The notes below the pieces were generated by a model. It saw only the letters and a list, made by a program, of their open reading frames with translations. It was not told where the DNA came from and searched no databases. From assembly GCA_963832225.1 (NCBI GenBank), contig CAWHTI010000002.1, positions 298 to 64,297 on the forward strand: a DNA stretch of 64,000 bases, in the 5' to 3' direction. This DNA comes from an uncultured Actinomycetes bacterium (GTDB lineage: Bacteria; Actinomycetota; UBA4738; HRBIN12). Positions 1-64,000 of the stretch are shown here, one piece after another (the stretch's first letter is position 1; each line of letters begins with the position of its first letter). The position numbers and the translations under genes were made by a program.

Positions 1-1093
1 GTCGCCTTCACCGGCGCCCGGTCCGGTGGGGTCTCCTACCGGTGGGAGTTCGGCGACGGCGCCACGTCGACCGAGGCGAACCCGCGGCACACCTACGCCC
101 GCGCCGGCACCTACACCGCGAAGCTGACCGTCACGTACGCCGACGGCGAGACGGCGACGACGCAGACGACCGTCACCGTCGGCTGCGCGGTGCCGGACAG
201 CCGGGCCACGGTGTGGCTGGGCGACGCCGACACCGGTGTGGCCAACCGCCCGGCCGGCGGCGGCTGCACGATCAACGACCTGATCGACGACGAGAGCGCG
301 TGGGCCGACCACGACGGCTTCGTCCGCCACGTCACCGCGGTCGCCGACGGCTGCGGCCGACGGCGTCCTCACGGCACGGGAGACCGGGGCGCTGACCCGC
401 GCGGCCGCGGCGTCCGACATCGGCCGGCCGGGCCACACCGGATACCAGCCGATCTTCGACGGCACCGCCGAGTCGTTGCGGGGCTGGCAGCAGGCGCCGT
501 CGGGCTCGTTCGCGCTCCAGCCGGACGGCTCGCTGCGGACCATCGGCGGGCTGGGCATGCTGTGGTACACCGACAGCCGTTCGGTGACTTCTCGCTGAAG
601 CTGCAGTTCCGCGACGTGGCACCGGGCACCGGCCGCTCCAACAGCGGGGTGTTCACCCGGTTCCCGGATCCGCGCATCCCGCTGGAGCAGCGCCCGCCGG
701 GTAGCTGCGGCACGCTCGGCCCGGCCCGGACCTCGCCGGCGTGGGTCGCGATCTACTGTGGACACGAGATCCAGATCTACGACGGCGAGACCGGCGAGCC
801 GCAGAAGACCGGATCGATCTACAACTTCGACCCGTTGCCGCTGCCCGGCGCCCGGCGCGACGCCGAAGGGCCAGTGGAACGACTACGAGATCCGCGTCGT
901 CGGGCAGCACTACACGATCATCCGCAACGGCGTGGTGATCAACGAGTTCGACAACACGCCCGGCAAGCAGTCCTCGCGCCCCAGCGACCCGCCGACCGAC
1001 CTGCGGCAGTTCGCCAGCGGCTTCATCGGCCTGCAGAACCACGGCGACAACGACCTGATCGAGTTCCGCAACATCCGGGTGCGAGCGCTGTGA
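1..1093 (+). pseudogene. Secreted PKD-domain / DUF1080 (3-keto-disaccharide hydrolase-like) protein; 5' end lies outside the window; frameshifted as sequenced
   Basis: Frame 1 from nt 1 reads a PKD-like module (YRWEFGDGATSTEANPRHTYARAGTYTAKLTVTYADGE). ORF 758..1093 ends GQWNDYEIRVVGQHYTIIRNGVVINEF..GFIGLQNHGDNDLIEFRNIRVRAL*, a DUF1080 signature. Homology hops frames near ~350, ~570 and ~860. Confidence 0.7.
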
Positions 1094-1156
1094 CGGGTCG
1101 GTCGCTCGTTCGACCGACCGGCCTCGACTCGTCCGTGCTCGCTCGGACGCCGCTGC

Positions 1157-1560
1157 ATGGCGTCCCGGCTGTGGCGTCGCTGCTCCGCGGCGTCCGGCTG
1201 CGCTCCGCGGCGCGCCGCGGCGCAGGTGCTGACCTGGACCGCGGACGACGACATCACCCGGTACAGGTCCGCGCCGACGCAGGCCGTGGCCGGTGCGACG
1301 ACGATCGTCTTCGAGAACAGCGCGGCGACCGGGAACACCACCGGCATGCCGCACACGCTGACCTTCGACACCACCACCGAGGGCTACAACCACGACGTCA
1401 ACCTGAACATCCTGGCCAGCCCGTTCGACCCGAACAACGGGCGGCACGAGGTGACGGTGACCCTCACGCCGGGCCGGTACCGCTACTTCTGCGCGATTCC
1501 CGGCCACGCGCGATGGTCGGCGAGTTCGTGGTCACCGGGGGCGGGCGGAGCTGTGGGCAC
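1157..1560 (+). pseudogene. Cupredoxin (azurin/plastocyanin-like) domain protein; boundaries uncertain
   Basis: ORF 1157..1609 contains TIVFENSAATGNTTGMPHTLTFD..GRYRYFCAIPGHA and continues as MVGEFVV in another frame, an azurin-type Cys..His..Met copper-ligand pattern. There is a frame hop near ~1508 and the stop is unclear. Confidence 0.45.
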
Positions 1561-1568
1561 CGCGAGCG

Positions 1569-2990
1569 TCAGGGCAGGGTACCGGCCAGGCGGAGCAGCA
1601 GGGCCTTGACGTCGGTGGCGGCGAACCGGTCGGCCCCGAGGCGGCCGAGCAGAGCGGCACCGGTGAGCTCGGCCGCCGGGCGTCGGCCGCCGGGCGGGCA
1701 GCCGGCCGTGCGAGCCGCGGACCGCGCGCGGCGCCGGCGTCGAGGCCGACCACGTTCATCAGGTAGCGCATGCCGAGCTTCTTGCGCAGCCAGCGCCATG
1801 CGCGGCCCGGCGCCTTGGCCGCGCCCGGGCCGGCCGGGTCGAAGAACAGCTCGGCCGGGTCGTAGCCGGGCTTGCGGTGGATCTCGACGCAGGCGGGCGA
1901 AGTCGGGCGCGCGGCGCGTCGTCGAGCCAGTAGTAGTAGGTGAACCAGGCGTCCGGCTCGGCGACCAGCACCAGCTCGCCGGCGCGCTCGTGGTCCAGGC
2001 CGTGCGCGGCCTTGCCCGGCGTCGTCGAGCACCTCGGCCACGCCGGGCAGCTCGGCGCAGAGCTTCGCCACCGCCGGCGACGTCGGCCGGGTCGCGCGAC
2101 GTAGACGTGGGCGACCTGGTGGTCGGCGACGGCGAACGCCCGCGACGTCCACGGGTCCAGGTACTCCATGCCGTCCTGGGTGTACACGCTGCAGCAGCCC
2201 CTCGGCGCGCAGCAGCCCGGTTGACGTCGCACCGGCCGGCGACACGTCGGTGATGCCGTACTCGGACAGCGCCACGACGGTCGCGCCCCGGGCCGCGGCG
2301 GCGTCGAGCAGCGGGCCGAGCACCGCGTCCAGCTCGGCGGCGGCCGCGGCGGCCTGCGGCGCGGACGGGCCGAACCGCTGCAGGTCGTAGTCGAGGTGCG
2401 GGACGTAGACCAGGGTCAGGTCCGGGTCGTGGTCGGCCATGACCTGCTCGGCGCGCGCCGGCAGATCCAGCGCCGACGAGGCGATGCCCGGCGCCCGGGC
2501 CCCAGTAGCTGAACAGCGGGAACGTGCCGAGCGTCGCGGTGAGCTCGTCGTGCAGCTCCGGCGGGTACGGTGTAGCAGTCGGGCTCCTTGCGGCCGTCGG
2601 CGTGGTAGATCGGCCGCGGGCGTGACGGTCCAGTTCGACGTCGGCGCCCATCGCGTACCACCAGCAGACGTTGGCCACCGTGTAGCCGGGCCGGTCGCCG
2701 GCGGGCCGCGTGCCACAGCTTCTCGCCGCCGACCAGCGCGTTGTGCTGCCGCCACAGCAGCACCTCGCCGAGGTCGCGGAAGTACCAGCCGTTGCCGACG
2801 ATGCCGTGCCCGGCCGGCGGCGCGCCGGTGAGGAAGCGTCGACTGCACCGAGCAGGTGACCGCGGGCAGCACGGTGCCGAGCGGGGCCGGTGAAGCCGCC
2901 GTCGGCGACGGCCCGCAGCCGGGGCATGTGCGCCAGCAGCCGCGGGGTCAGCCCGACGACGTCGAGCACGACCAGCGGGCTTGGCGTCAC
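1569..2990 (-). pseudogene. eboF: EboF-like alkaline-phosphatase-superfamily nucleotide pyrophosphatase/phosphodiesterase, heavily frameshifted
   Basis: It starts MTPSPLVVLDVVGLTPRLLAHMPRL (GTG at 2990). Pieces GIVGNGWYFRDLGEVLLWRQHNAL, FSYWGPGAG, DPDLTLVYVPHLDYDLQRFGP, ALSEYGI and EIHRKPGYDPAELF are spread over all three minus frames. It lies directly after eboE. Confidence 0.7.
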
Positions 2991-4147
2991 TGCGCGTCAC
3001 GGCTCGCAGGCCGAGGTCGGTGCAGCTCGGTCGCGGGCGAAGGCCAGCTCGGCGGCGATGCCGGCGGCGAGCCCGGCCGGCGTCGTCCGGGCGCAGCGCC
3101 GCCGGCAGCACGCCCCAGGTGTAGGTCTCGACCTCGAGGTGGTCGCAGCGCGGCGGGCCCGCCGAGCAGCGCGGCCAGGGCGTCGCGCAGCACGGCGGTG
3201 GTCGTGCGCAGCGGCGGCACCGGCGGCGGCGTGCAGCGGCACGTGGAAGTGCACCCGCCACGGGCCGGGCGCGCCGGCGGCCAGCGCCTCGTCCAGGTCG
3301 TCGAAGGCGGCGCCGCCGCGCGGCCGCGGGTCTGGTGCAGGAAGCGCGGCTCGACGTACTCGCGCGAGCACCGTCGCGCGGCCGCGACCGGGTCGTCGAC
3401 CTCCAGCGCGGCCGACACCTGGACCTTGACGACCGGCAGGCCGGCGCCGCGCAGCCGGGCGACGGCCGTCGGCCGGGTCCTCCCAGGCGCAGGCCAGGTG
3501 CGCCAGGTCCAGGCAGACGCCGAGCCGGTCGGTGTCCACGCCGGACAGATGCGCGACCGCCTGCGTCGGTGGTCTCGACGACGCAGCCCGGCTCCGGCTC
3601 GAACGCGACCCGGACCGCCGGCCGGTCCAGCCGCGGCGGCCAGCCCGGCGGCGAGCTCGTCGAGCAGCGCGCGCGCGGCGGCGCCGGCCGCTCGGCGTCC
3701 CACGGCTCGCGCCAGGCCAGCGGCAGCGTGGAGATCGAGCCGCGGGCGGCGTCGTCGGGCAGCAGGTCGGCCAGCACCGGCGCCAGGTCCAGGGTGTACG
3801 CCAGCCGTGCGCGGGTCGGTCCAGTCCGGCTGGTAGACGGCGTGCTTGACCACCGGCTCCTGGAAGGCCTGGTACGGGAACCCGTTGAGGGTGACCACCT
3901 CCAGCCCGCGGGCGTCCAGCTCGCGGCGCAGCCGCCGCCGCAGCGCCGCGGTCGGCGGCCAGCCCGGCGGCGACCGGCGCGGCCAGCCACAGGCCCGAGG
4001 CCGAGCACGTCGGCGCCGAGCCGCTCGCGGACCGGCACCGCGTACGTGTCGAGCTGGCGAGCGATGCCGGCGAGGTCCTCGGCGGGGTGCACGTTGGTGC
4101 AGTAGGCGAGGTGCACGCGTCTGGCCGTCGGGGTGCCGCAGCCGCAT
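2987..4147 (-). pseudogene. eboE: EboE-type xylose-isomerase-like TIM-barrel protein, frameshifted
   Basis: Pieces are MRLRHPDGQT then VHLAYCTNVHPAEDL..VVTLNGFPYQAFQEPVVKHAVYQPDWT..VAFEPEPGCVVET..LGVCLDLAHLACAWEDP..VVKVQVSAALEV..EPRFLHQTR. The ATG at 4147-4145 overlaps the TatD stop (TGATG). There are at least 4 frame hops, and the 3' end is uncertain within 2987-2997. Confidence 0.75.
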
Positions 4148-4994
4148 CACGTGCCGCCGCGCAGGATCGAGTTGCCCGCGAAGGTCGGCCGTCGCCGGCC
4201 GCCGTGCGCTCGTCGGACAGGTCGAGCCGGCCCGGACTGGCCGTAGAACTCGACCGGGTTGCGCCACAGCACCCGGTCGACGTCGTCGTCGGCTGAACCC
4301 GGCCGCGAGCATCGCCTCGCCGGTGCGCCGGGTCAGCAGCGGGTCGGAGCTGGCCCCAGTCGGCGGCCGAGTTGACCAGCATCCGCTCCAGGCCGTACTC
4401 CGCGCAGGATCGCGACCATCCGCGGCGGCGACATCTTGGTGTCCGGGTAGATGGAGAAGCCCATCCAGCAGCCGGAGTCCGCGACCAGCGCCGACGGTCA
4501 CCTCGTTGAGGTGGTCGAGCAGCGACCCGGCCCGGGTCGATGCCGGACTCCTTGACCACGTCGAGGCGTGCGCCGGGTGCCGGCGGCCTTGTCCCGGTGC
4601 GGGGTGTGCACCAGCGCGGGCAGCTCGTGCGTCGACCGCCAGCGCCAGCTGGGCGGCGAACGACCTCGTCCTCGGCCGGCGTCATCGAGTCGTAGCCGAT
4701 CTCGCCGACCGCGACCACGCCGTCCTTGTCCAGGTAGCGCGGCAGCAGGTCGAGCACCTCGCGGCAGCGCGGGTCGTTGGCCTCCTTGGGGTTGAGCGCG
4801 ATCGTGGCAGTGGTGCCGGATGCCGAACTGCGCCGGCCCGGAACGGCTCCCAGCCGATCAGCGAGTCGAAGTAGTCGGCGAACGAGCCCGGCGTTGGTGC
4901 GCGGCTGGCCCAGCCAGAACGCCGGCTCCACCAGGGCCCGCACCCCGGCGGCGGCCATCCGCTCGTAGTCGTCGGTGGTGCGCGAGGTCATGTG
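4147..4994 (-). pseudogene. eboB: TatD-family hydrolase (EboB-like), 5'-truncated at the mosaic junction and frameshifted
   Basis: Pieces are HMTSRTTDDYERMAAAGVRALVEPAFWLGQPRT..IALNPKEANDPRCREVLDLLPRYLDKDGVVAVGEIGYDSMTPAEDEV..LDVVKESGIDPGRV..ERMLVNSAADWG..TFAGNSILRGGT*. Homology ends at ~4994, so the extreme N-terminus (first His of the HxH motif) is missing. Confidence 0.7.
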
Positions 4995-5138
4995 CTCCAT
5001 CATCGCCGCGAGTCCATCGAGCGAATTTCTGAACCATAAACGACACTAGAATGATGATTTTGCTAGTGTCCTTATCGAAGCCGAAGTTCGCTCTGAAGAT
5101 GCTGCGAAGTAAGGTGAACTTCGGCTTCGGGACACTAG
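4995..5138. repeat. Nested-palindrome intergenic repeat, left copy, truncated at the junction; inverted relative to 15848-16014
   Basis: 5063-5138 (ctagtgtcc..ggacactag) is a 76-nt hairpin, preceded by a 13-nt AT-rich spacer and the distal arm of a second hairpin (..gcgaatttctgaaccataaacgacactag). It aligns with the reverse complement of 15848-16014 but lacks about the first 27 nt. Confidence 0.85.
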
Positions 5139-5198
5139 CCTCGCGCATCAACAACGAGGTGCCCGTGTCCACGGGCCATAACATTCAGGGAGCGGCCG

Positions 5199-6248
5199 AT
5201 GGTTGCCTCAAGCGTCGTGGTGCCGAAGAGCGGCCTTTATGCCGAGCCGCGCGCAGACTGGCTTGCGTCGTACAGTGAGGAGGTCATCGATCCCGCGCGC
5301 CGCATCATCGACGCGCATCATCACCTCTGGGACCGCCAGGGCGGCCGCTACCTGCTGGAGGAGCTGACGGACGATATCGCCAGCGGCCACAACATCGTCG
5401 CCACCGTCTATGTCGATTGCCGCTCGATGTATCGCGCGAACGGACCCGAGGCGTTCAAGCCGGTCGGTGAGGTCGAGTTCGCCAACGGCGTTGCGGCGCA
5501 GAGCGCGAGCGGCGGCTACGGCAAATGCGCGGTCAACGCGGCGATCGTCAGCCACGTCAACCTGCAGCTTGGCGACGACGCAAAGCCGGTGCTGGAGGCG
5601 CAGATCAAGGCGGGCAATGGCCGCTATCGCGGCATCCGCCACTCATCGGCCTGGGACGCGAGATCCGGCCGTGGCCGGCGCCTATGCGGCGCGGCCGAAG
5701 GGGCTGCTTGCCGATCCGCAGTTCCGAAAGGGTTTTGCCTGTCTCGGTCCGCTCGGGCTGACGTTCGACGCCTGGCTGTTTCATCCGCAGATTCCGGAGC
5801 TCGCCGATATTGCCCGCGCGTTTCCGAACCAGCGCATCGTCATGGACCATTGCGGCGGCCCGGCAGGGCTTGGCGTCTACGCGGACGTCGCGACGAGATC
5901 TTCAAGACCTGGAAGGCCTCGGTCGAGGACATCGCCAAATGTCCGAACGTCGTCGTCAAGCTCGGCGGGCTGGCGATGATGCTGCTGGGCTATGATTTCC
6001 ACACGCGGCCGAAGCCGGTGTCGTCGGAAGAGCTGGCGAAGGCATGGAAGCCTTACATGGAGACCTGCATCGCCGCGTTCGGCCCGAACCGCTGCATGTT
6101 CGAGAGCAACTTTCCGCCGGACAAGGGCCAGTGCAGCTATCAGGTGATCTGGAATGCGCTGAAGCGCATTGCTGCGCCCTATAGCGAGGCCGAGAAGAAC
6201 CGCATGTTTGAAGGGACGGCCGCGGAGGTCTACAAGATCAGCCTTTAG
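5199..6248 (+). pseudogene. Amidohydrolase-2 family metal-dependent hydrolase, two frame hops
   Basis: Pieces are IIDAHHHLWDRQGGRYLLEEL..NIVATVYVDC..RYRGIRHSSAWD, then (other frame) PAVAGAYAARPKGLLADPQFRKGFACLGPLGLTFDAWLFHPQIPELADIARAFPNQRIVMDHCGGP, then back to FKTWKASVEDIAKCPNVVVKLGG..CMFESNFPPDKG. Confidence 0.8.
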
Positions 6249-6285
6249 CGGATGCGCATCCAACCGGCTGAGCGGAGGACGAGTC

Positions 6286-6690
6286 ATGGCAGACAAGACA
6301 CCACTGGCGCCGGCGCTCGTCAACGAGTTCGTCGGCAAGGCGCATGGCGATCTCGACCGCGTGCGTGAGCTGCTCGGGCAGCATCCCGCGCTCGTCAACG
6401 CGGCCTGGGACTGGGGCGACGGCGACTGGGAGACCGGGCTTGGCGCGGCCGCTCATGTCGGGCCGGCGCGACATCGCGCTCCATCTCATCGAGAACGGCG
6501 CGCGCATGGACATCTTCGCCGCCGCGATGCTCGGCCATCTCGAGATCGTCCGCGCCATGATCGAGGCGGTTCCGGCAGCGCGCGGCAGTGGCGCGGCCCG
6601 CACGGCATTCCGCTCCTGACACATGCGGAGGCGGGCGGACCTGCGGCTGCGGCCGTCGTGGATTATCTGCGCGCCAAAGCCGGCGCCTGA
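6286..6690 (+). pseudogene. Ankyrin-repeat protein, two frame hops
   Basis: Pieces are MADKTPLAPALVNEFVGKAHGDLDRVRELLGQHPALVNA..TGLGAAAHVG, then RRDIALHLIENGARMDIFAAAMLGHLEIVRAMIE in another frame, then PHGIPLLTHAEAGG..VVDYLRAKAGA*. Confidence 0.6.
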
Positions 6691-7526
6691 TGGGGATGAC
6701 GATGAACGTTTTGACCAACGCGGTCACCAAAGAATATGCCGACGGCAAGTTGCTGCAGTCGATCGGCGACGGCATCGGCGATCCTGACCTTCAACAATCC
6801 GGAAAGGCTCAACGCGATCTCGGTGGAGATCGCCGCGGGGCTTGCCGAAGCGCTGACGGCGATGAAGGACGATCCCGCCGTGCGCGTGCTGATTCTGACG
6901 GGCGCGGGCGAAAAGGCCTTCATCTCGGGCGGCGACATCAGCCAGTTCGACAAGACCCGGCCGAATGCGGAGGTCGCGGCAAAATCGGCGGAAAAATTTC
7001 GCGAGCGGCAGGCGCTGCTCGCCAATTTTCCAAAGCCGACGATCTCGGCGATCCGCGGCTATTGCCTCGGCGGCGGCCTGGGCGTCGCGCTCAACACGGA
7101 TATGCGCATTGCCGCGCACGGCAGCAGGTTCGGCATTCCGGCCGCGCGGCTCGGCATCGCCTATGGTTTCGACGGCCTGCAGCGGCTGATGTCGCTGGTC
7201 GGCCCGTCGCGGGCGCGGCTGATCCTCTTCACCGGCAACGCGTTTTAGTGCCGAGGAGGCGCTGAGCTTCGGCCTGATCGACAAGCTCGTGGCGCCGGAG
7301 GAGCTCTGGCCCGAAACGCTGGCGATCGCAAGGCAGATTTCCGAGAACGCGCCGCTGGCGATTTCGGCGGCGAAGATCACGATCGGCGAAATCCTGAAGG
7401 ATCACGACAGGCGCAACATGCAGGCGATCGCCGACATCGCGACGACAGTGCATGGACAGCGAGGATTTTCGCGAAGGCCGGCGCGCATTCATGGAAAAGC
7501 GCACGCCGAAATTCGTCGGCCGCTAG
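6690..7526 (+). pseudogene. Enoyl-CoA hydratase/isomerase (crotonase) family, at least 3 frame hops
   Basis: Pieces are ILTFNNPERLNAISVEIAAGLAEAL..VRVLILTGAGEKAFISGGDISQF..AIRGYCLGGGLGVALNTDMRIAA..FGIPAARLGI, then AEEALSFGLIDKLV..APLAISAAK, then SEDFREGRRAFMEKRTPKFVGR* in successive frames. Confidence 0.8.
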
Positions 7527-7549
7527 TCATCCTGAACGGATCAACAGCA

Positions 7550-9900
7550 ATGCAGGACATCAAGTACGGCCGCGTGGTGCACCGGCGCGAGGATTTTCGC
7601 CTGACGCAGGGCAGGGGCATTTATGCGGCCGACGTGTCGCTCGACGGCATGACCCATGCGGTGTTCGTGCGCTCGCCGCATGCGCATGCGCGGATCAAGG
7701 CGATCGATACCGCGGCGGCCCGCAAGGCGGCCGACGTGGTGGCAGTGTTTACCGCGGCCGACCTCGACGCCGATGGCGTGCGCGATTGCAGCCTGCCGGC
7801 CAAAATGAAGCGGCCGGGCGGCGACCGAGGCGACCGAGACGCCGCGCCCGCCGCTGGTGCGCGACTGCGTGCGTTTCCTCGGCGAGCCGGTGGCGATGGT
7901 GGTCGCGAAATCGCTCAGCGCCGCGCGCGACGCCGCCGAACTGGTGGATGTGCGACTACGAGCCGCTGCCGGCGGTCGCGACGATTGCCGAGGCCACCGC
8001 AAAAGGCGCGACCGCGGTGTGGGATGCGACGGCCAGACAACGTCGCCTATCACTGGAGCAAGGGCGACGCGGCGGAGATCGAGCAGGCGCTGCAGGCCTC
8101 GCATCACGTCGTCCGCCTGACTTTCACGTCGAGCCGCGTCTCGGCGAACCCGATGGAGCCGCGCAGCGCCGTCGGCCCACGTGGACAAGGACGGCCGGCC
8201 GACGCTGCATGTCAGCTACCAGAGCCCGCACAATCTGCGCGATGCGCTGGCCACCATGTTCGGCATGGAGAAGAACGCGCTGCGGGTGGTCGCGACCGAC
8301 GTCGGCGGCTCGTTCGGCATGAAGTCCGGCCTGGTGCGCGAAGAGTTGATCGTGTTCTGGGCCGCGCGGAAGCTGAAGCGGCCGGTGAAGTGGGTCGCGG
8401 ACCGCTCGGAAGCCTTCCTGTCCGACGAGCATGCGCGCGACATCGAGATCAACGCGGCGCTCGGCCTCGACAAGCGCGGGCATTTCACCGCGCTGCGCGT
8501 CAGCTACCGCGTCAACATCGGCGCATACCTTTCGGCGCGCTCCGCTTCGCCGATCAACAATTTCGGCGGCATCGCCGGCGTCTATCGCACGCCGAAAATC
8601 CTCGGCGAGGCCACCGGCATCTTCACGAACACCTCGCCGACGGCGCCTTATCGCGGCGCCGGCCGGCCCGATGCGACCTACGCCATCGAGCGGCTGATCG
8701 ATGTCGCGGCGCAGGAGATGGACATCGATCCGTTCGAGCTGCGCAAGCGCAACCTGATCCCGCCCGACGGCGATGCCCTACAAGACGCCGTTCGTCTTCA
8801 CCTATGACTGCGGCGATTTCGTCAAGGGCATGGAGAAGGCCGCCGAGCTCGCGCGCTACAAGGAGTTTGCCGGCGCGACGCAAGGAGGCGAAGAAGCGCG
8901 GCAAGCTGCGCGGCATCGGCATCGCCAACCCGATCGAGGTCGCGTCCGGCCCGTTCGCGCGGCCGAGCACCGATTTCGCCTGGATCGAGGCGAAGGCCGA
9001 CGGCAGCGTCCGTGCTGCGCGCCGGCGCCATGTCGGTCGGGCAGGGGCTGGAGACGTCGCTCTCCGACATCGTCGCCCAGCGGCTCAACGTGCCGATCGA
9101 GAAGATCGACTACGTCTATGGCGACACCGACCAGGTGCCGCGCGGCAAGGGCAATGGCGGCTCGGCGGCGCTGACGCTGGGCGGCTCGGCGATCTCGCTC
9201 GGCGTCGACAAGCTGCTGGAGCAGGGCAAGCAGCTCGCCGCCAACCGGCTCGAGGCGTCGCGTCGCCGACATCGAGTTCGCCGAAGGCCGATTTCGCATC
9301 GCCGGCACCGACCGCTCGCTGTCGCTGGCCGACGTCGCGGCGCTGACCGGCAACGACGAGGGCCTGACCGGCGTCGGCGAGTTCAAGATGTCCCAGCCGA
9401 CCTATCCGAACGGCTGCCACATCTGCGAGGTGGAGATCGATCCGGACACCGGCGTGGTCGAGGTGATCGGCTACGTCGGCGTCGAGGATGTCGGCCGCGT
9501 GCTGCATCCGGCGTTCGTCGAGGGCCAGATCCACGGCGGCGTCGCCCAGGGCATGGGCCAGGTGCTGCAGGAAGCGATCGTGCACGAAGCCGGCACGGCG
9601 CAGCTGCTGACCGGCTCGTTCATGGATTACGCGATGCCGCGCGCGAACGACCTGCCGAACTTCGTCTGCGCCAATGTCGAGGTGCCGACGGCGCTCAATC
9701 CGCTCGGCGTGAAGGGCGTCGGCGAGGCCGGCACGGTGGGCGCGATGGCCGCGACCATGAACGCGATCTGCAACGCGCTGGCCAGCGTCGGCATCCGCCA
9801 TTTCGACATGCCGGCGACGCCGGAGCGGGTGTGGCAGGCGATCCAGCGAACGCCGTGCCGCCGAATAGACGGCAGCAGCCCGGTCGGCTTAACCAGCTGA
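7550..9900 (+). pseudogene. Xanthine dehydrogenase/aldehyde oxidase-family molybdopterin-binding large subunit (CoxL-like), many frame hops
   Basis: Pieces are MQDIKYGRVVHRREDFRLTQGRGIYAADVSLDGMTHAVFVRSPHAHARIKAID..RVSANPMEPRSAVG..ATDVGGSFGMKSG..YRGAGRPDATYAIERLID..GAMSVGQGLETS..GKGNGGSAAL..EVEIDPDTGVVEV..GQIHGGVAQGMGQVL..NPLGVKGVGEAGTVGA. These are scattered over all three plus frames. Confidence 0.85.
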
Positions 9901-10055
9901 ATTGTTGCGATAAAATTGACAGCGCCGGCCTCTTGCGGTTTTTCCCGGTCTTGAGGACAATGCGTCCGGCGGCCCGGCTGATTTGGGCCGGGGGGCCGCC
10001 ATCGGACGATGGCGTGGTATCTCTCAAGTCGTTCTTGTTCAGGCTGGACCTTTCG

Positions 10056-11808
10056 ATGCAGTGCCCGCGATGTCAGGCCAAAAGTCCTGAGGGCAAGAAA
10101 TTTTGCGGCGATTGCGGCGCGCCGCTGGCGGTGCTGCCGGCGCAGGCCGGTGGAGATTCCGGCCGACATCGCCGGCGCCCGCGATGCGGTGCTGCGTGCG
10201 GTCGCCGAGCAGCGCCAGGCCGAGCAGGACTATCGCAAGATCTTCGAAGGCTCGGTCGACGGCATCTACGTCACCACGCCCGAGGGCGGGTGCTCAACGC
10301 CAATCCGGCGCTCGCGCGCATGATGGGCTACGACTCGCCGCAGCAATTGATCGACGGCGTCTCCGACATCTGCGCACTCGATCTACGTCGATGCCGCCGC
10401 GCGCGAGGAGTATCTGCTGCGCATGCAGCGCGACGGCATGGTGCGCGAGTACGAGTACCAGGTGCGCCAGCGCGACGGCAACATCCTGTGGCTGTCCGAC
10501 AGCGCCACCGCGGTGCGCGACGAGAACGGCCGCGTGGTGCGTCATGAAGGTACGGTGCGCGACATCACCGATCAGCGCCGCGCCGAGCAGGCGCTTGGCC
10601 GAAAGCCGCCGCCAGCTGCAGACCGTGATCGACACCGTGCCGGCGGTGATCAACGTCAAGGACACGAAGTTCCGCTACCTGTTGATGAACAAGTACATGG
10701 CGCGCATCTTCGACGTCGATCCCGAGGAGGCGGTGGGGCGCACCACCAACGAGATCATGGCGCGCTATGGCGCCTCGAAGGAAACCTCGGGCGACCAGCA
10801 GGTGCTCGCCACCGGCGAGGAGCTCGGCTTCTACGAGGAGGCCTATTTCGATTCCGCGCACCGCCTGCGGCACTGGATGGCCAACAAGGTGCCGGTGAAG
10901 AACGCCGAGGGCAAGATCGAGTACATCGTCACCGTCGCGCTCGACATCACCGACCGCAAGCGCAGCGAGCAGGAGACGCAGCGGGCGCGCGATTCCGCCG
11001 AGAACGCGCTGAAGAACCTGCGCGCGACCCAGAATTCGCTGATCGAGTCCGAGAAGCTCGCGGCGCTCGGCCGGCTGGTCGCCGGCGTCGCGCATGAGAT
11101 CAACAATCCGGTCGGCATCGGCGTGACGGTCGCGACCGCCCTGCAGCGGCGCTGCAGGCTGTTTGCGGAAGAGGTCGCGCGCGGCGAGCTGAAGCGCTCG
11201 ACGCCTCAACGCGTTCATCCAGGCGAACATCGATGCCGCAAGCCAACTCGTGTCGAACCTCAACCGCGCCGCCGAGCTGATCCAGTCGTTCAAGCAGGTG
11301 GCGGTCGATCGCAACGTGCCGGACCGCCGCGCAGTTCAACCTCGCCGACATCACCGAGCAGATCGTCACCAGCCTGCGGCCCGGCCTGCGCTCGCGCAAC
11401 CTGACGCTGACGGTCGATTGCGCGCCGGACCTCGACATGAACAGCTATCCCGGTCCGTACGGCCAGGTGGTCACCAACCTGTTCCTGAACTCGGTCGCGC
11501 ACGCGTTTCCGACCAATGCGGCGGGCGAGCTCATCATCACCGCGCGCGAAGCCGGCGCTGATCATGTGGAGATCGTCTATTCCGACAACGGCGTCGGCAT
11601 GACCGACGAGGTGAGGCGGCACGCGTTCGATCCGTTCTTCACCACGCGCCGCGACAAGGGCGGCACGGGCCTCGGCCTCAACATCGTGCACAACATCATC
11701 ATCAACCGTCTCGGTGGACGCATCGATCTCGCTTCGGAGGTCGGCAAGGGAACGCGATTCCACATCGTGCTGCCGCGCGTCGCACCGCTGGAGCGCGCAG
11801 CGGAATAG
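10056..11808 (+). pseudogene. Cytoplasmic sensor histidine kinase: N-terminal zinc ribbon, two PAS domains, HisKA, HATPase_c; frameshifted
   Basis: Pieces are [24 protein letters not shown]; PAS-like [20 protein letters not shown] and [16 protein letters not shown]; H-box [16 protein letters not shown]; ATPase part YGQVVTNLFLNSVAHAF..DNGVGM..FDPFFTTR..GTGLGLNIV. No transmembrane segment is seen. Confidence 0.8.
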
Positions 11809-12115
11809 ATCGTCGCCATTTTCTGCTTCTGAACAGCTCCAATTTCCATCGGTTCATGCGGGGCCGCGAAATGCGACGCAATGCACCTGTTTCAAGCGCT
11901 GCCTGCAACACATTGCGGCATCCGACTTGGTGACATAAATCACGGTGTTTACATTTGCCGTCGATAGATTATCTAGCGCCTGAAACAGGCTAATCCGTTG
12001 AACTTTCACAGCGTCGCGAACGACAAATGCGTGCATGAATTCCGAACTGACTACCGCGCATCGTGGCCCGCAAGGCAAATCTTCTCCTGACGATCATCCT
12101 GACAAAACGAAACGC

Positions 12116-12891
12116 ATGAGCGCCTTCAACAAAGAGCAAGTTCTTTCCGTGCGTCACTGGACGGACTCGCTGTTCTCCTTCACCACCACCCGCGATCCGG
12201 GGTTCCGGTTCCTCAATGGCCAGTTCACCATGATGGGCCTCGAGGTCAACGGCCGGCCGCTGCTGCGCGCCTATTCGCTGGCGAGCGCCAATCACGAGGA
12301 GCAGCTGGAATTCTTCTCGATCAAGGTTGCCGAACGGTCCGCTGACCTCGCTGCTGCAGAAGATCAAGGAAGGCGACACCATCCTGGTCGGCCGCAAGGC
12401 CACCGGCACGCTGATCACCGACAACCTGCTCGCCGGCTCGCGGCTGCTGCTGCTGTCGACCGGCACCGGGCTCGCGCCGTTCGCGAGCCTGATCAAGGAT
12501 CCGGACGTGTACGAGCGCTTCGAGAAGATCGTGCTGGTGCACGGCTGCCGTCAGGTCTCCGAGCTCGCCTATGGCGAACGGCTCGTCGCCAAGTCTCTCG
12601 GACGACGAGTACTTCGGCCCGGTGCTGAAGGAGAAGCTCGTCTACTATCCGACCGTCACCCGCGAGCCGTTCCGCAATCGCGGCCGCATCACCGACCTGA
12701 TCACCACCGACCGGTTGTTCGCCGACACGGATCTGCCGTCGCTCAACCTCGAGACCGACCGCATCATGATGTGCGGCAGCCCGAGCATGCTGGAAGACCT
12801 GCGCGTGCTTCTCGAGGAGCGCGGCTTCAGCGAGGGCAATCACAGCCACCCCGGTCACTTCGTGATCGAGAAGGCCTTCGTCGAGCGCTGA
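12116..12891 (+). pseudogene. fpr: Ferredoxin-NADP+ reductase (Fpr type), two frame hops
   Basis: Pieces are MSAFNKEQVLSVRHWTDSLFSFTTTRDPGFRFLNGQFTMMGLEVNGRPLLRAYSLAS..LEFFSIKV / NGPLTSLLQKIKEGDTILVG..LLLLSTGTGLAPFASLIKDP / YYPTVTREPF..RIMMCGSPSMLEDL..HFVIEKAFVER*. Confidence 0.85.
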
Positions 12892-12904
12892 GCTTCGACG
12901 CAAA

Positions 12905-12945
12905 GAAAAACTCCCGCGCAGCGATGCGCGGGAGTTTTCTTTTGT
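12905..12945. terminator. Bidirectional rho-independent terminator between convergent fpr and the binding-protein gene
   Basis: The sequence aaaaactcccgcgc-agcgat-gcgcgggagttttctttt has a 9-bp GC stem flanked by an A-tract and a T-tract. Confidence 0.8.
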
Positions 12946-12957
12946 CGGTATCCAGAT

Positions 12958-14105
12958 CTACTTCACCAGGACGTACTTGCCATCCTTGACCGTGAGCAGG
13001 ATGCGCGCACGCTCGTCGACGCCAAAACGGTCCTTCTCCGTAAAATTGTAGACGCCCTGGCTCGCGGCGATCTCCTTCTCCGAATTGAGCGCCGTGCGTA
13101 GCGCCTCGCGGAATCGGCCGTGCCGGGCTTGCCGCTCTTCAGCGCGATCGGCACGACGCGCTTCATCACCTCGAACGCATCGTACATGTGCGCGCCGAAC
13201 TGGTTGCGCGAGTTCTCGCCGTACTTCTTCTCGTACAGCGCATTCAGCTCCAGTCCGGGCTTCTTGGTCAGCGCCTTGTCGTCCTGGCCTTCCGGCGCCA
13301 TCACCGGGCCGGACGCCATGATCACGCCTTCGGCGGCCTTGCCGGCGATGCGGATGAAGTCGTAGGTCGCAGCCCCATGCGTCTGGTAGATCAGACCGGC
13401 GTAGCCGCGCTCGCGCAGCGCGGCCTGCGGCAGCGCTGCGCCTGTGCCCGATGCGCCGATCAGGATCGCGTCGGGTTTTGCCGCCACGAGCTTCAGCACC
13501 TGGCCCGTCACCGACGTGTCAGGCCGCGCATAACGTTCCTCGGCGACCACCGTCATGTTCATTGGCCCGGTCTGGGTTTTCAGGTCGTTCAGCCAGAGGT
13601 CGCCGTACGAATCCGAAAAGCCGATGTAGCCGATCGTCTTCACGTTGTTCTTCTTCATGTGCTCGTACAGCGCCTTGCCGACGATCGGCACGGGCTGCGG
13701 CATCACCACTGTCCATTTTTCACGGGCCGGCGTGAACGGCATCGGCGCAAGCGCGAAGTGCGGCACCGCCGCCTCGTTGGCGACGGTCGAGACGGCGATC
13801 GTCGGCGGCGTGGTCGAGGAGCCGACCAGGATGTCGGCCCTGGATTCGGTCAGGAGGCGTCGCGCATTGGTGGTGGCTGTGGTCGGATCGCCGGCGTCGT
13901 CCAGCAGCACGGTCTTGATCTTCACCCCGCCGATCTCGGCCGGCACGAACTCGACGACGTTGCGCTCGGGGATGCCAAGTGCGGCGGCGGGTCCGGTGGT
14001 GGAGATGGTGATGCCGACGACGAGCTCCTGCGCGGCTGCCGGTGCAGAAAGCGCGGTCAGCCCGAGCAGCGCCGCTACGAGCGGTCCCGACAATCTGGAC
14101 GTCAT
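12958..14105 (-). pseudogene. LivJ-type (branched-chain amino acid family) ABC substrate-binding protein, one frame hop near ~13120
   Basis: Signal peptide MTSRLSGPLVAALLGLTALSAPAAAQE is followed by LVVGITISTTGPAAALGIPERN..LLDDAGDPTTATTNARRL..ILVGSSTTPPT..KTIGYIGFSDSYG. The C-terminus FREALRTALNSEKEIAASQGVYNFTEKDRFGVDERARILLTVKDGKYVLVK* is in another frame. Confidence 0.8.
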
Positions 14106-14187
14106 TGATCGTTTCCTCTTTTGGTCATGCTTGTTGTACCCAAGCCTGTCTAGCGGGGGCATAATCGGTGTCAATCGGCGGTTGGTC

Positions 14188-15710
14188 TCAGGCGAACGCC
14201 GACCAGTCCACCGGGCCGCGCACGTAGCCATAGCGCAGGTTGCTGCGCGCCGGGCCGTTGCGCTCGTACTCGTCCTTCATCAGCGCAAAGCGGTCGCGGT
14301 TCGGGCCGATGTCGGTGCGCTTGCTCATGTCGTAGTTGTAGAGCTTCGCGTTGGTGCCGCCAAAGATCATGTTCTTGATCGGGCCGTCGGCCGCGCCGAT
14401 CGGCTTGAAGCCGTACTTCTTCTGCATGTCGTCCGGAATCTCCAGCCGGCGCAGCGCCTCGATCTGCCACTGCGGCGAGCCGGTCCACACCGCGTCCGTG
14501 CCCCACACCACGCGCTCATAGCCGAGGCCCTTGCCGAGGATGCCCATCATGGCAGCGCCGAGCAGCGGCTCCGCGACGACGCTCTGGGCGAACAGCTGGC
14601 CGACGTCGGCGTAGACATTGGTGACGCCGAACTTGTCGGGGATCTCGGCAAGGTCGCTGACCCAGGAGACGCGTCCGGTCTGCTCGAACTCCTTCCAGCC
14701 GGCGTCGGCGCGGCCGCCGCCGGCATGGCGATAGCCGCCGTGATAGATGATGAAGTTCAGCTGCGGCCAGTCTTTCGCCGCCTTGCCGACGTCGCTGACG
14801 TCGGCGTAGGCGAGCAGATGCGGCCAGCGTTTTGCGGTCGCCTCCGGGAACAGGCCCTTGTGCACGCAGATGTTCTTGATGCCGTATTTCACGGCGAGCT
14901 CATAGCCCTTGTAGGTGATCTTCTCGTCGTCCATCCGCCAGGGATGTTTGGCGTGGTCCTTGTTGGTGTTGTCGCCGACGGTATAGCCCTTGATCAATTC
15001 CGGCTTGCGCGCGAGCGAGCCTTCCAGGTGCTCGAGCCAGCCGTCCCAGCCGGGCGTGAAGATCGCGTGCGCGAACATGCGGCGGCTGCCCGCTTCCTTG
15101 TTCACCTTGTCGCGCGCCTCGATCATCATCTCGTTGGTGAGGAACCAGTCGCGCGGGATCTCAGACGGCGACGACGAGATCAGCGCGATCTTGGTGTCGC
15201 TGTCGAGGTAGATTTCCTTGAAGTAGTTGTTGAACTTCAGATCATCGAGCGTCTGCGGCTTGTCGACCAGCGCCGGATTCCAGCCGCCTTGCCGACTGCC
15301 TCGCGCGAGCGCACGAAATTCACCAGCCGCGTGTCGTCGCGCAGGAAATGCGTGTGCATGTCCATGATGAACTGGTCTTTCAGCGCATTGGCGCGCTCCT
15401 GCGCCATCGCGGGCGTCGCCGCTTCGGCGCGGCTCGCGTCGAACACCGTGCCGAACGTGTCGTTCAGCGCGACAAAGCCCGCCGCCATGCCGGCCGCGGT
15501 CTGGAAGAACTGGCGGCGGCTGAGGCCCTGTTGCTGCCGAGCTCGTCGGCCATGGAGAGCAGCCGCGCCTCGACCTCCTTCTGCTTCTCGCTCTGCGGGG
15601 GCGGGCGTGTATTCGTCGCTGGAGACGATCTGGGTCGGGATCGGCGTTGCATGCGGCAGCAATTCCGACGGATTGAGCTCTTTGATCTCTTGTTCGGTCA
15701 GGAAACCCAT
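14188..15710 (-). pseudogene. Tat-signal amidohydrolase-family (Amidohydro_2-like) protein, frameshifted
   Basis: It starts MGFLTEQEIKELNPSE with a GGAGG RBS. It has the Tat motif SRRQFFQTAAGMAAGFVAL, then DQFIMDMHTHFLRDD and a long intact C-terminal part (ORF 14188..15129: KGYTVGDNTNKD..NICVHKGLFP..FIIYHGGYRH..VVWGTDAVW). Confidence 0.75.
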
Positions 15711-15847
15711 ATCAGCCTCCTCATGCCTGCCGTTCCGGCGTTGGGCCAAGACTAGCAGATTTCGCCTCGGCGAGGCAGGGCAACGGTGTTGCGGCGCGCG
15801 GAACAAGCCGCGTGCGTTGAAAGGCGGATTGTGGTCGAATGGCGCAG

Positions 15848-16014
15848 CTAGTGTCCCGAATCCGAAGTTCGCCATACTTTGCAGCGCGCTCAGAGCGAAC
15901 TTCGGATTCGATAAGGACACTAGCAAATTATAATTCTAGTGTCGTTTATGGATCAGAAATTCGCACGATGAACTCGCGGAAACGATGGTGCGAATTTCTG
16001 ATCCACGACACTAG
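15848..16014. repeat. Nested-palindrome intergenic repeat, full copy (two ~76-79-nt hairpins bounded by CTAGTGTC/GACACTAG)
   Basis: Hairpin A is 15848-15923, a spacer caaattataatt follows, and hairpin B is 15936-16014. Its reverse complement matches 4995-5138. It lies between the divergent amidohydrolase (start 15710) and the VOC gene (start 16041). Confidence 0.85.
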
Positions 16015-16040
16015 TGCAGAATTACGACGAGGAATGAGAC

Positions 16041-16775
16041 ATGGCTTTTTCGCTCGATCACGTGGTCATCGCCGTCTCCGAGCTCGAACAGACAATCGCT
16101 GACTATCGCGCGCTCGGCTTCACGGTCTATCCGGGCGGCGTGCACCACGGCGGCGTTTCGCACAATGCGCTGGTGATCTTCGCCGACGGCTCATATTTCG
16201 AGCTGATTGCGTATCGGCAGGCCGCGCCCGACGTGCGCTGGTGGCAGGTGCTGTCGAAGGCGGGTGAAGGGTTTGTCGATTTCGCCCTGCTGCCCCAGAA
16301 TGCCGCGCGCGATGCCGACAATGCCCGCGGACGTGGCCTCGACCTGGTCGGACCGACCGCCGGCGGCCGGGTGCGGCTCGACGGCGCGCGGCTCGACTGG
16401 CAGACCGTGCGGCCGACAACCACCGATCTGCCGTTCTGGTGCGGCGACGTCACCCCGCGCAACTTGCGGGTTCCGGAAGGCGACATGCGGACGCATGCAA
16501 ACGGCGTGACGGGCGTCGCCTCGCTGAAGGTTGCGGTCGCCGACGTCGCAAGGAGCGCCGATCGCTACGCAGCGCTGGCCGGCGCAGGTGCCGTCAGCCG
16601 GGCCAACGGCGGCGTGCGCGTGACGCTCGGTTCCACCACATTTGAGCTCGTGGCCGATGCCGCGCATGTCGCAAAGCGCGGCGAGGGGCCGATGTCGCTC
16701 GTGCTGCGCGGGCCCGCCGCAAAGGCGCTGGACACGAAGCTTGCGCACGGCGCGGTGCTGTCGATTGCGCCTTAG
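16041..16775 (+). CDS. VOC/glyoxalase-like domain protein
   Basis: Intact 244-aa ORF: MAFSLDHVVIAVSELEQTIADYRALGFTVYPGGVHHGGVSHNALVIFADGSYFELIAY.., a glyoxalase-like fold pattern. Confidence 0.6.
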   Translation: MAFSLDHVVIAVSELEQTIADYRALGFTVYPGGVHHGGVSHNALVIFADGSYFELIAYRQAAPDVRWWQVLSKAGEGFVDFALLPQNAARDADNARGRGLDLVGPTAGGRVRLDGARLDWQTVRPTTTDLPFWCGDVTPRNLRVPEGDMRTHANGVTGVASLKVAVADVARSADRYAALAGAGAVSRANGGVRVTLGSTTFELVADAAHVAKRGEGPMSLVLRGPAAKALDTKLAHGAVLSIAP

Positions 16776-17972
16776 ATCATGAAGCTCACCACGCGAGCTC
16801 GAGGATCTCCATCACCTGGGCCGTCGGTCGTCACCGGCTTCGGGTTGGTCTTCATCGGCGGGTCGCGCAGCGATTTCGCGGCGATGTCGTCGAGCTGCTC
16901 GCGCTTGATGCCGACGTCGCGCAGCCGCGTCGGCACGCCGAGCTTTGTCGCAAAGGCAAGGATTGCGTCGGCGAGCTTGTCGCCGGCAACGCCGATCACG
17001 TCGCCCGCATGGGCCTGTCGCGCGGCGTTCGCATCGTAGTTCCAGCGCAGCACCGAGGGCAGGCAGACGCCGGTGGTGTGGCCGTGCGGCACGCCGTAGC
17101 CGCCGATCACGTGACCGATGGCATGGCTGGCGCCGACCGGCACGCCGCTGGTGCCGCCGAAGATCGACAGCCACATGCCGAACTGGCAGTCCATCCGGAG
17201 TTTCAGATGTCGTTGGCCCGCCGAGCTGCGGCAGCGAGGTGTAGAGCAGTTTCAGCGCCGACACCGAGGCGGCATCCGCGAGCGGCGGCGCTTCAACGCG
17301 CAAAGCCGTTCCACGGCGTGGTCGACCGCCTTCATGCCGGTCGCGAGCAGGAGCGGGAGCGGCGAAGCCAGCGTCGCGGCCGGATCGAGCACCACCACCT
17401 GCGGCACGAACAGCGGGTTCGCGAACGATTCCTTCACCAGCCGCGCGGGTCGGTGACGCCGGCATACCAGGTGAATTCGGCGGCGGAAAACATCGTCGGC
17501 ACCGCCAGCATGCGGATGCGGTCCCGGCATCGTCCGGATAGTGGCTCGGGTCGCCCTGCCGTCCGCCGCGATAGGGGTCCATCTCGCTTCGCGTCCGTTC
17601 AGCCCGTGCCACAGGCACAGCAGCATCGCCTTGGTCGCGTCGACCACCGAGCCGCCGCCGACCGCGACCAGCAGATCGGCTTTGGCCTCGCGCGCCGCTG
17701 GCGGCGCCCTCGATCACGCAACTGCGCGGGGTGTGCGCGGTGATGCCGGAATAGAGGCCGACGAATTTGTCGCCGAGCGCCCGGCCGATTTCGCGCGGCA
17801 GCGCGTTGTCGCCGGCAAGCGAGCCGCTGGTGGTGATGAAGATGCGCGACTTGCCGAGCTTTTGCGCCTCCTCGACGATCACCTCGGCCGCCGGCCGGCC
17901 GTGCACGACGCGCTCCTGCAGGAAATTGCGCTGGATGCCGGGTGTCAGCGATTGTGCCGGTTTGTCGAGCAT
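16772..17972 (-). pseudogene. Iron-containing alcohol dehydrogenase family (maleylacetate reductase-like), frameshifted
   Basis: Pieces are MLDKPAQSLTPGIQRNFLQERVVHGRPAAEVIVEEAQKLGKSRIFITTSGS..; VDATKAMLL..VVVLDPAATLASP..TGMKAVDHAVE; and C-terminal HAIGHVIGGYGVPHGHTTGVCLPSVLRWN. These lie in three minus frames. Confidence 0.7.
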
Positions 17973-18056
17973 GACCTGTTCTCTTTCATCGGTTGCCGGC
18001 GATGATGCAGCAAAGCCTGCAAGCGCGCCAGTTTGGCCGGGCAGGGGAGCCAAACG

Positions 18057-18083
18057 AAAACGCCCGGCCTGCGCCGGGCGTTT
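18057..18083 (-). terminator. Rho-independent terminator after the DppA-type binding-protein gene
   Basis: The sequence aaaacgcccggc-ctgc-gccgggcgttt has an 8-bp GC stem. On the minus strand it is followed by a T-tract. Confidence 0.75.
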
Positions 18084-18107
18084 CCAATTGTTCGAGCGGA
18101 AGGCCGC

Positions 18108-19809
18108 TCAGTAACCCATCTTCTTCTTCAGGTCCTGGTCGATCCAGAGGCGGGAATAGATCGGCCACGGGCGCACGGCGCCTGCGGTGTGCTCGCCATT
18201 GTAATTCTTCACCCACGGCCACCACGCGGTGAACGCCTTTGCCGTCGGCATCCAGATGTGCGGCGCCTTGTCGAGGATCTCGCGCGTCAGCTCGCGGATG
18301 GCGGCCTTGCGCTTGTCCTCGTCCGGCTCCTGCTGCATCGCCCGCACCTTCTTGTCGAACTCCGGATCGTTGTACATCGACGGATTCCAGAGCTGTCCGC
18401 CGACAAAATTCTTGAAGATGGCGAGCTGCGGATTGCTGTGGCCGATGTTCATGAAGTAGCCGGCCGCGTGCGTCTTGGTGCTCATCGCCGAGAGGAACGC
18501 CGCGTATTCCAGCGGCTGGATCTCGATCTTGACGCCGACCTGCTCAAGGTAGGCGGCGACCAGCGGCAGCAGGTCCAGATGCTGACGAGTTGGCGGGCGC
18601 GACCTGCACCTTGAAGGTGAAGCCGTTCGGATAGCCTGCCTCGGCCAGCAGCTTCTTGGCCTTCGCCGGGTCGTACGTGAACAGCTCCTTCACCGAGGCC
18701 GGCATGGCGCTCAACGGCTCATAGTAGCCCTCGTAGGCCGGATGCATCGGATAGGCGAGCAGCTCGGCGTTGCCGTTGTAGAAGGCCTTGATGATCTCTT
18801 CCTTGTTCACCGCCATGTTGAGCGCGCGGCGGACGCGGACGTCGTCGAACGGCTTCTGGTCGTTACGGAGCACCATCATGGTGCCGTAGAAGCTGACGCG
18901 CGGCAGCCACTTGATCTGAGGGTTCGTCTTCAGCTGGTCCATGTCCTGCCAGCTGAGCGTCTCCAGGATATCGATCTTGCCGGTGCGGAAGGCGGTGACG
19001 CGCGTGGAGTCGTCGCGGATGATGCGATAGACCACCTTGTCGACGAACGGCAGCTTGAACTCGGCTTCGCCGATCTTCTCCTTGTCCCAGTAGTCTGGCC
19101 GCTTCGTGTAGGTATGCGAGTTGCCGGGCACGTATTCGGTGAGCGCGAACGGGCCGGTGCCGGTCGCGTTCTTCCAGTCGGCTGCGCCGGCCGTCGCCAC
19201 TTCCTTCGGCATGATCGACGAGTTGTAGCCGTAGCCGATCCAGAACGGCCAGTCGGAGACGAAGTCCTTCATGTAGTAGACGACGGTGTACTTGTCGCGC
19301 GCCTCGACCTTCGTGATCTCGGTGAGGATGCCGGGCGGCCGCTTCGGGCTCTCGGCGCGATAAGTGTAGTTCCAGACGACGTCATCGGCGGTGAGCTCGC
19401 GCGCCTCCATCACGCCGGCCTTGGCCGGAAACATGATGCCCTTCTTCAGCCTGATGACGACCGCCAGCGGATCCTTCTGCACTTCCCAGCTTTCGGCGAG
19501 CTCGCCCTTGATCGCATCGGTCGGGATCCAGGCGTCGGCATGGAAGGCGTATTTGCCGCCATTGCGCGTGCCCTTGGAGAGGTCGGCGGTCAGCAGCATC
19601 TCATACATGCCGCCGGCGTCATGATTGATCTTCCAGGGCCAGTCCTTGTGGTCCCAGCTCAGCGCCGACAGGGTCGCGAAGATCGTGGCGACCTCCAGCG
19701 TCCCGCCATATTGCGGTTTCTCGGCGTTCTGGGCGAATGCATTCCCCGAGAGCAGCAAGGCTGCGCCGAATGCGCCGGCCTTCAACCAGCGATCCATTTT
19801 GAGCGACAT
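18108..19809 (-). pseudogene. ABC substrate-binding protein, family 5 (peptide/nickel, DppA-like), frame hop near ~18540-18600
   Basis: Signal peptide MSLKMDRWLKAGAFGAALLLSGNAFAQN is followed by PQYGGTLEVATIF..WDHKDWPWK..FVDKVVYRIIRDDSTRVTAFRTGKIDI. The C-terminal 125 aa are in ORF 18108..18485. The RBS is acGGAGGa. Confidence 0.8.
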
Positions 19810-20055
19810 GGAAATCCTCCGTAGCGTGATGCGGGGCGGCCGCTCTTGATCGGCGGCATCATCGGGTGCGAAGTCTAGGCCGATGCGTTGCATCGCGGAA
19901 GACCTCGCATGGGGTTCGATCGACCATTTTCAACGTCGCGAGGCAGGTGCGACAAAACGGAAGCTCAAGTCCGTTCCGCGGTGCGAAAGGCATCTTGCGA
20001 AGCAAGGGCCGTCATTGCATCCTTCACACCTCGCAGCAGCCAAGAAGGAACAGCG

Positions 20056-21409
20056 ATGAACGTTGTCGAAAACCTGATCGCCGACAAGGCGCTGGATGAA
20101 GCTGTGCGCGATGCGCGGACGGCCTATGTGGCGCGCAATCCGGCGAGCGCGAAGCAGTACGCTGCGGCGTCCGAAGTCATGCCTGGCGGCAACACGCGCA
20201 CGGTGCTGTTCTACGATCCGTTCCCGCTGACGATCCTGCGCGGCGAGGGCTGCGAGGTTTTTGACGCCGACGGCCACCGCTATTTCGATTTCATGGGCGA
20301 ATACACCGCGGGCCTTGCGGGCCATTCCAACCCGGTGATTGCGGAAGCGATCAAGCATGCGGTTGACAACGGTCTCAGCCTCTCTGGCCACACCCGCGTC
20401 GAATCCGAGTTCGCCGAAATCGTCGCGCGGCGCTTTCCGGCGATGGAGCTGCTGCGCTTCACCAACTCCGGCACCGAGGCGACGCTGCTGGCGCTGACGC
20501 TGGCGCGCATCACGACGGGCCGAAAGAAGGTGATGGCGTTCGACGGCGGCTATCACGGCTCCGTCTTCGTGTTCAAGGATGCGGTCAACCAGGTCAACGT
20601 GCCGTTCGACTGGGTGTTCGCGCCGTACAACGACGCAGCCGCCGCCGCAAAACTGATCGCGCAGCACAAGGACGAACTCGCGGCGGTGATCGTCGAGCCG
20701 ATGCAGGGCTCTGGCGGCTGCATCCCGGCCGAGCAGGAGTTTCTGTCGACGCTGCGCAAGGAGACCGAGAAGGCCGGTGCGCTGCTGGTGTTCGACGAGG
20801 TCATGACTTCGCGCCTTGCGCCGGGCGGCCTGCAGACGCGCTATGGCATCCGTCCCGACCTGATGACGCTCGGAAAATATGTCGGCTGGCGGCATGTCGT
20901 TCGGCGCCTTCGGCGGCCGGGCAGACCTGATGCAGCGGTTCGATCCGCGGCAGGCCGGTGCGCTTGGTCACGCGGGCACGTTCAACAACAACGTGCTCAC
21001 CATGTCGGCGGGCATCGCCGCGATGACCAGGGTCGTTACGCAGGAGAGGCTCGATGCGGTCAATGCCCGCGGCGATGCGCTGCGCACGCGGCTGCAGGGG
21101 CTTTGCCGTGAGCACAGTGCCCCGATTTGCGTCACTGGCATCGGCTCTCTGTTCACGATTCACGGTGTGGCGGGTCCGGTCCGCTCCAATGCGGACATCA
21201 CCGCACAGGACCAGCGGATCAAGGAACTGATGTTCTTCGATCTGCTGGAGCAGGGCATCTATCTGGCCCGGCGCGGCATGGCGGCGCTGTCGTTTGAGAT
21301 CAACGATGTCGCCTGCGATGCTTTTGCCGACGCATTCGACCAATTTCTCAAGCGACGCGCAGCGTTGTTTGCTACAGACGCGACCAGCCTACGCCGCGCC
21401 CGCGGCTAG
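20056..21409 (+). pseudogene. Class-III aminotransferase (glutamate-1-semialdehyde aminomutase-like), one frame hop near ~20885
   Basis: Pieces are MPGGNTRTVLFYDPFPL..DADGHRYFDFMGEYTAGLAGHSNPVI..FTNSGTEATLLAL..FDGGYHGS..LVFDEVMTSRLAPGG..DLMTLGKYVG then GMSFGAFGG..HAGTFNNNVLTMSAG. Confidence 0.8.
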
Positions 21410-21450
21410 TTCGCGTCCAATAAACGCGCAAAAATTGCAGGAGAAGAACA

Positions 21451-22458
21451 ATGCGCTCCGATCGCCGACCCATGTCCAATCCAAGCCGCCGTGCCGTGCT
21501 CGCCGGCGGCGCTGCCGCGCTGTCGCTGCCGTTCGTCGGGCGCGCATCGGCCCAGGCGCCGTGGCCGAGCCGTGTCGTCAAGGTGGTCGTGCCGTTCGCG
21601 CCGGGCGGCACCACCGACATCCTCGGCCGGCTGATGGCGCAAAAGCTGTCGGAGGAGTACGGCCAGCAGTTCATCGTCGAGAACAAGGCCGGCGCCGGCG
21701 GCAACATCGGCGCTGATGCGGTCGCAAAGTCCGATCCCGACGGCTACAACTTCGTCATCGGCACGCCGGGGCCGCACGTCATCAACCAGTATATCTACAA
21801 GAACCAGCCATTCGACGGCACGAAGGATATCGTGCCGGTCATCGTCATCGCCCGCGTGCCGAACCTGATCTCGGTCAATCCGGAGGTGAAGGCCAAGACC
21901 CTGCAGGAGTTCATCGCGCTGGCGAAAGCCAACCCGGGCAAACTCTCCTATGCCTCGCCGGGCAACGGCAGCACCGGGCATGTGGCGACCGAGCTGTTGA
22001 AGTCGATGGCGGGCATCGATCTCGTGCACGTCCCGTATCGCGGCAGCGCGCCAGCGCTGACCGACGTGATGGGTGGCCGGGTCGAGATGTCGCTCGACAA
22101 TCTGCCGGCGGTGCAGCCGTTCGTGGAGGGCGGCAAGCTGCGTCCGCTCGCGGTGACCACCGCAAAACGCTGGCCGGAGCTGCCGGACGTGCCGACCGTC
22201 GCAGAGGCGGGCGTGCCCGGCTACGAGGCGTCGTCCTGGTTCACGATTGCGGCGCCTGCGAAGACGCCGGCCGACATCATCGCAAAAGTGAACAAGAGCG
22301 TGAACACCTACATGGCCGACAAGGACATGATCGCGAAAATGCGCAAGCTCGGCGCCGATCCGGTCGGCGGCTCGCCCGATGACATGGCGAAGCTGATGGC
22401 GGACGAGAACGTGAAGTGGAAGAAGGCGATCGAGTTCGCAGGGCTGAAGCCGGAGTAG
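21451..22458 (+). CDS. Bug-family (TctC-like) tripartite tricarboxylate transporter substrate-binding protein
   Basis: Intact 335-aa ORF with Tat-like signal SRRAVLAGGAAALSLPFVGRASAQ, then VVPFAPGGTTDILGRLMAQKL..ENKAGAGGNIGA..PDGYNFVIG..YASPGNGSTGH..VHVPYRGSAPALTDV. Confidence 0.85.
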   Translation: MRSDRRPMSNPSRRAVLAGGAAALSLPFVGRASAQAPWPSRVVKVVVPFAPGGTTDILGRLMAQKLSEEYGQQFIVENKAGAGGNIGADAVAKSDPDGYNFVIGTPGPHVINQYIYKNQPFDGTKDIVPVIVIARVPNLISVNPEVKAKTLQEFIALAKANPGKLSYASPGNGSTGHVATELLKSMAGIDLVHVPYRGSAPALTDVMGGRVEMSLDNLPAVQPFVEGGKLRPLAVTTAKRWPELPDVPTVAEAGVPGYEASSWFTIAAPAKTPADIIAKVNKSVNTYMADKDMIAKMRKLGADPVGGSPDDMAKLMADENVKWKKAIEFAGLKPE

Positions 22459-22467
22459 GCGATAGCC

Positions 22468-22560
22468 TGTAGCCCGGATGAAGCGAAGCGAAATCCGGGG
22501 CTGAGTCCCGCGATCGATCGCTGATCAGCCCGGATTGCGCTGCGCTTCATCCGGGCTACA
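22468..22560. repeat. REP-like 32-nt inverted repeat (Bradyrhizobiaceae-type palindrome) between convergent genes
   Basis: Arm tgtagcccggatgaagcgaagcgaaatccggg (22468-22499) pairs with arm cccggattgcgctgcgcttcatccgggctaca (22529-22560). There are 2 mismatches and a 29-nt loop. One frame reads the familiar PDCAALHPGY pseudo-peptide. Confidence 0.8.
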
Positions 22561-22562
22561 AA

Positions 22563-24053
22563 CTACTTCGGAATCCTCGCCTTCAATTCCGGAATGAACG
22601 GCAGCATGGTCATGTCGAGGCACGCCGGGCCCGGCGCGTCGACGTCGATGATCTCGGTGCAGATCGCGTCGAACGCCGCGCGAAAATGGTTCTTCGCCTT
22701 CACGAACAGCAACTGCTCCTTCTCGATCTCGATGCCGTGCAGGTGAAAGAACGCCGGATCGTTGGCCGGCGCCACGTGCTCGGTGACGATGATGCGGATG
22801 TTGCCTGACTGCAGCAGCGCGGTGCGGCCGCAGCGCAGCTCGATGCCAGTCTCCATCGGGCCGATGTTGCGGAACACGCCGTCCGTCAGCCTGACGACCG
22901 TCGCCTCAACCGCGACCGGCGCGCCATAATCCTTCATCTCCTTGCCGCCGAGCGTGATGGTGCCGAGGTTCTTGCCCACGCCCGCGCGCCAGGCCGCGTC
23001 GACGACGGCCGGATCGGTGAAAGCCGCGAAGACCACCGGCCGGTTGGGCTTTGCCGCGACCAGCGCGCGGAACATTTCCGGCGTGTCGTTGATGCCGCCG
23101 GAATAAGGATTGTCGCCGGGGTCAGTCACCGCAAGCAGGCCGGGCTTGTTGGAGGCAAGCGCACGGGCGACGCCGGCCGCAGCCGTCGGCAGCGAGATCA
23201 TGAATTCCGGCTGCTTCCGCTTGAGCTCGTCGCCGATCCTGCGCGCGATCTGCTCCGCCTTCGCAGCGTCGCCATCGGTCACGACAAGCGCGCAGCCGCC
23301 GGTGCCCGGCGTGTTGGCGAAGGGAAAGCCGCCGAACACGGTCGCTTCCAGCACGCCCGGCTCCCTGCGCTGCTCGGCCGCGAATTCTTCCAGATCGCGC
23401 ATCGGCCCTTCCTTGGTGCGCATGTTGAAGCTCGGCAGCAGCAAACCCTCATTGAGGATGCGGCAGACCGGTTTGATCTCGCCGGCCACCGTTCGCTCCA
23501 GCACGCTCAGCACGCGCCAGGCGGTCTCGCGCATGTCGATGTGCGGGTAGGTGCGGTAGACGCTGCCTGTCGTCAGGTAGTTTGACAGCTCGTCGGCGAG
23601 GTTGCCGTGAATGTCGAAGCTGGCGCCGATCGGGACGATCGGTTGAATCTTCCGGATTTCCTGCAAAAGCTCGACCTCAGGATCTTCGCGCTTCGTCGTG
23701 ACCCCGGCTCCGTGCAGTGATAGGTAGATCGCGTCGAACTTTTGGTCCTTGAGGTCCGCCAGGGTCTCCTGGAGGAACGCGGTGAACACCTCGTCGTCGA
23801 TCTGGCCGGCAGGCGAAGCCGACGCACAGCGGAACACCTCCACATCCCAATCCGGATACTTTTCGGCGAACTCGATGACGGCGCGGAGCTCGCTTTCCTG
23901 GGCGGTATGGTTCAGGGCGTCCTGGCCGCGGCGCCATTCCCGCCGCGCGAACGCGGCGCGATCGGCGAGCAGGGGGCTGAACGAGTTGCCCTCATACCAG
24001 AAGCGGGCGACAGCGAGGCGGCGGCGTTTTTCGAGTCCGTTCTTTTCGACCAT
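22563..24053 (-). CDS. M81-family metallopeptidase (MlrC-like)
   Basis: Intact ORF: RLAVARFWYEGNSFSP..DAIYLSLHGAGVT..ASFDIHGNL..YRTYPHIDM..GGFPFANTPGTG..VTDPGDNPYSGG..VKAKNHFRAAF. The start is taken as MVEKNG (24053). Confidence 0.8.
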   Translation of the reverse strand: MVEKNGLEKRRRLAVARFWYEGNSFSPLLADRAAFARREWRRGQDALNHTAQESELRAVIEFAEKYPDWDVEVFRCASASPAGQIDDEVFTAFLQETLADLKDQKFDAIYLSLHGAGVTTKREDPEVELLQEIRKIQPIVPIGASFDIHGNLADELSNYLTTGSVYRTYPHIDMRETAWRVLSVLERTVAGEIKPVCRILNEGLLLPSFNMRTKEGPMRDLEEFAAEQRREPGVLEATVFGGFPFANTPGTGGCALVVTDGDAAKAEQIARRIGDELKRKQPEFMISLPTAAAGVARALASNKPGLLAVTDPGDNPYSGGINDTPEMFRALVAAKPNRPVVFAAFTDPAVVDAAWRAGVGKNLGTITLGGKEMKDYGAPVAVEATVVRLTDGVFRNIGPMETGIELRCGRTALLQSGNIRIIVTEHVAPANDPAFFHLHGIEIEKEQLLFVKAKNHFRAAFDAICTEIIDVDAPGPACLDMTMLPFIPELKARIPK

Positions 24054-24173
24054 TGGCGGGTTTCTTAAATCCTCGTTTGAAGGCAGAATGTGTTTCCGCA
24101 GAATGCCTTGCATGGCTGTTCTTCAACGCCGTCGATAGCACGCCGCAAACGCCAAAATCAGAAAGAAGACGAG

Positions 24174-25082
24174 ATGACACGCATTCTTCCACGGCAGATC
24201 GGGCTCGAGCTTCCGGTCGCCGTCGGCGGCAAGGGCATCGAGTTGTTCGATTCGACGGGCAAGGCGTACATCGACGCCTCGGGTGGCGCTGCGGTGTCGT
24301 GTCTCGGTCACGGCCATCCGGACGTGAACGCCGCGCTGCATGCGCAGGTCGACCAACTCGCCTACACCCATTCGAGCTTCTTCACGACAGAAGTCGCCGA
24401 AGCGCCTCGCCGACACGCTGATCGCGGACGCGCCGAAGGGGCTGTCGCACGTCTATTTCGTCAGCGGCGGTTCGGAGGCCGTCGAAGCCTCGCTGAAGAT
24501 GGCGCGGCAGCATTTCGTCGAGATCGGCCAGCCGCAGCGGACGAAGGTGATCGCGCGCCGGCAGAGCTATCACGGCAACACGCTGGGAGCGCTGGCGACC
24601 GGCGGCAACGAGCTGAGGCGGACCCAGTTCAAGCCGCTGCTGATCGAAACGGCGCATGCCGATCCGTGCTTTGCCTACCGCTTCAAGGAGCCGGGCGAGA
24701 GCGACGAGGCGTATGCGGTGCGGGCCGCGCAATCGCTCGAGGACAAGATCCTGGAGCTCGGCCCTGACAAGGTGATCGCGTTCGTGGCCGAGACCGTGGT
24801 CGGCGCCACGTCCGGAGCGGTGCCGCCGGTCGCCGACTACTTCAAGCGCATCCGCGCGATCTGCGACCGCTACGGCGTGCTGTTGATCCTCGACGAGGTG
24901 ATGAGCGGCATGGGCCGCACCGGCACGCTGCATGCCTGCGAGCAGGAGGGCATTGCGCCGGACCTGATCACCATCGCCAAGGGACTCGGCGGCGGTTATC
25001 AGCCGATCGGCGCGGTGTTGATCGGGCAAAAGATATTCGATGCCTTCGACAAGGGCTCAAAGGTGTTCCAGCATGGGCAGAC
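24174..25082 (+). pseudogene. Class-III aminotransferase, 3'-truncated at the mosaic junction; one frame hop near ~24400
   Basis: Pieces are [43 protein letters not shown] / [74 protein letters not shown]. Homology then stops with no stop codon. Confidence 0.8.
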
Positions 25083-26591
25083 CCGTCCTCCCATGGCTCG
25101 CGCCATGATCCCCTTGAGCTCGGGCTCGGTGGACAGGAAGCGGTCCTCCAGCGGCCTGGTCCACGTGAGTCCCAGCGCCGCCGTCCCGCGCGGGATGATC
25201 GTGATGCGGTGCACCGGATCGGAGTCCGCCGTGAAGTGCGCGACGAGCGCGTGGCCCATCTCGTGGAACGCCACGCGCGTCTTCACCTTGTCGCTCATGA
25301 CCCGCGACTTGCGCTCCAGGCCCACGGACGCGCGGTCGATCGCCTCCTCGAGCTCCGCGGCCGTCACCGCGTTCTTCTCACGGCGGGCGGCCAGCAGCGC
25401 GGCCTCGTTCACGACGTTCGCGAGATCCGCGCCCGTGAAGCCCGGCGTGCGCGCCGCGATCGTCTTGAGGTCCACGGACGGGTCCAGTGCCACGCCGCGA
25501 GCGTGGACACGCAGGATCTCCTCACGACCGTGCAGATCAGGCCGGTCGACGACGACCTGGCGGTCGAACCGACCCGGTCGCACGAGGGCCGGGTCCAGCA
25601 CGTCGGGCCGGTTCGTGGCGGCCATGATGATCACGCCCTTGCTGGCGTCGAAGCCGTCCATCTCGACCAGCAGCTGGTTCAGCGTCTGCTCGCGTTCGTC
25701 GTGGCCGCCGAAGCCCGAGCTCATGGCACCCGCGCGTCCCTTGCCGATCGTGTCGATCTCGTCCAGGAACACGAGCGCCGGCGCCTTCTCCTTCGCCTGC
25801 TGGAAGAGCTCGCGCACCCGCGCCGCGCCCAGCCCGACGAACATCTCCACGAACTCCGAGCCCGACATGAAGAAGAAGGGAACGTTGGCCTCACCGGCCA
25901 CGGCACGCGCCAGGAGCGTCTTGCCGCACCCGGGCGGGCCCAGGAGCAGGACGCCCTTCGGGATCCTGCCGCCCAGCCGCTGGTACTTCTTCGGGTTCTT
26001 CAGGAAGTCGACGATCTCGCGGAGCTCGTCCTTCGCCTCGTCCACGCCGGCGACGTCGGCGAACGTCGATTTCATCTCCTTGCGGTCGTACACCTTGACC
26101 TTATTACGGCCGAGGTTCAGCGCCGATCCGGCTCCCCCGCCCATCCGCCGGAAGATGAAGAAGTAGACGAGCAGCATCACCAGCACGAAGGGCAGGATGT
26201 TGATCAGGAGGCTGGTCAGGACGCTCGGTTGGGTGAACTTGTACTGGACGCCGTTCGCCTCCAGGAAGTCGGTGAACGTGGTGTCCAGGGTGAAGTTCGG
26301 CGAGAGCTGCGCGGTGAAGGCCTGTTCCTGGCCGTTATCGTCGAACGTCCCCGAGATGTCGGAGCTCGAGATCGTGAGGGTGCCGGTGATCGCGCCGTCC
26401 TCGACGAGCTGGGTGAACCGGGAGTAGTCGATCGTGGACGTTCCCGCGCTCGAGAGCATGTAGTTGAAGACGATCAGGATGAGCAGCAGGATCGGGATCG
26501 ACAGCCACGGCGAGAACTTCGGGCGCGGCATGCCGGGCCCACCCTGGCCGTCGCCTCCCAGCCCACGCTTGTTGTTGCCGTTGTCCGCCAT
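25081..26591 (-). pseudogene. ftsH: ATP-dependent zinc metalloprotease FtsH, 3'-truncated at the mosaic junction
   Basis: It has two TM segments, Walker [19 protein letters not shown], Walker [34 protein letters not shown] and zinc site HEMGHALV. Homology ends at ..[10 protein letters not shown]. The start is MADNGNNK (26591). Confidence 0.9.
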
Positions 26592-26697
26592 GGCAAGCAT
26601 CTTCCCACCGGCCGCGATATGTGACAGCCGAGCGTGCGTGGGCACGGATCGGCGACGCCGGCGACGAGGCCCGGGGATCCGCCGCCGCGGGTGTACC

Positions 26698-27303
26698 GTG
26701 CTAGGCGTGTCGACCGCGCAACAGGCACCGCCCGAGGACGACCCGGCGCTGCGCGCCCGGTTCGAGCGCGACGTGATGCCGCTGCTCCCGGGCCTGTACT
26801 CCTCCGCCTTGCGCATGACCCGCAACCCCGCCGACGCCGAGGACCTCGTGCAGGACACGGTGCTGCGCGCCTATCGCGGCTTCGGCGGGTTCCAGGAGGG
26901 CACGAACCTGAAGGCCTGGCTGTACCGGATCCTCACGAACAGCTTCATCAACACCTACCGCAAGAAGCAGCGGCAGCCGGCCACGGTCGAGGGACCCGAC
27001 GACCTCGACGAGTGGTATCTGTTCGATCGGCTCGGCTCCCGCAACGTGGAGCCCTCCGCCGAATCCGCCGTCCTCGAGCAGCTCCCCGACGAGGCCGTCC
27101 AGCGGGCCCTCGAGGCGCTGCCGGAGGGGTTCCGGATGGCCGTGCTGCTCGCGGACGTCCAGGGCTTCTCGTACAAGGAGATCGCCGAGATGCTGGACAT
27201 CCCGATCGGCACCGTGATGTCGAGGCTGCATCGGGGAAGGAAAGCCCTCGAGAAGGCGTTGTGGGACACAGCCGTCGAACGGGGGATCGTCCGTGAAACC
27301 TGA
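26698..27303 (+). CDS. sigH: ECF sigma factor of the SigH/SigR type
   Basis: Pieces are [102 protein letters not shown]. It is followed by a ZAS anti-sigma gene. The start is GTG 26698 or 26707. Confidence 0.85.
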
Positions 27304-27547
27304 ATGTCAGCAGGCCCTGCAGGACATCGAGCGCTTCCTGGACGGCGAGATGGACCAGCCGGAGCGGGGTCTGATCGACGAGCACCTGCAAGGGTGCACC
27401 CCCTGCATGGAGCGCGCCGACTTCAAGCGGTCCGTGAAGGAGCTGATCGCCTCGAGATGCGGATGCGACGACCTCCCCTCGGGCCTCAGGGAGCGGATCT
27501 CCGGATTGCTCCAGGGCTCGCCCCGAACCGCCCCGCGCGACGCCTGA
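27293..27547 (+). CDS. rsrA: Zinc-binding anti-sigma factor (RsrA/RshA, ZAS family)
   Basis: The protein reads [52 protein letters not shown] and carries the H-x3-C-x2-C ZAS motif. Its start overlaps the sigma-gene stop. Confidence 0.85.
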
Positions 27548-27613
27548 TCCCGCCTCGCGCCGGCGACCGAACCTCCGCACCGTCCGCGTCGAAAGGGGCG
27601 TCGAGGGGAGGTC

Positions 27614-27811
27614 GTGAAATCGATGAAGGGCACACGTCCCGGCAAGCTCCCACCACCGAATCACATCGAGCCCGTCGGTCGCGTCTGCGACGAACCGGAC
27701 TGTGAGACGGCGCTCTCGATCTACAACCGCAGCACACGCTGCTGGCAGCACACCGACATCGTCTTCCCGAACTACCGCGGCAAGCGGCTGTCGCCCGGTC
27801 ACTCCTCGTAA
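27614..27811 (+). CDS. Small Cys/His-containing hypothetical protein (65 aa)
   Basis: ORF with RBS gaggggagg and a GTG start. It contains VCDEPDCETALSIYNRSTRCWQH (C-x4-C ... C-x2-H). No family was recognised. Confidence 0.4.
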   Translation: MKSMKGTRPGKLPPPNHIEPVGRVCDEPDCETALSIYNRSTRCWQHTDIVFPNYRGKRLSPGHSS

Positions 27812-27858
27812 GATCCTCGCGCGCTCCGTCTGGCTAGGATGCCCGCGGGAGGTGGTCG

Positions 27859-28581
27859 GTGGAGCTCGGCACGGTGCTCGGGGTGTGGGCCCACCCCGAC
27901 GACGAGACGTATCTGTCGGCGGGCCTCATGGCCGCGGCGGTCCGCGCAGGGTCGCGCGTGGTGTGCGTGACCGCCACTCGCGGTGAGGGGGGCTCGACCG
28001 ACGAGGTGCGCTGGCCGCCGGTCACGATGGCGGCGGTCCGGGAGCGCGAGCTGCTGCGATCGTTCGAGATCCTGGGGGTGGCGGATCATCGCTTCCTCGA
28101 TCTGCCGGATGTCGACATGCAGACCGGCTTGCCGGAGTCCGGCTCCGCGGACGTCGCCCGCGTGATGGCGGAGGTCCGGCCCGACACAGTGCTGACGTTC
28201 GGGCCCGACGGGATGACCGGACACCGGGCGCATCAGGACGTGAGCCGCTGGACCACCGAGGCCTTCGAACGGTCCGCCCCGCCGGGCGCCCGGCTGCACT
28301 ACGCCACGACGTCGCCGGCGTGGGCGGAGGAGTTCGTCCCCGAGATGAACCGGTTCGACGTGTACCTCCCGGGCACGCCCCCGGTCACGTCGGTGGAGGA
28401 GATGAGCATCCGCCGCGAGCTCGATCCGGATCTGCTCGAGCTGAAGCTTCGGGCGATCGCGGAGCACGAGAGCCAGGTGGGGGCGATGATCGCGGCGTTC
28501 GGCCCGGACTTCTTCCGCCGCGCCATGCGCGAGGAGTGCTTCCGACCGGGCGGCCACGTCGGCGAGGGAGGGGCGCGGTGA
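27859..28581 (+). CDS. PIG-L/LmbE-family N-acetylglucosaminyl deacetylase (MshB/Mca-like fold)
   Basis: The protein reads VLGVWAHPDDETYLSAGLMAAAV..VVCVTATRGEGG..FGPDGMTGHRAHQDV. The AHPDDE and H-x2-H motifs are typical of PIG-L proteins. Confidence 0.8.
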   Translation: MELGTVLGVWAHPDDETYLSAGLMAAAVRAGSRVVCVTATRGEGGSTDEVRWPPVTMAAVRERELLRSFEILGVADHRFLDLPDVDMQTGLPESGSADVARVMAEVRPDTVLTFGPDGMTGHRAHQDVSRWTTEAFERSAPPGARLHYATTSPAWAEEFVPEMNRFDVYLPGTPPVTSVEEMSIRRELDPDLLELKLRAIAEHESQVGAMIAAFGPDFFRRAMREECFRPGGHVGEGGAR

Positions 28582-30086
28582 CGGACCGGCCGGAGCCGAT
28601 GCGCGACCTGGACTGGGATCCGCAGCGAGCCCGTGCGTTCACCGATCGCGCCGCGGATCTCTTCGAGGAGCTGCTGCAACGGGTACGGGACCTGCCCGTC
28701 ACGAACAAGGTGACGACCCCGGACGTCCGCGACGCCGTGGCGATCGACATCCCCGAGGAGCCGATGCCGCAGGACGCGCTGATCTCCTACCTGCACGACA
28801 TGGTCTTCGAGCGGTCGATGTATCCCGGACACCCCCGGTTCATGGCGTACGTGAGCGGTGCTGGGACGATCCCCGGCGCGGCCGCCGATCTGCTCGCCGC
28901 CGGGTTGAACATGAACGCGGGTGGGTGGCTGCTCTCGCCGTCCGCCTCGGAGATCGAGCGACACCTCACCGCCACCTTCGCGCGATGGTTCGGGATGCCA
29001 TCCGAGGCGGGAGGCATCCTCGTCTCGGGCGGCGCGATGGCGAACTTCGTCGGGCTGAAGGTGGCGCGCGACCGCCACGCCGGGTGGGACGTCCGCTCCG
29101 ACGGCGTGGCCGGACACCCTCGGCTGGCGATCTATCTGTCCGCCGAGACGCACGTCGTCAGCTCCCGTGCCGCGGACATGATGGGTCTCGGAACGGACGC
29201 CGTGCGGAAGATCCCCGTCGGCGCCGACTTCCGGATCCGGGTGGACGAGCTCCGCGCCGCGATCCGCCGAGACCGTGACGCCGGCGTGCGTCCCATCGCC
29301 GTGGTCGGCTCCGCCGGGACGGTCGCCACCGGAGCCGTAGATCCCCTGGAGACGCTCGCGGATCTCTGTGCGGATGAGGGACTCTGGTTCCACGTCGACG
29401 CCGCGTACGGCGGTCCGGCCGCGTTCACCGAGGATCTCGCGCCGCTGTTCGCCGGCATCCACCGCGCGGACTCGATCGCCTTCGACCCGCACAAGTGGCT
29501 GTACACGCCGCTGTCCGGCGGCTGCGTACTGGTGCGCGATCTGCAGTTCCTCTCGGACTCCTTCTCGATCACCGCGACCTACGTCCATCAGGACAAGGAG
29601 CGCACGGGCCGCGGCGTCGACGGCTCGCAGCTCGGACCGGAGTTCAGTCGCGCCAACCAGTCCCTGAAGGTCTGGATGTCGCTGCTCGCGCACGGCAGGC
29701 GGGCCTACGTCGCCCGGATCTCCCACGACGCCGCGCTCGCCCGGTACCTCGGCGCCCGGGCGCAGGAGCGACCCGACTTCGAGCTCGTCACACCGGTCGG
29801 GTTGTCGATCTGCTGCTTCCGATACGTTCCGCCGGATCTTCCGGACCACCCGGAGCGGGAACCCTATCTCTCGGTGCTGAACGAACGGTTGATGACGGAG
29901 GCACAGCTCGACGGCCGCACCTTCTTCTCGAACGCCATACTCGACGAGCGCTTCGTGCTGCGGGCCTGCATCGTGAATTTCCGCACCGAGGCCGACGACC
30001 TGGATGCGACGCTCGACGTCGCCGCGGAGATCGGCGGCCGGCTGGATGCGGAGCTCCGCCCGGCGGAGCTCGGCGGCGGCGCGTGA
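28578..30086 (+). CDS. Group II pyridoxal-phosphate-dependent decarboxylase (aromatic amino acid/glutamate decarboxylase family)
   Basis: The protein reads HPRFMAYVSGAGT..GILVSGGAMANFVGLKVAR..AVVGSAGTVATGAVDPL..LWFHVDAAYGG..SIAFDPHKWLYTP, with the DPHK lysine motif. Its GTG start overlaps the PIG-L stop (GTGA). Confidence 0.85.
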   Translation: MTDRPEPMRDLDWDPQRARAFTDRAADLFEELLQRVRDLPVTNKVTTPDVRDAVAIDIPEEPMPQDALISYLHDMVFERSMYPGHPRFMAYVSGAGTIPGAAADLLAAGLNMNAGGWLLSPSASEIERHLTATFARWFGMPSEAGGILVSGGAMANFVGLKVARDRHAGWDVRSDGVAGHPRLAIYLSAETHVVSSRAADMMGLGTDAVRKIPVGADFRIRVDELRAAIRRDRDAGVRPIAVVGSAGTVATGAVDPLETLADLCADEGLWFHVDAAYGGPAAFTEDLAPLFAGIHRADSIAFDPHKWLYTPLSGGCVLVRDLQFLSDSFSITATYVHQDKERTGRGVDGSQLGPEFSRANQSLKVWMSLLAHGRRAYVARISHDAALARYLGARAQERPDFELVTPVGLSICCFRYVPPDLPDHPEREPYLSVLNERLMTEAQLDGRTFFSNAILDERFVLRACIVNFRTEADDLDATLDVAAEIGGRLDAELRPAELGGGA

Positions 30087-30841
30087 CGCAGCATGTCCTG
30101 GGGTTGCTCGGCTCGGGCGAGTTCCAGCCGTGGGCCGGGGAGGTGGACCTGGCGTTGCTGGATCGTGCGCGCACCGGCGACGGACGGGCGCTGGTGCTGC
30201 CGACCGCGTCGGCGCCCGAGGGCGAGGATGTGTTCGGCCGATGGGCGGCTATGGGCCTGGCGCACTACCAGCGCCTGGGGGTCACCGCGGAGCTCGTGCC
30301 GCTCCGCACCCGCGAGGACGCCGAGGACCCCGAGCTCGTGGCCCGGCTCTCGGAGGCCTCGCTGGTCTTCTTCTCCGGCGGCAATCCGGCGTATCTGACC
30401 GCGACGCTGACGGGCACGGCGTTCTGGACCGCGGTCCTCGAGGCATTGGGCCGCGGCCTCGCCTATGGGGGATGCAGCGCCGGGGTCCAGTGTCTGGGCG
30501 AGCGAGCCCTGGACGCGGCAACCGGCACGTTCGGCCCCGAGGTCTGGAAGCCCGGCCTGGGTCTGTTCACAGGCGTCTGGTTCGGCCCGCACTGGGATGC
30601 GCTCGACCGCTACGTGCCGGGCCTGTCCGGATTCATCCGCGGGTCCGTTCCTCCGGGCGACCTGCTGGTCGCGATCGACGAGGACACGGCGATGATCGGC
30701 GACGGGCTCGGGTGGGAGGTGCTCGGCTCGGGGAGCGTCCACCTGTCCTGTGACGGAACCTGGACGGACCACCCCGCCGGCGCGCGCTTCACGCAGGCGC
30801 TCGGGAGCGGGACGGCCGAGCCTCCGCACCCGGAGCGGTAG
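30083..30841 (+). CDS. Peptidase S51-family (cyanophycinase/peptidase E-like, class-I glutamine amidotransferase fold) protein
   Basis: The protein reads LGLLGSGEFQPWAGEVD..LVLPTASAPEGEDVF..ASLVFFSGGNPAYL..GLAYGGCSAGVQCLGE. Its GTG start overlaps the decarboxylase stop (GTGA). Confidence 0.6.
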   Translation: MTQHVLGLLGSGEFQPWAGEVDLALLDRARTGDGRALVLPTASAPEGEDVFGRWAAMGLAHYQRLGVTAELVPLRTREDAEDPELVARLSEASLVFFSGGNPAYLTATLTGTAFWTAVLEALGRGLAYGGCSAGVQCLGERALDAATGTFGPEVWKPGLGLFTGVWFGPHWDALDRYVPGLSGFIRGSVPPGDLLVAIDEDTAMIGDGLGWEVLGSGSVHLSCDGTWTDHPAGARFTQALGSGTAEPPHPER

Positions 30842-30875
30842 GCTTCCCGGCCCGGCATCCGCGAGGAGGAGGACC

Positions 30876-31535
30876 GTGCCAACCGCAGGCCTGACCCGCA
30901 CGAGCCCGGCCTCGGAGCGCGCGCCGGAGATCGTGCGACGCCTGACGGACGCGTATCCGGATGCCACGGTCGCGCTGCGCGCCTCCTCTCCGCTGGAGAT
31001 GCTCGTGGCCACGATCCTGTCCGCGCAGTGCACCGACGAGCGGGTCAACGCGGTCACCGAGACCCTGTTCGTGAAGTACCGGACGCCGCAGGACTACCTC
31101 GACGTCCCGGAGGAGGAGCTCGCGGCCGACATCAAGCCCACCGGTTTCTTCAATCAGAAGACCAGATCGATCCGGGGCGCCGCGCAACGGATCGTCGACG
31201 AGTACGGCGGGCGGGTACCCGACACCATGGAGGAGCTCGTGACCCTCCCAGGCGTCGCCCGCAAGACGGCGAACATCGTCCTGGGGAACAGCTTCGGCAC
31301 CGTCGTCGGGATCGCTGTGGACACGCACGTCCGCCGCGTGTCGCAACGCCTCGGATTCACGACGCAGGAGGACCCCGACAAGATCGAGCGGGACCTGATG
31401 GCGCTGCTGCCGACGGACCAATGGTTCCCGTTCACGTACCGGCTCATCGATCACGGGCGCGCGGTGTGCGTGGCCCGCACGCCGAAGTGCGAGATCTGTC
31501 CGGTGAGCGACCTCTGCCCATCGAGCCTGGTGTGA
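30876..31535 (+). CDS. nth: Endonuclease III
   Basis: The protein reads LVATILSAQCTDERVN..LPGVARKTANIVL..VDTHVRRVSQRLG and ends with the C-x6-C-x2-C-x5-C iron-sulfur cluster loop (CVARTPKCEICPVSDLC). The RBS is gaggaggagga. Confidence 0.9.
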   Translation: MPTAGLTRTSPASERAPEIVRRLTDAYPDATVALRASSPLEMLVATILSAQCTDERVNAVTETLFVKYRTPQDYLDVPEEELAADIKPTGFFNQKTRSIRGAAQRIVDEYGGRVPDTMEELVTLPGVARKTANIVLGNSFGTVVGIAVDTHVRRVSQRLGFTTQEDPDKIERDLMALLPTDQWFPFTYRLIDHGRAVCVARTPKCEICPVSDLCPSSLV

Positions 31536-31536
31536 C

Positions 31537-31839
31537 TCAGACTGCCACGAGCTCGTCGGGCGAGGGATCGCCGCGGCCGGCCGCGTTTCCGGCCGCGGCC
31601 GCGGCGGCACGGCGGCGGGCGCGACGGATCTCGCGCCGCTCCTCCTCGTCCAGCCCACCCCAGACGCCGGCGTCCTGGCAGGTGTCGAGGGCCCACGCGA
31701 GGCACTCCGAACGCACCGCACAGCGTGTGCACACCGCCTTCGCGCGCACGGTCTGCTCGACCGCCGGGCCGGTGGTGCCCACCGGGAAGAACAGGTCGGG
31801 ATCCTCCTCCAAGCAGGAGGCCCGTTCGATCCACTCCAT
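31537..31839 (-). CDS. whiB: WhiB-family transcription factor
   Basis: The protein reads MEWIERASCLEEDPDLFFP..AKAVCTRCAVRSECLAWAL..GVWGGL..ERRE. It has four Cys plus the G[VI]WGG turn. Confidence 0.85.
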   Translation of the reverse strand: MEWIERASCLEEDPDLFFPVGTTGPAVEQTVRAKAVCTRCAVRSECLAWALDTCQDAGVWGGLDEEERREIRRARRRAAAAAAGNAAGRGDPSPDELVAV

Positions 31840-31928
31840 CGACGTGCCGCCTTTCCTGACCCTCGGTTCAGGCCCGTCCGAGGCCCTGAACAGAGCGGAA
31901 TCATATGTGCCGACGTCTGGGGAGTGCA

Positions 31929-32717
31929 ATGGCTGAACGACGATTCAGCCGGAATCTGGCGTCCCCGCTGGTCGTCGCCCATCGGGGTGCGTCCCTGGAG
32001 CGGCCCGAGAACACCGTGCCGGCGTTCGAGGGCGCGCTCGACGCCGGCGCCGACGCCGTGGAATTCGATGTGCGGATGAGCGCGGACGGGCACCCCGTCG
32101 TCATGCACGACCCGTCGGTCGACCGCACGACGGACGGCACCGGCCTGGTGCGCGACCTGAACCTGGCCGAGATCAAGCGGCTGCGCATCCGATCCTCCTC
32201 CGGCGAGGACCTGGAAATCCCGACGCTGGCCGAGACGCTGGGCCTGCTCTCCGGCCGCGCCGCGATCGACGTGGAGATCAAGAACCTTCCGGGCGAGCCC
32301 GACCACGAACCGGCCCGCGAGCGCGCCGTGGAAGCGACGCTCCGCGCGGTGGACGAGGCTGCGTTCGTCGGCGCCGTCCTGCTCTCCAGCTTCAACCCGC
32401 GGTCCATCGCACGCTCCCGCGAGCTCGATCCCGCGGTGCCCACGGGACTGCTCGCCCTCGAGGCCATGCCGCTCGACGACGCCATCGCGCTGGCCGCGGT
32501 AGGCGGGCACGAGTGGGTGCTGCCGGCAGCCGGCGCCGTGCTCGCTGCTGGGCCGGAGGCGATCGGCCGCGCGCACGATGCCGCGCTCCGGCTCGGGACG
32601 TGGATCGTCGACGACCCGGACGTCGCGGTCACGCTCGCGTCGTGGGGGATCGACGCGGTCGCCACGAACGATCCCGGCCGCGTCGTTCCGGCCGTGCGCA
32701 GCGTGGCCCCGAGGTGA
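31929..32717 (+). CDS. glpQ: Glycerophosphodiester phosphodiesterase
   Basis: The protein reads VVAHRGASLERPENTVPAFEGALDAGADAVEFDVRMSADGHPVVMHDPSVDRTTDGTG, the GDPD family signature. Confidence 0.85.
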   Translation: MAERRFSRNLASPLVVAHRGASLERPENTVPAFEGALDAGADAVEFDVRMSADGHPVVMHDPSVDRTTDGTGLVRDLNLAEIKRLRIRSSSGEDLEIPTLAETLGLLSGRAAIDVEIKNLPGEPDHEPARERAVEATLRAVDEAAFVGAVLLSSFNPRSIARSRELDPAVPTGLLALEAMPLDDAIALAAVGGHEWVLPAAGAVLAAGPEAIGRAHDAALRLGTWIVDDPDVAVTLASWGIDAVATNDPGRVVPAVRSVAPR

Positions 32718-33124
32718 TGCGCTTGCGCCGACGCCGTCTGGCACCCGAGCTGCAGCCGGCCTTCGACGCGTTCGTGTCGGTCGTCGCGGCCGTGGAACGT
32801 GGCAAGGCCGCCCTGACCGAGTCGGTCCCCAGCACGCGGTTCGCCGGCCGGCCGCTCGCCGAGACCCTCCACGAGTTCGAACGGGAGCTGACCGAGGCGG
32901 ACGCCGGGATGCGGTCCTGGCGCCGTCCCGAGGTGCTCGCCGCCTGGGAAGCGGCCGACGGCGGGCTGCGGACCGCTCGTGAGCTGGCGGCGCGGCTCCG
33001 CCTCGAGGCGCCGGACCCCGGCGGGTTCGAGGGACTGATCGGACTGATCGGCGATCTGCTCGCACCGCTAGATGCCTTCGGCGCGGCGGGGCGGCGATTC
33101 TCCGAGCTTCGCAGGCGTGCGTGA
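32717..33124 (+). CDS. Hypothetical helical protein (135 aa), translationally coupled to glpQ
   Basis: Its ATG overlaps the glpQ stop (TGATG-type overlap at 32715-32719). No family was recognised. Confidence 0.4.
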   Translation: MRLRRRRLAPELQPAFDAFVSVVAAVERGKAALTESVPSTRFAGRPLAETLHEFERELTEADAGMRSWRRPEVLAAWEAADGGLRTARELAARLRLEAPDPGGFEGLIGLIGDLLAPLDAFGAAGRRFSELRRRA

Positions 33125-33157
33125 GGCGCGAACGGCCGGGGCGAACGAGTTCCGCCG

Positions 33158-33262
33158 TAGACACTTTGGACTAGTTCCGATGCAGCAGTACGCCACCGCG
33201 GCACATTGACCGAGCGTTCAGGGACGGTTTGACTCCGAGCGACGGGCGGGAGTCCCCCCGCT
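33158..33262 (+). promoter_or_regulatory. Conserved leader/promoter region upstream of BNR paralog 1
   Basis: Box TAGACACTTTGGACTAGTTCCGATG (33158-33182), CATTGACCGAGCGTTCA (33204-33220; TTGACC-17 nt-TTGACT) and GGGAGTCCCCCCGCT (33248-33262) recur colinearly at 34742-34846. Confidence 0.6.
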
Positions 33263-33302
33263 TGCGAGCGTTTCCCGTACGCGGGGAAAGGGAGGAGTCG
33301 GA

Positions 33303-34637
33303 ATGACTCGAAGGGCTCGATGGTCCGTACCGATCGCCATCGCGACGGTGCTGGCGCTGGCCGGCACCGCGTACGCGGCGATCACGATCTCACCGTCGTC
33401 CCCGGCGACGGCCGGCCAGAAGGTGGGTGGGAACTACACGTGGAACTACGGCAACTCGCTGGAGAAGTCCACGTGCGGCGGCACCACCTACCTGAACGCC
33501 CTCTACGCCACGGACCTGGTGAAGGGTGAGTACGCGAGCGACTCCGGCCCGTATCAGGGCGCTTATGCCACGCGCGCGAACATCGCGAACTCGCCGCTGA
33601 GCTGGAGTGCGCCGAAGCGGGTCAACCCCGGCACGCAGCACGCCGAGCGGACGACCCTGGCCGCTGACGGGAGCGACGTCTACTACGGCTACGTGTCGCA
33701 GGTCAGCTACGACGACTACGACCCGGCCGCGAAGCGCGTCTTCTACGTGAAGACGAGTCACGACTGCGGCGCGACGTTCGGCCCGGCCGTTCGCGTGTCG
33801 CCGGGCACCGGCCGCGTCGACTACCCGATCCTGGCCGCCGACAACGGCGTCGCGTACGCGATCTGGGTCAACGGCGCGAACGGCAACGTCCAGTTCGCCA
33901 AGAGCACGGACTCCGGCACCACCTGGCCGGCCACGACCGTCGGCACGACCACGTCGAGGAACCCCGACGACGTCGCGGAGGGCTACTACGGATATCCGAC
34001 CGTGGCGGCCTCCGGCGTCAACGTGGCGATCGGTTGGTACACCGACAATGCGGGCCGGCAGGTCATCCGTGGCTCGTCGAACTCCGGCACGAGCTTCGGA
34101 GCCGAGCAGGTCGCCACGGCTACGAGCCCGAACGACACCATCCACTACATGACAGGTGGTGGCCAGGAGGACGGCACCAACGACCGCGTCGCCCTCGCAT
34201 ACACCAGCAGCACCGGTGTGCACGTCCGCGTCTGGGACGGCTCGTGGGGCGCGCAGCAGACCGTGGAGTCCTACGGCTCGACGATCGGTGGCACGACCTT
34301 CTCGGGCAGCTACGGCCCGGCGCCCATCCCGTACGGGGCGAACGGCATCATGGTCGTGTACCCGAACTGCCAGGCGACGGCGCAGACCGCCAACGACTGT
34401 GACTATGCGCTGAACAAGGTGCGCACCTCGCTGGTCCTCGAGGACTCGGTCACCGGCGCGTTCGGTGACAGCACCCCTCGCGTGCTCGCGAGCGCGGTCA
34501 CGGATCGGTACCTGAACGACTCGGCATCGATCGTGACCAACGGCACCACGCGGTACGTCCTGTACAACGGATGGACGGCGAACTACTTCAACTACCGTCT
34601 CTTCCTGAAGCAGGCGTCGGGCACGGGCCCCTCGTAG
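33303..34637 (+). CDS. Secreted BNR/Asp-box repeat (sialidase-fold beta-propeller) protein, paralog 1
   Basis: It has signal peptide MTRRARWSVPIAIATVLALAGTAYA and Asp boxes SHDCGATF, STDSGTTW and SNSGTSF. It is a paralog of 34888..36255. Confidence 0.75.
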   Translation: MTRRARWSVPIAIATVLALAGTAYAAITISPSSPATAGQKVGGNYTWNYGNSLEKSTCGGTTYLNALYATDLVKGEYASDSGPYQGAYATRANIANSPLSWSAPKRVNPGTQHAERTTLAADGSDVYYGYVSQVSYDDYDPAAKRVFYVKTSHDCGATFGPAVRVSPGTGRVDYPILAADNGVAYAIWVNGANGNVQFAKSTDSGTTWPATTVGTTTSRNPDDVAEGYYGYPTVAASGVNVAIGWYTDNAGRQVIRGSSNSGTSFGAEQVATATSPNDTIHYMTGGGQEDGTNDRVALAYTSSTGVHVRVWDGSWGAQQTVESYGSTIGGTTFSGSYGPAPIPYGANGIMVVYPNCQATAQTANDCDYALNKVRTSLVLEDSVTGAFGDSTPRVLASAVTDRYLNDSASIVTNGTTRYVLYNGWTANYFNYRLFLKQASGTGPS

Positions 34638-34659
34638 GGATCCGGAGCACCGAACCCCA

Positions 34660-34691
34660 GGGCGGGGCGGCGCGCGAACGCCGCCCCGCCC
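34660..34691 (+). terminator. GC-rich stem-loop after BNR paralog 1
   Basis: The sequence gggcggggcggcg-cgcgaa-cgccgccccgccc has a 13-bp perfect stem. It begins 23 nt after the stop codon and has no T-tract. Confidence 0.55.
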
Positions 34692-34741
34692 GCCCCTCCT
34701 TCCCCGGTCTCGGGCCCCGGTCCCGGGTCCCGGGGCACGCC

Positions 34742-34846
34742 TAGACACTTCGGACTAGTCCGTTCGGATGTTTGGCCGGTCCGGACCATTGACCGACGGT
34801 TCAACCGCCGTTTCACTCGGGCGCACGCGGAGCGGGACCCCCCGCT
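34742..34846 (+). promoter_or_regulatory. Conserved leader/promoter region upstream of BNR paralog 2
   Basis: It contains TAGACACTTCGGACTAGTCCGTTCGGATG (with the perfect palindrome GGACTAGTCC at 34752-34761), CATTGACCGACGGTTCA (34787-34803; TTGACC-17 nt-TTCACT) and GGGACCCCCCGCT (34834-34846). Confidence 0.6.
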
Positions 34847-34887
34847 CTCCGGTCCGGCCCCCAGAGGGGCGGGGAGGAGGAAGGCGC

Positions 34888-36255
34888 ATGGTACGAAGGA
34901 TGCGACGGGGGGCGGCGCTCGCCGCCGTCATGGTGGTGCTCTCGGTGAGCGCCGCGTTGGCGTATTCGTGGGACAAGCCGAACACCGGTGCGGCGGACCC
35001 CGGACGCCTCGGGCCGAACTACACGTGGAACAACGGGGACCCCGTCCTCGCGGTCAACGGCGACAACTCGCTGTCGGCCGCCTACGTGAGCGACTACGTC
35101 AAGGGCGTCTTCGCTGACGACGTGACCGGTCCGTACATGAGCAGCTTCTATGTCCGCAGCACGGACAACGGTCAGACGTGGAGCAAGGCGTTCAAGCTGA
35201 ACGGGCGGTACCACGCCGATCGCGTCACGCTCGTCTCGAGCGGCGACAACGTGGTGACGTTCTTCATGAGCCAGCAGCACTACTGGGCGACGCCCGGTGG
35301 CTCCACCTTCAAGACGGGCGAACCCCGGTACATCTACTTCCGGACGAACACCAACAACGGCGGGTCTGCGGCGTGGAACGCCGCGAAGCGCCTGCCCGGC
35401 CAGACGCAGACGAGCCGCGGTGACTACCTGTACTCGGCTTCGGACGGCAACCTGGTCGTCGTGGCGGTGACGAACACGCAGAACGGCAAGATCTGGACCT
35501 GGCGCAGCACGAACGGCGGCACGTCGTTCACCGGGCCGATCGAGGTTGGGAGCACCACCGCCACCGACACGCAGTCGGGCTACGTGGGTGGATTCTCCGG
35601 GCTGCCCGCCGTCGCCGTGCACGGATCCACCGTCGTGGTGGGCTGGACCTCCACGGCCGCCGGCCGCGTGAGCACCGCCGTCTCCACCGACAGCGGTGCG
35701 ACGTACGGCGCGCCAACCACGCGCCAGGCCTCGGGTGGGAACGAGAACAACGGCTACGTGCAGGCTGACGACCGCAGCGGCGACAACCGCTTGGTGTTCA
35801 CCTGGACGACTCCCGACGCCGCGTACCTGCAGATCTACGACGACGGGACCAACGGGTGGCTCGCCAAGCGCACGATCACGACGTTCCCGGATCCCGACCC
35901 GGCCGTGGGCAACACCTACGACAAGGGCGGGGAGGGCGCGATCGTAGCCCTCGGGACCGGCACCAAGATCGGTGTGTCGCTCTCGGAGTGCAACACGGCG
36001 AACGGGTTCACGTGCAACAACCCGCAGCTGTCCGACGTGAAGGCCCGCGAGCAGCTCGTGTGGCGGGAGTCGTCGAACAACGGCGCGAGCTGGGGCGGGG
36101 CGGAGATCATCGCTCCGGTGGGCTCGGGCAAGGGTCAGTACATCCACAACTACGGTGACGTGCTCTACCTGCCGAGCGGGAAGCCGTTCGTCCTGTGGAA
36201 CGCGCACAACGCGGCCTACTCGGCCTACACGACACAGATCCGCGTCGGGAACTGA
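34888..36255 (+). CDS. Secreted BNR/Asp-box repeat (sialidase-fold beta-propeller) protein, paralog 2
   Basis: It has signal peptide MVRRMRRGAALAAVMVVLSVSAALA and Asp boxes STDNGQTW, STNGGTSF, STDSGATY and SSNNGASW. It shares the N-terminal NYTWN and YV.DYVKG blocks with paralog 1. Confidence 0.75.
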   Translation: MVRRMRRGAALAAVMVVLSVSAALAYSWDKPNTGAADPGRLGPNYTWNNGDPVLAVNGDNSLSAAYVSDYVKGVFADDVTGPYMSSFYVRSTDNGQTWSKAFKLNGRYHADRVTLVSSGDNVVTFFMSQQHYWATPGGSTFKTGEPRYIYFRTNTNNGGSAAWNAAKRLPGQTQTSRGDYLYSASDGNLVVVAVTNTQNGKIWTWRSTNGGTSFTGPIEVGSTTATDTQSGYVGGFSGLPAVAVHGSTVVVGWTSTAAGRVSTAVSTDSGATYGAPTTRQASGGNENNGYVQADDRSGDNRLVFTWTTPDAAYLQIYDDGTNGWLAKRTITTFPDPDPAVGNTYDKGGEGAIVALGTGTKIGVSLSECNTANGFTCNNPQLSDVKAREQLVWRESSNNGASWGGAEIIAPVGSGKGQYIHNYGDVLYLPSGKPFVLWNAHNAAYSAYTTQIRVGN

Positions 36256-36277
36256 CCCGGACTCAGTCCCCGCGTGC

Positions 36278-36314
36278 GGGAAGGGGCGGTGGCCTTCGGG
36301 CCACCGCCCTTCCC
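36278..36314 (+). terminator. GC-rich stem-loop after BNR paralog 2
   Basis: The sequence gggaaggggcggtggcc-ttcg-ggccaccgcccttccc has a ~16-bp stem with one bulge and a TTCG tetraloop. Confidence 0.6.
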
Positions 36315-36370
36315 ATGTGCACCCCACTGCGCGTGTAGCCTTCGGCCGTCGTCGTCGGAACGGAGCGGCC

Positions 36371-37033
36371 GTGGACCACAGTGATCGTCCGGTGGGCGGG
36401 CCGGTGCCCGCGCGGCAGGTCGAGCCGCCGCCGCGCCGGTCGCTGCCGGGCTCGTTCGTGACGCTCGAGCCGATCGACCCTGACCGGCACGGTCCCGGGC
36501 TGTTCGACGCCGGCCACGGCTCGGCGGAAGCCGAGGCCCTGTGGACCTACCTGCCCTACGGTCCGTTCGAAAACCTCGACGCCATGCGCGCCTGGCTCTG
36601 GACGCTCCCAACCTCGGATGACCCGCTGTTCTTCGCCGTCGTTCGCGACGGCTCGCCGGTGGGGATGACCAGCTTCCTGAACGTGGACGTCTCCGGCCGG
36701 CGGCTGGAGCTCGGCCACATCTGGTTCGGGCCGGCCGCGCAGCGCACGGAGGCCAATACCGAGGCGGCCGCCCTCATGCTCGGGTGGGCGTTCGACGCGG
36801 GCTACCGGCGGGCCGAGTGGAAGTGCGACGCCCTGAACGCTCGTTCGCGCGCCGCTGCCGAGCGGCTCGGCTTCACGTTCGAGGGCGTCTTCCGCCAGCA
36901 CATGATCGTGAAGGGCCGCAACCGCGACACCGCGTGGTTCTCGATGTTGGATCGCGAGTGGCCGGCCGTGCGCGAGCGCCTCGGCGCGTGGCTCCTCGAA
37001 CGTCGGACGCCAGCCGTGGAGCCGGGGGGATGA
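36371..37033 (+). CDS. GNAT-family N-acetyltransferase (RimJ/RimL-like)
   Basis: The protein reads VTLEPIDPDRHGPGLFDA..LELGHIWFGPAAQRTEANTEAAALMLGWAFD.GYRRAEWKCDALNARSRAAAERLGFTFEGVFR. Confidence 0.75.
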   Translation: MDHSDRPVGGPVPARQVEPPPRRSLPGSFVTLEPIDPDRHGPGLFDAGHGSAEAEALWTYLPYGPFENLDAMRAWLWTLPTSDDPLFFAVVRDGSPVGMTSFLNVDVSGRRLELGHIWFGPAAQRTEANTEAAALMLGWAFDAGYRRAEWKCDALNARSRAAAERLGFTFEGVFRQHMIVKGRNRDTAWFSMLDREWPAVRERLGAWLLERRTPAVEPGG

Positions 37034-37695
37034 GGCCCGATATCCCGTTCGTCCTGGCCGGTGAGTGCACGCGCGTCGCCGAGGAGCTGGCAGCGCTTGC
37101 GGAGGCGGACTTCTCCCGGCCAACTCGGTGTCCGCCATGGGACGTCAAGGAACTCGCGGCGCACGTGTGGAACGCGCTCGATCGCCTGCCCAGTTTCCTC
37201 GCGGATCCGGAGCCGCCGACCGCGACCGCGGACGCCGTGACGTACTGGCGATCCTACGATCCGATCGCAGACGCCGCGTCGATCGTCGCCCGTTCCACCG
37301 CGATCTCGGCGCGCTTCGCGGAGGGCACCGAGCTCGCCCGGTCGTTCGGCGAGCACTGGCGCGCATGCGTCGAGGCGGCGCGCGTCGCGGATCCCGGCCG
37401 GATCCTGCGCACCCGCGTCGCCGACATCCGCCTGGACGAGTTCGTGGCCACCCGCGTGCTGGAGGCGACGGTGCACGGCCTCGACCTCGCCCGCGCGCTG
37501 GGCCGCGAGCCCTGGATCACGCCCGCCGGCGCGGAGGTGACGGTCGCGATCCTGCGGTCGCTCCTTGACGCGGACCCCCCCGAGCGCTGGGACGACGTCG
37601 CGTTCATCGAGATCGGGACCGGCCGCGTCGTGCCCGACGACGCCGACCTCGACGAGCTGGGACCGTCGGCGTCGCGCCTGCCGTTGCTCGGATGA
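37030..37695 (+). CDS. DinB-like / maleylpyruvate-isomerase-N-terminal (mycothiol-dependent enzyme) family protein
   Basis: The protein reads FSRPTRCPPWDVKELAAHV..LDEFVATRVLEATVHGLDLARALG. The ATG overlaps the upstream stop (ATGA). Confidence 0.6.
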   Translation: MRPDIPFVLAGECTRVAEELAALAEADFSRPTRCPPWDVKELAAHVWNALDRLPSFLADPEPPTATADAVTYWRSYDPIADAASIVARSTAISARFAEGTELARSFGEHWRACVEAARVADPGRILRTRVADIRLDEFVATRVLEATVHGLDLARALGREPWITPAGAEVTVAILRSLLDADPPERWDDVAFIEIGTGRVVPDDADLDELGPSASRLPLLG

Positions 37696-38378
37696 CAGGG
37701 TCCGAGCTGCGCCGTCTGGAGCGCGAGGTCGTCGCGTGCCGCGCCTGCCCCCGGCTGGTGGCGTGGCGGGAGGAGGCCGCCCGCGAAAAGGTGGCTCGCT
37801 TCGCCGCCGAGACGTACTGGGCGCGTCCGCTGCCCGGGTTCGGTGACCCGGACGCCGGCGTGGCGCTCGTGGGACTGGCGCCGGCCGCGCACGGCGGCAA
37901 CCGCACCGGCAGGATCTTCACCGGGGACCGCTCGGGTGATTTCCTGTTCGCCTCGCTGCATCGCGTGGGTCTGGCGAACCAGCCGGAGTCCGTGTCGCGG
38001 GACGACGGTCTGCGCCTGCGCGGCGCGTGGGTCACCGCCGTGAACCGGTGCGCGCCGCCCGGCAACCGCCCGACCCCGCGGGAGCGCGACACCTGCCTGC
38101 CGTTCCTGGAGCGGGAGCTCGCCGCGCTCCGGCGGCTGCGGGCGATCGTGGCGCTCGGCTCGTTCGCGTGGGACGGCGTCCTGCGCGCCCTGTCGGCGAA
38201 CGGCCATCCGGCCCCGCGGCCCCGTCCGCACTTCGGCCACGCCGCGGAGACGACGATCGGGCCGTACGCGGTGACCGGTTGCTTCCATCCCAGCCAGCAG
38301 AACACCTTCACGGGCACGCTGACCGAGCCGATGATCGACGCGGTGCTAGCCCGAGCGCGGGACCTCGCGCGCGGCTGA
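37692..38378 (+). CDS. Uracil-DNA glycosylase superfamily protein (family 4/5 type)
   Basis: The protein reads ACRACPRLVAWRE..GFGDPDAGVALVGLAPAAHGGNRTGRIFTGDRSG..VNRCAPPGNRPT..GCFHPSQQN. Confidence 0.8.
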   Translation: MTGSELRRLEREVVACRACPRLVAWREEAAREKVARFAAETYWARPLPGFGDPDAGVALVGLAPAAHGGNRTGRIFTGDRSGDFLFASLHRVGLANQPESVSRDDGLRLRGAWVTAVNRCAPPGNRPTPRERDTCLPFLERELAALRRLRAIVALGSFAWDGVLRALSANGHPAPRPRPHFGHAAETTIGPYAVTGCFHPSQQNTFTGTLTEPMIDAVLARARDLARG

Positions 38379-38420
38379 TCCGCCGGCATCGCTGTCGCGG
38401 GCCACGCGTATCCTGGCTCT

Positions 38421-40393
38421 ATGGGCAGGCACGGCCGCTTCTACGCGGCTCCCTCGCCGCACGACGACCGTCCGATCCAACGGAAGACGGTCCGTCGCGT
38501 GGTGGCCACCTTCCGCCCGTACAGGCGGAAGGTGGCCGTCGTCGCCCTGGCCATCGTGGTCACCTCGGGGCTCGGCGTCGCCAACCCCATCCTGATCAAG
38601 TGGATCTTCGACCGGACGCTCTTCGGGAACCCACCGGGGGACTGCGGCGGGTTCGCCTGCCCCCGGCTCGGCCTCCTCTACTTCTACGTGGGACTGATGA
38701 TCGTGATCCCGGTCGTCACGAGCATCATCGGGATCGGGCAGACCTACATGGCGAACCTGGTCGGCCTCCGCGTGATGCAGGACCTGCGCAACTCGCTGTA
38801 CGAGCACCTGCAGGCGATGCCGCTGCGCTTCTTCACCGGCACGCGGACCGGCGAGATCCAGTCCCGGCCTGTCGAACGACGTCGGCGGGGTGCAGTCCGT
38901 GGTGACGGACACCGCCTCCAACGTGCTGGCGAACGTCGTCGTCATCATCAGCACCCTCATCGCCATGCTGGTCCTCTCGGTCCCGCTCACGGTGCTGTCG
39001 CTCTTCCTGCTGCCGTTCTTCCTGTGGCTCATGGTCAAGGTCGGGCGTGCCCGGCGCGAGGTGGCAACGCGCACCCAGCAGACCATGGCCGACCTCACGT
39101 CGGTCACCGAGGAGACGCTCAGCGTGAGCGGCGTCCTGTTGTCGAAGTCCTTCGGACGGCAGCGTTACGAGACCGACCGGTTCGACGGCGGAGAACGAGC
39201 GGCTCACGGGGCTGCAGATCCGCCAGACCATGATCGGTCGCTCGTTCTTCGCGGTCGTCGGGACGTTCTTCTCGATCACCCCCGCACTGGTGTACCTCGT
39301 GGCCGGCTGGCAGCTCTCGCGCAACCCGGACGCCATCTCCGCCGGAACGATCGTGGCGTTCACCACCCTGCAGTCGCGGCTGTTCTTCCCGATCGGCTCG
39401 ATGCTGCAGGTCTCCACGGAGGTGCAGTCCTCCATGGCGCTGTTCGACCGGATCTTCGAGTACCTCGACATGCCGCAGGAGATCACGGATCCACCGGACG
39501 CCGTCCACCTCGCTCCCGAGCGCGTGGAGGGTCGCGTTCGGCTCCGGGACGTCCGGTTCCGATACGACGAGCCCGCCCCGGAGACACCGGTCGAGTGGGA
39601 GGTGGCCGACGGGCCGGACCAGCATGAGCGCCGCGAGTGGACGTTGGACGGGGTGGACCTGGCGATCGAGCCGGGCCAGCTCGCCGCGCTGGTCGGTCCC
39701 AGCGGCGCCGGCAAGACGACCATCACGTACCTCGTCCCCCGGCTGTACGACGTGCAGGAGGGCGGGGTGGAGATCGATGGATACGACGTGCGGCGGATCG
39801 CGCTGGAGACGATCGGCGACATCATCGGGGTCGTCACGCAGGAGACGTACCTGTTCCACAGCACGATCCGGCGCAACCTCCTGTACGGGCGCCCCGACGC
39901 CACGCAGGAGGACCTGGAGTCTGCCGCCCGCGCGGCCAACATCCACGACCGGATCGCGGAGCTGCCCGAGGGTTACGACACCATGGTGGGGGAGCGCGGC
40001 TACAAGCTGTCCGGCGGGGAGAAGCAGCGGCTCGCCATCGCCAGGGTGATCCTCAAGGATCCGCGGATCCTGATCCTGGACGAGGCGACCTCGTCATTGG
40101 ACAGCACGTCCGAACGGCTGGTGCAGTCCGCCCTGGAGCCGCTCATGCACGGCCGCACGACGATCGCGATCGCGCACCGACTGTCCACGATCCTGTCGGC
40201 GGACGTGATCTTCGTCGTCGACCGGGGCCGCATCGTGGAGCGCGGCTCCCACGCGGAGCTGCTCGCGGTCGGGGGCGTCTACGCCCGGCTGTACCAGCAG
40301 CAGTTCCGGGGTGGCCAGGTGCAGGCGGAGCTGGCGGACGGGGTGCTGCTGGCCTCGGGGGAGGTCGTTCCCTCCTCCGGCTCCGGGTCGTAG
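38421..40393 (+). pseudogene. ABC exporter, fused permease/ATPase (MsbA/MdlB-like); two single-base insertions
   Basis: The TMD contains FFTGTRTGEIQSR / LSNDVGGVQ. The NBD has GPSGAGKTT, LSGGEKQRLAIAR and ILILDEATSSLD. Frame hops are at ~38872 (cgg-cctg where ctg is expected) and ~39192 (ggc-ggag where gag is expected). Confidence 0.85.
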
Positions 40394-40401
40394 GCATCTT
40401 G

Positions 40402-40508
40402 GGGGGCTACCGCTTCGCTACTTGAGTCCTTGGGAATTGGGGGCTACCGCTTCGCTACTTGAGCCCTTGGGAATTGGGGGCTACCGCTTCGCTACTTGAG
40501 CCCTTCGG
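40402..40508. repeat. Tandem repeat, ~2.9 copies of a 37-bp unit
   Basis: The unit gggggctaccgcttcgctacttgagYccttgggaatt occurs at 40402-40438 and 40439-40475, with a partial copy from 40476. It lies between the convergent stops at 40393 and 40519. A related copy is at 53958-54014. Confidence 0.9.
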
Positions 40509-40518
40509 GCGCCGTCGG

Positions 40519-41016
40519 TCAGAGGCGCTTGGAGTAGGACAGCAGGACGAACCCGTCGTCGAAGGTCCGGTCGGGGCCCCGCTCGTAGCCCAGCGCCGGA
40601 TACATGGCCTGGGCGGCGTGCATCCGCCGGGTGGTGTTGAGCGTGATCCGCCGGCGCCCGCGTCGGCGCGCGAGGTCCTCGCAGGCCGACATGATCGCCC
40701 GGGCCACGCCGCGACCCCGTGCGTCGCCGGCAACACCGAGCATCCGGATGTGGGCCTCGCCGGGCGCGAGTGGATCGTCCTGCCCCTCCTCGATCCGTCC
40801 CTCGAGCTCGAGGGTCGCGCTGCCCAGGATGCGGGCCCCCTCCATCGCCACCAGCACGGTGGTCCGCTGGGCCCGCCCCGCCACGTCGGCGACCTCCTCG
40901 AGGTAGTCCTCCCACAGGGTCTCGCCGGGTCGCACGAACTCGCGATAGGCCTCGGCCGTGACCCGGCCGGCCTCGGCGTGCTCGTCCGGGCGTGCCTCGC
41001 GGACCTCGATCGCCAC
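40519..41016 (-). CDS. GNAT-family N-acetyltransferase
   Basis: The protein reads MAIEVREARPDEHAEAGRV..IRMLGVAGDARGRGVARAIMSACEDLARRRG..MHAAQAMYPALGY. Confidence 0.75.
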   Translation of the reverse strand: MAIEVREARPDEHAEAGRVTAEAYREFVRPGETLWEDYLEEVADVAGRAQRTTVLVAMEGARILGSATLELEGRIEEGQDDPLAPGEAHIRMLGVAGDARGRGVARAIMSACEDLARRRGRRRITLNTTRRMHAAQAMYPALGYERGPDRTFDDGFVLLSYSKRL

Positions 41017-41096
41017 CGCGGGAGGCTATCGAAGCCGCCGGCGGAGGAACCGTCAGGCTGATTGACCATCGGGCCGGTGGCCCGCACGATGGGAGC

Positions 41097-41594
41097 ATGG
41101 CTGGAACCGACCTGGGGCGGCTGCTGCTCGAGAGCCACCGCGCGCTGGCCACGGAGCTGGTGGCGCTGCTGGCCGAGCGGGGATATCCGGACATCCGGGC
41201 GGGCCACGCCGCCGTGTTCCTGCACATCGACCGACGGTCGGGCACCCGCCTCACGGAGCTGGCCAGGCGGGCTCGCATGACGAAGCAGGGGATGATGCTG
41301 GTCGTCGACGACCTCGAGGGACGGGGGTACGTCCGGCGCGTTCCCGACCCGGAGGACGGCCGGGCCAAGGTGGTGCGCCTCACCGCCCACGGCCGCCGAT
41401 GCGCGGCGGAGTCCCGCCGCGCGGCTCAGGTCCTGGAGTCGCAGACCCGGCGGCTGCTGGGGGACCGGCGCTACGAGACCCTTCGGGAGGCGCTGGAGGA
41501 GGTCGCCGAGACCCGCGGCGCGTTCGAGGAGGAATCGAGATCGCCCGCAACGATCATGACCGACCTGCGGGAAGCGACGGAGCTCAACGTCTAG
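41097..41594 (+). CDS. MarR-family transcriptional regulator
   Basis: It has the winged-helix block TRLTELARRARMTKQGMMLVVDDLEGRGYVRRVPDPEDGRAKVVRLT. It is divergent from the GNAT gene. Confidence 0.8.
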   Translation: MAGTDLGRLLLESHRALATELVALLAERGYPDIRAGHAAVFLHIDRRSGTRLTELARRARMTKQGMMLVVDDLEGRGYVRRVPDPEDGRAKVVRLTAHGRRCAAESRRAAQVLESQTRRLLGDRRYETLREALEEVAETRGAFEEESRSPATIMTDLREATELNV

Positions 41595-42715
41595 CCGGGC
41601 GACCGGACCTGCAGCGCCGTTCGTGATGCCGCGAACCGGGTGAGGTCGACCTCGGGTGACTCCCCCAGGGTGAGCCGGGCCAGCTGCTCGCCGATGAACG
41701 GCACGAACTTGAACCCGTGCCCACTGCACGGAGAGCCGATGACGATGGGTCCGACGCGGTCGATCACGAACTCCTCGTCCGGCGTGTTCGTGTAGAGGCA
41801 GGTGTCGGTGCGCCCGGTGGGGCGGTATCCGGTCACGTGCTCGGACGCGTAGCGCCGCACCCGCTCCACGCGGACCGGATCCGGATCGAACGTCCGCGCG
41901 TCGGCGTCCACCGAGGGGCCCGACATGTGCAGCGCGATCTTGAAGTGTCCCGGCTCGGACGGGTCGGGCACCCAGTACGGCGTCTGCACCGGGTCCTCGT
42001 CCCAATCGATCACCGTGGGGAGCGGCGAGGGATCGTCGAGCTCGAAGTACGTGACCTGCTCGAAGCTCGGAACGAGCGGGAGGTCGACCCCGGCGCTCCG
42101 GAGCAGCGCACCCGCCCACGGCCCGGCGGTCACCACCGCGACCGGTGCGCGCACGACCTCCCCGTCCGTCGTGACGACCTCCACGCCGTCGCCGGCGGGA
42201 CCGAGATGGTCCACCGTCGTCTGCTCGCGGATCGTCGCGCCGTGCTCCGCGGCGACCCGGGCCTGGGCCAGGACGGCACGCTCGGCGCGGCACACGCCGC
42301 CGTCCTCCTGCACGAAGATCTCGGCGTCGTCGGGGAACCGCAGCGCCGGCCAGCGCTCGCGCACCGCGGGCGCCGGCAGGTACTCGAACGACTCGCCGGC
42401 CGCCCGCAGCGCCTCGGCCGAGGAGCGGCCGCCGGCGCCGACGTCGAGCCCCGCGGTGTTGATCATCAGCGCCTCGCCGGCGTCCTGCTCCAGTTCCGTC
42501 CACGCCCGCAGCGCGTGCCGGGCCATCCGCACGTACTCGGGGTCGTGGTAGGTGAGCCGGAAGATGCGCGTCGGCCCCCCCGAGCTCCCGTTCGCGTGCC
42601 CGAGCGAGAACCGCTCCAGGAGCAGCGTGTCGCGGCCGCGAGCCGCGAGGGAGCGGGCCGCGGCCGTGCCCATGGCGCCGCCGCCCACCACGATCGCATC
42701 GAATCCCGAGACCAT
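41591..42715 (-). CDS. FAD-dependent oxidoreductase (monomeric sarcosine oxidase / N-methyltryptophan oxidase-like)
   Basis: It has the dinucleotide-binding motif FDAIVVGGGAMGTAAARSLA and a C-terminal CSGHGFKFVPFIGE. Confidence 0.75.
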   Translation of the reverse strand: MVSGFDAIVVGGGAMGTAAARSLAARGRDTLLLERFSLGHANGSSGGPTRIFRLTYHDPEYVRMARHALRAWTELEQDAGEALMINTAGLDVGAGGRSSAEALRAAGESFEYLPAPAVRERWPALRFPDDAEIFVQEDGGVCRAERAVLAQARVAAEHGATIREQTTVDHLGPAGDGVEVVTTDGEVVRAPVAVVTAGPWAGALLRSAGVDLPLVPSFEQVTYFELDDPSPLPTVIDWDEDPVQTPYWVPDPSEPGHFKIALHMSGPSVDADARTFDPDPVRVERVRRYASEHVTGYRPTGRTDTCLYTNTPDEEFVIDRVGPIVIGSPCSGHGFKFVPFIGEQLARLTLGESPEVDLTRFAASRTALQVRSPG

Positions 42716-42767
42716 CGTCGCCGGAGCTTAGCGGCGGCCCGGCACGGCGGCCGGACCCGAAGTCAAG

Positions 42768-44051
42768 GTGCTGGAAACCCGGGCCCCCAGCGCCCAGACT
42801 CGCCGCGTGGCGGATGACAGCGAGATCGAGGAGCTCGACGACGAGCTCGAGCCCGAGGGGTGGCAGACGCGATGGCCCACCATGTCGTACTGGGTCCGGG
42901 TCACCGTCACCGTGGCCCTCACGATGTACGTGCTGGGCCTCGCCCGCGCCGTCCTCAACGTCCTGATCCTCGTGCTGATCGCGTTGGTCCTGGCGGTCGG
43001 GTTGGACCCGGCCGTCCGCAGGTTGGTGTCGTCGGGGATGCGCCGGGGCGCGGCGGTCGCCCTGATCTTCTTGGCGTTCGTGGTGTTCATCTTCCTGTTC
43101 GGGCTCCTGGTGGTGCCACCGTTGGTGCACCAGGTCACCGGTCTCGCCGACGACGTGCCCAGGTATGCACGGGAGCTCTCGACGCGCGACGACTGGATCG
43201 GGGACTACTTCCGCGAGCACGACGTCACCGCCACGGTGCAGAACTTCATCTCGACGCTACCCGAGCGGATCAGCTCCTCGTTCGGCACGATCCTGGGCGT
43301 CGCCGGGCGGGTGGGCAGCGCCCTCTTCAACCTGGTGACCGTGGCGATCCTGACGATCTATTTCATGGTGTCGCTGCCGTCGATGCGCAGGACATCGACA
43401 CTCGTGCTGTCGGTGGGGCGGCGGGAACACGGCGCGCGCGTGATCGACCAGTCGGTCGAGAAGATCGGCGGCTACGTCTACGGCAACGTCATCACATCGG
43501 TGATCTGCGGGCTGCTGGCACTCATCGCGCTGCTGATCCTGGGTGTTCCGTTCGCGGTTCCCCTGGCGATGTGGGCGGGTCTGGCGGACCTGATCCCCGC
43601 CGTCGGTTCCTACGTCGGCGCGATCCCCGCGATCGTGGTCGCGTTCTTCGTTTCACCGGTCCGCGGCCTCATCACGCTCGGCTACTTCATCGGGTACCAG
43701 CAGTTCGAGAACTACGTGCTGGTGCCGAAGGTGATGCAGAACGCGGTGAACCTCTCCCCGGCGGCCGTGATCGTCAGCACGCTCATCGGGGGGAGCCTCT
43801 TCGGCTTCGCCGGCGCGCTGCTGGCGCTGCCGGTCGCGGCGACGGTCAAGGTGGTGATCGTCGAGACGTGGCTCCGTGAGCGTGGACGTCGCGGGGATCA
43901 GCTCGCGAAGGCGCACGTGGAGGCCGAGGTGCGAGCCGACCTGGAGGCCAAGGCCGGCGCGCAGGTGCGAGCCGAGAACCGCCGCCGGCTCCTGGAGCGC
44001 CTGCGCGCGAGGATGCGTCCACGGGACGACGGCGACGACCAGGGCTCCTGA
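42768..44051 (+). CDS. AI-2E family (PerM/YdiK-like) membrane transporter
   Basis: It is a multi-TM protein with LADLIPAVGSYVGAIPAIVVAF..GYQQFENYVLVPKVM..LSPAAVIVSTLIGGSLFGFAGALLALPVAA. The start may be the GTG at 42807. Confidence 0.75.
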   Translation: MLETRAPSAQTRRVADDSEIEELDDELEPEGWQTRWPTMSYWVRVTVTVALTMYVLGLARAVLNVLILVLIALVLAVGLDPAVRRLVSSGMRRGAAVALIFLAFVVFIFLFGLLVVPPLVHQVTGLADDVPRYARELSTRDDWIGDYFREHDVTATVQNFISTLPERISSSFGTILGVAGRVGSALFNLVTVAILTIYFMVSLPSMRRTSTLVLSVGRREHGARVIDQSVEKIGGYVYGNVITSVICGLLALIALLILGVPFAVPLAMWAGLADLIPAVGSYVGAIPAIVVAFFVSPVRGLITLGYFIGYQQFENYVLVPKVMQNAVNLSPAAVIVSTLIGGSLFGFAGALLALPVAATVKVVIVETWLRERGRRGDQLAKAHVEAEVRADLEAKAGAQVRAENRRRLLERLRARMRPRDDGDDQGS

Positions 44052-44089
44052 GGACCCCGGACCACACCCGATGGCCGGCGCCCGGTAGC

Positions 44090-44590
44090 ATGGCTGCCAT
44101 GCCGAAGGAGGCCACCGGCAAGACCGGGGTGCCGACCCCGAGCCGCAACAAGCCCGAGCGTCCGCGCGACGCGCTCGGCCGGCCGCTCGCCTGGGACGCG
44201 CGGCACGAGCTCGAGCTCGATGACTACGACGCCCTGTCCATGGACGAGAACGACCGCCTCGGCCGCGAGGCCGTCGCGGACGGCAGGTGGTTCCCTGCGC
44301 ACGAAGCCTGGGAGACGGCCTGGAAGCAGGCCAGGGGTACCGGCGACGAGGAGCTGTTCAAGGGCCTGTCGCAGATGGGGGCGGGATACGTCCACCTCAT
44401 GCGGGGGAACGCCCACGGGGCCATGACGCTGCTGCGCCGGGCCGCCGGGCGCGTGGGCCGCTACGACGACGGCCATCGCGGGATCGCGACGCTCGCGCTG
44501 CGGGACCGGCTGCTGGCGGACGCGGCCCGTGTGGAGGAGGGGACCCTCGTGCCGGGGCCGGACGCGGTGTTCGAGCCTCCCACCGTGTAG
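44090..44590 (+). CDS. DUF309-domain protein
   Basis: The protein reads DGRWFPAHEAWETAWKQ..ELFKGLSQMGAGYVHLMRGNAHGAMTLLRRA, the typical DUF309 core. Confidence 0.6.
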   Translation: MAAMPKEATGKTGVPTPSRNKPERPRDALGRPLAWDARHELELDDYDALSMDENDRLGREAVADGRWFPAHEAWETAWKQARGTGDEELFKGLSQMGAGYVHLMRGNAHGAMTLLRRAAGRVGRYDDGHRGIATLALRDRLLADAARVEEGTLVPGPDAVFEPPTV

Positions 44591-44660
44591 CCTTCTCACC
44601 TGCGGCGATGGCGGTCCCGGCTTGACGGGATCGCCGCCGCACGACGACGATGGGGATCGC

Positions 44661-45378
44661 ATGAGCCAGGGCTCGACCGAGATGGAGTGGCAGTGGCGGA
44701 CCGGCCCGTTCACCGTCCTGCTGAACCCCGGCGTCTTCAGCCCCACCCACACCAGCCGCACGCTCGCCGACGCGCTCGAGATCGGGCCCGGCGACACGGT
44801 CGTCGATGTCGGGTGCGGCAGCGGCGTGCTGTCGTTCGTGGCCGCCCGGCTGGGCGCCGAGCGCGTCATCGGCTGCGACATCTCCTCGGCGGCCGTGGTC
44901 GCGGCCGGCACGCAACGCGGAGCGGCTGGGCCTGTCCGACCGCGTGGAGTTCCGGACGGGCAGCCTGCTGGAACCGGTGCGCGACGTACGAGCCGACGTC
45001 CTGATCGGCGACGTCTCCGGCATCCCGGACGAGATCGCTCAGGTCGCCGGGTGGTTCCCCGACGGTCGCGCGGGCGGCCCCACCGGCGTGGAGCTGCCGC
45101 TGGAGATGATCGAGCAGATCGGCGACACCCTGGTGCCCGGCGGGCGCCTGTACCTGCCCACCGGCACGATCCAGGACGAGCGACGCATCATCGAGGCGGC
45201 CCGGCGGCTGTTCGGCGACAACATGGAGCCGGTCATGTCGCGGGAGTTCCCGCTGCCCGACATCGTCGGCAAGTCCGTCGCGGTGGCGCGGATGATGAAG
45301 GAGGGCCTGCTCAGCCTGCACAAGCGGGGCAGCCGCTGGCTCTGGCGACTGCAGATCTGGCGCTGCGTCCGCACCTAG
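44661..45378 (+). pseudogene. Class I SAM-dependent methyltransferase, one frame hop near ~44905
   Basis: It has the SAM motif VVDVGCGSGVLSFVAA..ERVIGCDIS, then NAERLGLSDRVEFRTGSL in the next frame (ORF 44806..45378). Confidence 0.7.
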
Positions 45379-45881
45379 TCCGCGGGCCGCAGGACCGCGA
45401 CGGCCTCGACGTCGTAGCCGGCCTCGCGCAGGTGGTCGGCGCCGCCCCGATCGATCGCGAGGACGATGCGTGCGATCGTCACGCCCGATCCCTGCAGCAC
45501 CTCCGCGGCGCGCCGGACCTGATGCCCGGTGGTGCTCACGTCCTCGATCAGCACGGCCACCGCGCCCGGGGGTGCGTGGCCCTCCACCTGGGACTGGGTG
45601 CCGTACGCCTTCGGCTCCTTCCGGACCACCGCGACCGGCAGATCGGTCTCCAGGGCCACCGCGGCCACCAGCAGGGTGGCGGCGCCCTCGGGGGCGGCGA
45701 GGTGGTCGGTGCCGGGAGGCAGGAGCTTCGCGACCTCCGACGCCAGATCGCGCAGGAGGTCGGGGCGGGTGAGGAACGCGAACTTGTCGAAGTACACCGA
45801 CGAGCGACGTCCGCTCGACAGCACGAACTCGCCGTGCAGCTCGGAGACCTCGACGAGCCGCCGCACCAGGTCGTCGTCCAC
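45375..45881 (-). CDS. pyrE: Orotate phosphoribosyltransferase-like (type I PRTase)
   Basis: The protein reads HGEFVLSSGRRSSVYFDKF and carries the PRPP-binding loop VAVLIEDVSTTGHQV. It is adjacent to pyrD. Confidence 0.7.
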   Translation of the reverse strand: MDDDLVRRLVEVSELHGEFVLSSGRRSSVYFDKFAFLTRPDLLRDLASEVAKLLPPGTDHLAAPEGAATLLVAAVALETDLPVAVVRKEPKAYGTQSQVEGHAPPGAVAVLIEDVSTTGHQVRRAAEVLQGSGVTIARIVLAIDRGGADHLREAGYDVEAVAVLRPAD

Positions 45882-45903
45882 GGTCCGCTAGCATAGGGGC
45901 TCG

Positions 45904-46887
45904 ATGGGCTGGTACCAGGCCGTCGGCCGCCCCGCGTTCCTCGCCCTCCCACCGGAGGCCGCCCACCGCGTTGCCAACGCGCTGCTCGGGTTGCCGCTCG
46001 CCTGGCGCCACATGGGCGGTGTGCCCGACGATCCGTCGCTGGCCACCACGGTGGCAGGGATCTCGTTGCGCACCCCGATCGGCCTGGCCGCCGGCTTCGA
46101 CAAGCGCTGTGCACATCTGGATGCGCTCGGCCGCCTGGGGTTCGGATACGTCGTGGGCGGCACGATCACGAGGGCGCCTCGGCGCGGCAACCCGAAGCCG
46201 CGGATCGTCCGGTACCCGCAGCGTCGATCCATGGTGAACGCGATGGGGCTGCCGAATCCGGGGGCCGAGGCTGCCGCCCGGAACCTCGCCCGGATCCCGA
46301 AAACCGCCCCTCGGTTCGTGAGCATCGCCGACGAGTCCGTGACGGATGCGACGGCCACGGCGGAGCTGCTCGCCCCCCACGCGGACGCCCTCGAGCTGAA
46401 CGCCGGCTGCCCCAACGTGGCCTGGGGACGGGACCGGGACAACGAGGCGCACCTCGCCGGCCTGCTGGATTCCCTGTCGGCCAGGATCCCCCTCCCGGTG
46501 TTCGTGAAGCTGCCGCCGTTCGCGGGCGGGGTCGAGCGCGAGGTCGTGCTGGCCCTGGCCGCGATCGCCGCCGAGCACGGCGCGGCCGGCATCACGTGTG
46601 CCAACACGAGGCCCCACGAGGAGCCTCGCCTCGCCGTGGGCATGGGCGGGCTGTCCGGACGCGACCTGTCCGCGTCGACGCCCGGGATGGTGGCGGACGT
46701 GCGCGCCGCCACGGGGCTGCCGATCCACGCGTGCGGCGGGGTCGCCACCGCCCAGGACGTGCGTGCCTGCCTCGAGGCCGGCGCGGTCACCGTGCAGATC
46801 TACACCGCGCTCGTGTACGAGGGGCCCCGCGTGGTCGGCGATCTGTGCGCGGGCCTGCCGACGGGTCGGGTGCCCGCCAGGACGTAG
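45904..46887 (+). CDS. pyrD: Dihydroorotate dehydrogenase
   Basis: The protein reads PIGLAAGFDK..GFGYVVGGTIT..GNPKPRI..NAMGLPNPG..LELNAGCPN..VFVKLPP..NT..GGLSG..ACGGV..GA..VQIYTALVYEGP. Confidence 0.8.
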   Translation: MGWYQAVGRPAFLALPPEAAHRVANALLGLPLAWRHMGGVPDDPSLATTVAGISLRTPIGLAAGFDKRCAHLDALGRLGFGYVVGGTITRAPRRGNPKPRIVRYPQRRSMVNAMGLPNPGAEAAARNLARIPKTAPRFVSIADESVTDATATAELLAPHADALELNAGCPNVAWGRDRDNEAHLAGLLDSLSARIPLPVFVKLPPFAGGVEREVVLALAAIAAEHGAAGITCANTRPHEEPRLAVGMGGLSGRDLSASTPGMVADVRAATGLPIHACGGVATAQDVRACLEAGAVTVQIYTALVYEGPRVVGDLCAGLPTGRVPART

Positions 46888-47007
46888 CACGGGTACGACG
46901 CTTCCTTGCCGCGACCCTCGTCTGCGGTCAAGATGGGCTCGTCCAGCGACCCGGGCCCGGCCCGGCGGGGGGGTGGCGTGGCCGAGGCCGCGAGCGAGAC
47001 CATCGGG

Positions 47008-48100
47008 ATGCGTGCTCCGGAGTCCGACGGTGTGGCCGTCCGGATGGACGGCGTGGTGAAGCGGTTCGGCGACTTCACGGCGGTCGACGGCATCGACCTG
47101 GACGTACGCCGAAGCGAGTTCTTCTCCATGCTCGGACCGTCGGGTTCCGGCAAGACCACCTGCCTGCGGATGATCGCGGGCTTCGAGCGACCCACGCAGG
47201 GACGGATCCTGCTCGAGGGGCGCGACGTCTCCGGCCTGGCCCCGTACGACCGGGACGTCAACACCGTCTTCCAGGACTACGCGCTGTTCCCGCACATGAC
47301 CGTCGAGCAGAACGTCGAGTACGGGCTGCGGGTGAAGAAGGTCCCGCGCGACGAGCGGCGTCGGCGCGCTCGCCGAAGCGCTCGACATGGTGCGCCTCGA
47401 CGAGTTCGGAGGGCGCAAGCCCGGGCAGTTGTCCGGCGGCCAGCGGCAACGGGTCGCGCTGGCCCGCGCGCTCGTGAATCGGCCCAAGGTGCTGCTGCTG
47501 GACGAGCCGCTCGGAGCGCTCGATCTGAAGCTCCGGCAGGCGATGCAGATCGAGCTGAAGGAGATCCAGCAGACCGTGGGGCTCACGTTCATCTACGTCA
47601 CCCACGACCAGGAGGAGGCGCTCACCATGAGCGACCGCATGGCCGTGTTCAATGCCGGCCGTGTCGAACAGGTCGGAACGCCCGCGGAGGTCTACGAGCG
47701 GCCGGCGACCGGGTTCGTGGCGGGGTTCGTCGGCGTGTCCAACGTGCTGGAGGGGCCCGTCGCACGGGCGATCGCCGGTGAGGACCGTCCGATCACGGTT
47801 CGGCCCGAGAAGATCGCCATGGTGGATCTGGACGCGGCGGTGGGTCCGGATCAGTGCTCGGCAACCGGACGCGTGCGCGACGTCGTATACCTGGGTGCCA
47901 TGACCCGGTACATCGTCGCCCTCGACGGCGGCGGCGAGCTGGTCGTGATGCAGCAGAACCTGGCGATGTCCTCGATGGAGGCGCTGCAGGTGCAGGGGCA
48001 AGCGGGTGCGGCTCGATCTGGAGCCGCGCCAACAACCGCCCGGTCGACGCGGCCGGCGGGCGGAGAGGGATCCTCGGACCCGGAGGAGGGGAAGGCATGA
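47008..48100 (+). pseudogene. potA: ABC importer ATPase (PotA/spermidine-putrescine type), frameshifted; start uncertain (46906-47008)
   Basis: Pieces are [44 protein letters not shown] then [36 protein letters not shown]. There is a frame hop at ~47370 and probably more near 48000. Confidence 0.8.
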
Positions 48101-49343
48101 GGAGGATCAGCAGATGGCTGGCCGCGCTCGCGGTGCTCACGCTCGTGGCTGCGGCGTGCGCCGACGACGAGCACCGACACGGGCTCGACCGGACGGCGGC
48201 ACCGATGCGCCGGCCGTGGAAGTGGTCGGCGAGATCGGGGAGACCGAGGGCGCGCTGAACCTGATCGCGTGGAACGGCTACACCGAGGACGGCACGGACT
48301 ACAGCTCGACTACGACTGGGTGACGCCGTTCGAGGAGGAGTCCGGCTGCAAGGTCGAGCGTGAAGTACGCGGACACGTCCGACGAGATGGTCACGCTGAT
48401 GCGGCAGGGCGGAGACTACGACGGCGTGTCGGCGTCGGGCGACGCGTCGAACCGATTGATCGCCGGCGGAAACGTCGCGGCCGTCGACCCGGCGCTGTTC
48501 CCCGAGTTCGCCAACGTGATCGGGCCGCTCAACCCCGAGGGCGGGACGAACAACTCCCACTACGTCGTCGACGGATACGTGTACGGCGTGCCCTGGATGT
48601 ACGGGCCGAACTTCCTGATGTACAACACCGACGTCGTGGACCCGGCGCCCACGAGCTGGGACGTCACGTTCGAGGCGAACTCGCCGTACTCCGGGAACCT
48701 GACGGCCTACGACAGCCCGATCTTCATCGCCGACGCGGCCATGTACCTCATGGCGCACCAACCCGGACCTGGGGATCGAGGACCCGTACGAGCTCACGCC
48801 GGAGCAGCTGGACGCGGCCGTCGAGCTGCTGAAGCAGCAGTCGGAGATGATCAGCAAGTACTGGGCGCTCTACACGGACGAGATCGACGGGTTCGTCGAC
48901 GGCAGCATGGTGGCCGGCACCGCCTGGCCCATCAACCTGACGTACGCGAAGGCCGACGTGACCGGTCCAGGCCGTGATCCCCGACGAGGGCGTGACCGGC
49001 TGGGCCGACACCTGGATGATGAACAAGGATGCCGCGAACCCCAACTGCATGCTCGAGTGGATGGAGTACTGCGATGCAGCCGGCGAGGTGCAGGCGACGA
49101 CCGGCATCTTCTACGGCGCCGCGGGCTAGAACATCGCGTCCTGCGACATCATCGCGAGGCACGCTCGGCAAGGGCGGCAAGGAGCTCATCGACACCGTGG
49201 AGTACAGCTTCTGCGGCAACGAGGACTTCCTGAACTCGCTCTACCTGTGGAAGACGCCGCAGGAGACGAACGCCGAGGGTCAGGGCGGCTTCACCGACTA
49301 CTCGGTGTGGTCGCAGAAGTGGACGGAGATCCGCGGGGCGTAG
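48097..49343 (+). pseudogene. ABC importer periplasmic binding lipoprotein (PotD/PotF-like), several frame hops
   Basis: It has lipobox [21 protein letters not shown]. Pieces LNLIAWNGYTEDG, VSASGDASNRLIAGG, VPWMYGPNFLMYN and VTGWADTWMM lie in different frames, and there is an in-frame TAG near 49126. It ends ..WSQKWTEIRGA*. Confidence 0.7.
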
Positions 49344-49357
49344 CGCTCGCGGGGCGC

Positions 49358-49385
49358 CACGGGGGCCGCGGACGCGGCCCCCGTG
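49358..49385 (+). promoter_or_regulatory. Intercistronic GC stem-loop between the binding-protein and permease genes
   Basis: The arms cacgggggccgcg and cgcggcccccgtg are perfectly complementary (13 nt each) around a ga centre. It begins 15 nt after the stop at 49343. Confidence 0.5.
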
Positions 49386-49416
49386 GCCTCCGTTCCCCTC
49401 GCCGCCGTCCATCGCC

Positions 49417-50324
49417 ATGGCCACGCGCGCTGACTCCCGCACTCCGTCGGGGCCGGTCCGGCGGATCTCCGCGGCCCTGTTCCGTCACCGCGGACTGAAG
49501 CTCGGCCTCACGCTGGGTCCGCCGCTGCTCTGGATGCTCGTCGTGTACCTGGGCGCGCTCGCGTTCCTCTTCGTCGCCGCCTTCTGGCGGCTCGACACCT
49601 TCTCCGGGCTCCTGGTGAAGGAGTACGGCCTGTCGAACTTCCACGCTGCTCTGGCAGGAGTCGGTCTACCGGACGATCACCCTTCGCACGGTCGGCATCG
49701 CGGCGGCCGTCACGGTGACGGACGTGGTCGCTCGCGTTCCCGCTCGCCTACTACGCCGCGCGGGTCGTCACGCCGCGGTTCCGCAGCGCGCTCCTGATCG
49801 CGGTCGTGATGCCGTTGTGGGTCAGCTACCTGGTGCGCGTCTTCGCGTGGCGGCTGATCCTCACACCGAACGGCTTCCTGAACTGGCTCGACGGAGCGCA
49901 CCGGGATCGGTTCGCTGCAGATCGGCAACTCGAAGTGGGCGCTGTGGCTCGTCTTCACCTACCTGTGGCTGCCGTTCATGGTGCTGCCGATCTACACGTC
50001 GCTGGAGCGGATCCCCGAGTCCTTCCTCGAGGCCTCGCGGCGACCTGGGCGGCAGGGGATGGATCACGTTCCGCCGCGTCGTGTGGCCGCTGGCCTTCCC
50101 GGGGATCGTGGCGGGCTCGATCTTCACGTTCTCGCTGACGCTCGGCGACTACATCGCGCCGAGCCTGGTGGCGAACACGAAGTTCATCGGCAACGTCATC
50201 TTCGACAGCGTCGGCGTGGCGAACAATGTGCCGCTGGGGGCCGCGTTCGCGCTGGTGCCGGTCGTGATCATGGCGGTGTACCTGCTGCTCGCGAAGCGGC
50301 TCGGGCGCGTTCGAGGCGCTGTAG
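49417..50324 (+). pseudogene. ABC importer permease (PotB-like), frameshifted
   Basis: Pieces are LGPPLLWMLVVYLGALAFLFV.., VMPLWVSYLVRVFAWRLIL, FMVLPIYTSLERIPESFLEASRDLGG (EAA loop) and VWPLAFPGIVAGSIFTFSLTLGDY, spread across three frames. Confidence 0.75.
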
Positions 50325-50332
50325 GAGGAGCG

Positions 50333-51170
50333 ATGGAAAGCAGGGGCGGCCGCGTCGCGATCCGGGGTCTACGCCTGGCTGGCGATCGCGTTCGTCTACG
50401 TCCCCCTGCTGATCGTCGTCCTCTACGCGTTCAGCGCGAAGCGTCGGGCAGAAGTGGCCGATCGAGGAGTACACGACGCGGTGGTTCGGCGTCGCCTGGC
50501 GCAACGGCGAGGTGCGCGAGGCGGTGGCGAACTCCGTGGAGATCGCGCTGATCGCGACCGTGCTCGCGCTGGTCCTGGGGAGCCTCGCGGCCTTCGCGGT
50601 GCACCGGTTCGGGTTCTTCGGCCGCAACGTCGTCTCGCTGGTGCTGGTGCTGCCGATCGCGCTGCCCGGGATCGTAACGGCGATGGCGCTCAACTCGGCC
50701 TTCGTGACCGCCGGCATCCGGCTCAGCCTGTTCACGATCTTCGTCGGGCACTCCACGTTCTGCATCGTCGTGATCTACAACAACGTGATCGCGCGGCTGC
50801 GACGGACGCCGACCTCGCTGGTCGAGGCGTCGATGGACCTGGGCGCGGACGGATGGCAGACGTTCCGGCACGTCACGCTGCCCGCGATCCGCACGGCGCT
50901 GGTGGCCGGGGCCCTGCTGGCGTTCGCGCTCTCCTTCGACGAGATCGTCGTGACGAACTTCGTCTCCGGCTCGGAGATCACGCTGCCGAAGTTCATCTTC
51001 AACAATCTGCGCCTGCCCAGGACCGGCCGGTCGTGAACGTCGTGGCGATCGCCGTGGTGCTGCTCTCGATCATCCCGGTGTACCTGGCGCAACGGCTGGC
51101 CGGTGGGCCGGACGCGATCGCGGCGGCGGCCGCAGGCAGCAGAGCGGCGCCGGCGGCTAGCCGGCGATAG
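50333..51170 (+). pseudogene. ABC importer permease (PotC-like), frameshifted
   Basis: Pieces are YAWLAIAFVYVPLLIVVLYAF, ANSVEIALIATVLALVLGSLAAFAV, LVEASMDLGADGWQTFRHVTLPAI (EAA loop) and LLAFALSFDEIVVTNF. Confidence 0.75.
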
Positions 51171-51675
51171 AGGTACTGCCCGCGGTCCGGCGGCCCGGCG
51201 GGGAGCCTGCCTCCTCGGTTCGGGCTGGCCGCCGGGCAGGCCCCGCCGCCGGAGCTCCTCGAACTGCTGGCGGGCGGCCGCCTGCTGGGCGAACATCGCG
51301 GCCTGGATGCCGTGGAACAGGCCCTCGAGCCAGCCCGACGAGCTGCGCCTGCGCGATGCGGATCTCCGACTCGGAGGGGACGCCCTCGAGCGGGGGCGCG
51401 AGCTCGGCGAGCTCGTCCTGGAGGTCCTGGGAGATCGACTCGCCCAGCTCGCTCACCGAGCGCTGGTAGATCTCGGCCAGCCGTCGCCGGCCGCCCTCGT
51501 CCAGCGTGGCCTGGCGCGTGTCGTCGAGGAGCTGGCGGACCATGGACGCGATCCGTAGGAGCTTCGCCGGCTCCATGACGGTCTCCGGCTGGTGCTGCGC
51601 CTGGTCCGGCGCTCCCGGTGCGGTGGGGTCGATGACCTCGACCTGGGGGGCCGCCTGACCCTCGGGTGCGCTCAT
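51157..51675 (-). pseudogene. bpa: Bacterial proteasome activator (Bpa/PafE)-like protein, frameshifted 3' part
   Basis: The segment EPAKLLRIASMVRQLLDDTRQATLDEGGRRRLAEIYQRSVSEL..SESEIRIAQAQLVG resembles my recollection of mycobacterial Bpa (QPAKVMRIGTMIKQLLEEVR..DAELRIAQAQLVGWLEGLF). LEGLFHGIQAAMFAQQ continues in another frame. GQYL codons lie at 51170-51181. Confidence 0.6.
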
Positions 51676-51770
51676 GGACCCAACCTAGCAGTCCGGCCGC
51701 GGTTCGCCGTGCGACGTGGGGGCCGTGGGGGCCGGGCCGGGGAGGCCCGGAACCGTTCGCGGATGCGGCG

Positions 51771-53127
51771 TCAGCCGGCGAGGTTGCGCAGGAACAGCGC
51801 CTGGGCGAGCGCCATCCGCTCCAGGTCCGCCAGGTCGACGCTCTCGTCGATGGAGTGGTAGGCGGATCGATCGTCGCCGGCGCCCCAGATCAGGACCGGC
51901 AGCCCGGGGAACGTCTGGGCCAGCAGGGGCACGAGCGGGATCGAGCCGCCGCTGCCCATCTCCACCACCTCGGCGCCGAAGGCCTCGGCCAGCGCGTGCT
52001 TGGCGGCGCGGTACGCGGGCGGTGGTGGTGTCGACGAGGTAGCCCATCCCGGCCTCGTCGCCCTCGATCGCGACGCGCACGCCCCAGGGCGCGGCCGGCG
52101 CGGAGGTGCGCGATCAGCGCGTCACGCCCGGCCACCGGGTCGTCGCCCGGCGCCAGGCGGAGGCTCACCCGCGCGCGGGCCGTCGGCACGAGCTGGTTCG
52201 AGGACTCGACCACGCTCGGGCGCATCGATCCCCAGCACGTCCACGGCCGGCCGCGAGAGCAGCCGGTCGCTGAGCGGGCCCGTCCCGATCATCCGCACCG
52301 AGTCGAACACGCCCGACTCCGCCCGGAACTCGTCCTCCGGGATCGGCGTGCCCTCCCACGTGAACCGGCGGAGCCCGTCGATCGCGACGTCGCCGGCGTC
52401 GTCGTGCAGGCGAGGCGATCATGCGGGCGAGCGCCGTGATCGCGTCGGGGATCGGGCCGCCGTAGGAGCCGCTGTGCTGGGCCCGGGGCAGGACCGAGAC
52501 CTCCACGACGCAGTCGGTGACGCCGCGCACGCTGGTCCCGATCGTCGGGAACGCCGGTCCGGTAGTTGCCGCCGTCGGCCACGACGGCGACGTCGGCCCG
52601 CAGCAGGTCCGCGTGGCCCTGCACGAGCTCGGGCAGGAACTCGGTGCTGCACTCCTCCATCCCCTCCACCAGCACCTTGATGCCGACGCCGAGCGTCGTC
52701 CGCGATCGCCCGCAGCGCGGCGGCGTGGATCACGATGCCGGACTTGTCGTCGGCGGCGCCGCGGCCGTACAGCCGGCCGTCGCGGACGACTCGGCTCGAA
52801 CGGCGGCGACGTCCACTCCGCGGCCGGTCCCTTCGGGCTGCACGTCGTGGTGCGCGTACAGCAGCGCCGTCGGCGCGGCCGCCGGGCGCGGGCAGCTCGC
52901 CGAACACCGCCGGGTGGCCGGCACCGTCGCCCGAGCTCGATCAGCCGCACGTCCTCGCAGACCCGCCTCCCGCAGGATGCGGGCGGTCGCCTCCGCGGAG
53001 GCGCGGACCTGCGCCGGGTCGTGGCCGGGGTGGCCGATCGAGGGGATCCGAACGAGCGCCTCGAGGTCGGAGACGGTGCGCGGCATCTCGGCCGCGATCG
53101 CGGGTGCGAAGCGTCGTCGGTGTCCAT
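51771..53127 (-). pseudogene. M20-family dipeptidase, heavily frameshifted
   Basis: Pieces are LVRIPSIGHPGHD, LLYAHHDVQPEG, GRLYGRGAADDKSGI, VLVEGMEECSTEF, VVADGGNY, TIGTSVRGV..VEVSVL..AQHSGSYGGPIPDA and MGSGGSIPLV. They lie in all three minus frames. Confidence 0.75.
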
Positions 53128-53167
53128 GAGGCCGACACGGCAGCCGGCTCTGCGACGGCACGGCCGC

Positions 53168-53826
53168 CTACGGGGAGAGCCGGTCGATGCCGCCAGCCGG
53201 TCGCCCGTCGCGCGCGTACCGGAACCGGTCGTGCAGCCGCGATCGCCGGCCCTGCCAGAACTCCACGGTCTCGGGGCGAACCACGAACCCGCCCCAGTGG
53301 GGCGGCCGCGGCACGTCGCCCGTCCGCGAACCGCGCGCGCGGTCTGCGGCCACCGCGCGTCGAGCTCGCTCCCGGCTCGCGAGCACGCTGCTCTGGGCGG
53401 ACGCCCACGCGCCGAGCCGGGCCTCGCGCGGCCGCGTGGCGAAGTACGCGTCGGACTCCGCCGGCGTCGACGCGCTCGACGGTGCCGGTCACGTTCACCT
53501 GGCGGTCCAGCCCTTCCACAGGAACACCAGGGCCGCGTGCGGGTTCTCGTCGAGCTGGCGGCCCTTGCGGCTCTCGTAGTTCGTGAAGAACGTGAAGCCG
53601 CGCTCGTCGATGCCGCGCAGCAGCACGTGGCGGACCGACGGGCCGGCCCTGCGCGTCCGCCGTCGCCACGCGCCATGGCGTTCGGGAGCGGGATCCCGGC
53701 GGCCTCGGCGTCCGCGAGCCAGCGACCGGAACTGCTGCGATCGGGTCCGTCGACGAGGTCCTCGCGACGCAGCGGCCGGTCGTCGTGGAATCCGGTGGGG
53801 GCGTTCATCGCTCGAGGATCGGTCAT
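53168..53826 (-). pseudogene. pdxH: Pyridoxamine 5'-phosphate oxidase, frameshifted
   Basis: Pieces are [62 protein letters not shown].., YFATRPREARLGAWAS.QSS and VPRPPHWGGFVVRPETVEFWQGRRSRLHDRFRY. They are spread over three frames. Confidence 0.8.
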
Positions 53827-53845
53827 GGGCGCGGCCATCGTACGG

Positions 53846-53917
53846 TGCCCCCGGCAGGACTCGAACCTGCGCTTCCGGCTCCGGAGGCCGGCACTCTATC
53901 CGCTGAGCTACGGGGGC
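53846..53917 (-). tRNA. tRNA-Arg (anticodon CCG), no encoded CCA
   Basis: The reverse complement folds as a cloverleaf: GCCCCCG TA GCTC AGCGGATA GAGT G CCGGC CTCCGGA GCCGG AAGC GCAGG TTCGAGT CCTGC CGGGGGC A. The anticodon loop is CT-CCG-GA. Confidence 0.9.
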
Positions 53918-53957
53918 CGAGCGCCCGCAGTCTAGCAACGGCATCGTTGCTCACCTG

Positions 53958-54014
53958 CGGGGCTATCGCTTCGCTACTTGAGCCCCCTGCTTGGGGACGA
54001 TCGCTTCGCTGGCC
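53958..54014. repeat. Second locus of the 37-bp repeat family (about 1.6 degenerate copies)
   Basis: The segment ggggctatcgcttcgctacttgagcccc (53958-53985) matches the 40402-40508 unit. It is followed by cttggggacgatcgcttcgctggcc. It lies between tRNA-Arg and the response-regulator gene. Confidence 0.8.
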
Positions 54015-54055
54015 TCCTCCCCGGCGGTCGGAGGGGACTCGCTATGCTCGGGTGT

Positions 54056-54508
54056 ATGGCCCACCGCGTCCTGGTCGTCGACGACGATCCGGTGATCGTC
54101 CGGCTGCTCGAGGTGAACCTCCGGCTGGAGGGCTACGAGGTGGAGACCGCCTCCCGCGGGGACGAGGCGCTGGAGCGCGCCGTCGAGACCTCCCCGGACC
54201 TGATCATCCTCGACGTCATGATGCCCGGCCTCGACGGGTGGGAGACCTGCGCGGCGCCTGCGCGAGCAGCCTGCCTTCGCGGACACGCCCGTGGTCTTCC
54301 TGTCGGCACGAGCCCAGGACGACGACCGCGGCAAGGGCCTGGCGCTCGGGTCGGTCTCCTACGTCACGAAGCCCTTCGACCCCGTCCGCCTGATGGAGCT
54401 GGTGGCGGAGCTGCTGCGCGGCCGGGACGCGCCGGCGTCCGATGGGGATCGCCCGACCCCGACTCCGACGGGGACGGCCCGACCGGCGCGGGCGGGGCCG
54501 GACCGTGA
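54056..54508 (+). pseudogene. Stand-alone CheY-like response-regulator receiver protein, frame hop near ~54245; 3' end uncertain
   Basis: Pieces are MAHRVLVVDDDPVIVRLLEVNLRLEGYEV..PDLIILDVMMPGLDGWETC then RRLREQPAFADTPVVFLSAR..GSVSYVTKPFDP. No DNA-binding domain is present. Confidence 0.7.
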
Positions 54509-56193
54509 TCGACGAGCGGCTCGCGGCCCTCGTTCGCGAGGCCGTGGACGCGCGCGGACCTGGGCCTGGACGCGGCGGCGATCCCGGAGCCCGAGATCCT
54601 CGCGCCCAAGCAGCAGGAGCACGGCGACTTCGCCACGAACGTGGCGCTCGCGCTGGCCGGACGGGCCGGCCGGCCGCCCCGCGAGGTGGCGCAGGCCGTG
54701 CTCGACGGAGCTGCCCGTCGGGGAGGGGTCTGATCGAGCGGGCGGAGGTCGCGGGGCCGGGCTTCCTCAACCTGTTCGTCCGCGACGACTGGCTGCACGA
54801 CGCGCTCCGGGAGGTCGGTGGATCCGGCCGCCGAGTACGGGCGGGCGCCGCGCACGGGCCGCCGCGTGCAGGTGGAGTTCGTGAGCGCGAACCCCACCGG
54901 GCCGCTCACGCTGGGCCACGCGCGCAACGCCGCGATCGGGGACGCGCTGGCGCGGCTGCTGTCGCTTCACGGGCTGGGACGTGGAGCGCGAGTACTACTT
55001 CAACGACGCCGGCGGGCAGATGGACCGCTTCGGCGCGTCCGTGGAGGCGCGCTACCTCCAGGCGGTCGGGCGCGAGGCCGAGGTGCCCGAGGACGGCTAC
55101 CACGGCGAACTACATCGCGGAGCTGGCCGCGGACATCCTGGCGGTCGAGGGCCCGGACCTCGCGGACCTCGCGCCGCGACGAGCGCCTCGTCCGGCTGCG
55201 CGACGGAGGGCGCCCGGCGCGTCCTCGGCGTGGATCCGAGGCACGCTCGAGCGGTTCGGGGTCGCGTTCGACGTGTTCTTCTCCGAGCGAGATCTGCAGG
55301 AACGGGGGGAGATCGACGCCGCGGTGCGAGCGGCTCCGGGATCGCGGCTACCTCTACGAGTCCGAAGGGCGCCCTGTGGTTCCGCGCCACGGAGTTCGGC
55401 GACGACAAGGACCGGGTCGTGATCCGATCCAACGGCGACGCACACCTACTTCGCGGCGGACTGCGCGTACATCGTCGACAAGTTCGGCCGCGGCTTCGAC
55501 CGGCTGCATGTACGTCCTGGGCGCCGACCACCACGGCACCGTCGCGCGGCTCAAGGGCGCGGCCGCAGGCCATGGGCTTCGACGCCGATGTCATGGAGAT
55601 CGTCCTGTACCAGTGGGTGACCGTTCCTCCGCGACGGCGAGCCGATGCCGATGAGCAAGCGGGCCGGCACGTTCATCACGCTCGACGAGCTGATCGACGA
55701 GGTGGGCGTCGACGCCGCCCGGTTCACGCTGCTGCTGTTCTCGAACGACTCCACGATGAACTTCGACATCGAGGCCGTGAAGCGCCAGAGCATGGACAAC
55801 CCCGTCTACTACGTGCAGTACGGCCACGCCAGGATCGCGAGCATCCTGCGCAGGGCCGAGCGCGAGGGGGTGCCCCGCAAGCCCGTCTCCGAGGCGGACC
55901 TGTCCCTGCTGGTGCACGAGGCGGAGCTCGACCTGCTGCGGGCGATCGCGGAGCTGCCCGAGCAGATCGCGATGGCCGCCGAGCTCCGGGCGCCGCACCG
56001 TGTCGCGCACGCGGCGCAGGAGCTCGCGGCGCGCGTCCATCGCTTCTACACGGAGTGCCGCGTGGTCTCCGACGACGCCGAGCTCACGCAGGCCCGCCTG
56101 TGGCTGAGCGAGGGCGCCCGTCGGTCGATCGCGACCCTGCTGTCGTTGCTGGGCGTCTCGGCGCCGGAGTCCATGGAACGCGTCGATGGCTGA
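54505..56193 (+). pseudogene. argS: Arginine--tRNA ligase, many frame hops
   Basis: Pieces are [71 protein letters not shown] (HIGH region), [24 protein letters not shown] and [19 protein letters not shown] (KMSK). It ends YYVQYGHARIASILR... Confidence 0.9.
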
Positions 56194-58093
56194 GCCGTCC
56201 GCGCCGCGAGACTCCGGGCTCGAGACCGGAGCGGCGGATGAGCCGGCGCAGGAGCGTCGGAGACGCCGGACACGGGGAGCGCGGCCGGCCCGCCCTGGCC
56301 CGCCTCCGCGCGCATCGGACCCAGCGGGCTCACCGTCGCGGGGCTGCCTGCGGAGGAGCTCGCGGCGCGGCACGGCACGCCGCTGGTCGTCGTCGACGAG
56401 GATGACCTTCGCGCCCGCTGTCGCACGATGCGGGCCCGGTGGCCGCGCGTGTGCTACGCGGTGAAGGCGTTCACGACGCACGCCGTCATGCGGATCGCGG
56501 TCGAGGAGGGCCTCGACCTGCTGGTCGCCACCGGTGGCGAGCTGGAGGCCGCGCTCCGCGCGGGGATCCCGGGCATCGCGGGTGGTGATGCACGGCAACA
56601 ACAAGTCCGAGTACGAGCTCCGGCCGCCGTGGAGGCCGGCGTCGGCCTGGTGGTCGTCGACCACGCCGCGGAGCTCGATCGGCTCGACGAGGTCGCCCGC
56701 CGCACGGGCGTGGTGCAGGACGTGCTGCTCCGCGTGATCCCGGCCGTCGATGCCGGCACGCATCCGTCGATCGCCACCGGCCATGCCGAGTCGAGCGTTC
56801 GGCATCCCCGTCCACGAGGTCGTGGACGCCGCGATGCGCTGCGCCCGGCTCCCGGGCGTGCGCCTCGCCGGGCTGCACGCCCACCTCGGCTCCCAGGTGC
56901 TGCGACCGGAGCCGTACCTGGAGGAGGTCGACGTCCTGCTCGGTCTCCTGGCGTCGGTGCGACGACGCCACGGGTTCGACGCCGGGGATCCTGGACCTCG
57001 GCGGCGGCTTCGGGGTCCGGTACACCGACGAAGACCCGCTCGACATCGACTGCCCTTGCCCAGACGGTCCTGGCGCGCGTCGGCCGGGCGTCCGCCGGGC
57101 GCGGCGTCGCGCCCGCCCAGGTCGCGGTGGAGCCGGGCCGCTCGCTCGTCGCCAACACGGCCGTGACGCTCTACCGCGTGGGGGCGGTCAAGGACGTCGG
57201 CGGACGGGCGTTCGCCGCGGTCGACGGCGGCATGTCGGACAACCCTCGGCCGTCCCTGTACGGCGCGCGGTATGAGGTGTCCGCGGTCGCGCCCCGCATC
57301 GGCGACACGCGGCCGTTCACGGTGGTCGGACGGCACTGCGAGTCCGGCGACGTGATGGCCGAGTCGCGTCGAGCTTCCCGGCGATCTGGCCACCGGCGAC
57401 GTTCTGGCCGTGGCCGCGACGGGCGCATACACGTACGCCATGGCGAGCACCTACAACCGCGTGGGCCGCCCGGCCGTGGTGGGCGTGCGGGCCGGGGTCG
57501 CCACGCCGTGGCTCCGGCGCGAGGATGCGGCGGACCTCGACCGGCTGGAGACCGCGGCGCACGGGACGACGGCGCGTGGCGCCGTACCCGACGGGATCAC
57601 GATCCGTGTCGCCGTGCCCGGCGATGCCCGCGCCTTCCTCGAGTTCTGGTCGGCGATCGTTGCCGAGGGCAGGTACGTGCGCAGCGAGACGGTGCGCCAC
57701 CCGCCCCGGGTCTACCGCACGCGCTTCCGCCGGGGGTGGACCGAGCGGGAGGCACAGGTCCTGGCGCTGGACGGGGATCGCGTCGTGGGCCACCTCTACG
57801 TCCAGCGCGAGGAGCACCCCGCGACGCGGCACGTCGCGACGCTCGGCATCGCGGTGGCGGCCTCCCATCGCGGCCGCGGCATCGGGGGCGCCCTGATGAG
57901 CGAGTGCCTCCGCTGGGCTCGCGGCGTCGGCGTGGAGAAGGTGCTGCTCTCGGTGTACCCGCACAACACGGCCGCGATCGCGCTCTATCGGAAGTTCGGG
58001 TTCGTCGAGGAGGGCAGGCTCGCGCGGCAGTCGCGCAAGTCCTACGGTGACGAGGACGAGATACTGATGGCCACCTGGCTGGGGCGGGGATAG
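56186..58093 (+). pseudogene. lysA: Diaminopimelate decarboxylase (frameshifted) running in frame into a C-terminal GNAT acetyltransferase domain
   Basis: LysA pieces are HGTPLVVVDEDDLRARC..VCYAVKAFT, MHGNNKSEYEL, LHAHLGSQV, LDLGGGFGV, VEPGRSLVANT, CESGDV and ATGAYTYAMASTYNRVGRPAVV. The same frame (ORF 57410..58093) continues without a stop into ITIRVAVPGDA..LGIAVAASHRGRGIGGALM..AIALYRKFGFVEEG (GNAT). Confidence 0.8.
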
Positions 58094-58096
58094 GGC

Positions 58097-59388
58097 ATGG
58101 CGGAGCGGCTCGTGCGCGTGGGCCTGCTGGGCTGCGGGAACGTGGGCGCGGCGGTGATCCGCCTGCTGCACGAGCACGCGCAGGAGATCGCGCTGCGGGC
58201 CGGATGCCGTCTGGAGGTCGTGCGCGTCGCCGTGCGCGACGCCGGGCGCGCGCGCGACGTGCCGCTGCCACCCGAGGCGTTCACCACGGACGCCCGCGAG
58301 GTCGTGGAGGCGGCCGACGTGGACATCGTCTGCGAGCTGATCGGCGGCGTCGATCCCGCGCGCGAGCTGATCCTCCGCGCGTTCGGCGCGGGCAAGCCCG
58401 TGGTCACCGCCAACAAGGAGCTCGTGGCGAACCACGGACGGGAGCTGTTCGACGCGGCGGACGACGGCGGGCTCGACCTGTACTTCGAGGCCGCCGTCGC
58501 CGGCGGCATCCCGCTGATCCGGCCGCTGAAGGAGTCGCTGGCGGGCGAGCGGATCCGGCGGATGCTCGGCATCGTGAACGGCACGACCAACTACATCCTC
58601 ACGCAGATGTCCGACCACGGCTCGTCGTTCGCCGATGCGCTGGCGGAGGCGCAGCGGCTCGGCTACGCCGAGGCGGATCCCACCGCCGACGTGGAGGGGC
58701 ACGACGCGGCCGCGAAGTGCGCGATCCTCGCGTCGATCGCGTTCAACGCGCGGGTGGTCGCCGGTGACGTCTTCCGGGAGGGGATCTCGGGTGTCACGCC
58801 GCAGGACATCGCCGACGCCCGACCGCATGGGGTACGTGGTGAAGCTGCTGGCGATCGCGGAGCTGCAGGACGAGGCCATCACCGCCCGCGTCCACCCCGC
58901 CATGGTCCCCGCCGCGCATCCGCTGGCGAGCGTTCGCGACGCCTTCAACGCCGTGTTCATCGAGGGCGAGCGGGTCGGGCAGCTGATGTTCTACGGCCGC
59001 GGCGCCGGCGGGGACCCCACGGCGGTCTCCGTGGTGGGCGACCTCGTGACCGTGGCGCGGCAACCTGATCTCGGGGGGCCGCGGCGTGGGCTGCACATGC
59101 CGCCTCGACCGCCGGATCCGCTCGATGGACGACACCACCGGCCAGTACTACCTCAACCTGCACGTCGAGGACCGTCCCGGCGTGCTCGCCGAGATCGCCG
59201 ATCACTTCGGCCGCAACGGCGTCTCGATCGAGCGCGTCTGGCAGGAGGGCTCGGGGGACGAGGCCACGCTCGTGTTCATCACCCACCGCGCCCAGGAGGG
59301 TGCGTTCCAGAAGACGTTGCAGGAGCTGCGTGAACTGAGCGCCGTGCGCGCCGTCCAGAGCGTCCTGCGCGTGGAGGGCGAGGAATGA
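58097..59388 (+). pseudogene. hom: Homoserine dehydrogenase with C-terminal ACT domain, two frame hops (~58820, ~59065)
   Basis: Pieces are VGLLGCGNVGAAV..VVTANKELVA..FEAAVAGGIPLIRPL..GIVNGTTNYILT..LGYAEADPTADVEGHDAA, then MGYVVKLLA.., then YYLNLHVEDRPGVLAEIA (ACT). Confidence 0.9.
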
Positions 59389-60492
59389 GCGACCGGGGAC
59401 CGATGCGGGACGCCCGGACCGCGGACGCCCGGGCCGCCGGAGCGCCCCAGTGGCGGGGGGTGATCGAGGAGTATCGAGACCGGCTGCCGGTGGGCGACGC
59501 CACCCCGGTCGTCACGCTCTGCGAGGGGGGCACGCCGCTCGTGCGCAGCGATGCCGCTGTCGGCGGAGACCGGCTGCGACGTCTGGCTGAAGTACGACGG
59601 AGCCAATCCCACGGGATCGTTCAAGGACCGTGGCATGACGCTCGCCATCAGCAAGGCGGTCGAGGAGGGGGCGAAGGCGGTGGTCTGCGCCTCTACCGGC
59701 AACACGAGCGCGTCGGCGGCCGCGTACGCGGCGAAGGCGGGGTTGACCTGCGCCGTGCTGGTTCCCAAGGGCAAGGTCGCCATGGGCAAGATGGCGCAGA
59801 CGCTCGTGCACGGCGCGCGGGTCCTCGAGGTCGAGGGGAACTTCGACGCCTCGCTCGAGCTCGCCAAGGATCTGTCTGCGCGCTACCCGGTCACGCTCGT
59901 GAACAGCGTGAATCCCTACCGGCTGCAGGGCCAGAAGACGGCGGCGTTCGAGATCTGCGACGCGCTCGGACGCGCGCCCGACCTGCACTGCGTGCCGGTG
60001 GGCAACGCCGGCAACATCTCGAGCCACTGGATCGGGTACTCGGAGTACCTCGCGGACGGCGTGATCCACGAGCCGCCGCGGCTCTTCGGCTTCCAGGCGG
60101 CCGGAGCGGCGCCGCTCGTCGGCGGCGCCCCCGTCCCGGATCCGCAGACGATCGCCACGGCCATCCGCATCGGTAATCCGGCCTCGTGGGACCTCGCGGT
60201 CGGCGCGGCCACCGAGTCCGAGGGTGCGATCGGCGCCGTCACCGACCGGGAGATCCTGGCCGCCTATCGGCGGGTCGCGCACGAGGGGCTGTTCGCCGAG
60301 CCGGCGAGCGCCGCGAGCGTGGCCGGTCTCCTGCATCTGCACGGCGAGGGCCGGCTCACCCCGGGAGCGACCGTGGTCTGCATCCTCACCGGCCACGGAC
60401 TGAAGGATCCGGAGTGGGCGATCTCCGGCGCGGCCCATCCCGTGGCGGTCCCGCCCGACCCCGCCGCGGTGGCCGCCGAGCTCGGGCTGTAG
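59385..60492 (+). pseudogene. thrC: Threonine synthase, one frame hop near ~59550
   Basis: Pieces are [25 protein letters not shown] then [18 protein letters not shown] (PLP lysine), [12 protein letters not shown] and [11 protein letters not shown]. Confidence 0.9.
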
Positions 60493-60509
60493 CGCGGTAA
60501 GGTCCGCGC

Positions 60510-61409
60510 GTGCGCCTCACCGTCCGCGTCCCAGCGACCTCCGCGAACCTCGGGCCGGGCTTCGACTGCTTCGGTCTCGCCCTCGAGCTCTGCAACGAGG
60601 TCACGATCGATACGGATGCCGAGCCCGGCGTGACGTGGGAGGGGGAGGGGGCCGACGAGCTTCCCACGGACGGCTCGGACCTGGTGAGCCGCACGATCGC
60701 GCACGTCGGGTCGCTCCACGACATGCGGCCGCCGCCGCTGCGCCTCTCGGGCCTGAACCGGATCCCGCTCGAGCGGGGTCTCGGCTCCTCGTCGGCCGCG
60801 ACCGTCGCCGGCGTCGTCCTCGGCTCGAGGATCTTCGATCTCAGCATCGACGGGCACAACGCGCTCCGCGACGGGATGCCGTTCCACGACGCGTACTCGG
60901 TGTTCGCGATCGCCGCCCGGATCGAGGGACATCCCGACAACGCGGCGGCCGCAGCGTTCGGCGGTTTCACGATCGCCCTGCCGGACGGCGACGTCCGTCG
61001 CCTCGACGTCGACCCGGCGGTCCGGCCCGTCGCGCTGGTCCCGCTCGATGTCCGACTGCCCACGGCCGAGGCCCGGCGGGCGCTGCCGGACCGGGTGGAC
61101 CGGGCCGACGCGATCTACAACGCCGCGCACGCCGCGCTCGTCGTGGAGGCGCTCACGCGGGATCCGTCGCTGCTGCGTGACGCGCTCCGCGATCGCCTCC
61201 ACCAGGAGGTGCGACTGGATCTCGTCCCCGCCGTTCGGGAGGTCTTCCGGGACCTCGTCGGCGCGGGCATCCCGACCTGCGTCTCCGGCGCCGGACCGAG
61301 CCTGCTGGCGTTCGAGTCCGACCGGCGAACCGTGCCGGACCTCGGCGAGGGGTGGCGCGTGCTCAGGACCGCCGTGCGTCCGGCCGGCTTCGAGGTGCTC
61401 CCGTCCTAG
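60510..61409 (+). CDS. thrB: Homoserine kinase
   Basis: Intact ORF: VRVPATSANLGPGFDCFGLAL..NRIPLERGLGSSSAATVAG (GHMP motif)..EGHPDNAAAA. Confidence 0.9.
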   Translation: MRLTVRVPATSANLGPGFDCFGLALELCNEVTIDTDAEPGVTWEGEGADELPTDGSDLVSRTIAHVGSLHDMRPPPLRLSGLNRIPLERGLGSSSAATVAGVVLGSRIFDLSIDGHNALRDGMPFHDAYSVFAIAARIEGHPDNAAAAAFGGFTIALPDGDVRRLDVDPAVRPVALVPLDVRLPTAEARRALPDRVDRADAIYNAAHAALVVEALTRDPSLLRDALRDRLHQEVRLDLVPAVREVFRDLVGAGIPTCVSGAGPSLLAFESDRRTVPDLGEGWRVLRTAVRPAGFEVLPS

Positions 61410-61429
61410 TTCGTCGGGTCCGCTCATGA

Positions 61430-61453
61430 GACGTTCGTTCGCAACCGAACGTC
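61430..61453 (+). terminator. Weak stem-loop after thrB
   Basis: The sequence gacgttcg-ttcgcaac-cgaacgtc has an 8-bp stem. It begins 21 nt after the thrB stop and has no clear T-tract. Confidence 0.3.
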
Positions 61454-61529
61454 ATTGCATGCGCTGGATCGTGAACCTAGACTCGAACGCCTCCGGCACC
61501 GCGCCCGAGCCACCGGCCCCCACGACCTC

Positions 61530-63728
61530 ATGACCGCCCATCCCGACCTCGAACGCGAGCCGCACTCCGGACCGTCGCACGCCGGTGCTCCGGTCCTCGT
61601 CACGGACCTCGCGAGCAAGACCCTGGCCGTCAAGGAGGGCGAGACCTTCCTCTACTGCGACCTCGAGGGCAATCTCGATCACGGCGGCGACTACGGGCTC
61701 GGGCTCTACCACCGGGACACGAGGTACCTCTCGCAGTTCCGCATGACGGTGTCGGGGCGCGATCCCGTGCTCCTGTCCTCGTCCTCGGAGCGGGCCTACA
61801 TGTCCCACGTCGACCTCACGAACCCCGACCTCTACGAGGGCGAGGAGATCGTGGTGTCGCAGCAGACGCTGAACATCCGGCGCATCCGCGCGATCAACGG
61901 CCGCCTGTTCGAGCGGGTGCGGGTGAAGAACTACAACGCCCACGCGGTCTCGCTCGATCTCGAGTTCTCACTCGCGGCCGACTTCGCGGACATCTTCGAG
62001 GTCCGCGGGATGGTCCGGGAGGATCCGGGCGAGCGGCTGCCTCCGGCACTCACCGAGCGCGGCGTGGACTTCGTGTACCTGGGCCTGGACGGTGTCCGCC
62101 GGACCACTCGGGTCGGGTTCGCGAGCGTGCCCGACAGCGCGGTGGTGGACGCGTTCGGGACGGTGACGGTCATGTTCCGGCTGCATCTGGGGCCGTACCA
62201 GACGCGGATGCTCGGCCTCACGGTCGACCCGGTCGTGGACGACGTGCCGCCGGCGCCGATCGAGTTCGACGTGGCGGTGCACGATCTGCGGAGGTCCTAC
62301 GAGGACTGGGAGCGCGACTCGACCCAGGTCGCTACGGACAACGAGCTCTTCGATCAGTTGCTGGCGCGATGCATCCGCGACGTCCGTGCGCTCTCCACGC
62401 GGACCCCGGACGGGCACATGATGCTCGCCGCGGGCATCCCGTGGTACGTGACGCTGTTCGGACGGGACGCCCTGATCGCCGCGCACCAGCTGCTGTCGGT
62501 GAACCCGGGTCTCGCCCGCGACACGCTGGAGCTGCTGTCGCGCCATCAAGGAACGCGCGAGGATCCGTGGCGGGACGAGGAGCCGGGCAAGATCCTGCAC
62601 GAGATCCGCCACGGGGAGCTCGCCGGCGCCGGCGCCGTTCCGCACACGCCGTACTACGGCTCGATCGACGCCACGCCGTGGTTCCTGATCCTGTACGGAG
62701 CCCACCTGCGCTGGACCGGCGATCTCGAGTTCGCACGCCGGCTGCTGCCGCATGCGGAGGCGGCGCTCCGGTGGATCGACGAGTACGGGGACCGCGACGG
62801 TGACGGCTTCGTGGAGTATCAGACGCGGTCGCCGGGCGGCATCCGCAACCAGGGGTGGAAGGACTCGCACGACTCGATCGTGCACGCGGACGGCCGGCTG
62901 GCGGAGACGCCGATCGCCCTGAGCGAGGTGCAGGCCTACGTGTATCTCGCGAAGCTGCGCATGGCCGACGTCTACGCGGCGCTCGGCGACGATCAGCGCG
63001 CCGAGTTCCTGCGCGCCCAGGCCCACGAGCTGCGCGGCCGCTTCAACGATGCGTTCTGGATCGAGGACGAGCAGTACTTCGCGGGAGCCCTCGACCGCGA
63101 CAAGCGTCAGGTGCGCACCGTGATGTCCAACCCCGGCCACGCGCTGTACTGCGACATCATGGATCCCGACAAGGCGCGGGCGACCGCCAAGCGTCTGCTG
63201 GCGCCCGACATGTTCAGCGGGTGGGGCATCCGCACCATGAGCAAGTCGGCGGCCGCCTACAACCCCATGAGCTACCACAACGGCTCGGTGTGGCCGCACG
63301 ACAACGCCCTGATCGCCGCCGGCCTCAAGCGGTACGGCTTCGTGCGGTCCACCAACCGGGTGGCGACGGCGCTGTTCGACGCCGCGATCCACGCGGACTA
63401 CCTGCGGCTGCCGGAGCTCTTCTGCGGGTTCACCCGCCGCTCGCCGAACCGACCGGTCAGCTACCCGGTCGCGTGCAGCCCGCAGGCGTGGGCGGCGGGT
63501 GCGCCGTTCCTGATGCTCCAATCCATGCTCGGGATCTCCGCCCGGGCCGAACGGGGCCTGCTCACCGTGAACGAGCCGCACCTCCCGGCCTGGCTGCACA
63601 CGGTGGAGCTCCGCAACCTCCGCGTCGGGACGAGCCGGATCACGCTGCTCTTCCGTCGTGAGGGCGAGATCACGTCCTTCAGCCTGCTGCAGCGCGAGGG
63701 CGACATCCGCGTGGTGATGGAGGAGTAG
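61530..63728 (+). CDS. Glycogen-debranching-type enzyme (GDE N-terminal domain + amylo-alpha-1,6-glucosidase six-hairpin domain)
   Basis: Intact 733-aa ORF from MTAHPD: GLYHRDTRYLS..NYNAH..LAAGIPWYVTLFGRDALI..GKILHEIRHGE..YYGSIDATPWF..GWKDSHDS..YHNGSVWPHDNAL..PELFCGF..CSPQAWAAGA. Confidence 0.8.
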   Translation: MTAHPDLEREPHSGPSHAGAPVLVTDLASKTLAVKEGETFLYCDLEGNLDHGGDYGLGLYHRDTRYLSQFRMTVSGRDPVLLSSSSERAYMSHVDLTNPDLYEGEEIVVSQQTLNIRRIRAINGRLFERVRVKNYNAHAVSLDLEFSLAADFADIFEVRGMVREDPGERLPPALTERGVDFVYLGLDGVRRTTRVGFASVPDSAVVDAFGTVTVMFRLHLGPYQTRMLGLTVDPVVDDVPPAPIEFDVAVHDLRRSYEDWERDSTQVATDNELFDQLLARCIRDVRALSTRTPDGHMMLAAGIPWYVTLFGRDALIAAHQLLSVNPGLARDTLELLSRHQGTREDPWRDEEPGKILHEIRHGELAGAGAVPHTPYYGSIDATPWFLILYGAHLRWTGDLEFARRLLPHAEAALRWIDEYGDRDGDGFVEYQTRSPGGIRNQGWKDSHDSIVHADGRLAETPIALSEVQAYVYLAKLRMADVYAALGDDQRAEFLRAQAHELRGRFNDAFWIEDEQYFAGALDRDKRQVRTVMSNPGHALYCDIMDPDKARATAKRLLAPDMFSGWGIRTMSKSAAAYNPMSYHNGSVWPHDNALIAAGLKRYGFVRSTNRVATALFDAAIHADYLRLPELFCGFTRRSPNRPVSYPVACSPQAWAAGAPFLMLQSMLGISARAERGLLTVNEPHLPAWLHTVELRNLRVGTSRITLLFRREGEITSFSLLQREGDIRVVMEE

Positions 63729-63729
63729 C

Positions 63730-64000
63730 TCAGCGATCGCACGGCCCGGTGTCCACCGCGCTCGTGAGCTGCTTCGCCCGCGACACGAGGGGCCGCACCT
63801 GTGGAGAGGTGATGGCGTAGCCGGTGGCGCGGTCCATCGTGGACGCGGCGAAGACCACCCCCGCCACCTCTCCGCTCGTGAGGACGAACGGCCCGCCGCT
63901 GTTGCCGGGGCGCACCACGGTCTGCAGCTCGTAGACCCTGCGCAGGACCTCCTCGCTTCCGTAGATGTCGCGTCCGGTGGCGTCGAAGACGGCGCGGATC
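63730..64000 (-). CDS. Trypsin-like serine protease (MarP/S1C-like), C-terminal part only; continues beyond the window
   Basis: It has the catalytic-serine block RPGNSGGPFV and ends ..GVVFAASTMDRATGYAITSPQVRPLVSRAKQLTSAVDTGPCDR*. The reading frame is open to nt 64000. Confidence 0.65.
   Translation of the reverse strand, partial: IRAVFDATGRDIYGSEEVLRRVYELQTVVRPGNSGGPFVLTSGEVAGVVFAASTMDRATGYAITSPQVRPLVSRAKQLTSAVDTGPCDR

Follow-up and report, generated by a model that had tools for sequence, protein, structure and literature searches.

Near the left end of the 64,000-nt stretch of DNA analysed here (referred to as the window), a gene of the TatD family and a repeated element both break off at 4994/4995. 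This raises the question of whether the two sequences met within a genome or were brought together while the sequence was being produced. An earlier note on this DNA had read this position as having the look of a non-biological join, and the present results support it: the breakpoints, the native continuations of both sides, the composition, the density of insertion errors and a second junction (25079/25080) agree. Relatives of the two sides continue differently past exact breakpoints, at which taxon, composition and error rate switch. Judging from these comparisons, we consider it very probable that 4994/4995 is a non-biological junction, and that it lies in a low-quality, taxonomically mixed assembly.

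The sequence to the left of the junction is a remnant of a TatD/EboB gene (4147-4994, minus strand), delimited by protein alignment, locus alignment and tblastn. Searches with the protein reconstructed from the window returned thousands of homologues. The best are 85-90% identical to it and 282-283 aa long, and nearly all of those with names come from Micromonosporaceae; all close ones share the start MRIFDPHIHMTSR. Ten close homologues, 84-87% identical to the reconstructed protein and 282-283 aa long where full length, were aligned, and all 10 begin with MRIFDPHIHMTSRTTDDY, where the window has AAMME/HMTSRTTDDY (the slash marks the break), and the tblastn match in the window begins at residue 9. 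The remnant thus lacks its initial 8 codons (MRIFDPHI) and with them the first His of the HxH metal-binding motif (DPHIHM in the close homologues), and the second His alone is left, as the earlier note had stated. That note had named close TatD homologues starting with MTSRTT as evidence that would speak against it; none was found, and all of them start with MRIFDPHIHM. The rest of the remnant is readable only with several frame changes (three-frame translation, tblastn); it contains 16-18 indels per kb and no continuous frame of ~282 aa. Neither the TatD N-terminus nor any other remaining part of the gene was found elsewhere in the window, which argues against a simple insertion.

The neighbouring genes were compared with two native loci, L081 (GCA_054777835.1, with the TatD of Catellatospora paridis) and L082 (GCA_022095675.2, with the TatD of Dactylosporangium sp. 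AC04546). Positions 1561-4994 of the window (3.4 kb) align with both, 83-84% of the nucleotides being identical. Both alignments end at 4994, the equivalent of locus position 8025, 24 nt past the ATG at 8001; the TatD homology on the minus strand therefore does end at the His codon 4992-4994, as had been read from the sequence. According to their Pfam domains, the genes of L081 and L082 are arranged in the order inositol-phosphate-synthase-like, UbiA, AP_endonuc_2/EboA, TatD, AP_endonuc_2 and Phosphodiest, and in both loci the end of the EboA gene abuts the TatD start. We take this to be an ebo cluster (eboA-F), in which the TatD-family protein is EboB and its neighbours are EboA, EboE and EboF. 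In the window, the remnant is followed, in the same order, by (i) a frameshifted EboE-like gene encoding an AP_endonuc_2 TIM barrel (3006-4116, minus strand; tblastn matches in two frames), whose ORF begins with MHLAYCTNVHPAEDL at 4116, and (ii) an EboF-like phosphodiesterase (Phosphodiest phosphatase) gene with many frameshifts (1569-2990, minus strand), which is collinear with L081 and L082 and is matched by the L081 EboF translation as pieces in three frames (tblastn). The window differs from the native loci in being cut inside eboB, in lacking the upstream EboA, UbiA and inositol-phosphate-synthase-like genes (EboA gave no tblastn match in the whole window, so that EboE and EboF are present and EboA is absent), and in the ~21 frame-breaking indels per kb of the genes that remain. 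The left segment is an ordinary member of the ebo clusters, cut inside eboB.

To the right of the junction lies a block of 20,085 nt (4995-25079), whose L083 collinearity, G+C content, tetranucleotides and protein matches identify it as a piece of a Bradyrhizobium-like (Xanthobacteraceae) chromosome. Its first gene (5199-6248, plus strand), identified from ORF translations, the metagenome proteins P0121 and P0122 and the locus L083, encodes an Amidohydro_2 protein and contains compensating frameshifts. The amidohydrolase is 94-95% identical to P0121 and P0122, and its named relatives come from Bradyrhizobium and Xanthobacteraceae. L083, a Bradyrhizobium-like JGI contig of 682 kb (Ga0494693_000002) that encodes P0122, is collinear with positions 5135-16348 over 11.2 kb, at 92-95% nucleotide identity. 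The common gene order is amidohydrolase, a 133-aa gene, enoyl-CoA hydratase, molybdopterin dehydrogenase subunit, PAS histidine kinase, ferredoxin-reductase-like gene, periplasmic binding protein, second amidohydrolase and a Glyoxalase_3 gene. The remainder of the block (16348-25079) is assigned to it by composition and gene content alone, the collinearity of the relative ending at 16348. The genes of the block have metabolic or transport functions. Loci from GTDB that surround relatives of the amidohydrolase were also considered as comparators and were discarded, since they reach at most 73-76% identity and show neither synteny nor the repeat described below.

In L083 and in two further loci, L084 and L085, genes for CMD and TctC proteins lie upstream of the amidohydrolase gene, with ~200 nt of intergenic DNA between. 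The native left flank found in L083 (135 nt of intergenic DNA, followed by CMD and TctC) is missing from the window. In its place, the interval between the junction and the amidohydrolase gene carries a copy of a repeat, which is present in full at 15848-16014 (plus strand) and consists there of two hairpins with CTAG at the bounds of each. Positions 4994-5139 are 84-87% identical to the reverse complement of 15848-15991. This identity and the layout of the arms confirm the claim that from 4995 onwards the sequence is the reverse complement of the repeat, starting inside its second hairpin (hairpin B).

The copy at the junction is described here in the direction of the element itself, i.e. along the minus strand of the window. 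It comprises an intact hairpin A (5063-5138) with its outer CTAG at 5135-5138, a spacer (5050-5062) and an incomplete hairpin B (4994-5049). The latter retains its first arm (5019-5049) and loop (4998-5018). Of the second arm, 27 nt in full, only GAGC (4994-4997) is left, after which the TatD sequence follows. Hairpin B of this copy therefore cannot form, unlike that of full copies, in which both hairpins have complementary arms ending in CTAG. The amount of missing sequence had been put at about 27 nt; as GAGC is kept, it is actually ~23 nt. No base at the junction remains unassigned, and base 4994 is compatible with both TatD and the repeat. The view that two units are broken at the same nucleotide thus holds insofar as both are cut, but the coincidence is exact only to within 1 nt.

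The putative start of the gene model that crosses the junction also derives from the repeat. The sequence, its three-frame translation and the loop consensus (81 aligned copies) place the two ATG codons behind the MMEHM start at 4998-5003 (minus strand), and both come from GATGATG of the hairpin-B loop. The MMEHM start is therefore fortuitous, as previously proposed, and the 668-aa ORF that begins with it (2997-5003) is a frame-hopping artefact.

Since a truncated repeat could also be a natural variant, we characterised the family to which it belongs. The full copy at 15848-16014 is predicted to fold into two hairpins (-55 kcal/mol, z = -12.9), and a further full copy is located at 7035-7203 of L083, a related metagenome contig. 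The repeat is ~170 nt long and is built of two different hairpins of ~76-79 nt, with the conserved loop motif GATGRACTCGCGG. Compensatory changes in 26 of the 45 consensus stem pairs identify it as a genuine structured repeat family. JGI metagenome contigs were scanned for the cores of hairpin A and of the hairpin-B loop, whether or not the second arm followed, which yielded at least 120 stretches. The repeat is thus very abundant in soil and rhizosphere metagenome contigs. Among the 80 loci listed (L088-L167), the second arm of hairpin B is present in 76: in 71 copies it lies at the expected offset with at least 15 of 20 complementary bases, and in 5 more it has 12-14 of 20, with the terminal CTAG in place. 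The remaining four comprise three copies cut by contig ends and one (L108) broken 5 nt into the arm. A class of natural copies starting at the equivalent of 4995, the second finding that the earlier note had said would refute it, does not occur among the 80 copies listed.

The exceptional copy (L108, positions 720-860) is carried by a contig of 1.5 kb (OFHL01009890.1). Unrelated GC-rich sequence follows its break, and the contig looks mosaic, appearing to fuse the N-terminus of an oxidoreductase with an ExbB-like C-terminus. The short-read contigs L163, L166, L123 and L084 terminate in or at this hairpin. A role of hairpin B as a preferred assembly break point was considered, but it is not used as evidence here, as 2-3 contig ends among 80 short contigs are not clearly above chance; the hairpin may nevertheless be a weak spot in assembly, the counts being small.

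The repeat is absent from L083, L084 and L085 at the site it occupies in the window, and a bare CTAG is found there. It therefore constitutes an insertion polymorphism, of which one natural end is preserved at 5135-5138; the native DNA expected past its other end is absent from the window. At the position of L083 orthologous to 15848-16014 (20689-20720), only the last 31 nt of the element, i.e. the second arm of hairpin B, were found, which indicates that the element is naturally shortened by internal deletion, or gained and lost in modules. This partial copy differs from the one at the junction both in its locus and in the part of the element retained. As natural partial copies exist, a shortened repeat is by itself no proof of an artefact.

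In being short, intergenic and high-copy, in forming imperfect palindromes, in its presence or absence between close relatives and in its insertion at a short palindromic site (CTAG), the element resembles proteobacterial repeats of the REP/BIME, RIME (a proteobacterial intergenic repeat type) and MITE kinds. It differs from them in its two unlike hairpins, in its GATGRACTCGCGG loop and in being bounded by CTAG instead of carrying GTAG/CGTC tags. Bradyrhizobium carries several REP families (PMC3733652). Rfam contains no such family and gave only sub-threshold hairpin look-alikes on the repeat, and a search of a plasmid collection returned no match; these searches linked the repeat to no named REP or MITE family. 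In the window and the Bradyrhizobium-like loci searched, matches to the repeat profile were confined to the block and to L083 and L084.

The change at the junction is also evident in the composition of the DNA. The G+C content is 0.73-0.80 in positions 1-5000, 0.61-0.69 in 5001-25000 and 0.68-0.76 beyond. At a resolution of 100 nt it passes from 0.75 (4900-4999) to 0.46-0.60 (5000-5199) and then to 0.63-0.68. The tetranucleotide correlation changes at the left junction as well, and the tetranucleotide profile of the block is distinct. As expected of an artificial join, taxon and composition thus change at one base, and the native relatives of the two sides continue differently. The 36-mer spanning the junction had no match in the GTDB genome contigs and JGI metagenome contigs searched, and an exact look-up of two ORFs of the window found neither on record.

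The block ends as abruptly as it begins. At 25079/25080 a class-III aminotransferase gene (24174-25079, plus strand; Pfam Aminotran_3, model positions 16-288 of 403), whose translation breaks off at ..KVFQHGQT, and an ftsH gene (25080-26591, minus strand), identified by its homologues, its Pfam domains and the loci L086 and L087, are cut at the same base. FtsH homologues are 642-667 aa long. The truncated protein keeps residues 1-504 of ~665 and has lost 158-161 C-terminal residues and with them most of the M41 protease domain (Peptidase_M41 model positions 1-74 of 191 are covered). Its closest relatives (up to 98%) comprise metagenome proteins without a name and proteins of MAGs labelled 'Actinomycetota bacterium', and no Micromonosporaceae occur among the best 120. 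The gene is assigned to an uncultured lineage of Actinomycetota. In L086 and L087, ENA soil-metagenome contigs of uncultured Actinomycetota, homology to the window starts exactly at 25080. L087 is collinear with it to 38094 (94% over the first 8 kb) and L086 to 38746 (86%), with local breaks. Past ftsH, both contigs carry glycosyltransferase, cNMP-binding and peptidase genes, and neither matches positions 1-4994 of the window. The second junction consequently defines a block of 20,085 nt placed between two actinobacterial segments that are not neighbours in their relatives.

The right segment shows several further features. The only tRNA of the window at the Rfam gathering threshold is a tRNA-Arg(CCG) at 53844-53917. 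Three tandem copies of a 37-nt unit (GGGGGCTACCGCTTCGCTACTTGAG...) occupy 40402-40512, and a related fourth copy (53958-53994) adjoins this tRNA gene; the common unit suggests that the region 40-54 kb belongs to one actinobacterial genome. The tetranucleotide correlation of 46-58 kb is slightly higher with the left 5 kb than with 25-38.7 kb. Within 38746-64000, the genes argS, lysA and hom look heavily frameshifted. Further junctions may exist in this last interval.

The quality of the sequence is uneven, too. Frame-breaking indels relative to the corresponding genes of relatives, which are intact, number 21-22 per kb in 1561-4994, 6 per kb in 5135-12887, 2.4 per kb in 12958-15853 and 0.6 per kb in 25080-33083. 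Most of them are insertions of a single G or C in the window, and in 1561-16348 and 25080-38094 the majority of genes are interrupted by them. The density changes across the junction, as it would between artificially joined pieces differing in consensus quality, and this step would fit pieces of different sequencing depth, i.e. different organisms. Since the 1-nt insertions fall within runs of an identical base in ~30% of cases, below the 40-44% expected, an error of the homopolymer type was rejected; the pattern is presumably that of a poorly polished consensus of insertion-prone long reads.

A biological origin of the same structure would require a very recent transfer between phyla, in which a soil actinobacterium captured a 20-kb piece of a Bradyrhizobium-like chromosome by illegitimate recombination of the end-joining type. 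Illegitimate recombination is able to join unrelated DNA with 0-1 nt of microhomology, and both junctions, with an overlap of 0-1 nt and no site-specific signature, look as end joining would leave them; moreover, the closest relatives of all three parts come from soil or rhizosphere metagenomes. Such a capture would have destroyed tatD and ftsH and rearranged the locus or chromosome of the host, and the uneven error density would have to be merely an artefact of uneven polishing. We regard it as very unlikely. The block is unameliorated (G+C content of 0.61-0.69, against 0.70-0.80 in the flanks, and 92-95% identity to the Bradyrhizobium-like contig), the loss of 158-161 C-terminal residues leaves FtsH with little of its M41 protease domain, and the error density of the flanks differs more than 30-fold, with a step at the junction, which would not be expected had a single replicon been sequenced to a uniform depth. 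With its foreign composition and its position between host-like flanks, the 20-kb block is also reminiscent of a genomic island, but it has no integrase, tRNA target, direct repeats or mobility genes. Neither 4994/4995 nor 25079/25080 is accompanied by an integrase, a transposase, a tRNA or a target duplication, and the single tRNA of the window is distant (53844-53917). Genes are interrupted at both ends of the block, on its own side and on that of the flanks, the error density is uneven, and the two flanks are not contiguous in relatives, either past ftsH (L086, L087) or upstream of tatD (L081, L082).

Two readings that confine the event to a single genome are less probable still. The repeat occupies a CTAG site that is empty in L083, L084 and L085 and it is abundant in metagenomes, so it could be imagined as a MITE-like mobile element whose insertion into tatD, or a rearrangement that it mediated, produced the junction. 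This is barely credible, given that the junction falls at an internal point of the element instead of at its CTAG terminus, and that its intact end adjoins at least 11 kb of native Bradyrhizobium-like flank; the collinearity of 5135-16348 with L083 contradicts this reading, and against it stand also the change of taxon and composition past the junction and the restriction of profile matches to the block and L083/L084 among the window and Bradyrhizobium-like loci searched. Equally remote is a coincidence in which a TatD paralogue with a short N-terminus happens to lie beside a naturally short copy of the repeat in one real genome. Natural partial copies do occur, and an ORF finder does call an ORF starting with ATG at this place; yet MRIFDPHI is kept in 10 of 10 aligned homologues, the ATGs are part of the repeat loop, and among the copies listed a start at this point is seen only at contig ends or in the mosaic-looking contig. 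A coincidence would also leave the switch of phylum and the second junction unexplained.

The absence of mobility genes, of an attachment site or target duplication, of contiguous flanks and of uniform quality argues that the join is not biological. In the reading that we prefer, DNA of an actinobacterial ebo cluster, closest to Micromonosporaceae, would have been set end to end with the 20,085-nt piece of a Bradyrhizobium-like chromosome, and the other end of this piece, at 25079/25080, would have been attached to DNA of a second actinobacterial lineage, an uncultured one. We infer that the joins are technical and arose during production of the sequence. A library molecule may have been chimeric, a metagenome assembly that was error-prone and probably built from long reads may have contained a misjoin, contigs of a contaminated bin may have been strung together with no spacer between, or the splice may have been made deliberately in silico. 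The cut would then have left the shortened TatD gene, the incomplete repeat and the MMEHM start as by-products devoid of function. As in chimeric or contaminated metagenome assemblies, taxon, G+C content, oligonucleotide signature and consensus quality change at a single base and genes are cut on both sides, and this happens at two junctions in the window; the difference is that the join bears neither an N spacer nor the remnant of an adaptor.

The window thus combines DNA of at least two phyla and is burdened by many insertion errors, and the value of the result lies in quality control. Gene calls, operons and readings of gene transfer that extend across 4994/4995 or 25079/25080, including the 668-aa MMEHM ORF, would be false, and we advise that the assembly or bin from which the window comes be checked for chimerism and contamination before it is used further. 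The analysis did yield one real biological by-product, the double-hairpin repeat, which Bradyrhizobium-like genomes carry in high copy and with conserved structure. A second palindromic structure was observed in the block at 22463-22565, where an inverted repeat with 37-nt arms (89% complementary) contains GTAGCCCGGATGAAGCG. It resembles the GTAG-tagged REP pairs described from Bradyrhizobium (PMC3733652), in agreement with the origin assigned to the block.

Follow-up and report, generated by a model that had tools for sequence, protein, structure and literature searches.

What is a 20-kb stretch of Bradyrhizobium-type DNA doing between two segments of high-GC actinobacterial DNA? Taken at face value, the window (the whole 64,000-nucleotide stretch that was analysed, recorded as an uncultured Actinomycetes bacterium) would be a striking cross-phylum transfer from Alphaproteobacteria into Actinomycetota, and an uncultured lineage would seem to have an ftsH cut short and a disrupted ebo operon. 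Judging from the sequence, we consider it about 95% probable that the window is not one natural DNA and that it consists of three unrelated genomic fragments, set end to end via two blunt junctions. The first would be an actinomycete ebo locus, the second a 20,085-bp stretch of a Bradyrhizobium-group chromosome, and the third an uncultured Actinomycetota locus.

Composition and relatives of the three segments

The middle of the window is less GC-rich than its flanks, as had been claimed earlier: GC is 64.9% at 4995-25082, against 74.8% at 1-4994 and 71.2% at 25083-64000. When composition was checked by 5-kb windows, the dinucleotide delta* between the middle and the right flank was at least 151 for every 5-kb window of the middle, while the maximum was 140 within the right flank, which is compositionally homogeneous, and 57 within the middle. 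Taken as wholes, the middle and the right flank differ by a delta* of 182 (182-203 for the middle against both flanks), and their tetranucleotide usage correlates at 0.66 (0.50-0.66 against both flanks) compared with a mean of 0.92 within the right flank. The compositional gap between the middle and the right flank is far beyond chance. The AT-rich tract pointed out at 11810-12115 has a GC content of 51%. A described contrast in codon endings held in part: GC3 is high in right-flank genes (0.92-0.94), but it is still 0.86-0.92 in the genes of the middle, and the compositional contrast comes mainly from intergenic DNA and from first and second codon positions.

Matched to relatives separately, the left part goes to actinomycete ebo loci, the middle only to the Bradyrhizobium/Afipia/Rhodopseudomonas group and the right part to uncultured Actinomycetota, in keeping with the mosaic that the earlier note had proposed. 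All 80 genome matches to the middle come from this alphaproteobacterial group and none reaches beyond 5171-25083; across 84 loci, Bradyrhizobium-group homology is confined to 4994/5171-25083. The middle fragment (4995..25079) is thus chromosomal DNA of the Bradyrhizobium group (Nitrobacteraceae), and its gene order is that of Bradyrhizobium sp. LHD-71 (L007) over 5171-19823 and also that of three further relatives (L001, L002 and L008) up to 25083. The Pfam families in the 17 of its ORFs that were scanned are metabolic, transport and signalling only, and they bear out the gene list given before: Amidohydro_2, ECH, a CoxL-type molybdenum enzyme, a PAS kinase, an Fpr-type reductase, LivJ-type and SBP_bac_5 proteins, two Aminotran_3 proteins, TctC and MlrC. 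The window's MlrC protein has no exact match in the protein/contig collection, and relatives were used instead. The Bradyrhizobium-type REP palindrome between TctC and MlrC, placed before at 22468-22560, is present at 22463..22565, with 37-nt arms that are 89% complementary. The middle is unameliorated: it has kept its REP elements as well as its compositional distance from the right flank, and it shares 80-92% DNA identity with Bradyrhizobium-group contigs, in alignments that all stop at the borders.

The left fragment (1..4994), actinomycete DNA that is dense in 1-nt insertion errors, carries PKD/DUF1080-type and cupredoxin-like genes and then eboF-eboE-eboB on the minus strand, which confirms the ebo genes recognised previously. 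Over 1568-4994 it shares 81.9-82.8% nucleotide identity and a conserved ebo gene order with Logan SRR7783847_541 (L005) and Dactylosporangium sp. AC04546 (L006). The best named EboB matches are from Micromonosporaceae, but the ebo DNA says little about taxonomy, as its similarity to Nonomuraea, Streptomyces and Dactylosporangium is nearly the same (83-85%). The right fragment (25080..64000) belongs to an uncultured Actinomycetota lineage, with 94.4% nucleotide identity to one relative (L004) and 86% to another (L003) and a gene order conserved over 25080-38746. It runs from ftsH through sigH-rsrA-PIG-L, whiB, bpa and tRNA-Arg to argS-lysA-hom-thrC-thrB, and Pfam recovers the gene types reported before (ECF sigma and zf-HC2 anti-sigma factors, PIG-L, WhiB, MDMPI_N, BPA, ArgS, Hom, ThrC and ThrB). 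The best 120 matches of its FtsH are all Actinomycetota MAG proteins; this suggests that the right flank belongs to none of the named actinomycete genera, which does not settle the left one.

Do the two flanks at least belong together? Their delta* of 114 lies below the maximum within the right flank, and their tetranucleotide correlation of 0.81 lies above the within-right minimum of 0.78, a distance at the far end of the range seen within the right flank itself but not beyond it, so that their composition is just compatible with one genome. In relatives (L003, L004, L005 and L006), the flanks adjoin neither each other nor Bradyrhizobium DNA, and they are two unrelated loci, possibly from two organisms. 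A single actinobacterial genome on both sides of the foreign piece is therefore possible but not established.

The junctions and the features they interrupt

Base-level alignment places the left junction, which is blunt, at 4994|4995 (4994..4995), identically to the earlier note. At this point, relatives run on into GATGTGCGGGTCGAAGATGCGCAT, the start of eboB, whereas the window enters a Bradyrhizobium-type repeat. The eboB gene (TatD-family hydrolase, minus strand, 4120..4994 with an approximate 3' coordinate) has lost its first 8 codons together with every ebo gene upstream: homology stops 24 nt before the start codon in both L005 and L006, where eboA, AP_endonuc_2, UbiA and inositol-phosphate synthase genes are the native upstream neighbours, and eboC is also among the lost genes of the upstream operon. 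About 11 frameshifts interrupt eboB; once reconstructed, its protein shares 88-90% identity with TatD/EboB proteins of 283 aa. The matches of the left flank in the plasmid database (10 records, from Nonomuraea and Streptomyces) all stop at 4994. On the other side lies a REP-like composite intergenic repeat (4995..5155), the left arm of whose first palindrome has been removed by the junction; the copy in L001, at 9776-9923, has the full palindrome, GGTTCAGAAATTCGC...GCGAATTTCTGAACC. A second, complete copy in inverted orientation (15831..15991) pairs with the first at 84-87%. An IS or composite transposon was considered for this pair, the sole long inverted repeat pair (4994-5155 with 15831-15991), and rejected, as it lies wholly inside the middle, is REP-like, occurs also in L001 and comes with no transposase domain in the ORFs scanned.

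The right junction is likewise blunt. The range of 25080-25083 given earlier had the location right, and the base-level placement is 25079|25080 (25079..25080): Bradyrhizobium-type alignments end at 25083 and actinobacterial ones begin at 25080, but the 3-4 nt over which the two seem to overlap, (G)ACC, come after a mismatch and probably match by chance. To the left of the join, a class-III aminotransferase (24174..25079, plus strand) has lost about 145 codons from its 3' end, and its Pfam Aminotran_3 match ends at profile position 285 of 403. The intact aminotransferase of L002, with 448 aa, runs 438 nt past the end of the window's homology, and in L001 and L002 their own native neighbours follow. 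To the right, ftsH (25080..26591, minus strand) is also 3'-truncated, with 504 of about 665 codons present and some 160 C-terminal residues lost, while what is left of the protein is 96-98% identical to FtsH proteins of 642-665 aa (P0121 and P0123). The ftsH of L004 extends 477 nt past the join, and GT2, cNMP-binding protein and peptidase M1 genes lie downstream of the complete gene in L003 and L004.

Four features are thus cut exactly at the joins (eboB, the aminotransferase, ftsH and one REP palindrome), each at an arbitrary point within it, and otherwise intact features are interrupted on both sides; that both borders cut genes, eboB at the left and the aminotransferase and ftsH at the right, agrees with the earlier note. 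The switch of lineage is base-exact, with the same end points, 4994 and 25080/25083, recurring with L001-L008 and the 10 plasmid-database records. For none of the three source strains did a public copy turn up, and the native continuations were read from relatives 80-94% identical in DNA. None of the related genomes has the window's adjacency, and the relatives of each flank carry their own native genes onward. No empty site was found either, the flanks not being contiguous in L003 or L004, where ftsH is complete, or in L005 or L006, where eboA and the operon precede eboB. In exact k-mer scans, the 38-mer across the right junction was absent from genome, metagenome and viral contig collections, and a 40-mer just inside the middle fragment was absent from metagenome contigs.

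Gene transfer as an improbable rival explanation

Like a genomic island or integrative element, the middle is a block of about 20 kb that is foreign to its flanks in GC, oligonucleotide usage and gene content. Unlike one, it has no recombinase, att sites or direct repeats, tRNA target or mobility genes, its flanks are not adjacent in relatives, both the block ends and the flanks are cut inside genes, and its cargo is ordinary chromosomal DNA in the donor's native gene order. The 17 middle ORFs searched with Pfam, which take in part of the short or badly frameshifted ones, contain no integrase, transposase, recombinase or other mobility domain, and the gene calls of the matching regions in L001 and L002 include no mobility genes. 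No direct repeat or target-site duplication brackets the middle within the window, and no tRNA lies near the borders, the sole tRNA of the window being Arg(CCG) at 53844-53917, 28 kb away. The ORF, tRNA and repeat searches are in this respect in line with the claim that nothing of the kind marks either border.

A genuine and very recent horizontal transfer would require that an actinobacterium took up 20 kb of Bradyrhizobium chromosome by end-joining-type illegitimate recombination, with a deletion or rearrangement that brought the ebo and ftsH loci alongside. If this were true, the window would be a snapshot of raw cross-phylum DNA capture before selection or amelioration, with ftsH and the ebo operon broken. 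A fresh acquisition would be expected to look like this, a compositionally sharp island with foreign genes, both flanks are actinobacterial and could just share one genome by composition, and illegitimate recombination does not need repeats. Since the flanks are contiguous in no relative, however, insertion alone cannot explain the structure. FtsH, normally core housekeeping, would lack one third of the protease domain, and the head of the ebo operon would be gone; no integrase, transposase, conjugation gene, tRNA or target-site duplication accompanies the insert, and the insert itself is ordinary chromosomal metabolism in Bradyrhizobium gene order with its REP elements intact, in a sequence of demonstrably low technical quality. 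We regard transfer as extremely improbable. The separate lineages, base-exact ends, truncations and absent mobility signature instead support the reading, shared by the earlier note, that the window is very probably a chimera or artificial splice that arose in sequencing, assembly or data handling, and its Bradyrhizobium-type middle not an island acquired by gene transfer between bacteria.

Insertion errors and the origin of the joins

The many frameshifts in the window are single-base insertion errors; such abundant 1-nt insertion frameshifts had been absent from the earlier reading. Compared with L006, the left flank has 64 insertions of lengths other than 3n and 12 deletions, and +1 and -1 phase steps stand at 16:1 in 4995-12954 and at 29:10 in 47356-57366. 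Frameshifts were tracked by a 7-state codon-phase Viterbi path, which replaced a greedy GC3-based ORF picker that was too crude given the frameshifts. A tblastn frame-switch count with ORFs from relatives found 25-37 kb clean and 10-13 kb frameshifted; the in-frame pieces of the left flank were too short for this count. The errors come in blocks and affect each of the three parts, a pattern like that of long reads that were poorly polished; that the block borders do not track the fragment borders counts against the composite reading. These borders (at about 12.95, 47.35 and 57.37 kb) were considered as further junctions and rejected: the gene order of L007 crosses 12.9 kb, and potA and lysA read through the other two. 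The same kind of error in all three parts points to one long-read data set, and a single error-prone, unevenly polished set could be their common source.

Could a repeat or conserved sequence common to different organisms have led an assembler to join their contigs or reads? Mixed-community long-read assemblies do yield chimeric contigs, public genomes are widely affected by chimerism (PMC8201837), for which tools such as GUNC (PMC8201837) and Porechop (PMC12631790) screen, and a repeat element lies directly at the left join. Joins by assemblers, however, require overlaps of tens to thousands of bases, and the sides of either join share only 1-4 chance-matching bases, which is no usable microhomology. 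A REP-mediated misjoin at the left border was likewise rejected, the repeat at 4995-5155 being on the Bradyrhizobium side only, with no counterpart in the ebo loci of the actinomycete side. Because no sequence is common to both sides at either join, we consider such an overlap-driven misjoin very improbable; blunt joins would rather suggest that fragments were ligated into a chimera or that records were simply concatenated.

The window resembles chimeric long reads and contigs in its abrupt switch of lineage within one sequence, in the truncation of genes at the switch points, in the lack of a biological junction signature (neither filler nor a recombination signature was found at the joins) and in its apparent source, long-read-type data from a mixed community that still contain indel errors. 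Unlike the usual two-part chimera, it has two joins and three fragments within 64 kb. Separate DNA fragments may have been ligated while the long-read library was made, and sequencing or assembly may then have treated them as a single molecule, or separate sequence records may have been pasted together without a spacer. The window also differs from chimeric reads and contigs in that a search for PacBio and ONT adapter remnants found none, and its joins may stem from record concatenation. As adapter remnants are absent at the joins, a ligation chimera and simple concatenation cannot be told apart, and tube, software and record pasting are each open candidates.

Bradyrhizobium DNA is a reagent and laboratory contaminant of sequencing data sets, familiar from the 'kitome' literature, and a Bradyrhizobium-group fragment inside other organisms' data resembles such contamination. 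Most of the nearest relatives of the middle and right parts, however, are from environmental metagenome assemblies, so that a co-resident soil bacterium explains the fragment equally well, and nothing in the window shows a reagent origin. The sources of all three parts are typical of one mixed, soil-type community.

The value of these observations lies mainly in quality control, and the record, or the cutting of the window from it, deserves to be flagged for re-examination. Base-exact homology end points against independent relatives, together with truncated features on both sides of a join, provide a recipe for such cases. Once the composite is recognised, downstream analyses are spared spurious calls of horizontal transfer, spurious pseudogenes and wrong gene neighbourhoods.

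Three parts, actinobacterial and Bradyrhizobium-type

The earlier note described the window as a three-part mosaic, and contrasts in composition bear this out. GC content is 74.8% in 1-4994, 64.9% in 4995-25082 and 71.2% in 25083-64000. Tetranucleotide usage correlates at 0.87 between chunks of the middle and at 0.88 between chunks of the right flank, as against 0.59 for middle versus right and 0.47 for left versus middle. By Karlin-type dinucleotide distance (delta* x 1000), middle and right are 182 apart and left and middle 203 apart, whereas the largest distance of a 5-kb window from the remainder of its own part is 57 within the middle and 140 within the right flank, and every 5-kb window of the middle lies at least 151 from the right flank. 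In oligonucleotide usage the middle and both flanks are apart far beyond internal variation.

The left flank carries eboF-eboE-eboB on the minus strand. Once its frames are corrected, EboB shows 88-90% identity to TatD-family proteins, 283 aa long, from Dactylosporangium, Plantactinospora, Catellatospora and others. The DNA of this flank is 82-83% identical to two ebo operons, one from Dactylosporangium sp. AC04546 and one from a Logan contig, and 83-85% identical to Nonomuraea and to Streptomyces plasmids. The eboB/eboE stretch at 4000-4994 has copies on large Streptomyces plasmids (NZ_CP109028.1, NZ_CP108303.1, NZ_CP115301.1 and others; 83-84% DNA identity) and in Nonomuraea (85%), a distribution of similar sequences which suggests that the ebo operon may move between actinomycete orders.

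The middle is Bradyrhizobium-type DNA. For its MlrC/M81 peptidase the identity is 93% with a protein from an ENA metagenome contig and 86% with the counterpart in Bradyrhizobium sp. LHD-71. Scanning a genome collection with the LivJ-type binding protein gave 80 loci, every one of them in Bradyrhizobium, Afipia, Rhodopseudomonas or relatives, with LHD-71 at 91% and a Xanthobacteraceae MAG at 90% ranking highest. Collinear DNA joins 5171-19823 to LHD-71 at 77-86% identity and 18103-25083 to three other Bradyrhizobium-group relatives (L001, L002 and L008) at 80-92%. Pfam confirmed the genes read here from sequence, namely Amidohydro_2, ECH, a three-domain CoxL-type molybdoenzyme, a PAS/HATPase kinase, an Fpr-type reductase, Glyoxalase_3, SBP_bac_5, two Aminotran_3 genes, TctC and MlrC. 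A Bradyrhizobium-type REP palindrome lies at 22463-22565, and a composite REP-like intergenic element of ~160 bp at 4995-5155 has an inverted copy at 15831-15991 (84-87% identity). In L001, a 586-kb metagenome contig, this element occupies a different intergenic position (9776-9923). Two natural differences from the relatives were seen: the glyoxalase-like gene is separated from its neighbour by ~3 kb more DNA in LHD-71 (window 16769-16786 versus 7245-4226), and the window's single SBP_bac_5 gene (18103-19823) corresponds to a tandem pair of paralogues in L001 (17918-21376).

The right flank belongs to an uncultured Actinomycetota lineage. Proteins from ENA metagenome contigs match its FtsH fragment at 96-98% identity, and among the best 120 matches those with labels are "Actinomycetota/Actinobacteria bacterium" MAGs or soil metagenome records, apart from one MAG labelled Planctomycetaceae. 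Over 25080-38746 the window's arrangement of genes recurs in two uncultured Actinomycetota contigs, L003 (86% DNA identity) and L004 (94.4%): ftsH / ECF sigma, zf-HC2 anti-sigma, PIG-L, pyridoxal decarboxylase, peptidase S51, nth, whiB, GDPD, BNR-like, GNAT, MDMPI_N and UDG. WhiB, a mycothiol-type DinB domain and Bpa typify Actinomycetota, and Pfam found the genes that had been called actinobacterial (WhiB, MDMPI_N, BPA, ArgS, Hom, ThrC and ThrB).

Other features of this flank deserve mention. In three independent contigs of the lineage ftsH is divergent to the adjoining ECF sigma/zf-HC2 anti-sigma pair. Adjacent secreted BNR/sialidase-like paralogues of 444 and 495 aa (33303-34637 and 34768-36255) have a weak BNR_2 match as their sole Pfam hit, in the L004 orthologue. 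A single ORF at 57410-58093 runs from the LysA C-terminal end (GAYTYAMASTYNRVGRPAVV...) into a GNAT acetyltransferase domain with no intervening stop, either a real fusion or a stop lost by sequence error. The window's sole tRNA, tRNA-Arg(CCG) at 53844-53917 (minus), lies between pdxH and a response-regulator gene and is unrelated to the joins.

Do the two flanks come from one organism? Their distance (delta* 114, tetranucleotide r 0.81) lies at the very edge of the spread inside the right flank (maximum 140, minimum 0.78), yet within it. The ebo operon is unfit as a taxonomic marker because it is too conserved across actinomycete orders. The best 120 FtsH matches include no genus names, whereas many of the EboB matches are Micromonosporaceae, which hints at two source organisms. 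If that is so, the window would be a composite of three.

The joins at 4994|4995 and 25079|25080

In base-level alignment every actinomycete relative matches through base 4994 (...GTCATGTG) and then runs on with the reverse complement of ATG CGC ATC TTC GAC CCG CAC ATC, the first eight codons of eboB, where the window has a Bradyrhizobium-type repeat instead. The first palindrome of that repeat is without its left arm, which is GGTTCAGAAATTCGC in L001. The left join therefore cuts both eboB, 24 nt from its start, and a repeat that belongs to the other fragment. It also takes away eboA and the further upstream genes that the operon has in the Logan contig and in Dactylosporangium.

At the right join Bradyrhizobium-type relatives match as far as 25079 and actinobacterial relatives from 25080, exactly where the codon-phase Viterbi path switches strand and phase. 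BLAST extends the former match past one mismatch to 25083, and the three matching bases after it look like chance matches. The aminotransferase here is cut off at position 285 of a Pfam profile of 403, with 438 nt of L002 missing, and ftsH, converging on it from the opposite strand, lacks 477 nt of L004. As first proposed, then, both borders cut genes.

Base-level alignment of both joins shows that they are blunt, with neither filler nor usable microhomology at either; a search for adapter sequence found none. Blunt joins with no sequence in common do not fit template switching, nor do they fit an overlap-driven misassembly, which we consider very improbable.

Insertion errors in all three parts

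Frameshifts abound in the window, a feature absent from the earlier note. Aligned to Dactylosporangium sp. AC04546, 3.4 kb of the left flank shows 64 insertions and 12 deletions of length not a multiple of three, mostly single G or C and also outside homopolymers, and eboB needed ~11 frame corrections. Excess +1 phase steps on the Viterbi path, the signature of 1-nt insertions, mark 4995-12954 (+1 to -1, 16:1) and 47356-57366 (29:10), while 12955-47355 and 57367-64000 are balanced at gene-boundary level (~0.7-0.9 phase steps per kb). Insertion-dense blocks (1-12954 and 47356-57366) thus alternate with nearly clean ones; 25-37 kb is also clean by homology, since its alignment to L004 opens 7 gaps in 8 kb and tblastn matches stay in one frame. 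Split over frames are eboB, eboE, eboF, the CoxL-type gene, the PAS kinase, potA-D, pdxH, argS and lysA.

These blocks begin and end at points other than the joins, and their borders were rejected as additional junctions, as collinearity with LHD-71 and the reading of potA and lysA cross them. A predominance of insertions among indels typifies single-molecule long-read consensus that has not been fully polished. That all three fragments share this error type indicates one technical origin.

Most probably a non-biological composite

Domain searches of the scanned ORFs and of matching regions of relatives found no integrase, transposase or conjugation domains, no direct repeats bracket the middle, and no tRNA lies near the joins (the only one is 28 kb away), in agreement with the earlier note. 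Compositional deviation is the one of four defining properties of a genomic island that the middle shows, and it has none of those of a transposon. In relatives ftsH is followed 3' by a glycosyltransferase, a cNMP-binding protein and a peptidase M1, with neither ebo genes nor Bradyrhizobium DNA. The flanks are not adjacent there and are therefore two unrelated loci, a structure that simple insertion cannot yield. Genuine horizontal transfer of the middle would require illegitimate recombination plus rearrangement, inactivation of both ftsH and the ebo operon, and zero amelioration, all in sequence already known as technically poor; we hold it to be highly improbable.

The alignments show that lineage changes at an exact base, that four features are truncated and that the flanks are not neighbours in relatives; signatures of mobile elements are missing, and technical quality is low. 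The best-supported reading of this is that the window is a non-biological composite and its three-part structure not a real biological feature. The earlier interpretation, a chimera or artificial splice and not an island, is supported. Three fragments from one mixed-community data set would have been joined blunt end to blunt end; from blunt joins without shared sequence we infer ligation of separate fragments in library preparation or concatenation of separate records. The exact junction k-mer was absent from genome, metagenome and viral contig collections, and a middle-internal k-mer from metagenome contigs.

Genome chimerism is a recognised quality problem (GUNC, PMC8201837), and trimming of chimeric reads is part of long-read workflows (PMC12631790). 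The window is an instance of that problem, and its value is as a quality-control flag.

Follow-up and report, generated by a model that had tools for sequence, protein, structure and literature searches.

Graph-based misassemblies usually arise in a repeat that is common to two genomes. In the GUNC paper, chimeras are traced to two sources, misassembly, which yields chimeric contigs, and mis-binning, which yields chimeric genomes and is the more common of the two (PMC8201837). Here we describe a junction in a 64 kb window (64,000 nucleotides, the whole stretch of DNA that was analyzed), where a class-III aminotransferase gene on the plus strand and an ftsH gene on the minus strand run into each other. 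From the evidence in the sequence, we consider it very probable that this junction is a non-biological join (a chimera, mis-binning or a concatenation) and not a feature of a living genome.

Three sources within the window

Tetranucleotide z-score profiles were correlated between 5-kb pieces. The signatures divide the window into three sources, which we call blocks A, B and C:

1 to 4994, no strand: block A, from a very GC-rich actinobacterium; ebo-cluster-like genes (TatD-like, EboE, phosphodiesterase), heavily frameshifted
4995 to 25079, no strand: block B, about 20.08 kb, Xanthobacteraceae/Bradyrhizobium-like; several genes frameshifted
25080 to 64000, no strand: block C, from another actinobacterium

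The GC content was 0.73-0.80 in positions 1-5000 (block A), 0.61-0.69 in positions 5000-25000 (block B) and 0.66-0.76 further right. Pieces from block B correlated with each other at 0.87-0.92 and those from block C at 0.83-0.93, compared to 0.56-0.72 between B and C. Block A correlated with C at 0.65-0.77 and with B at 0.57-0.69 and was therefore treated as a third source. Its best homologs are no more than 74% identical, and the named proteins among them come only from Actinomadura, Actinokineospora, Saccharothrix, Streptomyces and similar genera. By these measures block A is not a continuation of block C.

The strongest control for composition came from relatives of blocks B and C, whose DNA past the break has no homolog in the window. 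Beyond-break DNA of the alphaproteobacterial relatives correlated with block B at 0.92-0.95, which shows block B to be unameliorated Bradyrhizobium-type DNA. The corresponding DNA of the actinobacterial relatives correlated with block C at 0.91-0.96.

The aminotransferase and FtsH are cut within their domains

The coding sequences on the two sides of the junction are as follows:

24174 to 24404, plus strand: class-III aminotransferase, N-terminal piece, frame +3; equivalent to residues 1-77 of the Shinella homolog (tblastn) and to positions 16-71 of PF00202
24391 to 25079, plus strand: class-III aminotransferase, middle piece, frame +1, after a frameshift; ends ..FQHGQT
25080 to 26600, minus strand: FtsH fragment, residues 1-507 of about 665; FtsH_ext, AAA, AAA_lid_3 and a partial Peptidase_M41

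The aminotransferase matched positions 69-288 of the 403 in Pfam profile PF00202, positions 16-71 being supplied by the upstream piece in its different frame. The match ends on the final residue before 25083 and the C-terminal 115 positions of the profile are absent. Of NCBIfam PRK07483, positions 75-303 of 444 were covered. The annotated protein of Shinella sp. HZN7 (445 aa) is 80% identical to the aminotransferase; true similarity between the two ends at ..FQHG(H/Q)T, near residue 305 of the Shinella protein, leaving the window copy without about 140 C-terminal residues. No tblastn match to residues 313-445 was found anywhere in the 64 kb window. A tblastn search with the Shinella protein also placed a frameshift within the gene at about 24391-24425, which means that the ATG at 24340 is not the true start. 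Complete relatives are 431-445 aa long (431-433 aa among the relatives, 445 aa in Shinella). The fold-type I domain, about 430-445 aa when full-length, would be expected to lie in one frame; here the gene occupies two frames and its C-terminus is absent. As judged by its profile matches, the aminotransferase at the junction is a fragment of a true member of the PF00202/PRK07483 family.

The residue at which the window aminotransferase ends is also the last one of a JGI homolog (P0130, 303 aa). We considered whether this end is a natural terminus and rejected it, as P0130 has TAG in place of a Tyr codon and the remainder continues in frame to a normal C-terminus. Read in this way, the common end residue is a coincidence.

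On the minus strand, Peptidase_M41 (PF01434) is represented only by positions 1-74 of 191, including HEMGH, and ends at 25080. FtsH covered positions 6-484 of 598 in TIGR01241. The fragment is 95% identical to residues 1-507 of a complete-length homolog (P0001, 665 aa), so about 158 residues are absent, and residues 509-665 had no tblastn match anywhere in the 64 kb window. Among the 120 best homologs, complete FtsH proteins are 642-702 aa long; a few others are partial and shorter (543-636 aa). A complete FtsH, an ATP-dependent zinc metalloprotease, would have all of Peptidase_M41 besides FtsH_ext, AAA and AAA_lid; what the window has is a fragment of a true FtsH.

FtsH is 95-98% identical to its relatives at the protein level, at 94% DNA identity, and has no internal stops, so decay did not follow the cut. 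Both gene fragments look recently functional.

Both truncations fall inside the same four bases, 25080-25083, and neither gene has a stop codon of its own. An earlier, sequence-only reading of this DNA had proposed that the two genes are cut mid-domain at one point, and the ends of the profile matches (288 of 403 for PF00202, 74 of 191 for Peptidase_M41) bear this out. Nor did any homolog prove to end naturally at these residues, as seen from the lengths of complete FtsH (642-702 aa) and aminotransferase (431-445 aa) proteins and from the in-frame TAG of P0130.

The junction is a switch between two phyla

The features at the junction are:

25079 to 25083, no strand: breakpoint; alphaproteobacterial alignments end at 25079-25083 and actinobacterial alignments begin at 25080
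24340 to 26166, plus strand: artefactual read-through ORF, from the aminotransferase frame into the antisense of ftsH; homology ends at 25083
24999 to 26858, minus strand: artefactual read-through ORF, the ftsH frame plus 27 codons antisense to the aminotransferase; the part beyond about 26600 is also not FtsH

Seven loci aligned to the window as far as 25079-25083 and no further. These were two ENA 'contig_' assemblies (L003 and L004), the isolate Bradyrhizobium sp. LHD-71 (L006), two Microflora Danica MAGs (L007 and L015), a Xanthobacteraceae MAG (L008) and a Shinella plasmid. At least six of these alphaproteobacterial loci have several kb of their own sequence past the cut. In L003, the aminotransferase extends past this point, and TAXI-TRAP transporter genes come after it.

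On the other side, the closest FtsH proteins are borne by two actinobacterial (Actinomycetota) contigs from ENA metagenome assemblies (L001 and L002). Their alignments begin exactly at 25080, with 94% and 86% identity, respectively, and both are collinear with positions 25080-38746 of the window at 81-94% nucleotide identity. The order common to the two contigs and the window is sigma factor, zf-HC2 anti-sigma, PIG-L, PLP decarboxylase, peptidase S51, HhH-GPD, WhiB and GDPD. FtsH is complete in both contigs (642 and 665 aa) and is followed by GT2 and cNMP-binding genes. None of the GT2, cNMP-binding or TAXI-TRAP neighbors of the relatives is present in the window.

The break is placed most parsimoniously between 25079 and 25080, where Bradyrhizobium-like (alphaproteobacterial) DNA gives way without a seam to actinobacterial DNA. 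Base 25080 is a G, as in the actinobacterial relatives, whereas L003 and L004 have a C; this base fits the actinobacterial side and fixes the placement. Only the ACC at 25081-25083 is ambiguous and can be assigned to either side, so that any microhomology is at most 3 nt. There is no N spacer and no adapter remnant at the junction, and the join lies outside any repeat common to both genomes. A degenerate pattern spanning the junction had no match in 241 million JGI metagenome records. Nor did a 60-mer taken from just right of the junction occur in GTDB genome contigs or JGI metagenome contigs, and searches for identical copies of four proteins of the window (MlrC, PIG-L, zf-HC2 anti-sigma and PLP decarboxylase) gave no match. 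Illegitimate recombination, too, would be expected to leave a seamless join and no more than 3 nt of microhomology.

The two long ORFs exist as the earlier reading had described them and are artefacts, as it had held: there are no stop codons at the cut and each frame continues into the antisense of the other gene. The change in composition that it had placed at the same point was likewise found, with GC rising from 0.65-0.66 to 0.71 across the junction. That reading did not name the nature of the junction; the switch between two phyla is added here.

Block B and its left end

The search for domains in block B covered Pfam matches to 18 ORF translations that take in its main ORFs, and to the MlrC and junction aminotransferase ORFs, and positions 4995-12500 were read by eye in six frames. 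The genes identified were Amidohydro_2 (two copies), ECH (enoyl-CoA hydratase), the large subunit of a Mo-hydroxylase, a PAS histidine kinase, an FNR-like gene, Peripla_BP_6, Glyoxalase_3, SBP_bac_5, Aminotran_3 (class-III aminotransferase, two copies), TctC and MlrC. These are ordinary chromosomal metabolic genes, collinear with contigs from Bradyrhizobium/Xanthobacteraceae. Only metabolic, transport and sensor domains were seen in the block; there were no integrase, recombinase, transposase or conjugation domains. No tRNA was found near either junction, the only tRNA in the window being at 53844-53917, and no direct or terminal inverted repeats or target duplication were found to pair the region of about 4995 with that of about 25080.

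Two other possibilities for block B were considered and rejected. An inverted repeat at 4994-5155 and 15831-15991 might have marked the termini of an element, but both copies lie wholly inside block B and are the paralogous upstream regions of two Amidohydro_2 genes. No known plasmid matched the block as a unit; similarity was at the level of genes only, to rhizobial megaplasmids and chromids. A size of exactly 20,000 bp might have hinted at a deliberate splice; the actual size, about 20,085 bp, points neither way.

The other end of the block also cuts a gene:

4990 to 5004, no strand: left junction, between about 4994 and 4995; a TatD-like gene (minus strand) is cut, and a paralogous intergenic element lies rightward of about 5004

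In the TatD-like gene of block A, the match to homologs begins at HMTSRTTDDY, and the first 8 codons (MRIFDPHI) are absent. Rightward of about 5004 lies a paralogous copy of the intergenic element seen again at 15831-15991 in block B. The C-terminus of FtsH was not found beyond this far end of block B, and ftsH does not resume there. Both ends of the block thus cut genes. On the left the cut gene is not ftsH, so block B is not a simple insertion. The continuity of host sequence expected around a genomic island is also lacking, as the flanks differ in signature (0.65-0.77) and a different gene is cut at the left.

Quality of the sequence

Many genes in the window are divided over frames, among them EboE (three ORFs), the phosphodiesterase, MoCoBD_1, Amidohydro_2, SBP_bac_5 and both aminotransferases. 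Such splitting points to a metagenome assembled from noisy long reads. Among the alphaproteobacterial relatives, the closest come from Nanopore MAG projects, as Flye-type 'contig_' records (PMC12313526). Next to the junction, there were 3 frameshifts in 5 genes on the block B side, relative to the Bradyrhizobium isolate, and 0 in 13 genes on the block C side. Frameshift density, considered as a fingerprint for each block, changes sharply at the junction but is not decisive, since block C is noisy in turn at 48-58 kb.

Origin of the junction

The switch of lineage, the switch of composition, the two truncations, the absent halves of both genes and the absent hallmarks of mobile elements are all observed at this locus, and from them we infer that the join was made in silico, or while the library was prepared, and not in a cell. 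DNA of block B would have been set end to end with DNA of block C, and this might have come about by any of three routes: assembly of one chimeric contig out of long reads that were themselves chimeric or low in coverage, the writing of contigs from a mis-binned metagenome-assembled genome in direct succession with no spacer, or some other in-silico splice. Each block would end where its source molecule or contig ended, by chance within a gene. Lacking a stop codon there, the reading frames would then run into the GC-rich antisense of the opposite gene, producing the two spurious long ORFs. Since no repeat common to both sides lies at the join, classical graph misassembly is disfavored, and a chimeric long read or a plain concatenation is favored.

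It is very improbable, in our view, that the junction records a real and very recent horizontal transfer, in which about 20 kb of Bradyrhizobium-like chromosomal DNA entered an actinobacterial chromosome by illegitimate (end-joining) recombination, replaced native DNA and left both ftsH and the incoming aminotransferase truncated. The seamless junction and its possible microhomology of at most 3 nt are compatible with end joining, but integrase, transposase, tRNA, direct repeat and terminal inverted repeat are all absent. Relatives of the blocks do occur in environmental metagenomes and MAGs, some of them labelled soil, but the junction pattern was not found in the JGI metagenomes. The absence of decay in the truncated genes would suit a very recent event; however, the cell would have to make do with an FtsH that has lost the greater part of the protease domain. 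In actinobacteria this protein is, as a rule, important and encoded by a single gene copy. Moreover, the FtsH C-terminus is resumed neither at the other end of block B nor elsewhere in the window, and the signature of block A differs from that of block C, so the supposed host differs between the two sides. Block B itself is fully unameliorated, and its genes, ordinary chromosomal ones for metabolism, are collinear with Bradyrhizobium/Xanthobacteraceae contigs. We give slightly less credence still to the particular case of a soil actinobacterium that very recently, by end joining and with no help from a mobile element, took up unameliorated Bradyrhizobium-like chromosomal DNA (about 20 kb) and lost the protease domain of its FtsH in doing so. 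If it were true, an inter-phylum transfer of ordinary chromosomal genes would have been caught in the act, and element-free capture of DNA would be documented.

A rearrangement, inversion or deletion within one genome, which would make both genes genuine pseudogenes of a single organism, is barely credible: both genes are truncated and the aminotransferase is frameshifted too, as pseudogenes can be, but the two sides come from different phyla by homology, the tetranucleotide signature of each side fits its own relatives, the absent halves are nowhere else in the window, and the frameshifts resemble sequencing noise, scattered as they are over many unrelated genes.

If the junction is a non-biological join, as we think very probable, annotation should omit the two long ORFs across 25080 as spurious, and the truncated FtsH and aminotransferase would be neither pseudogenes nor fusion proteins. 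Claims of horizontal transfer, gene loss or a novel architecture made from this window would be wrong. Positions 1-4994 and 4995-25079 are probably not from the organism that owns 25080-64000. A foreign origin of 1-25079 would affect the taxonomy of the source genome, estimates of its completeness and contamination, and metabolic inference. The value of the junction would thus lie mainly in quality control.

Comparison with known systems

Block B resembles a horizontally acquired genomic island or integrative element in that its GC and tetranucleotide signature deviate over about 20 kb and it is flanked by sequence of another type. Unlike such an island, it contains neither an integrase nor a transposase, its ends are marked by no tRNA, att-type direct repeats or target duplication, and the cut host gene is not resumed. 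The flanks do not look like one genome, and the cargo is ordinary chromosomal metabolism, collinear with Bradyrhizobium/Xanthobacteraceae.

Natural convergent or overlapping genes lie tail to tail, with a common terminator or overlapping 3' ends, and the aminotransferase and ftsH resemble such pairs in that the two lie on opposite strands and face each other. In natural convergent pairs each C-terminus is complete and each gene has a stop codon, whereas here both genes stop mid-domain (288/403 of PF00202 and 74/191 of PF01434) and have no stop of their own.

With respect to chimeric contigs, the locus departs from the classical form in three ways: the join is not in a repeat common to the genomes, three sources rather than two meet within 64 kb, and the case for a chimera is made here from the sequence. 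In other respects it is like the chimeric contigs and mis-binned MAGs that have been described (PMC8201837): fragments of different organisms are joined or grouped, there is an abrupt change in the lineage of the genes, matched at that point by a change in composition, and the fragments end inside genes.

Left junction and sequence quality

A second junction lies on the left, at window 4990-5004, where block A (the GC-rich actinobacterial stretch) gives way to block B (the Xanthobacteraceae/Bradyrhizobium-like stretch). Block A stops about 8 codons short of the start of a minus-strand TatD-like gene, with block B from there on, and its tetranucleotide signature is unlike those of both block B and block C, the stretch from another actinobacterium. 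The genes of window 1-4994 are ebo-cluster-like (TatD-like, EboE (NF035939) and type I phosphodiesterase). EboE is broken into three ORFs in differing frames, and the GC3 phase changes every ~270 nt across window 1-4994, which points to very noisy sequence.

Frameshifts in block B were called against ORFs of the alphaproteobacterial isolate Bradyrhizobium sp. LHD-71, as follows.

18582: single frameshift in SBP_bac_5, vs LHD-71 ORF
20884: single frameshift in the second class-III aminotransferase (20029-21406), vs LHD-71 ORF
24391-24425: single frameshift in the aminotransferase cut at the right junction, vs LHD-71 ORF

Error density within one source, block C, is very uneven. While the 13 genes at 25-39 kb of the window are intact, window 48000-58000 shows 4-8 GC3 phase changes per 2 kb, and a solute-binding-protein gene at ~48.1-49.6 kb is broken into at least 5 frame segments.

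Other features of block C

A 444-aa gene without a Pfam domain (window 33303-34637, region 33083-34741) is also present in L002 and missing from L001, both Actinomycetota metagenome contigs collinear with the start of block C. It is adjoined by a paralog-like 495-aa ORF (26% identity). In window 34001-36000 the tetranucleotide correlation with the remainder of block C drops to 0.69. ARAGORN and Rfam found no RNA gene in the window besides the following.

53844-53917, minus strand: tRNA-Arg (CCG), ARAGORN and Rfam

A paired element upstream of Amidohydro_2 genes

An element of ~150 nt is present in two copies, which are 84-87% identical to each other.

5010-5155, plus strand: copy 1, upstream of an Amidohydro_2 paralog
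15831-15991, minus strand: copy 2, upstream of the other Amidohydro_2 paralog

Both copies contain a hairpin whose stem spans 27 bp (CTAGTGTCC...GGGACACTAG); an additional GACACTAG motif is also present in each. Folding gives a z-score of -4.8, and one compensatory change (G-C to U-A) distinguishes the copies. Neither Rfam nor the 86 retrieved loci contain the element, which may serve the two Amidohydro_2 genes as an operator or leader.

A look-alike end in a homologous aminotransferase

In the aminotransferase homologue on JGI contig L086 (2067-3410, Ga0502305_6483212), an in-frame TAG stands where the HGHTY motif has Tyr, so the called protein stops at the very residue where the truncated aminotransferase of the window breaks off. 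The remainder of the L086 gene continues in frame after the TAG.
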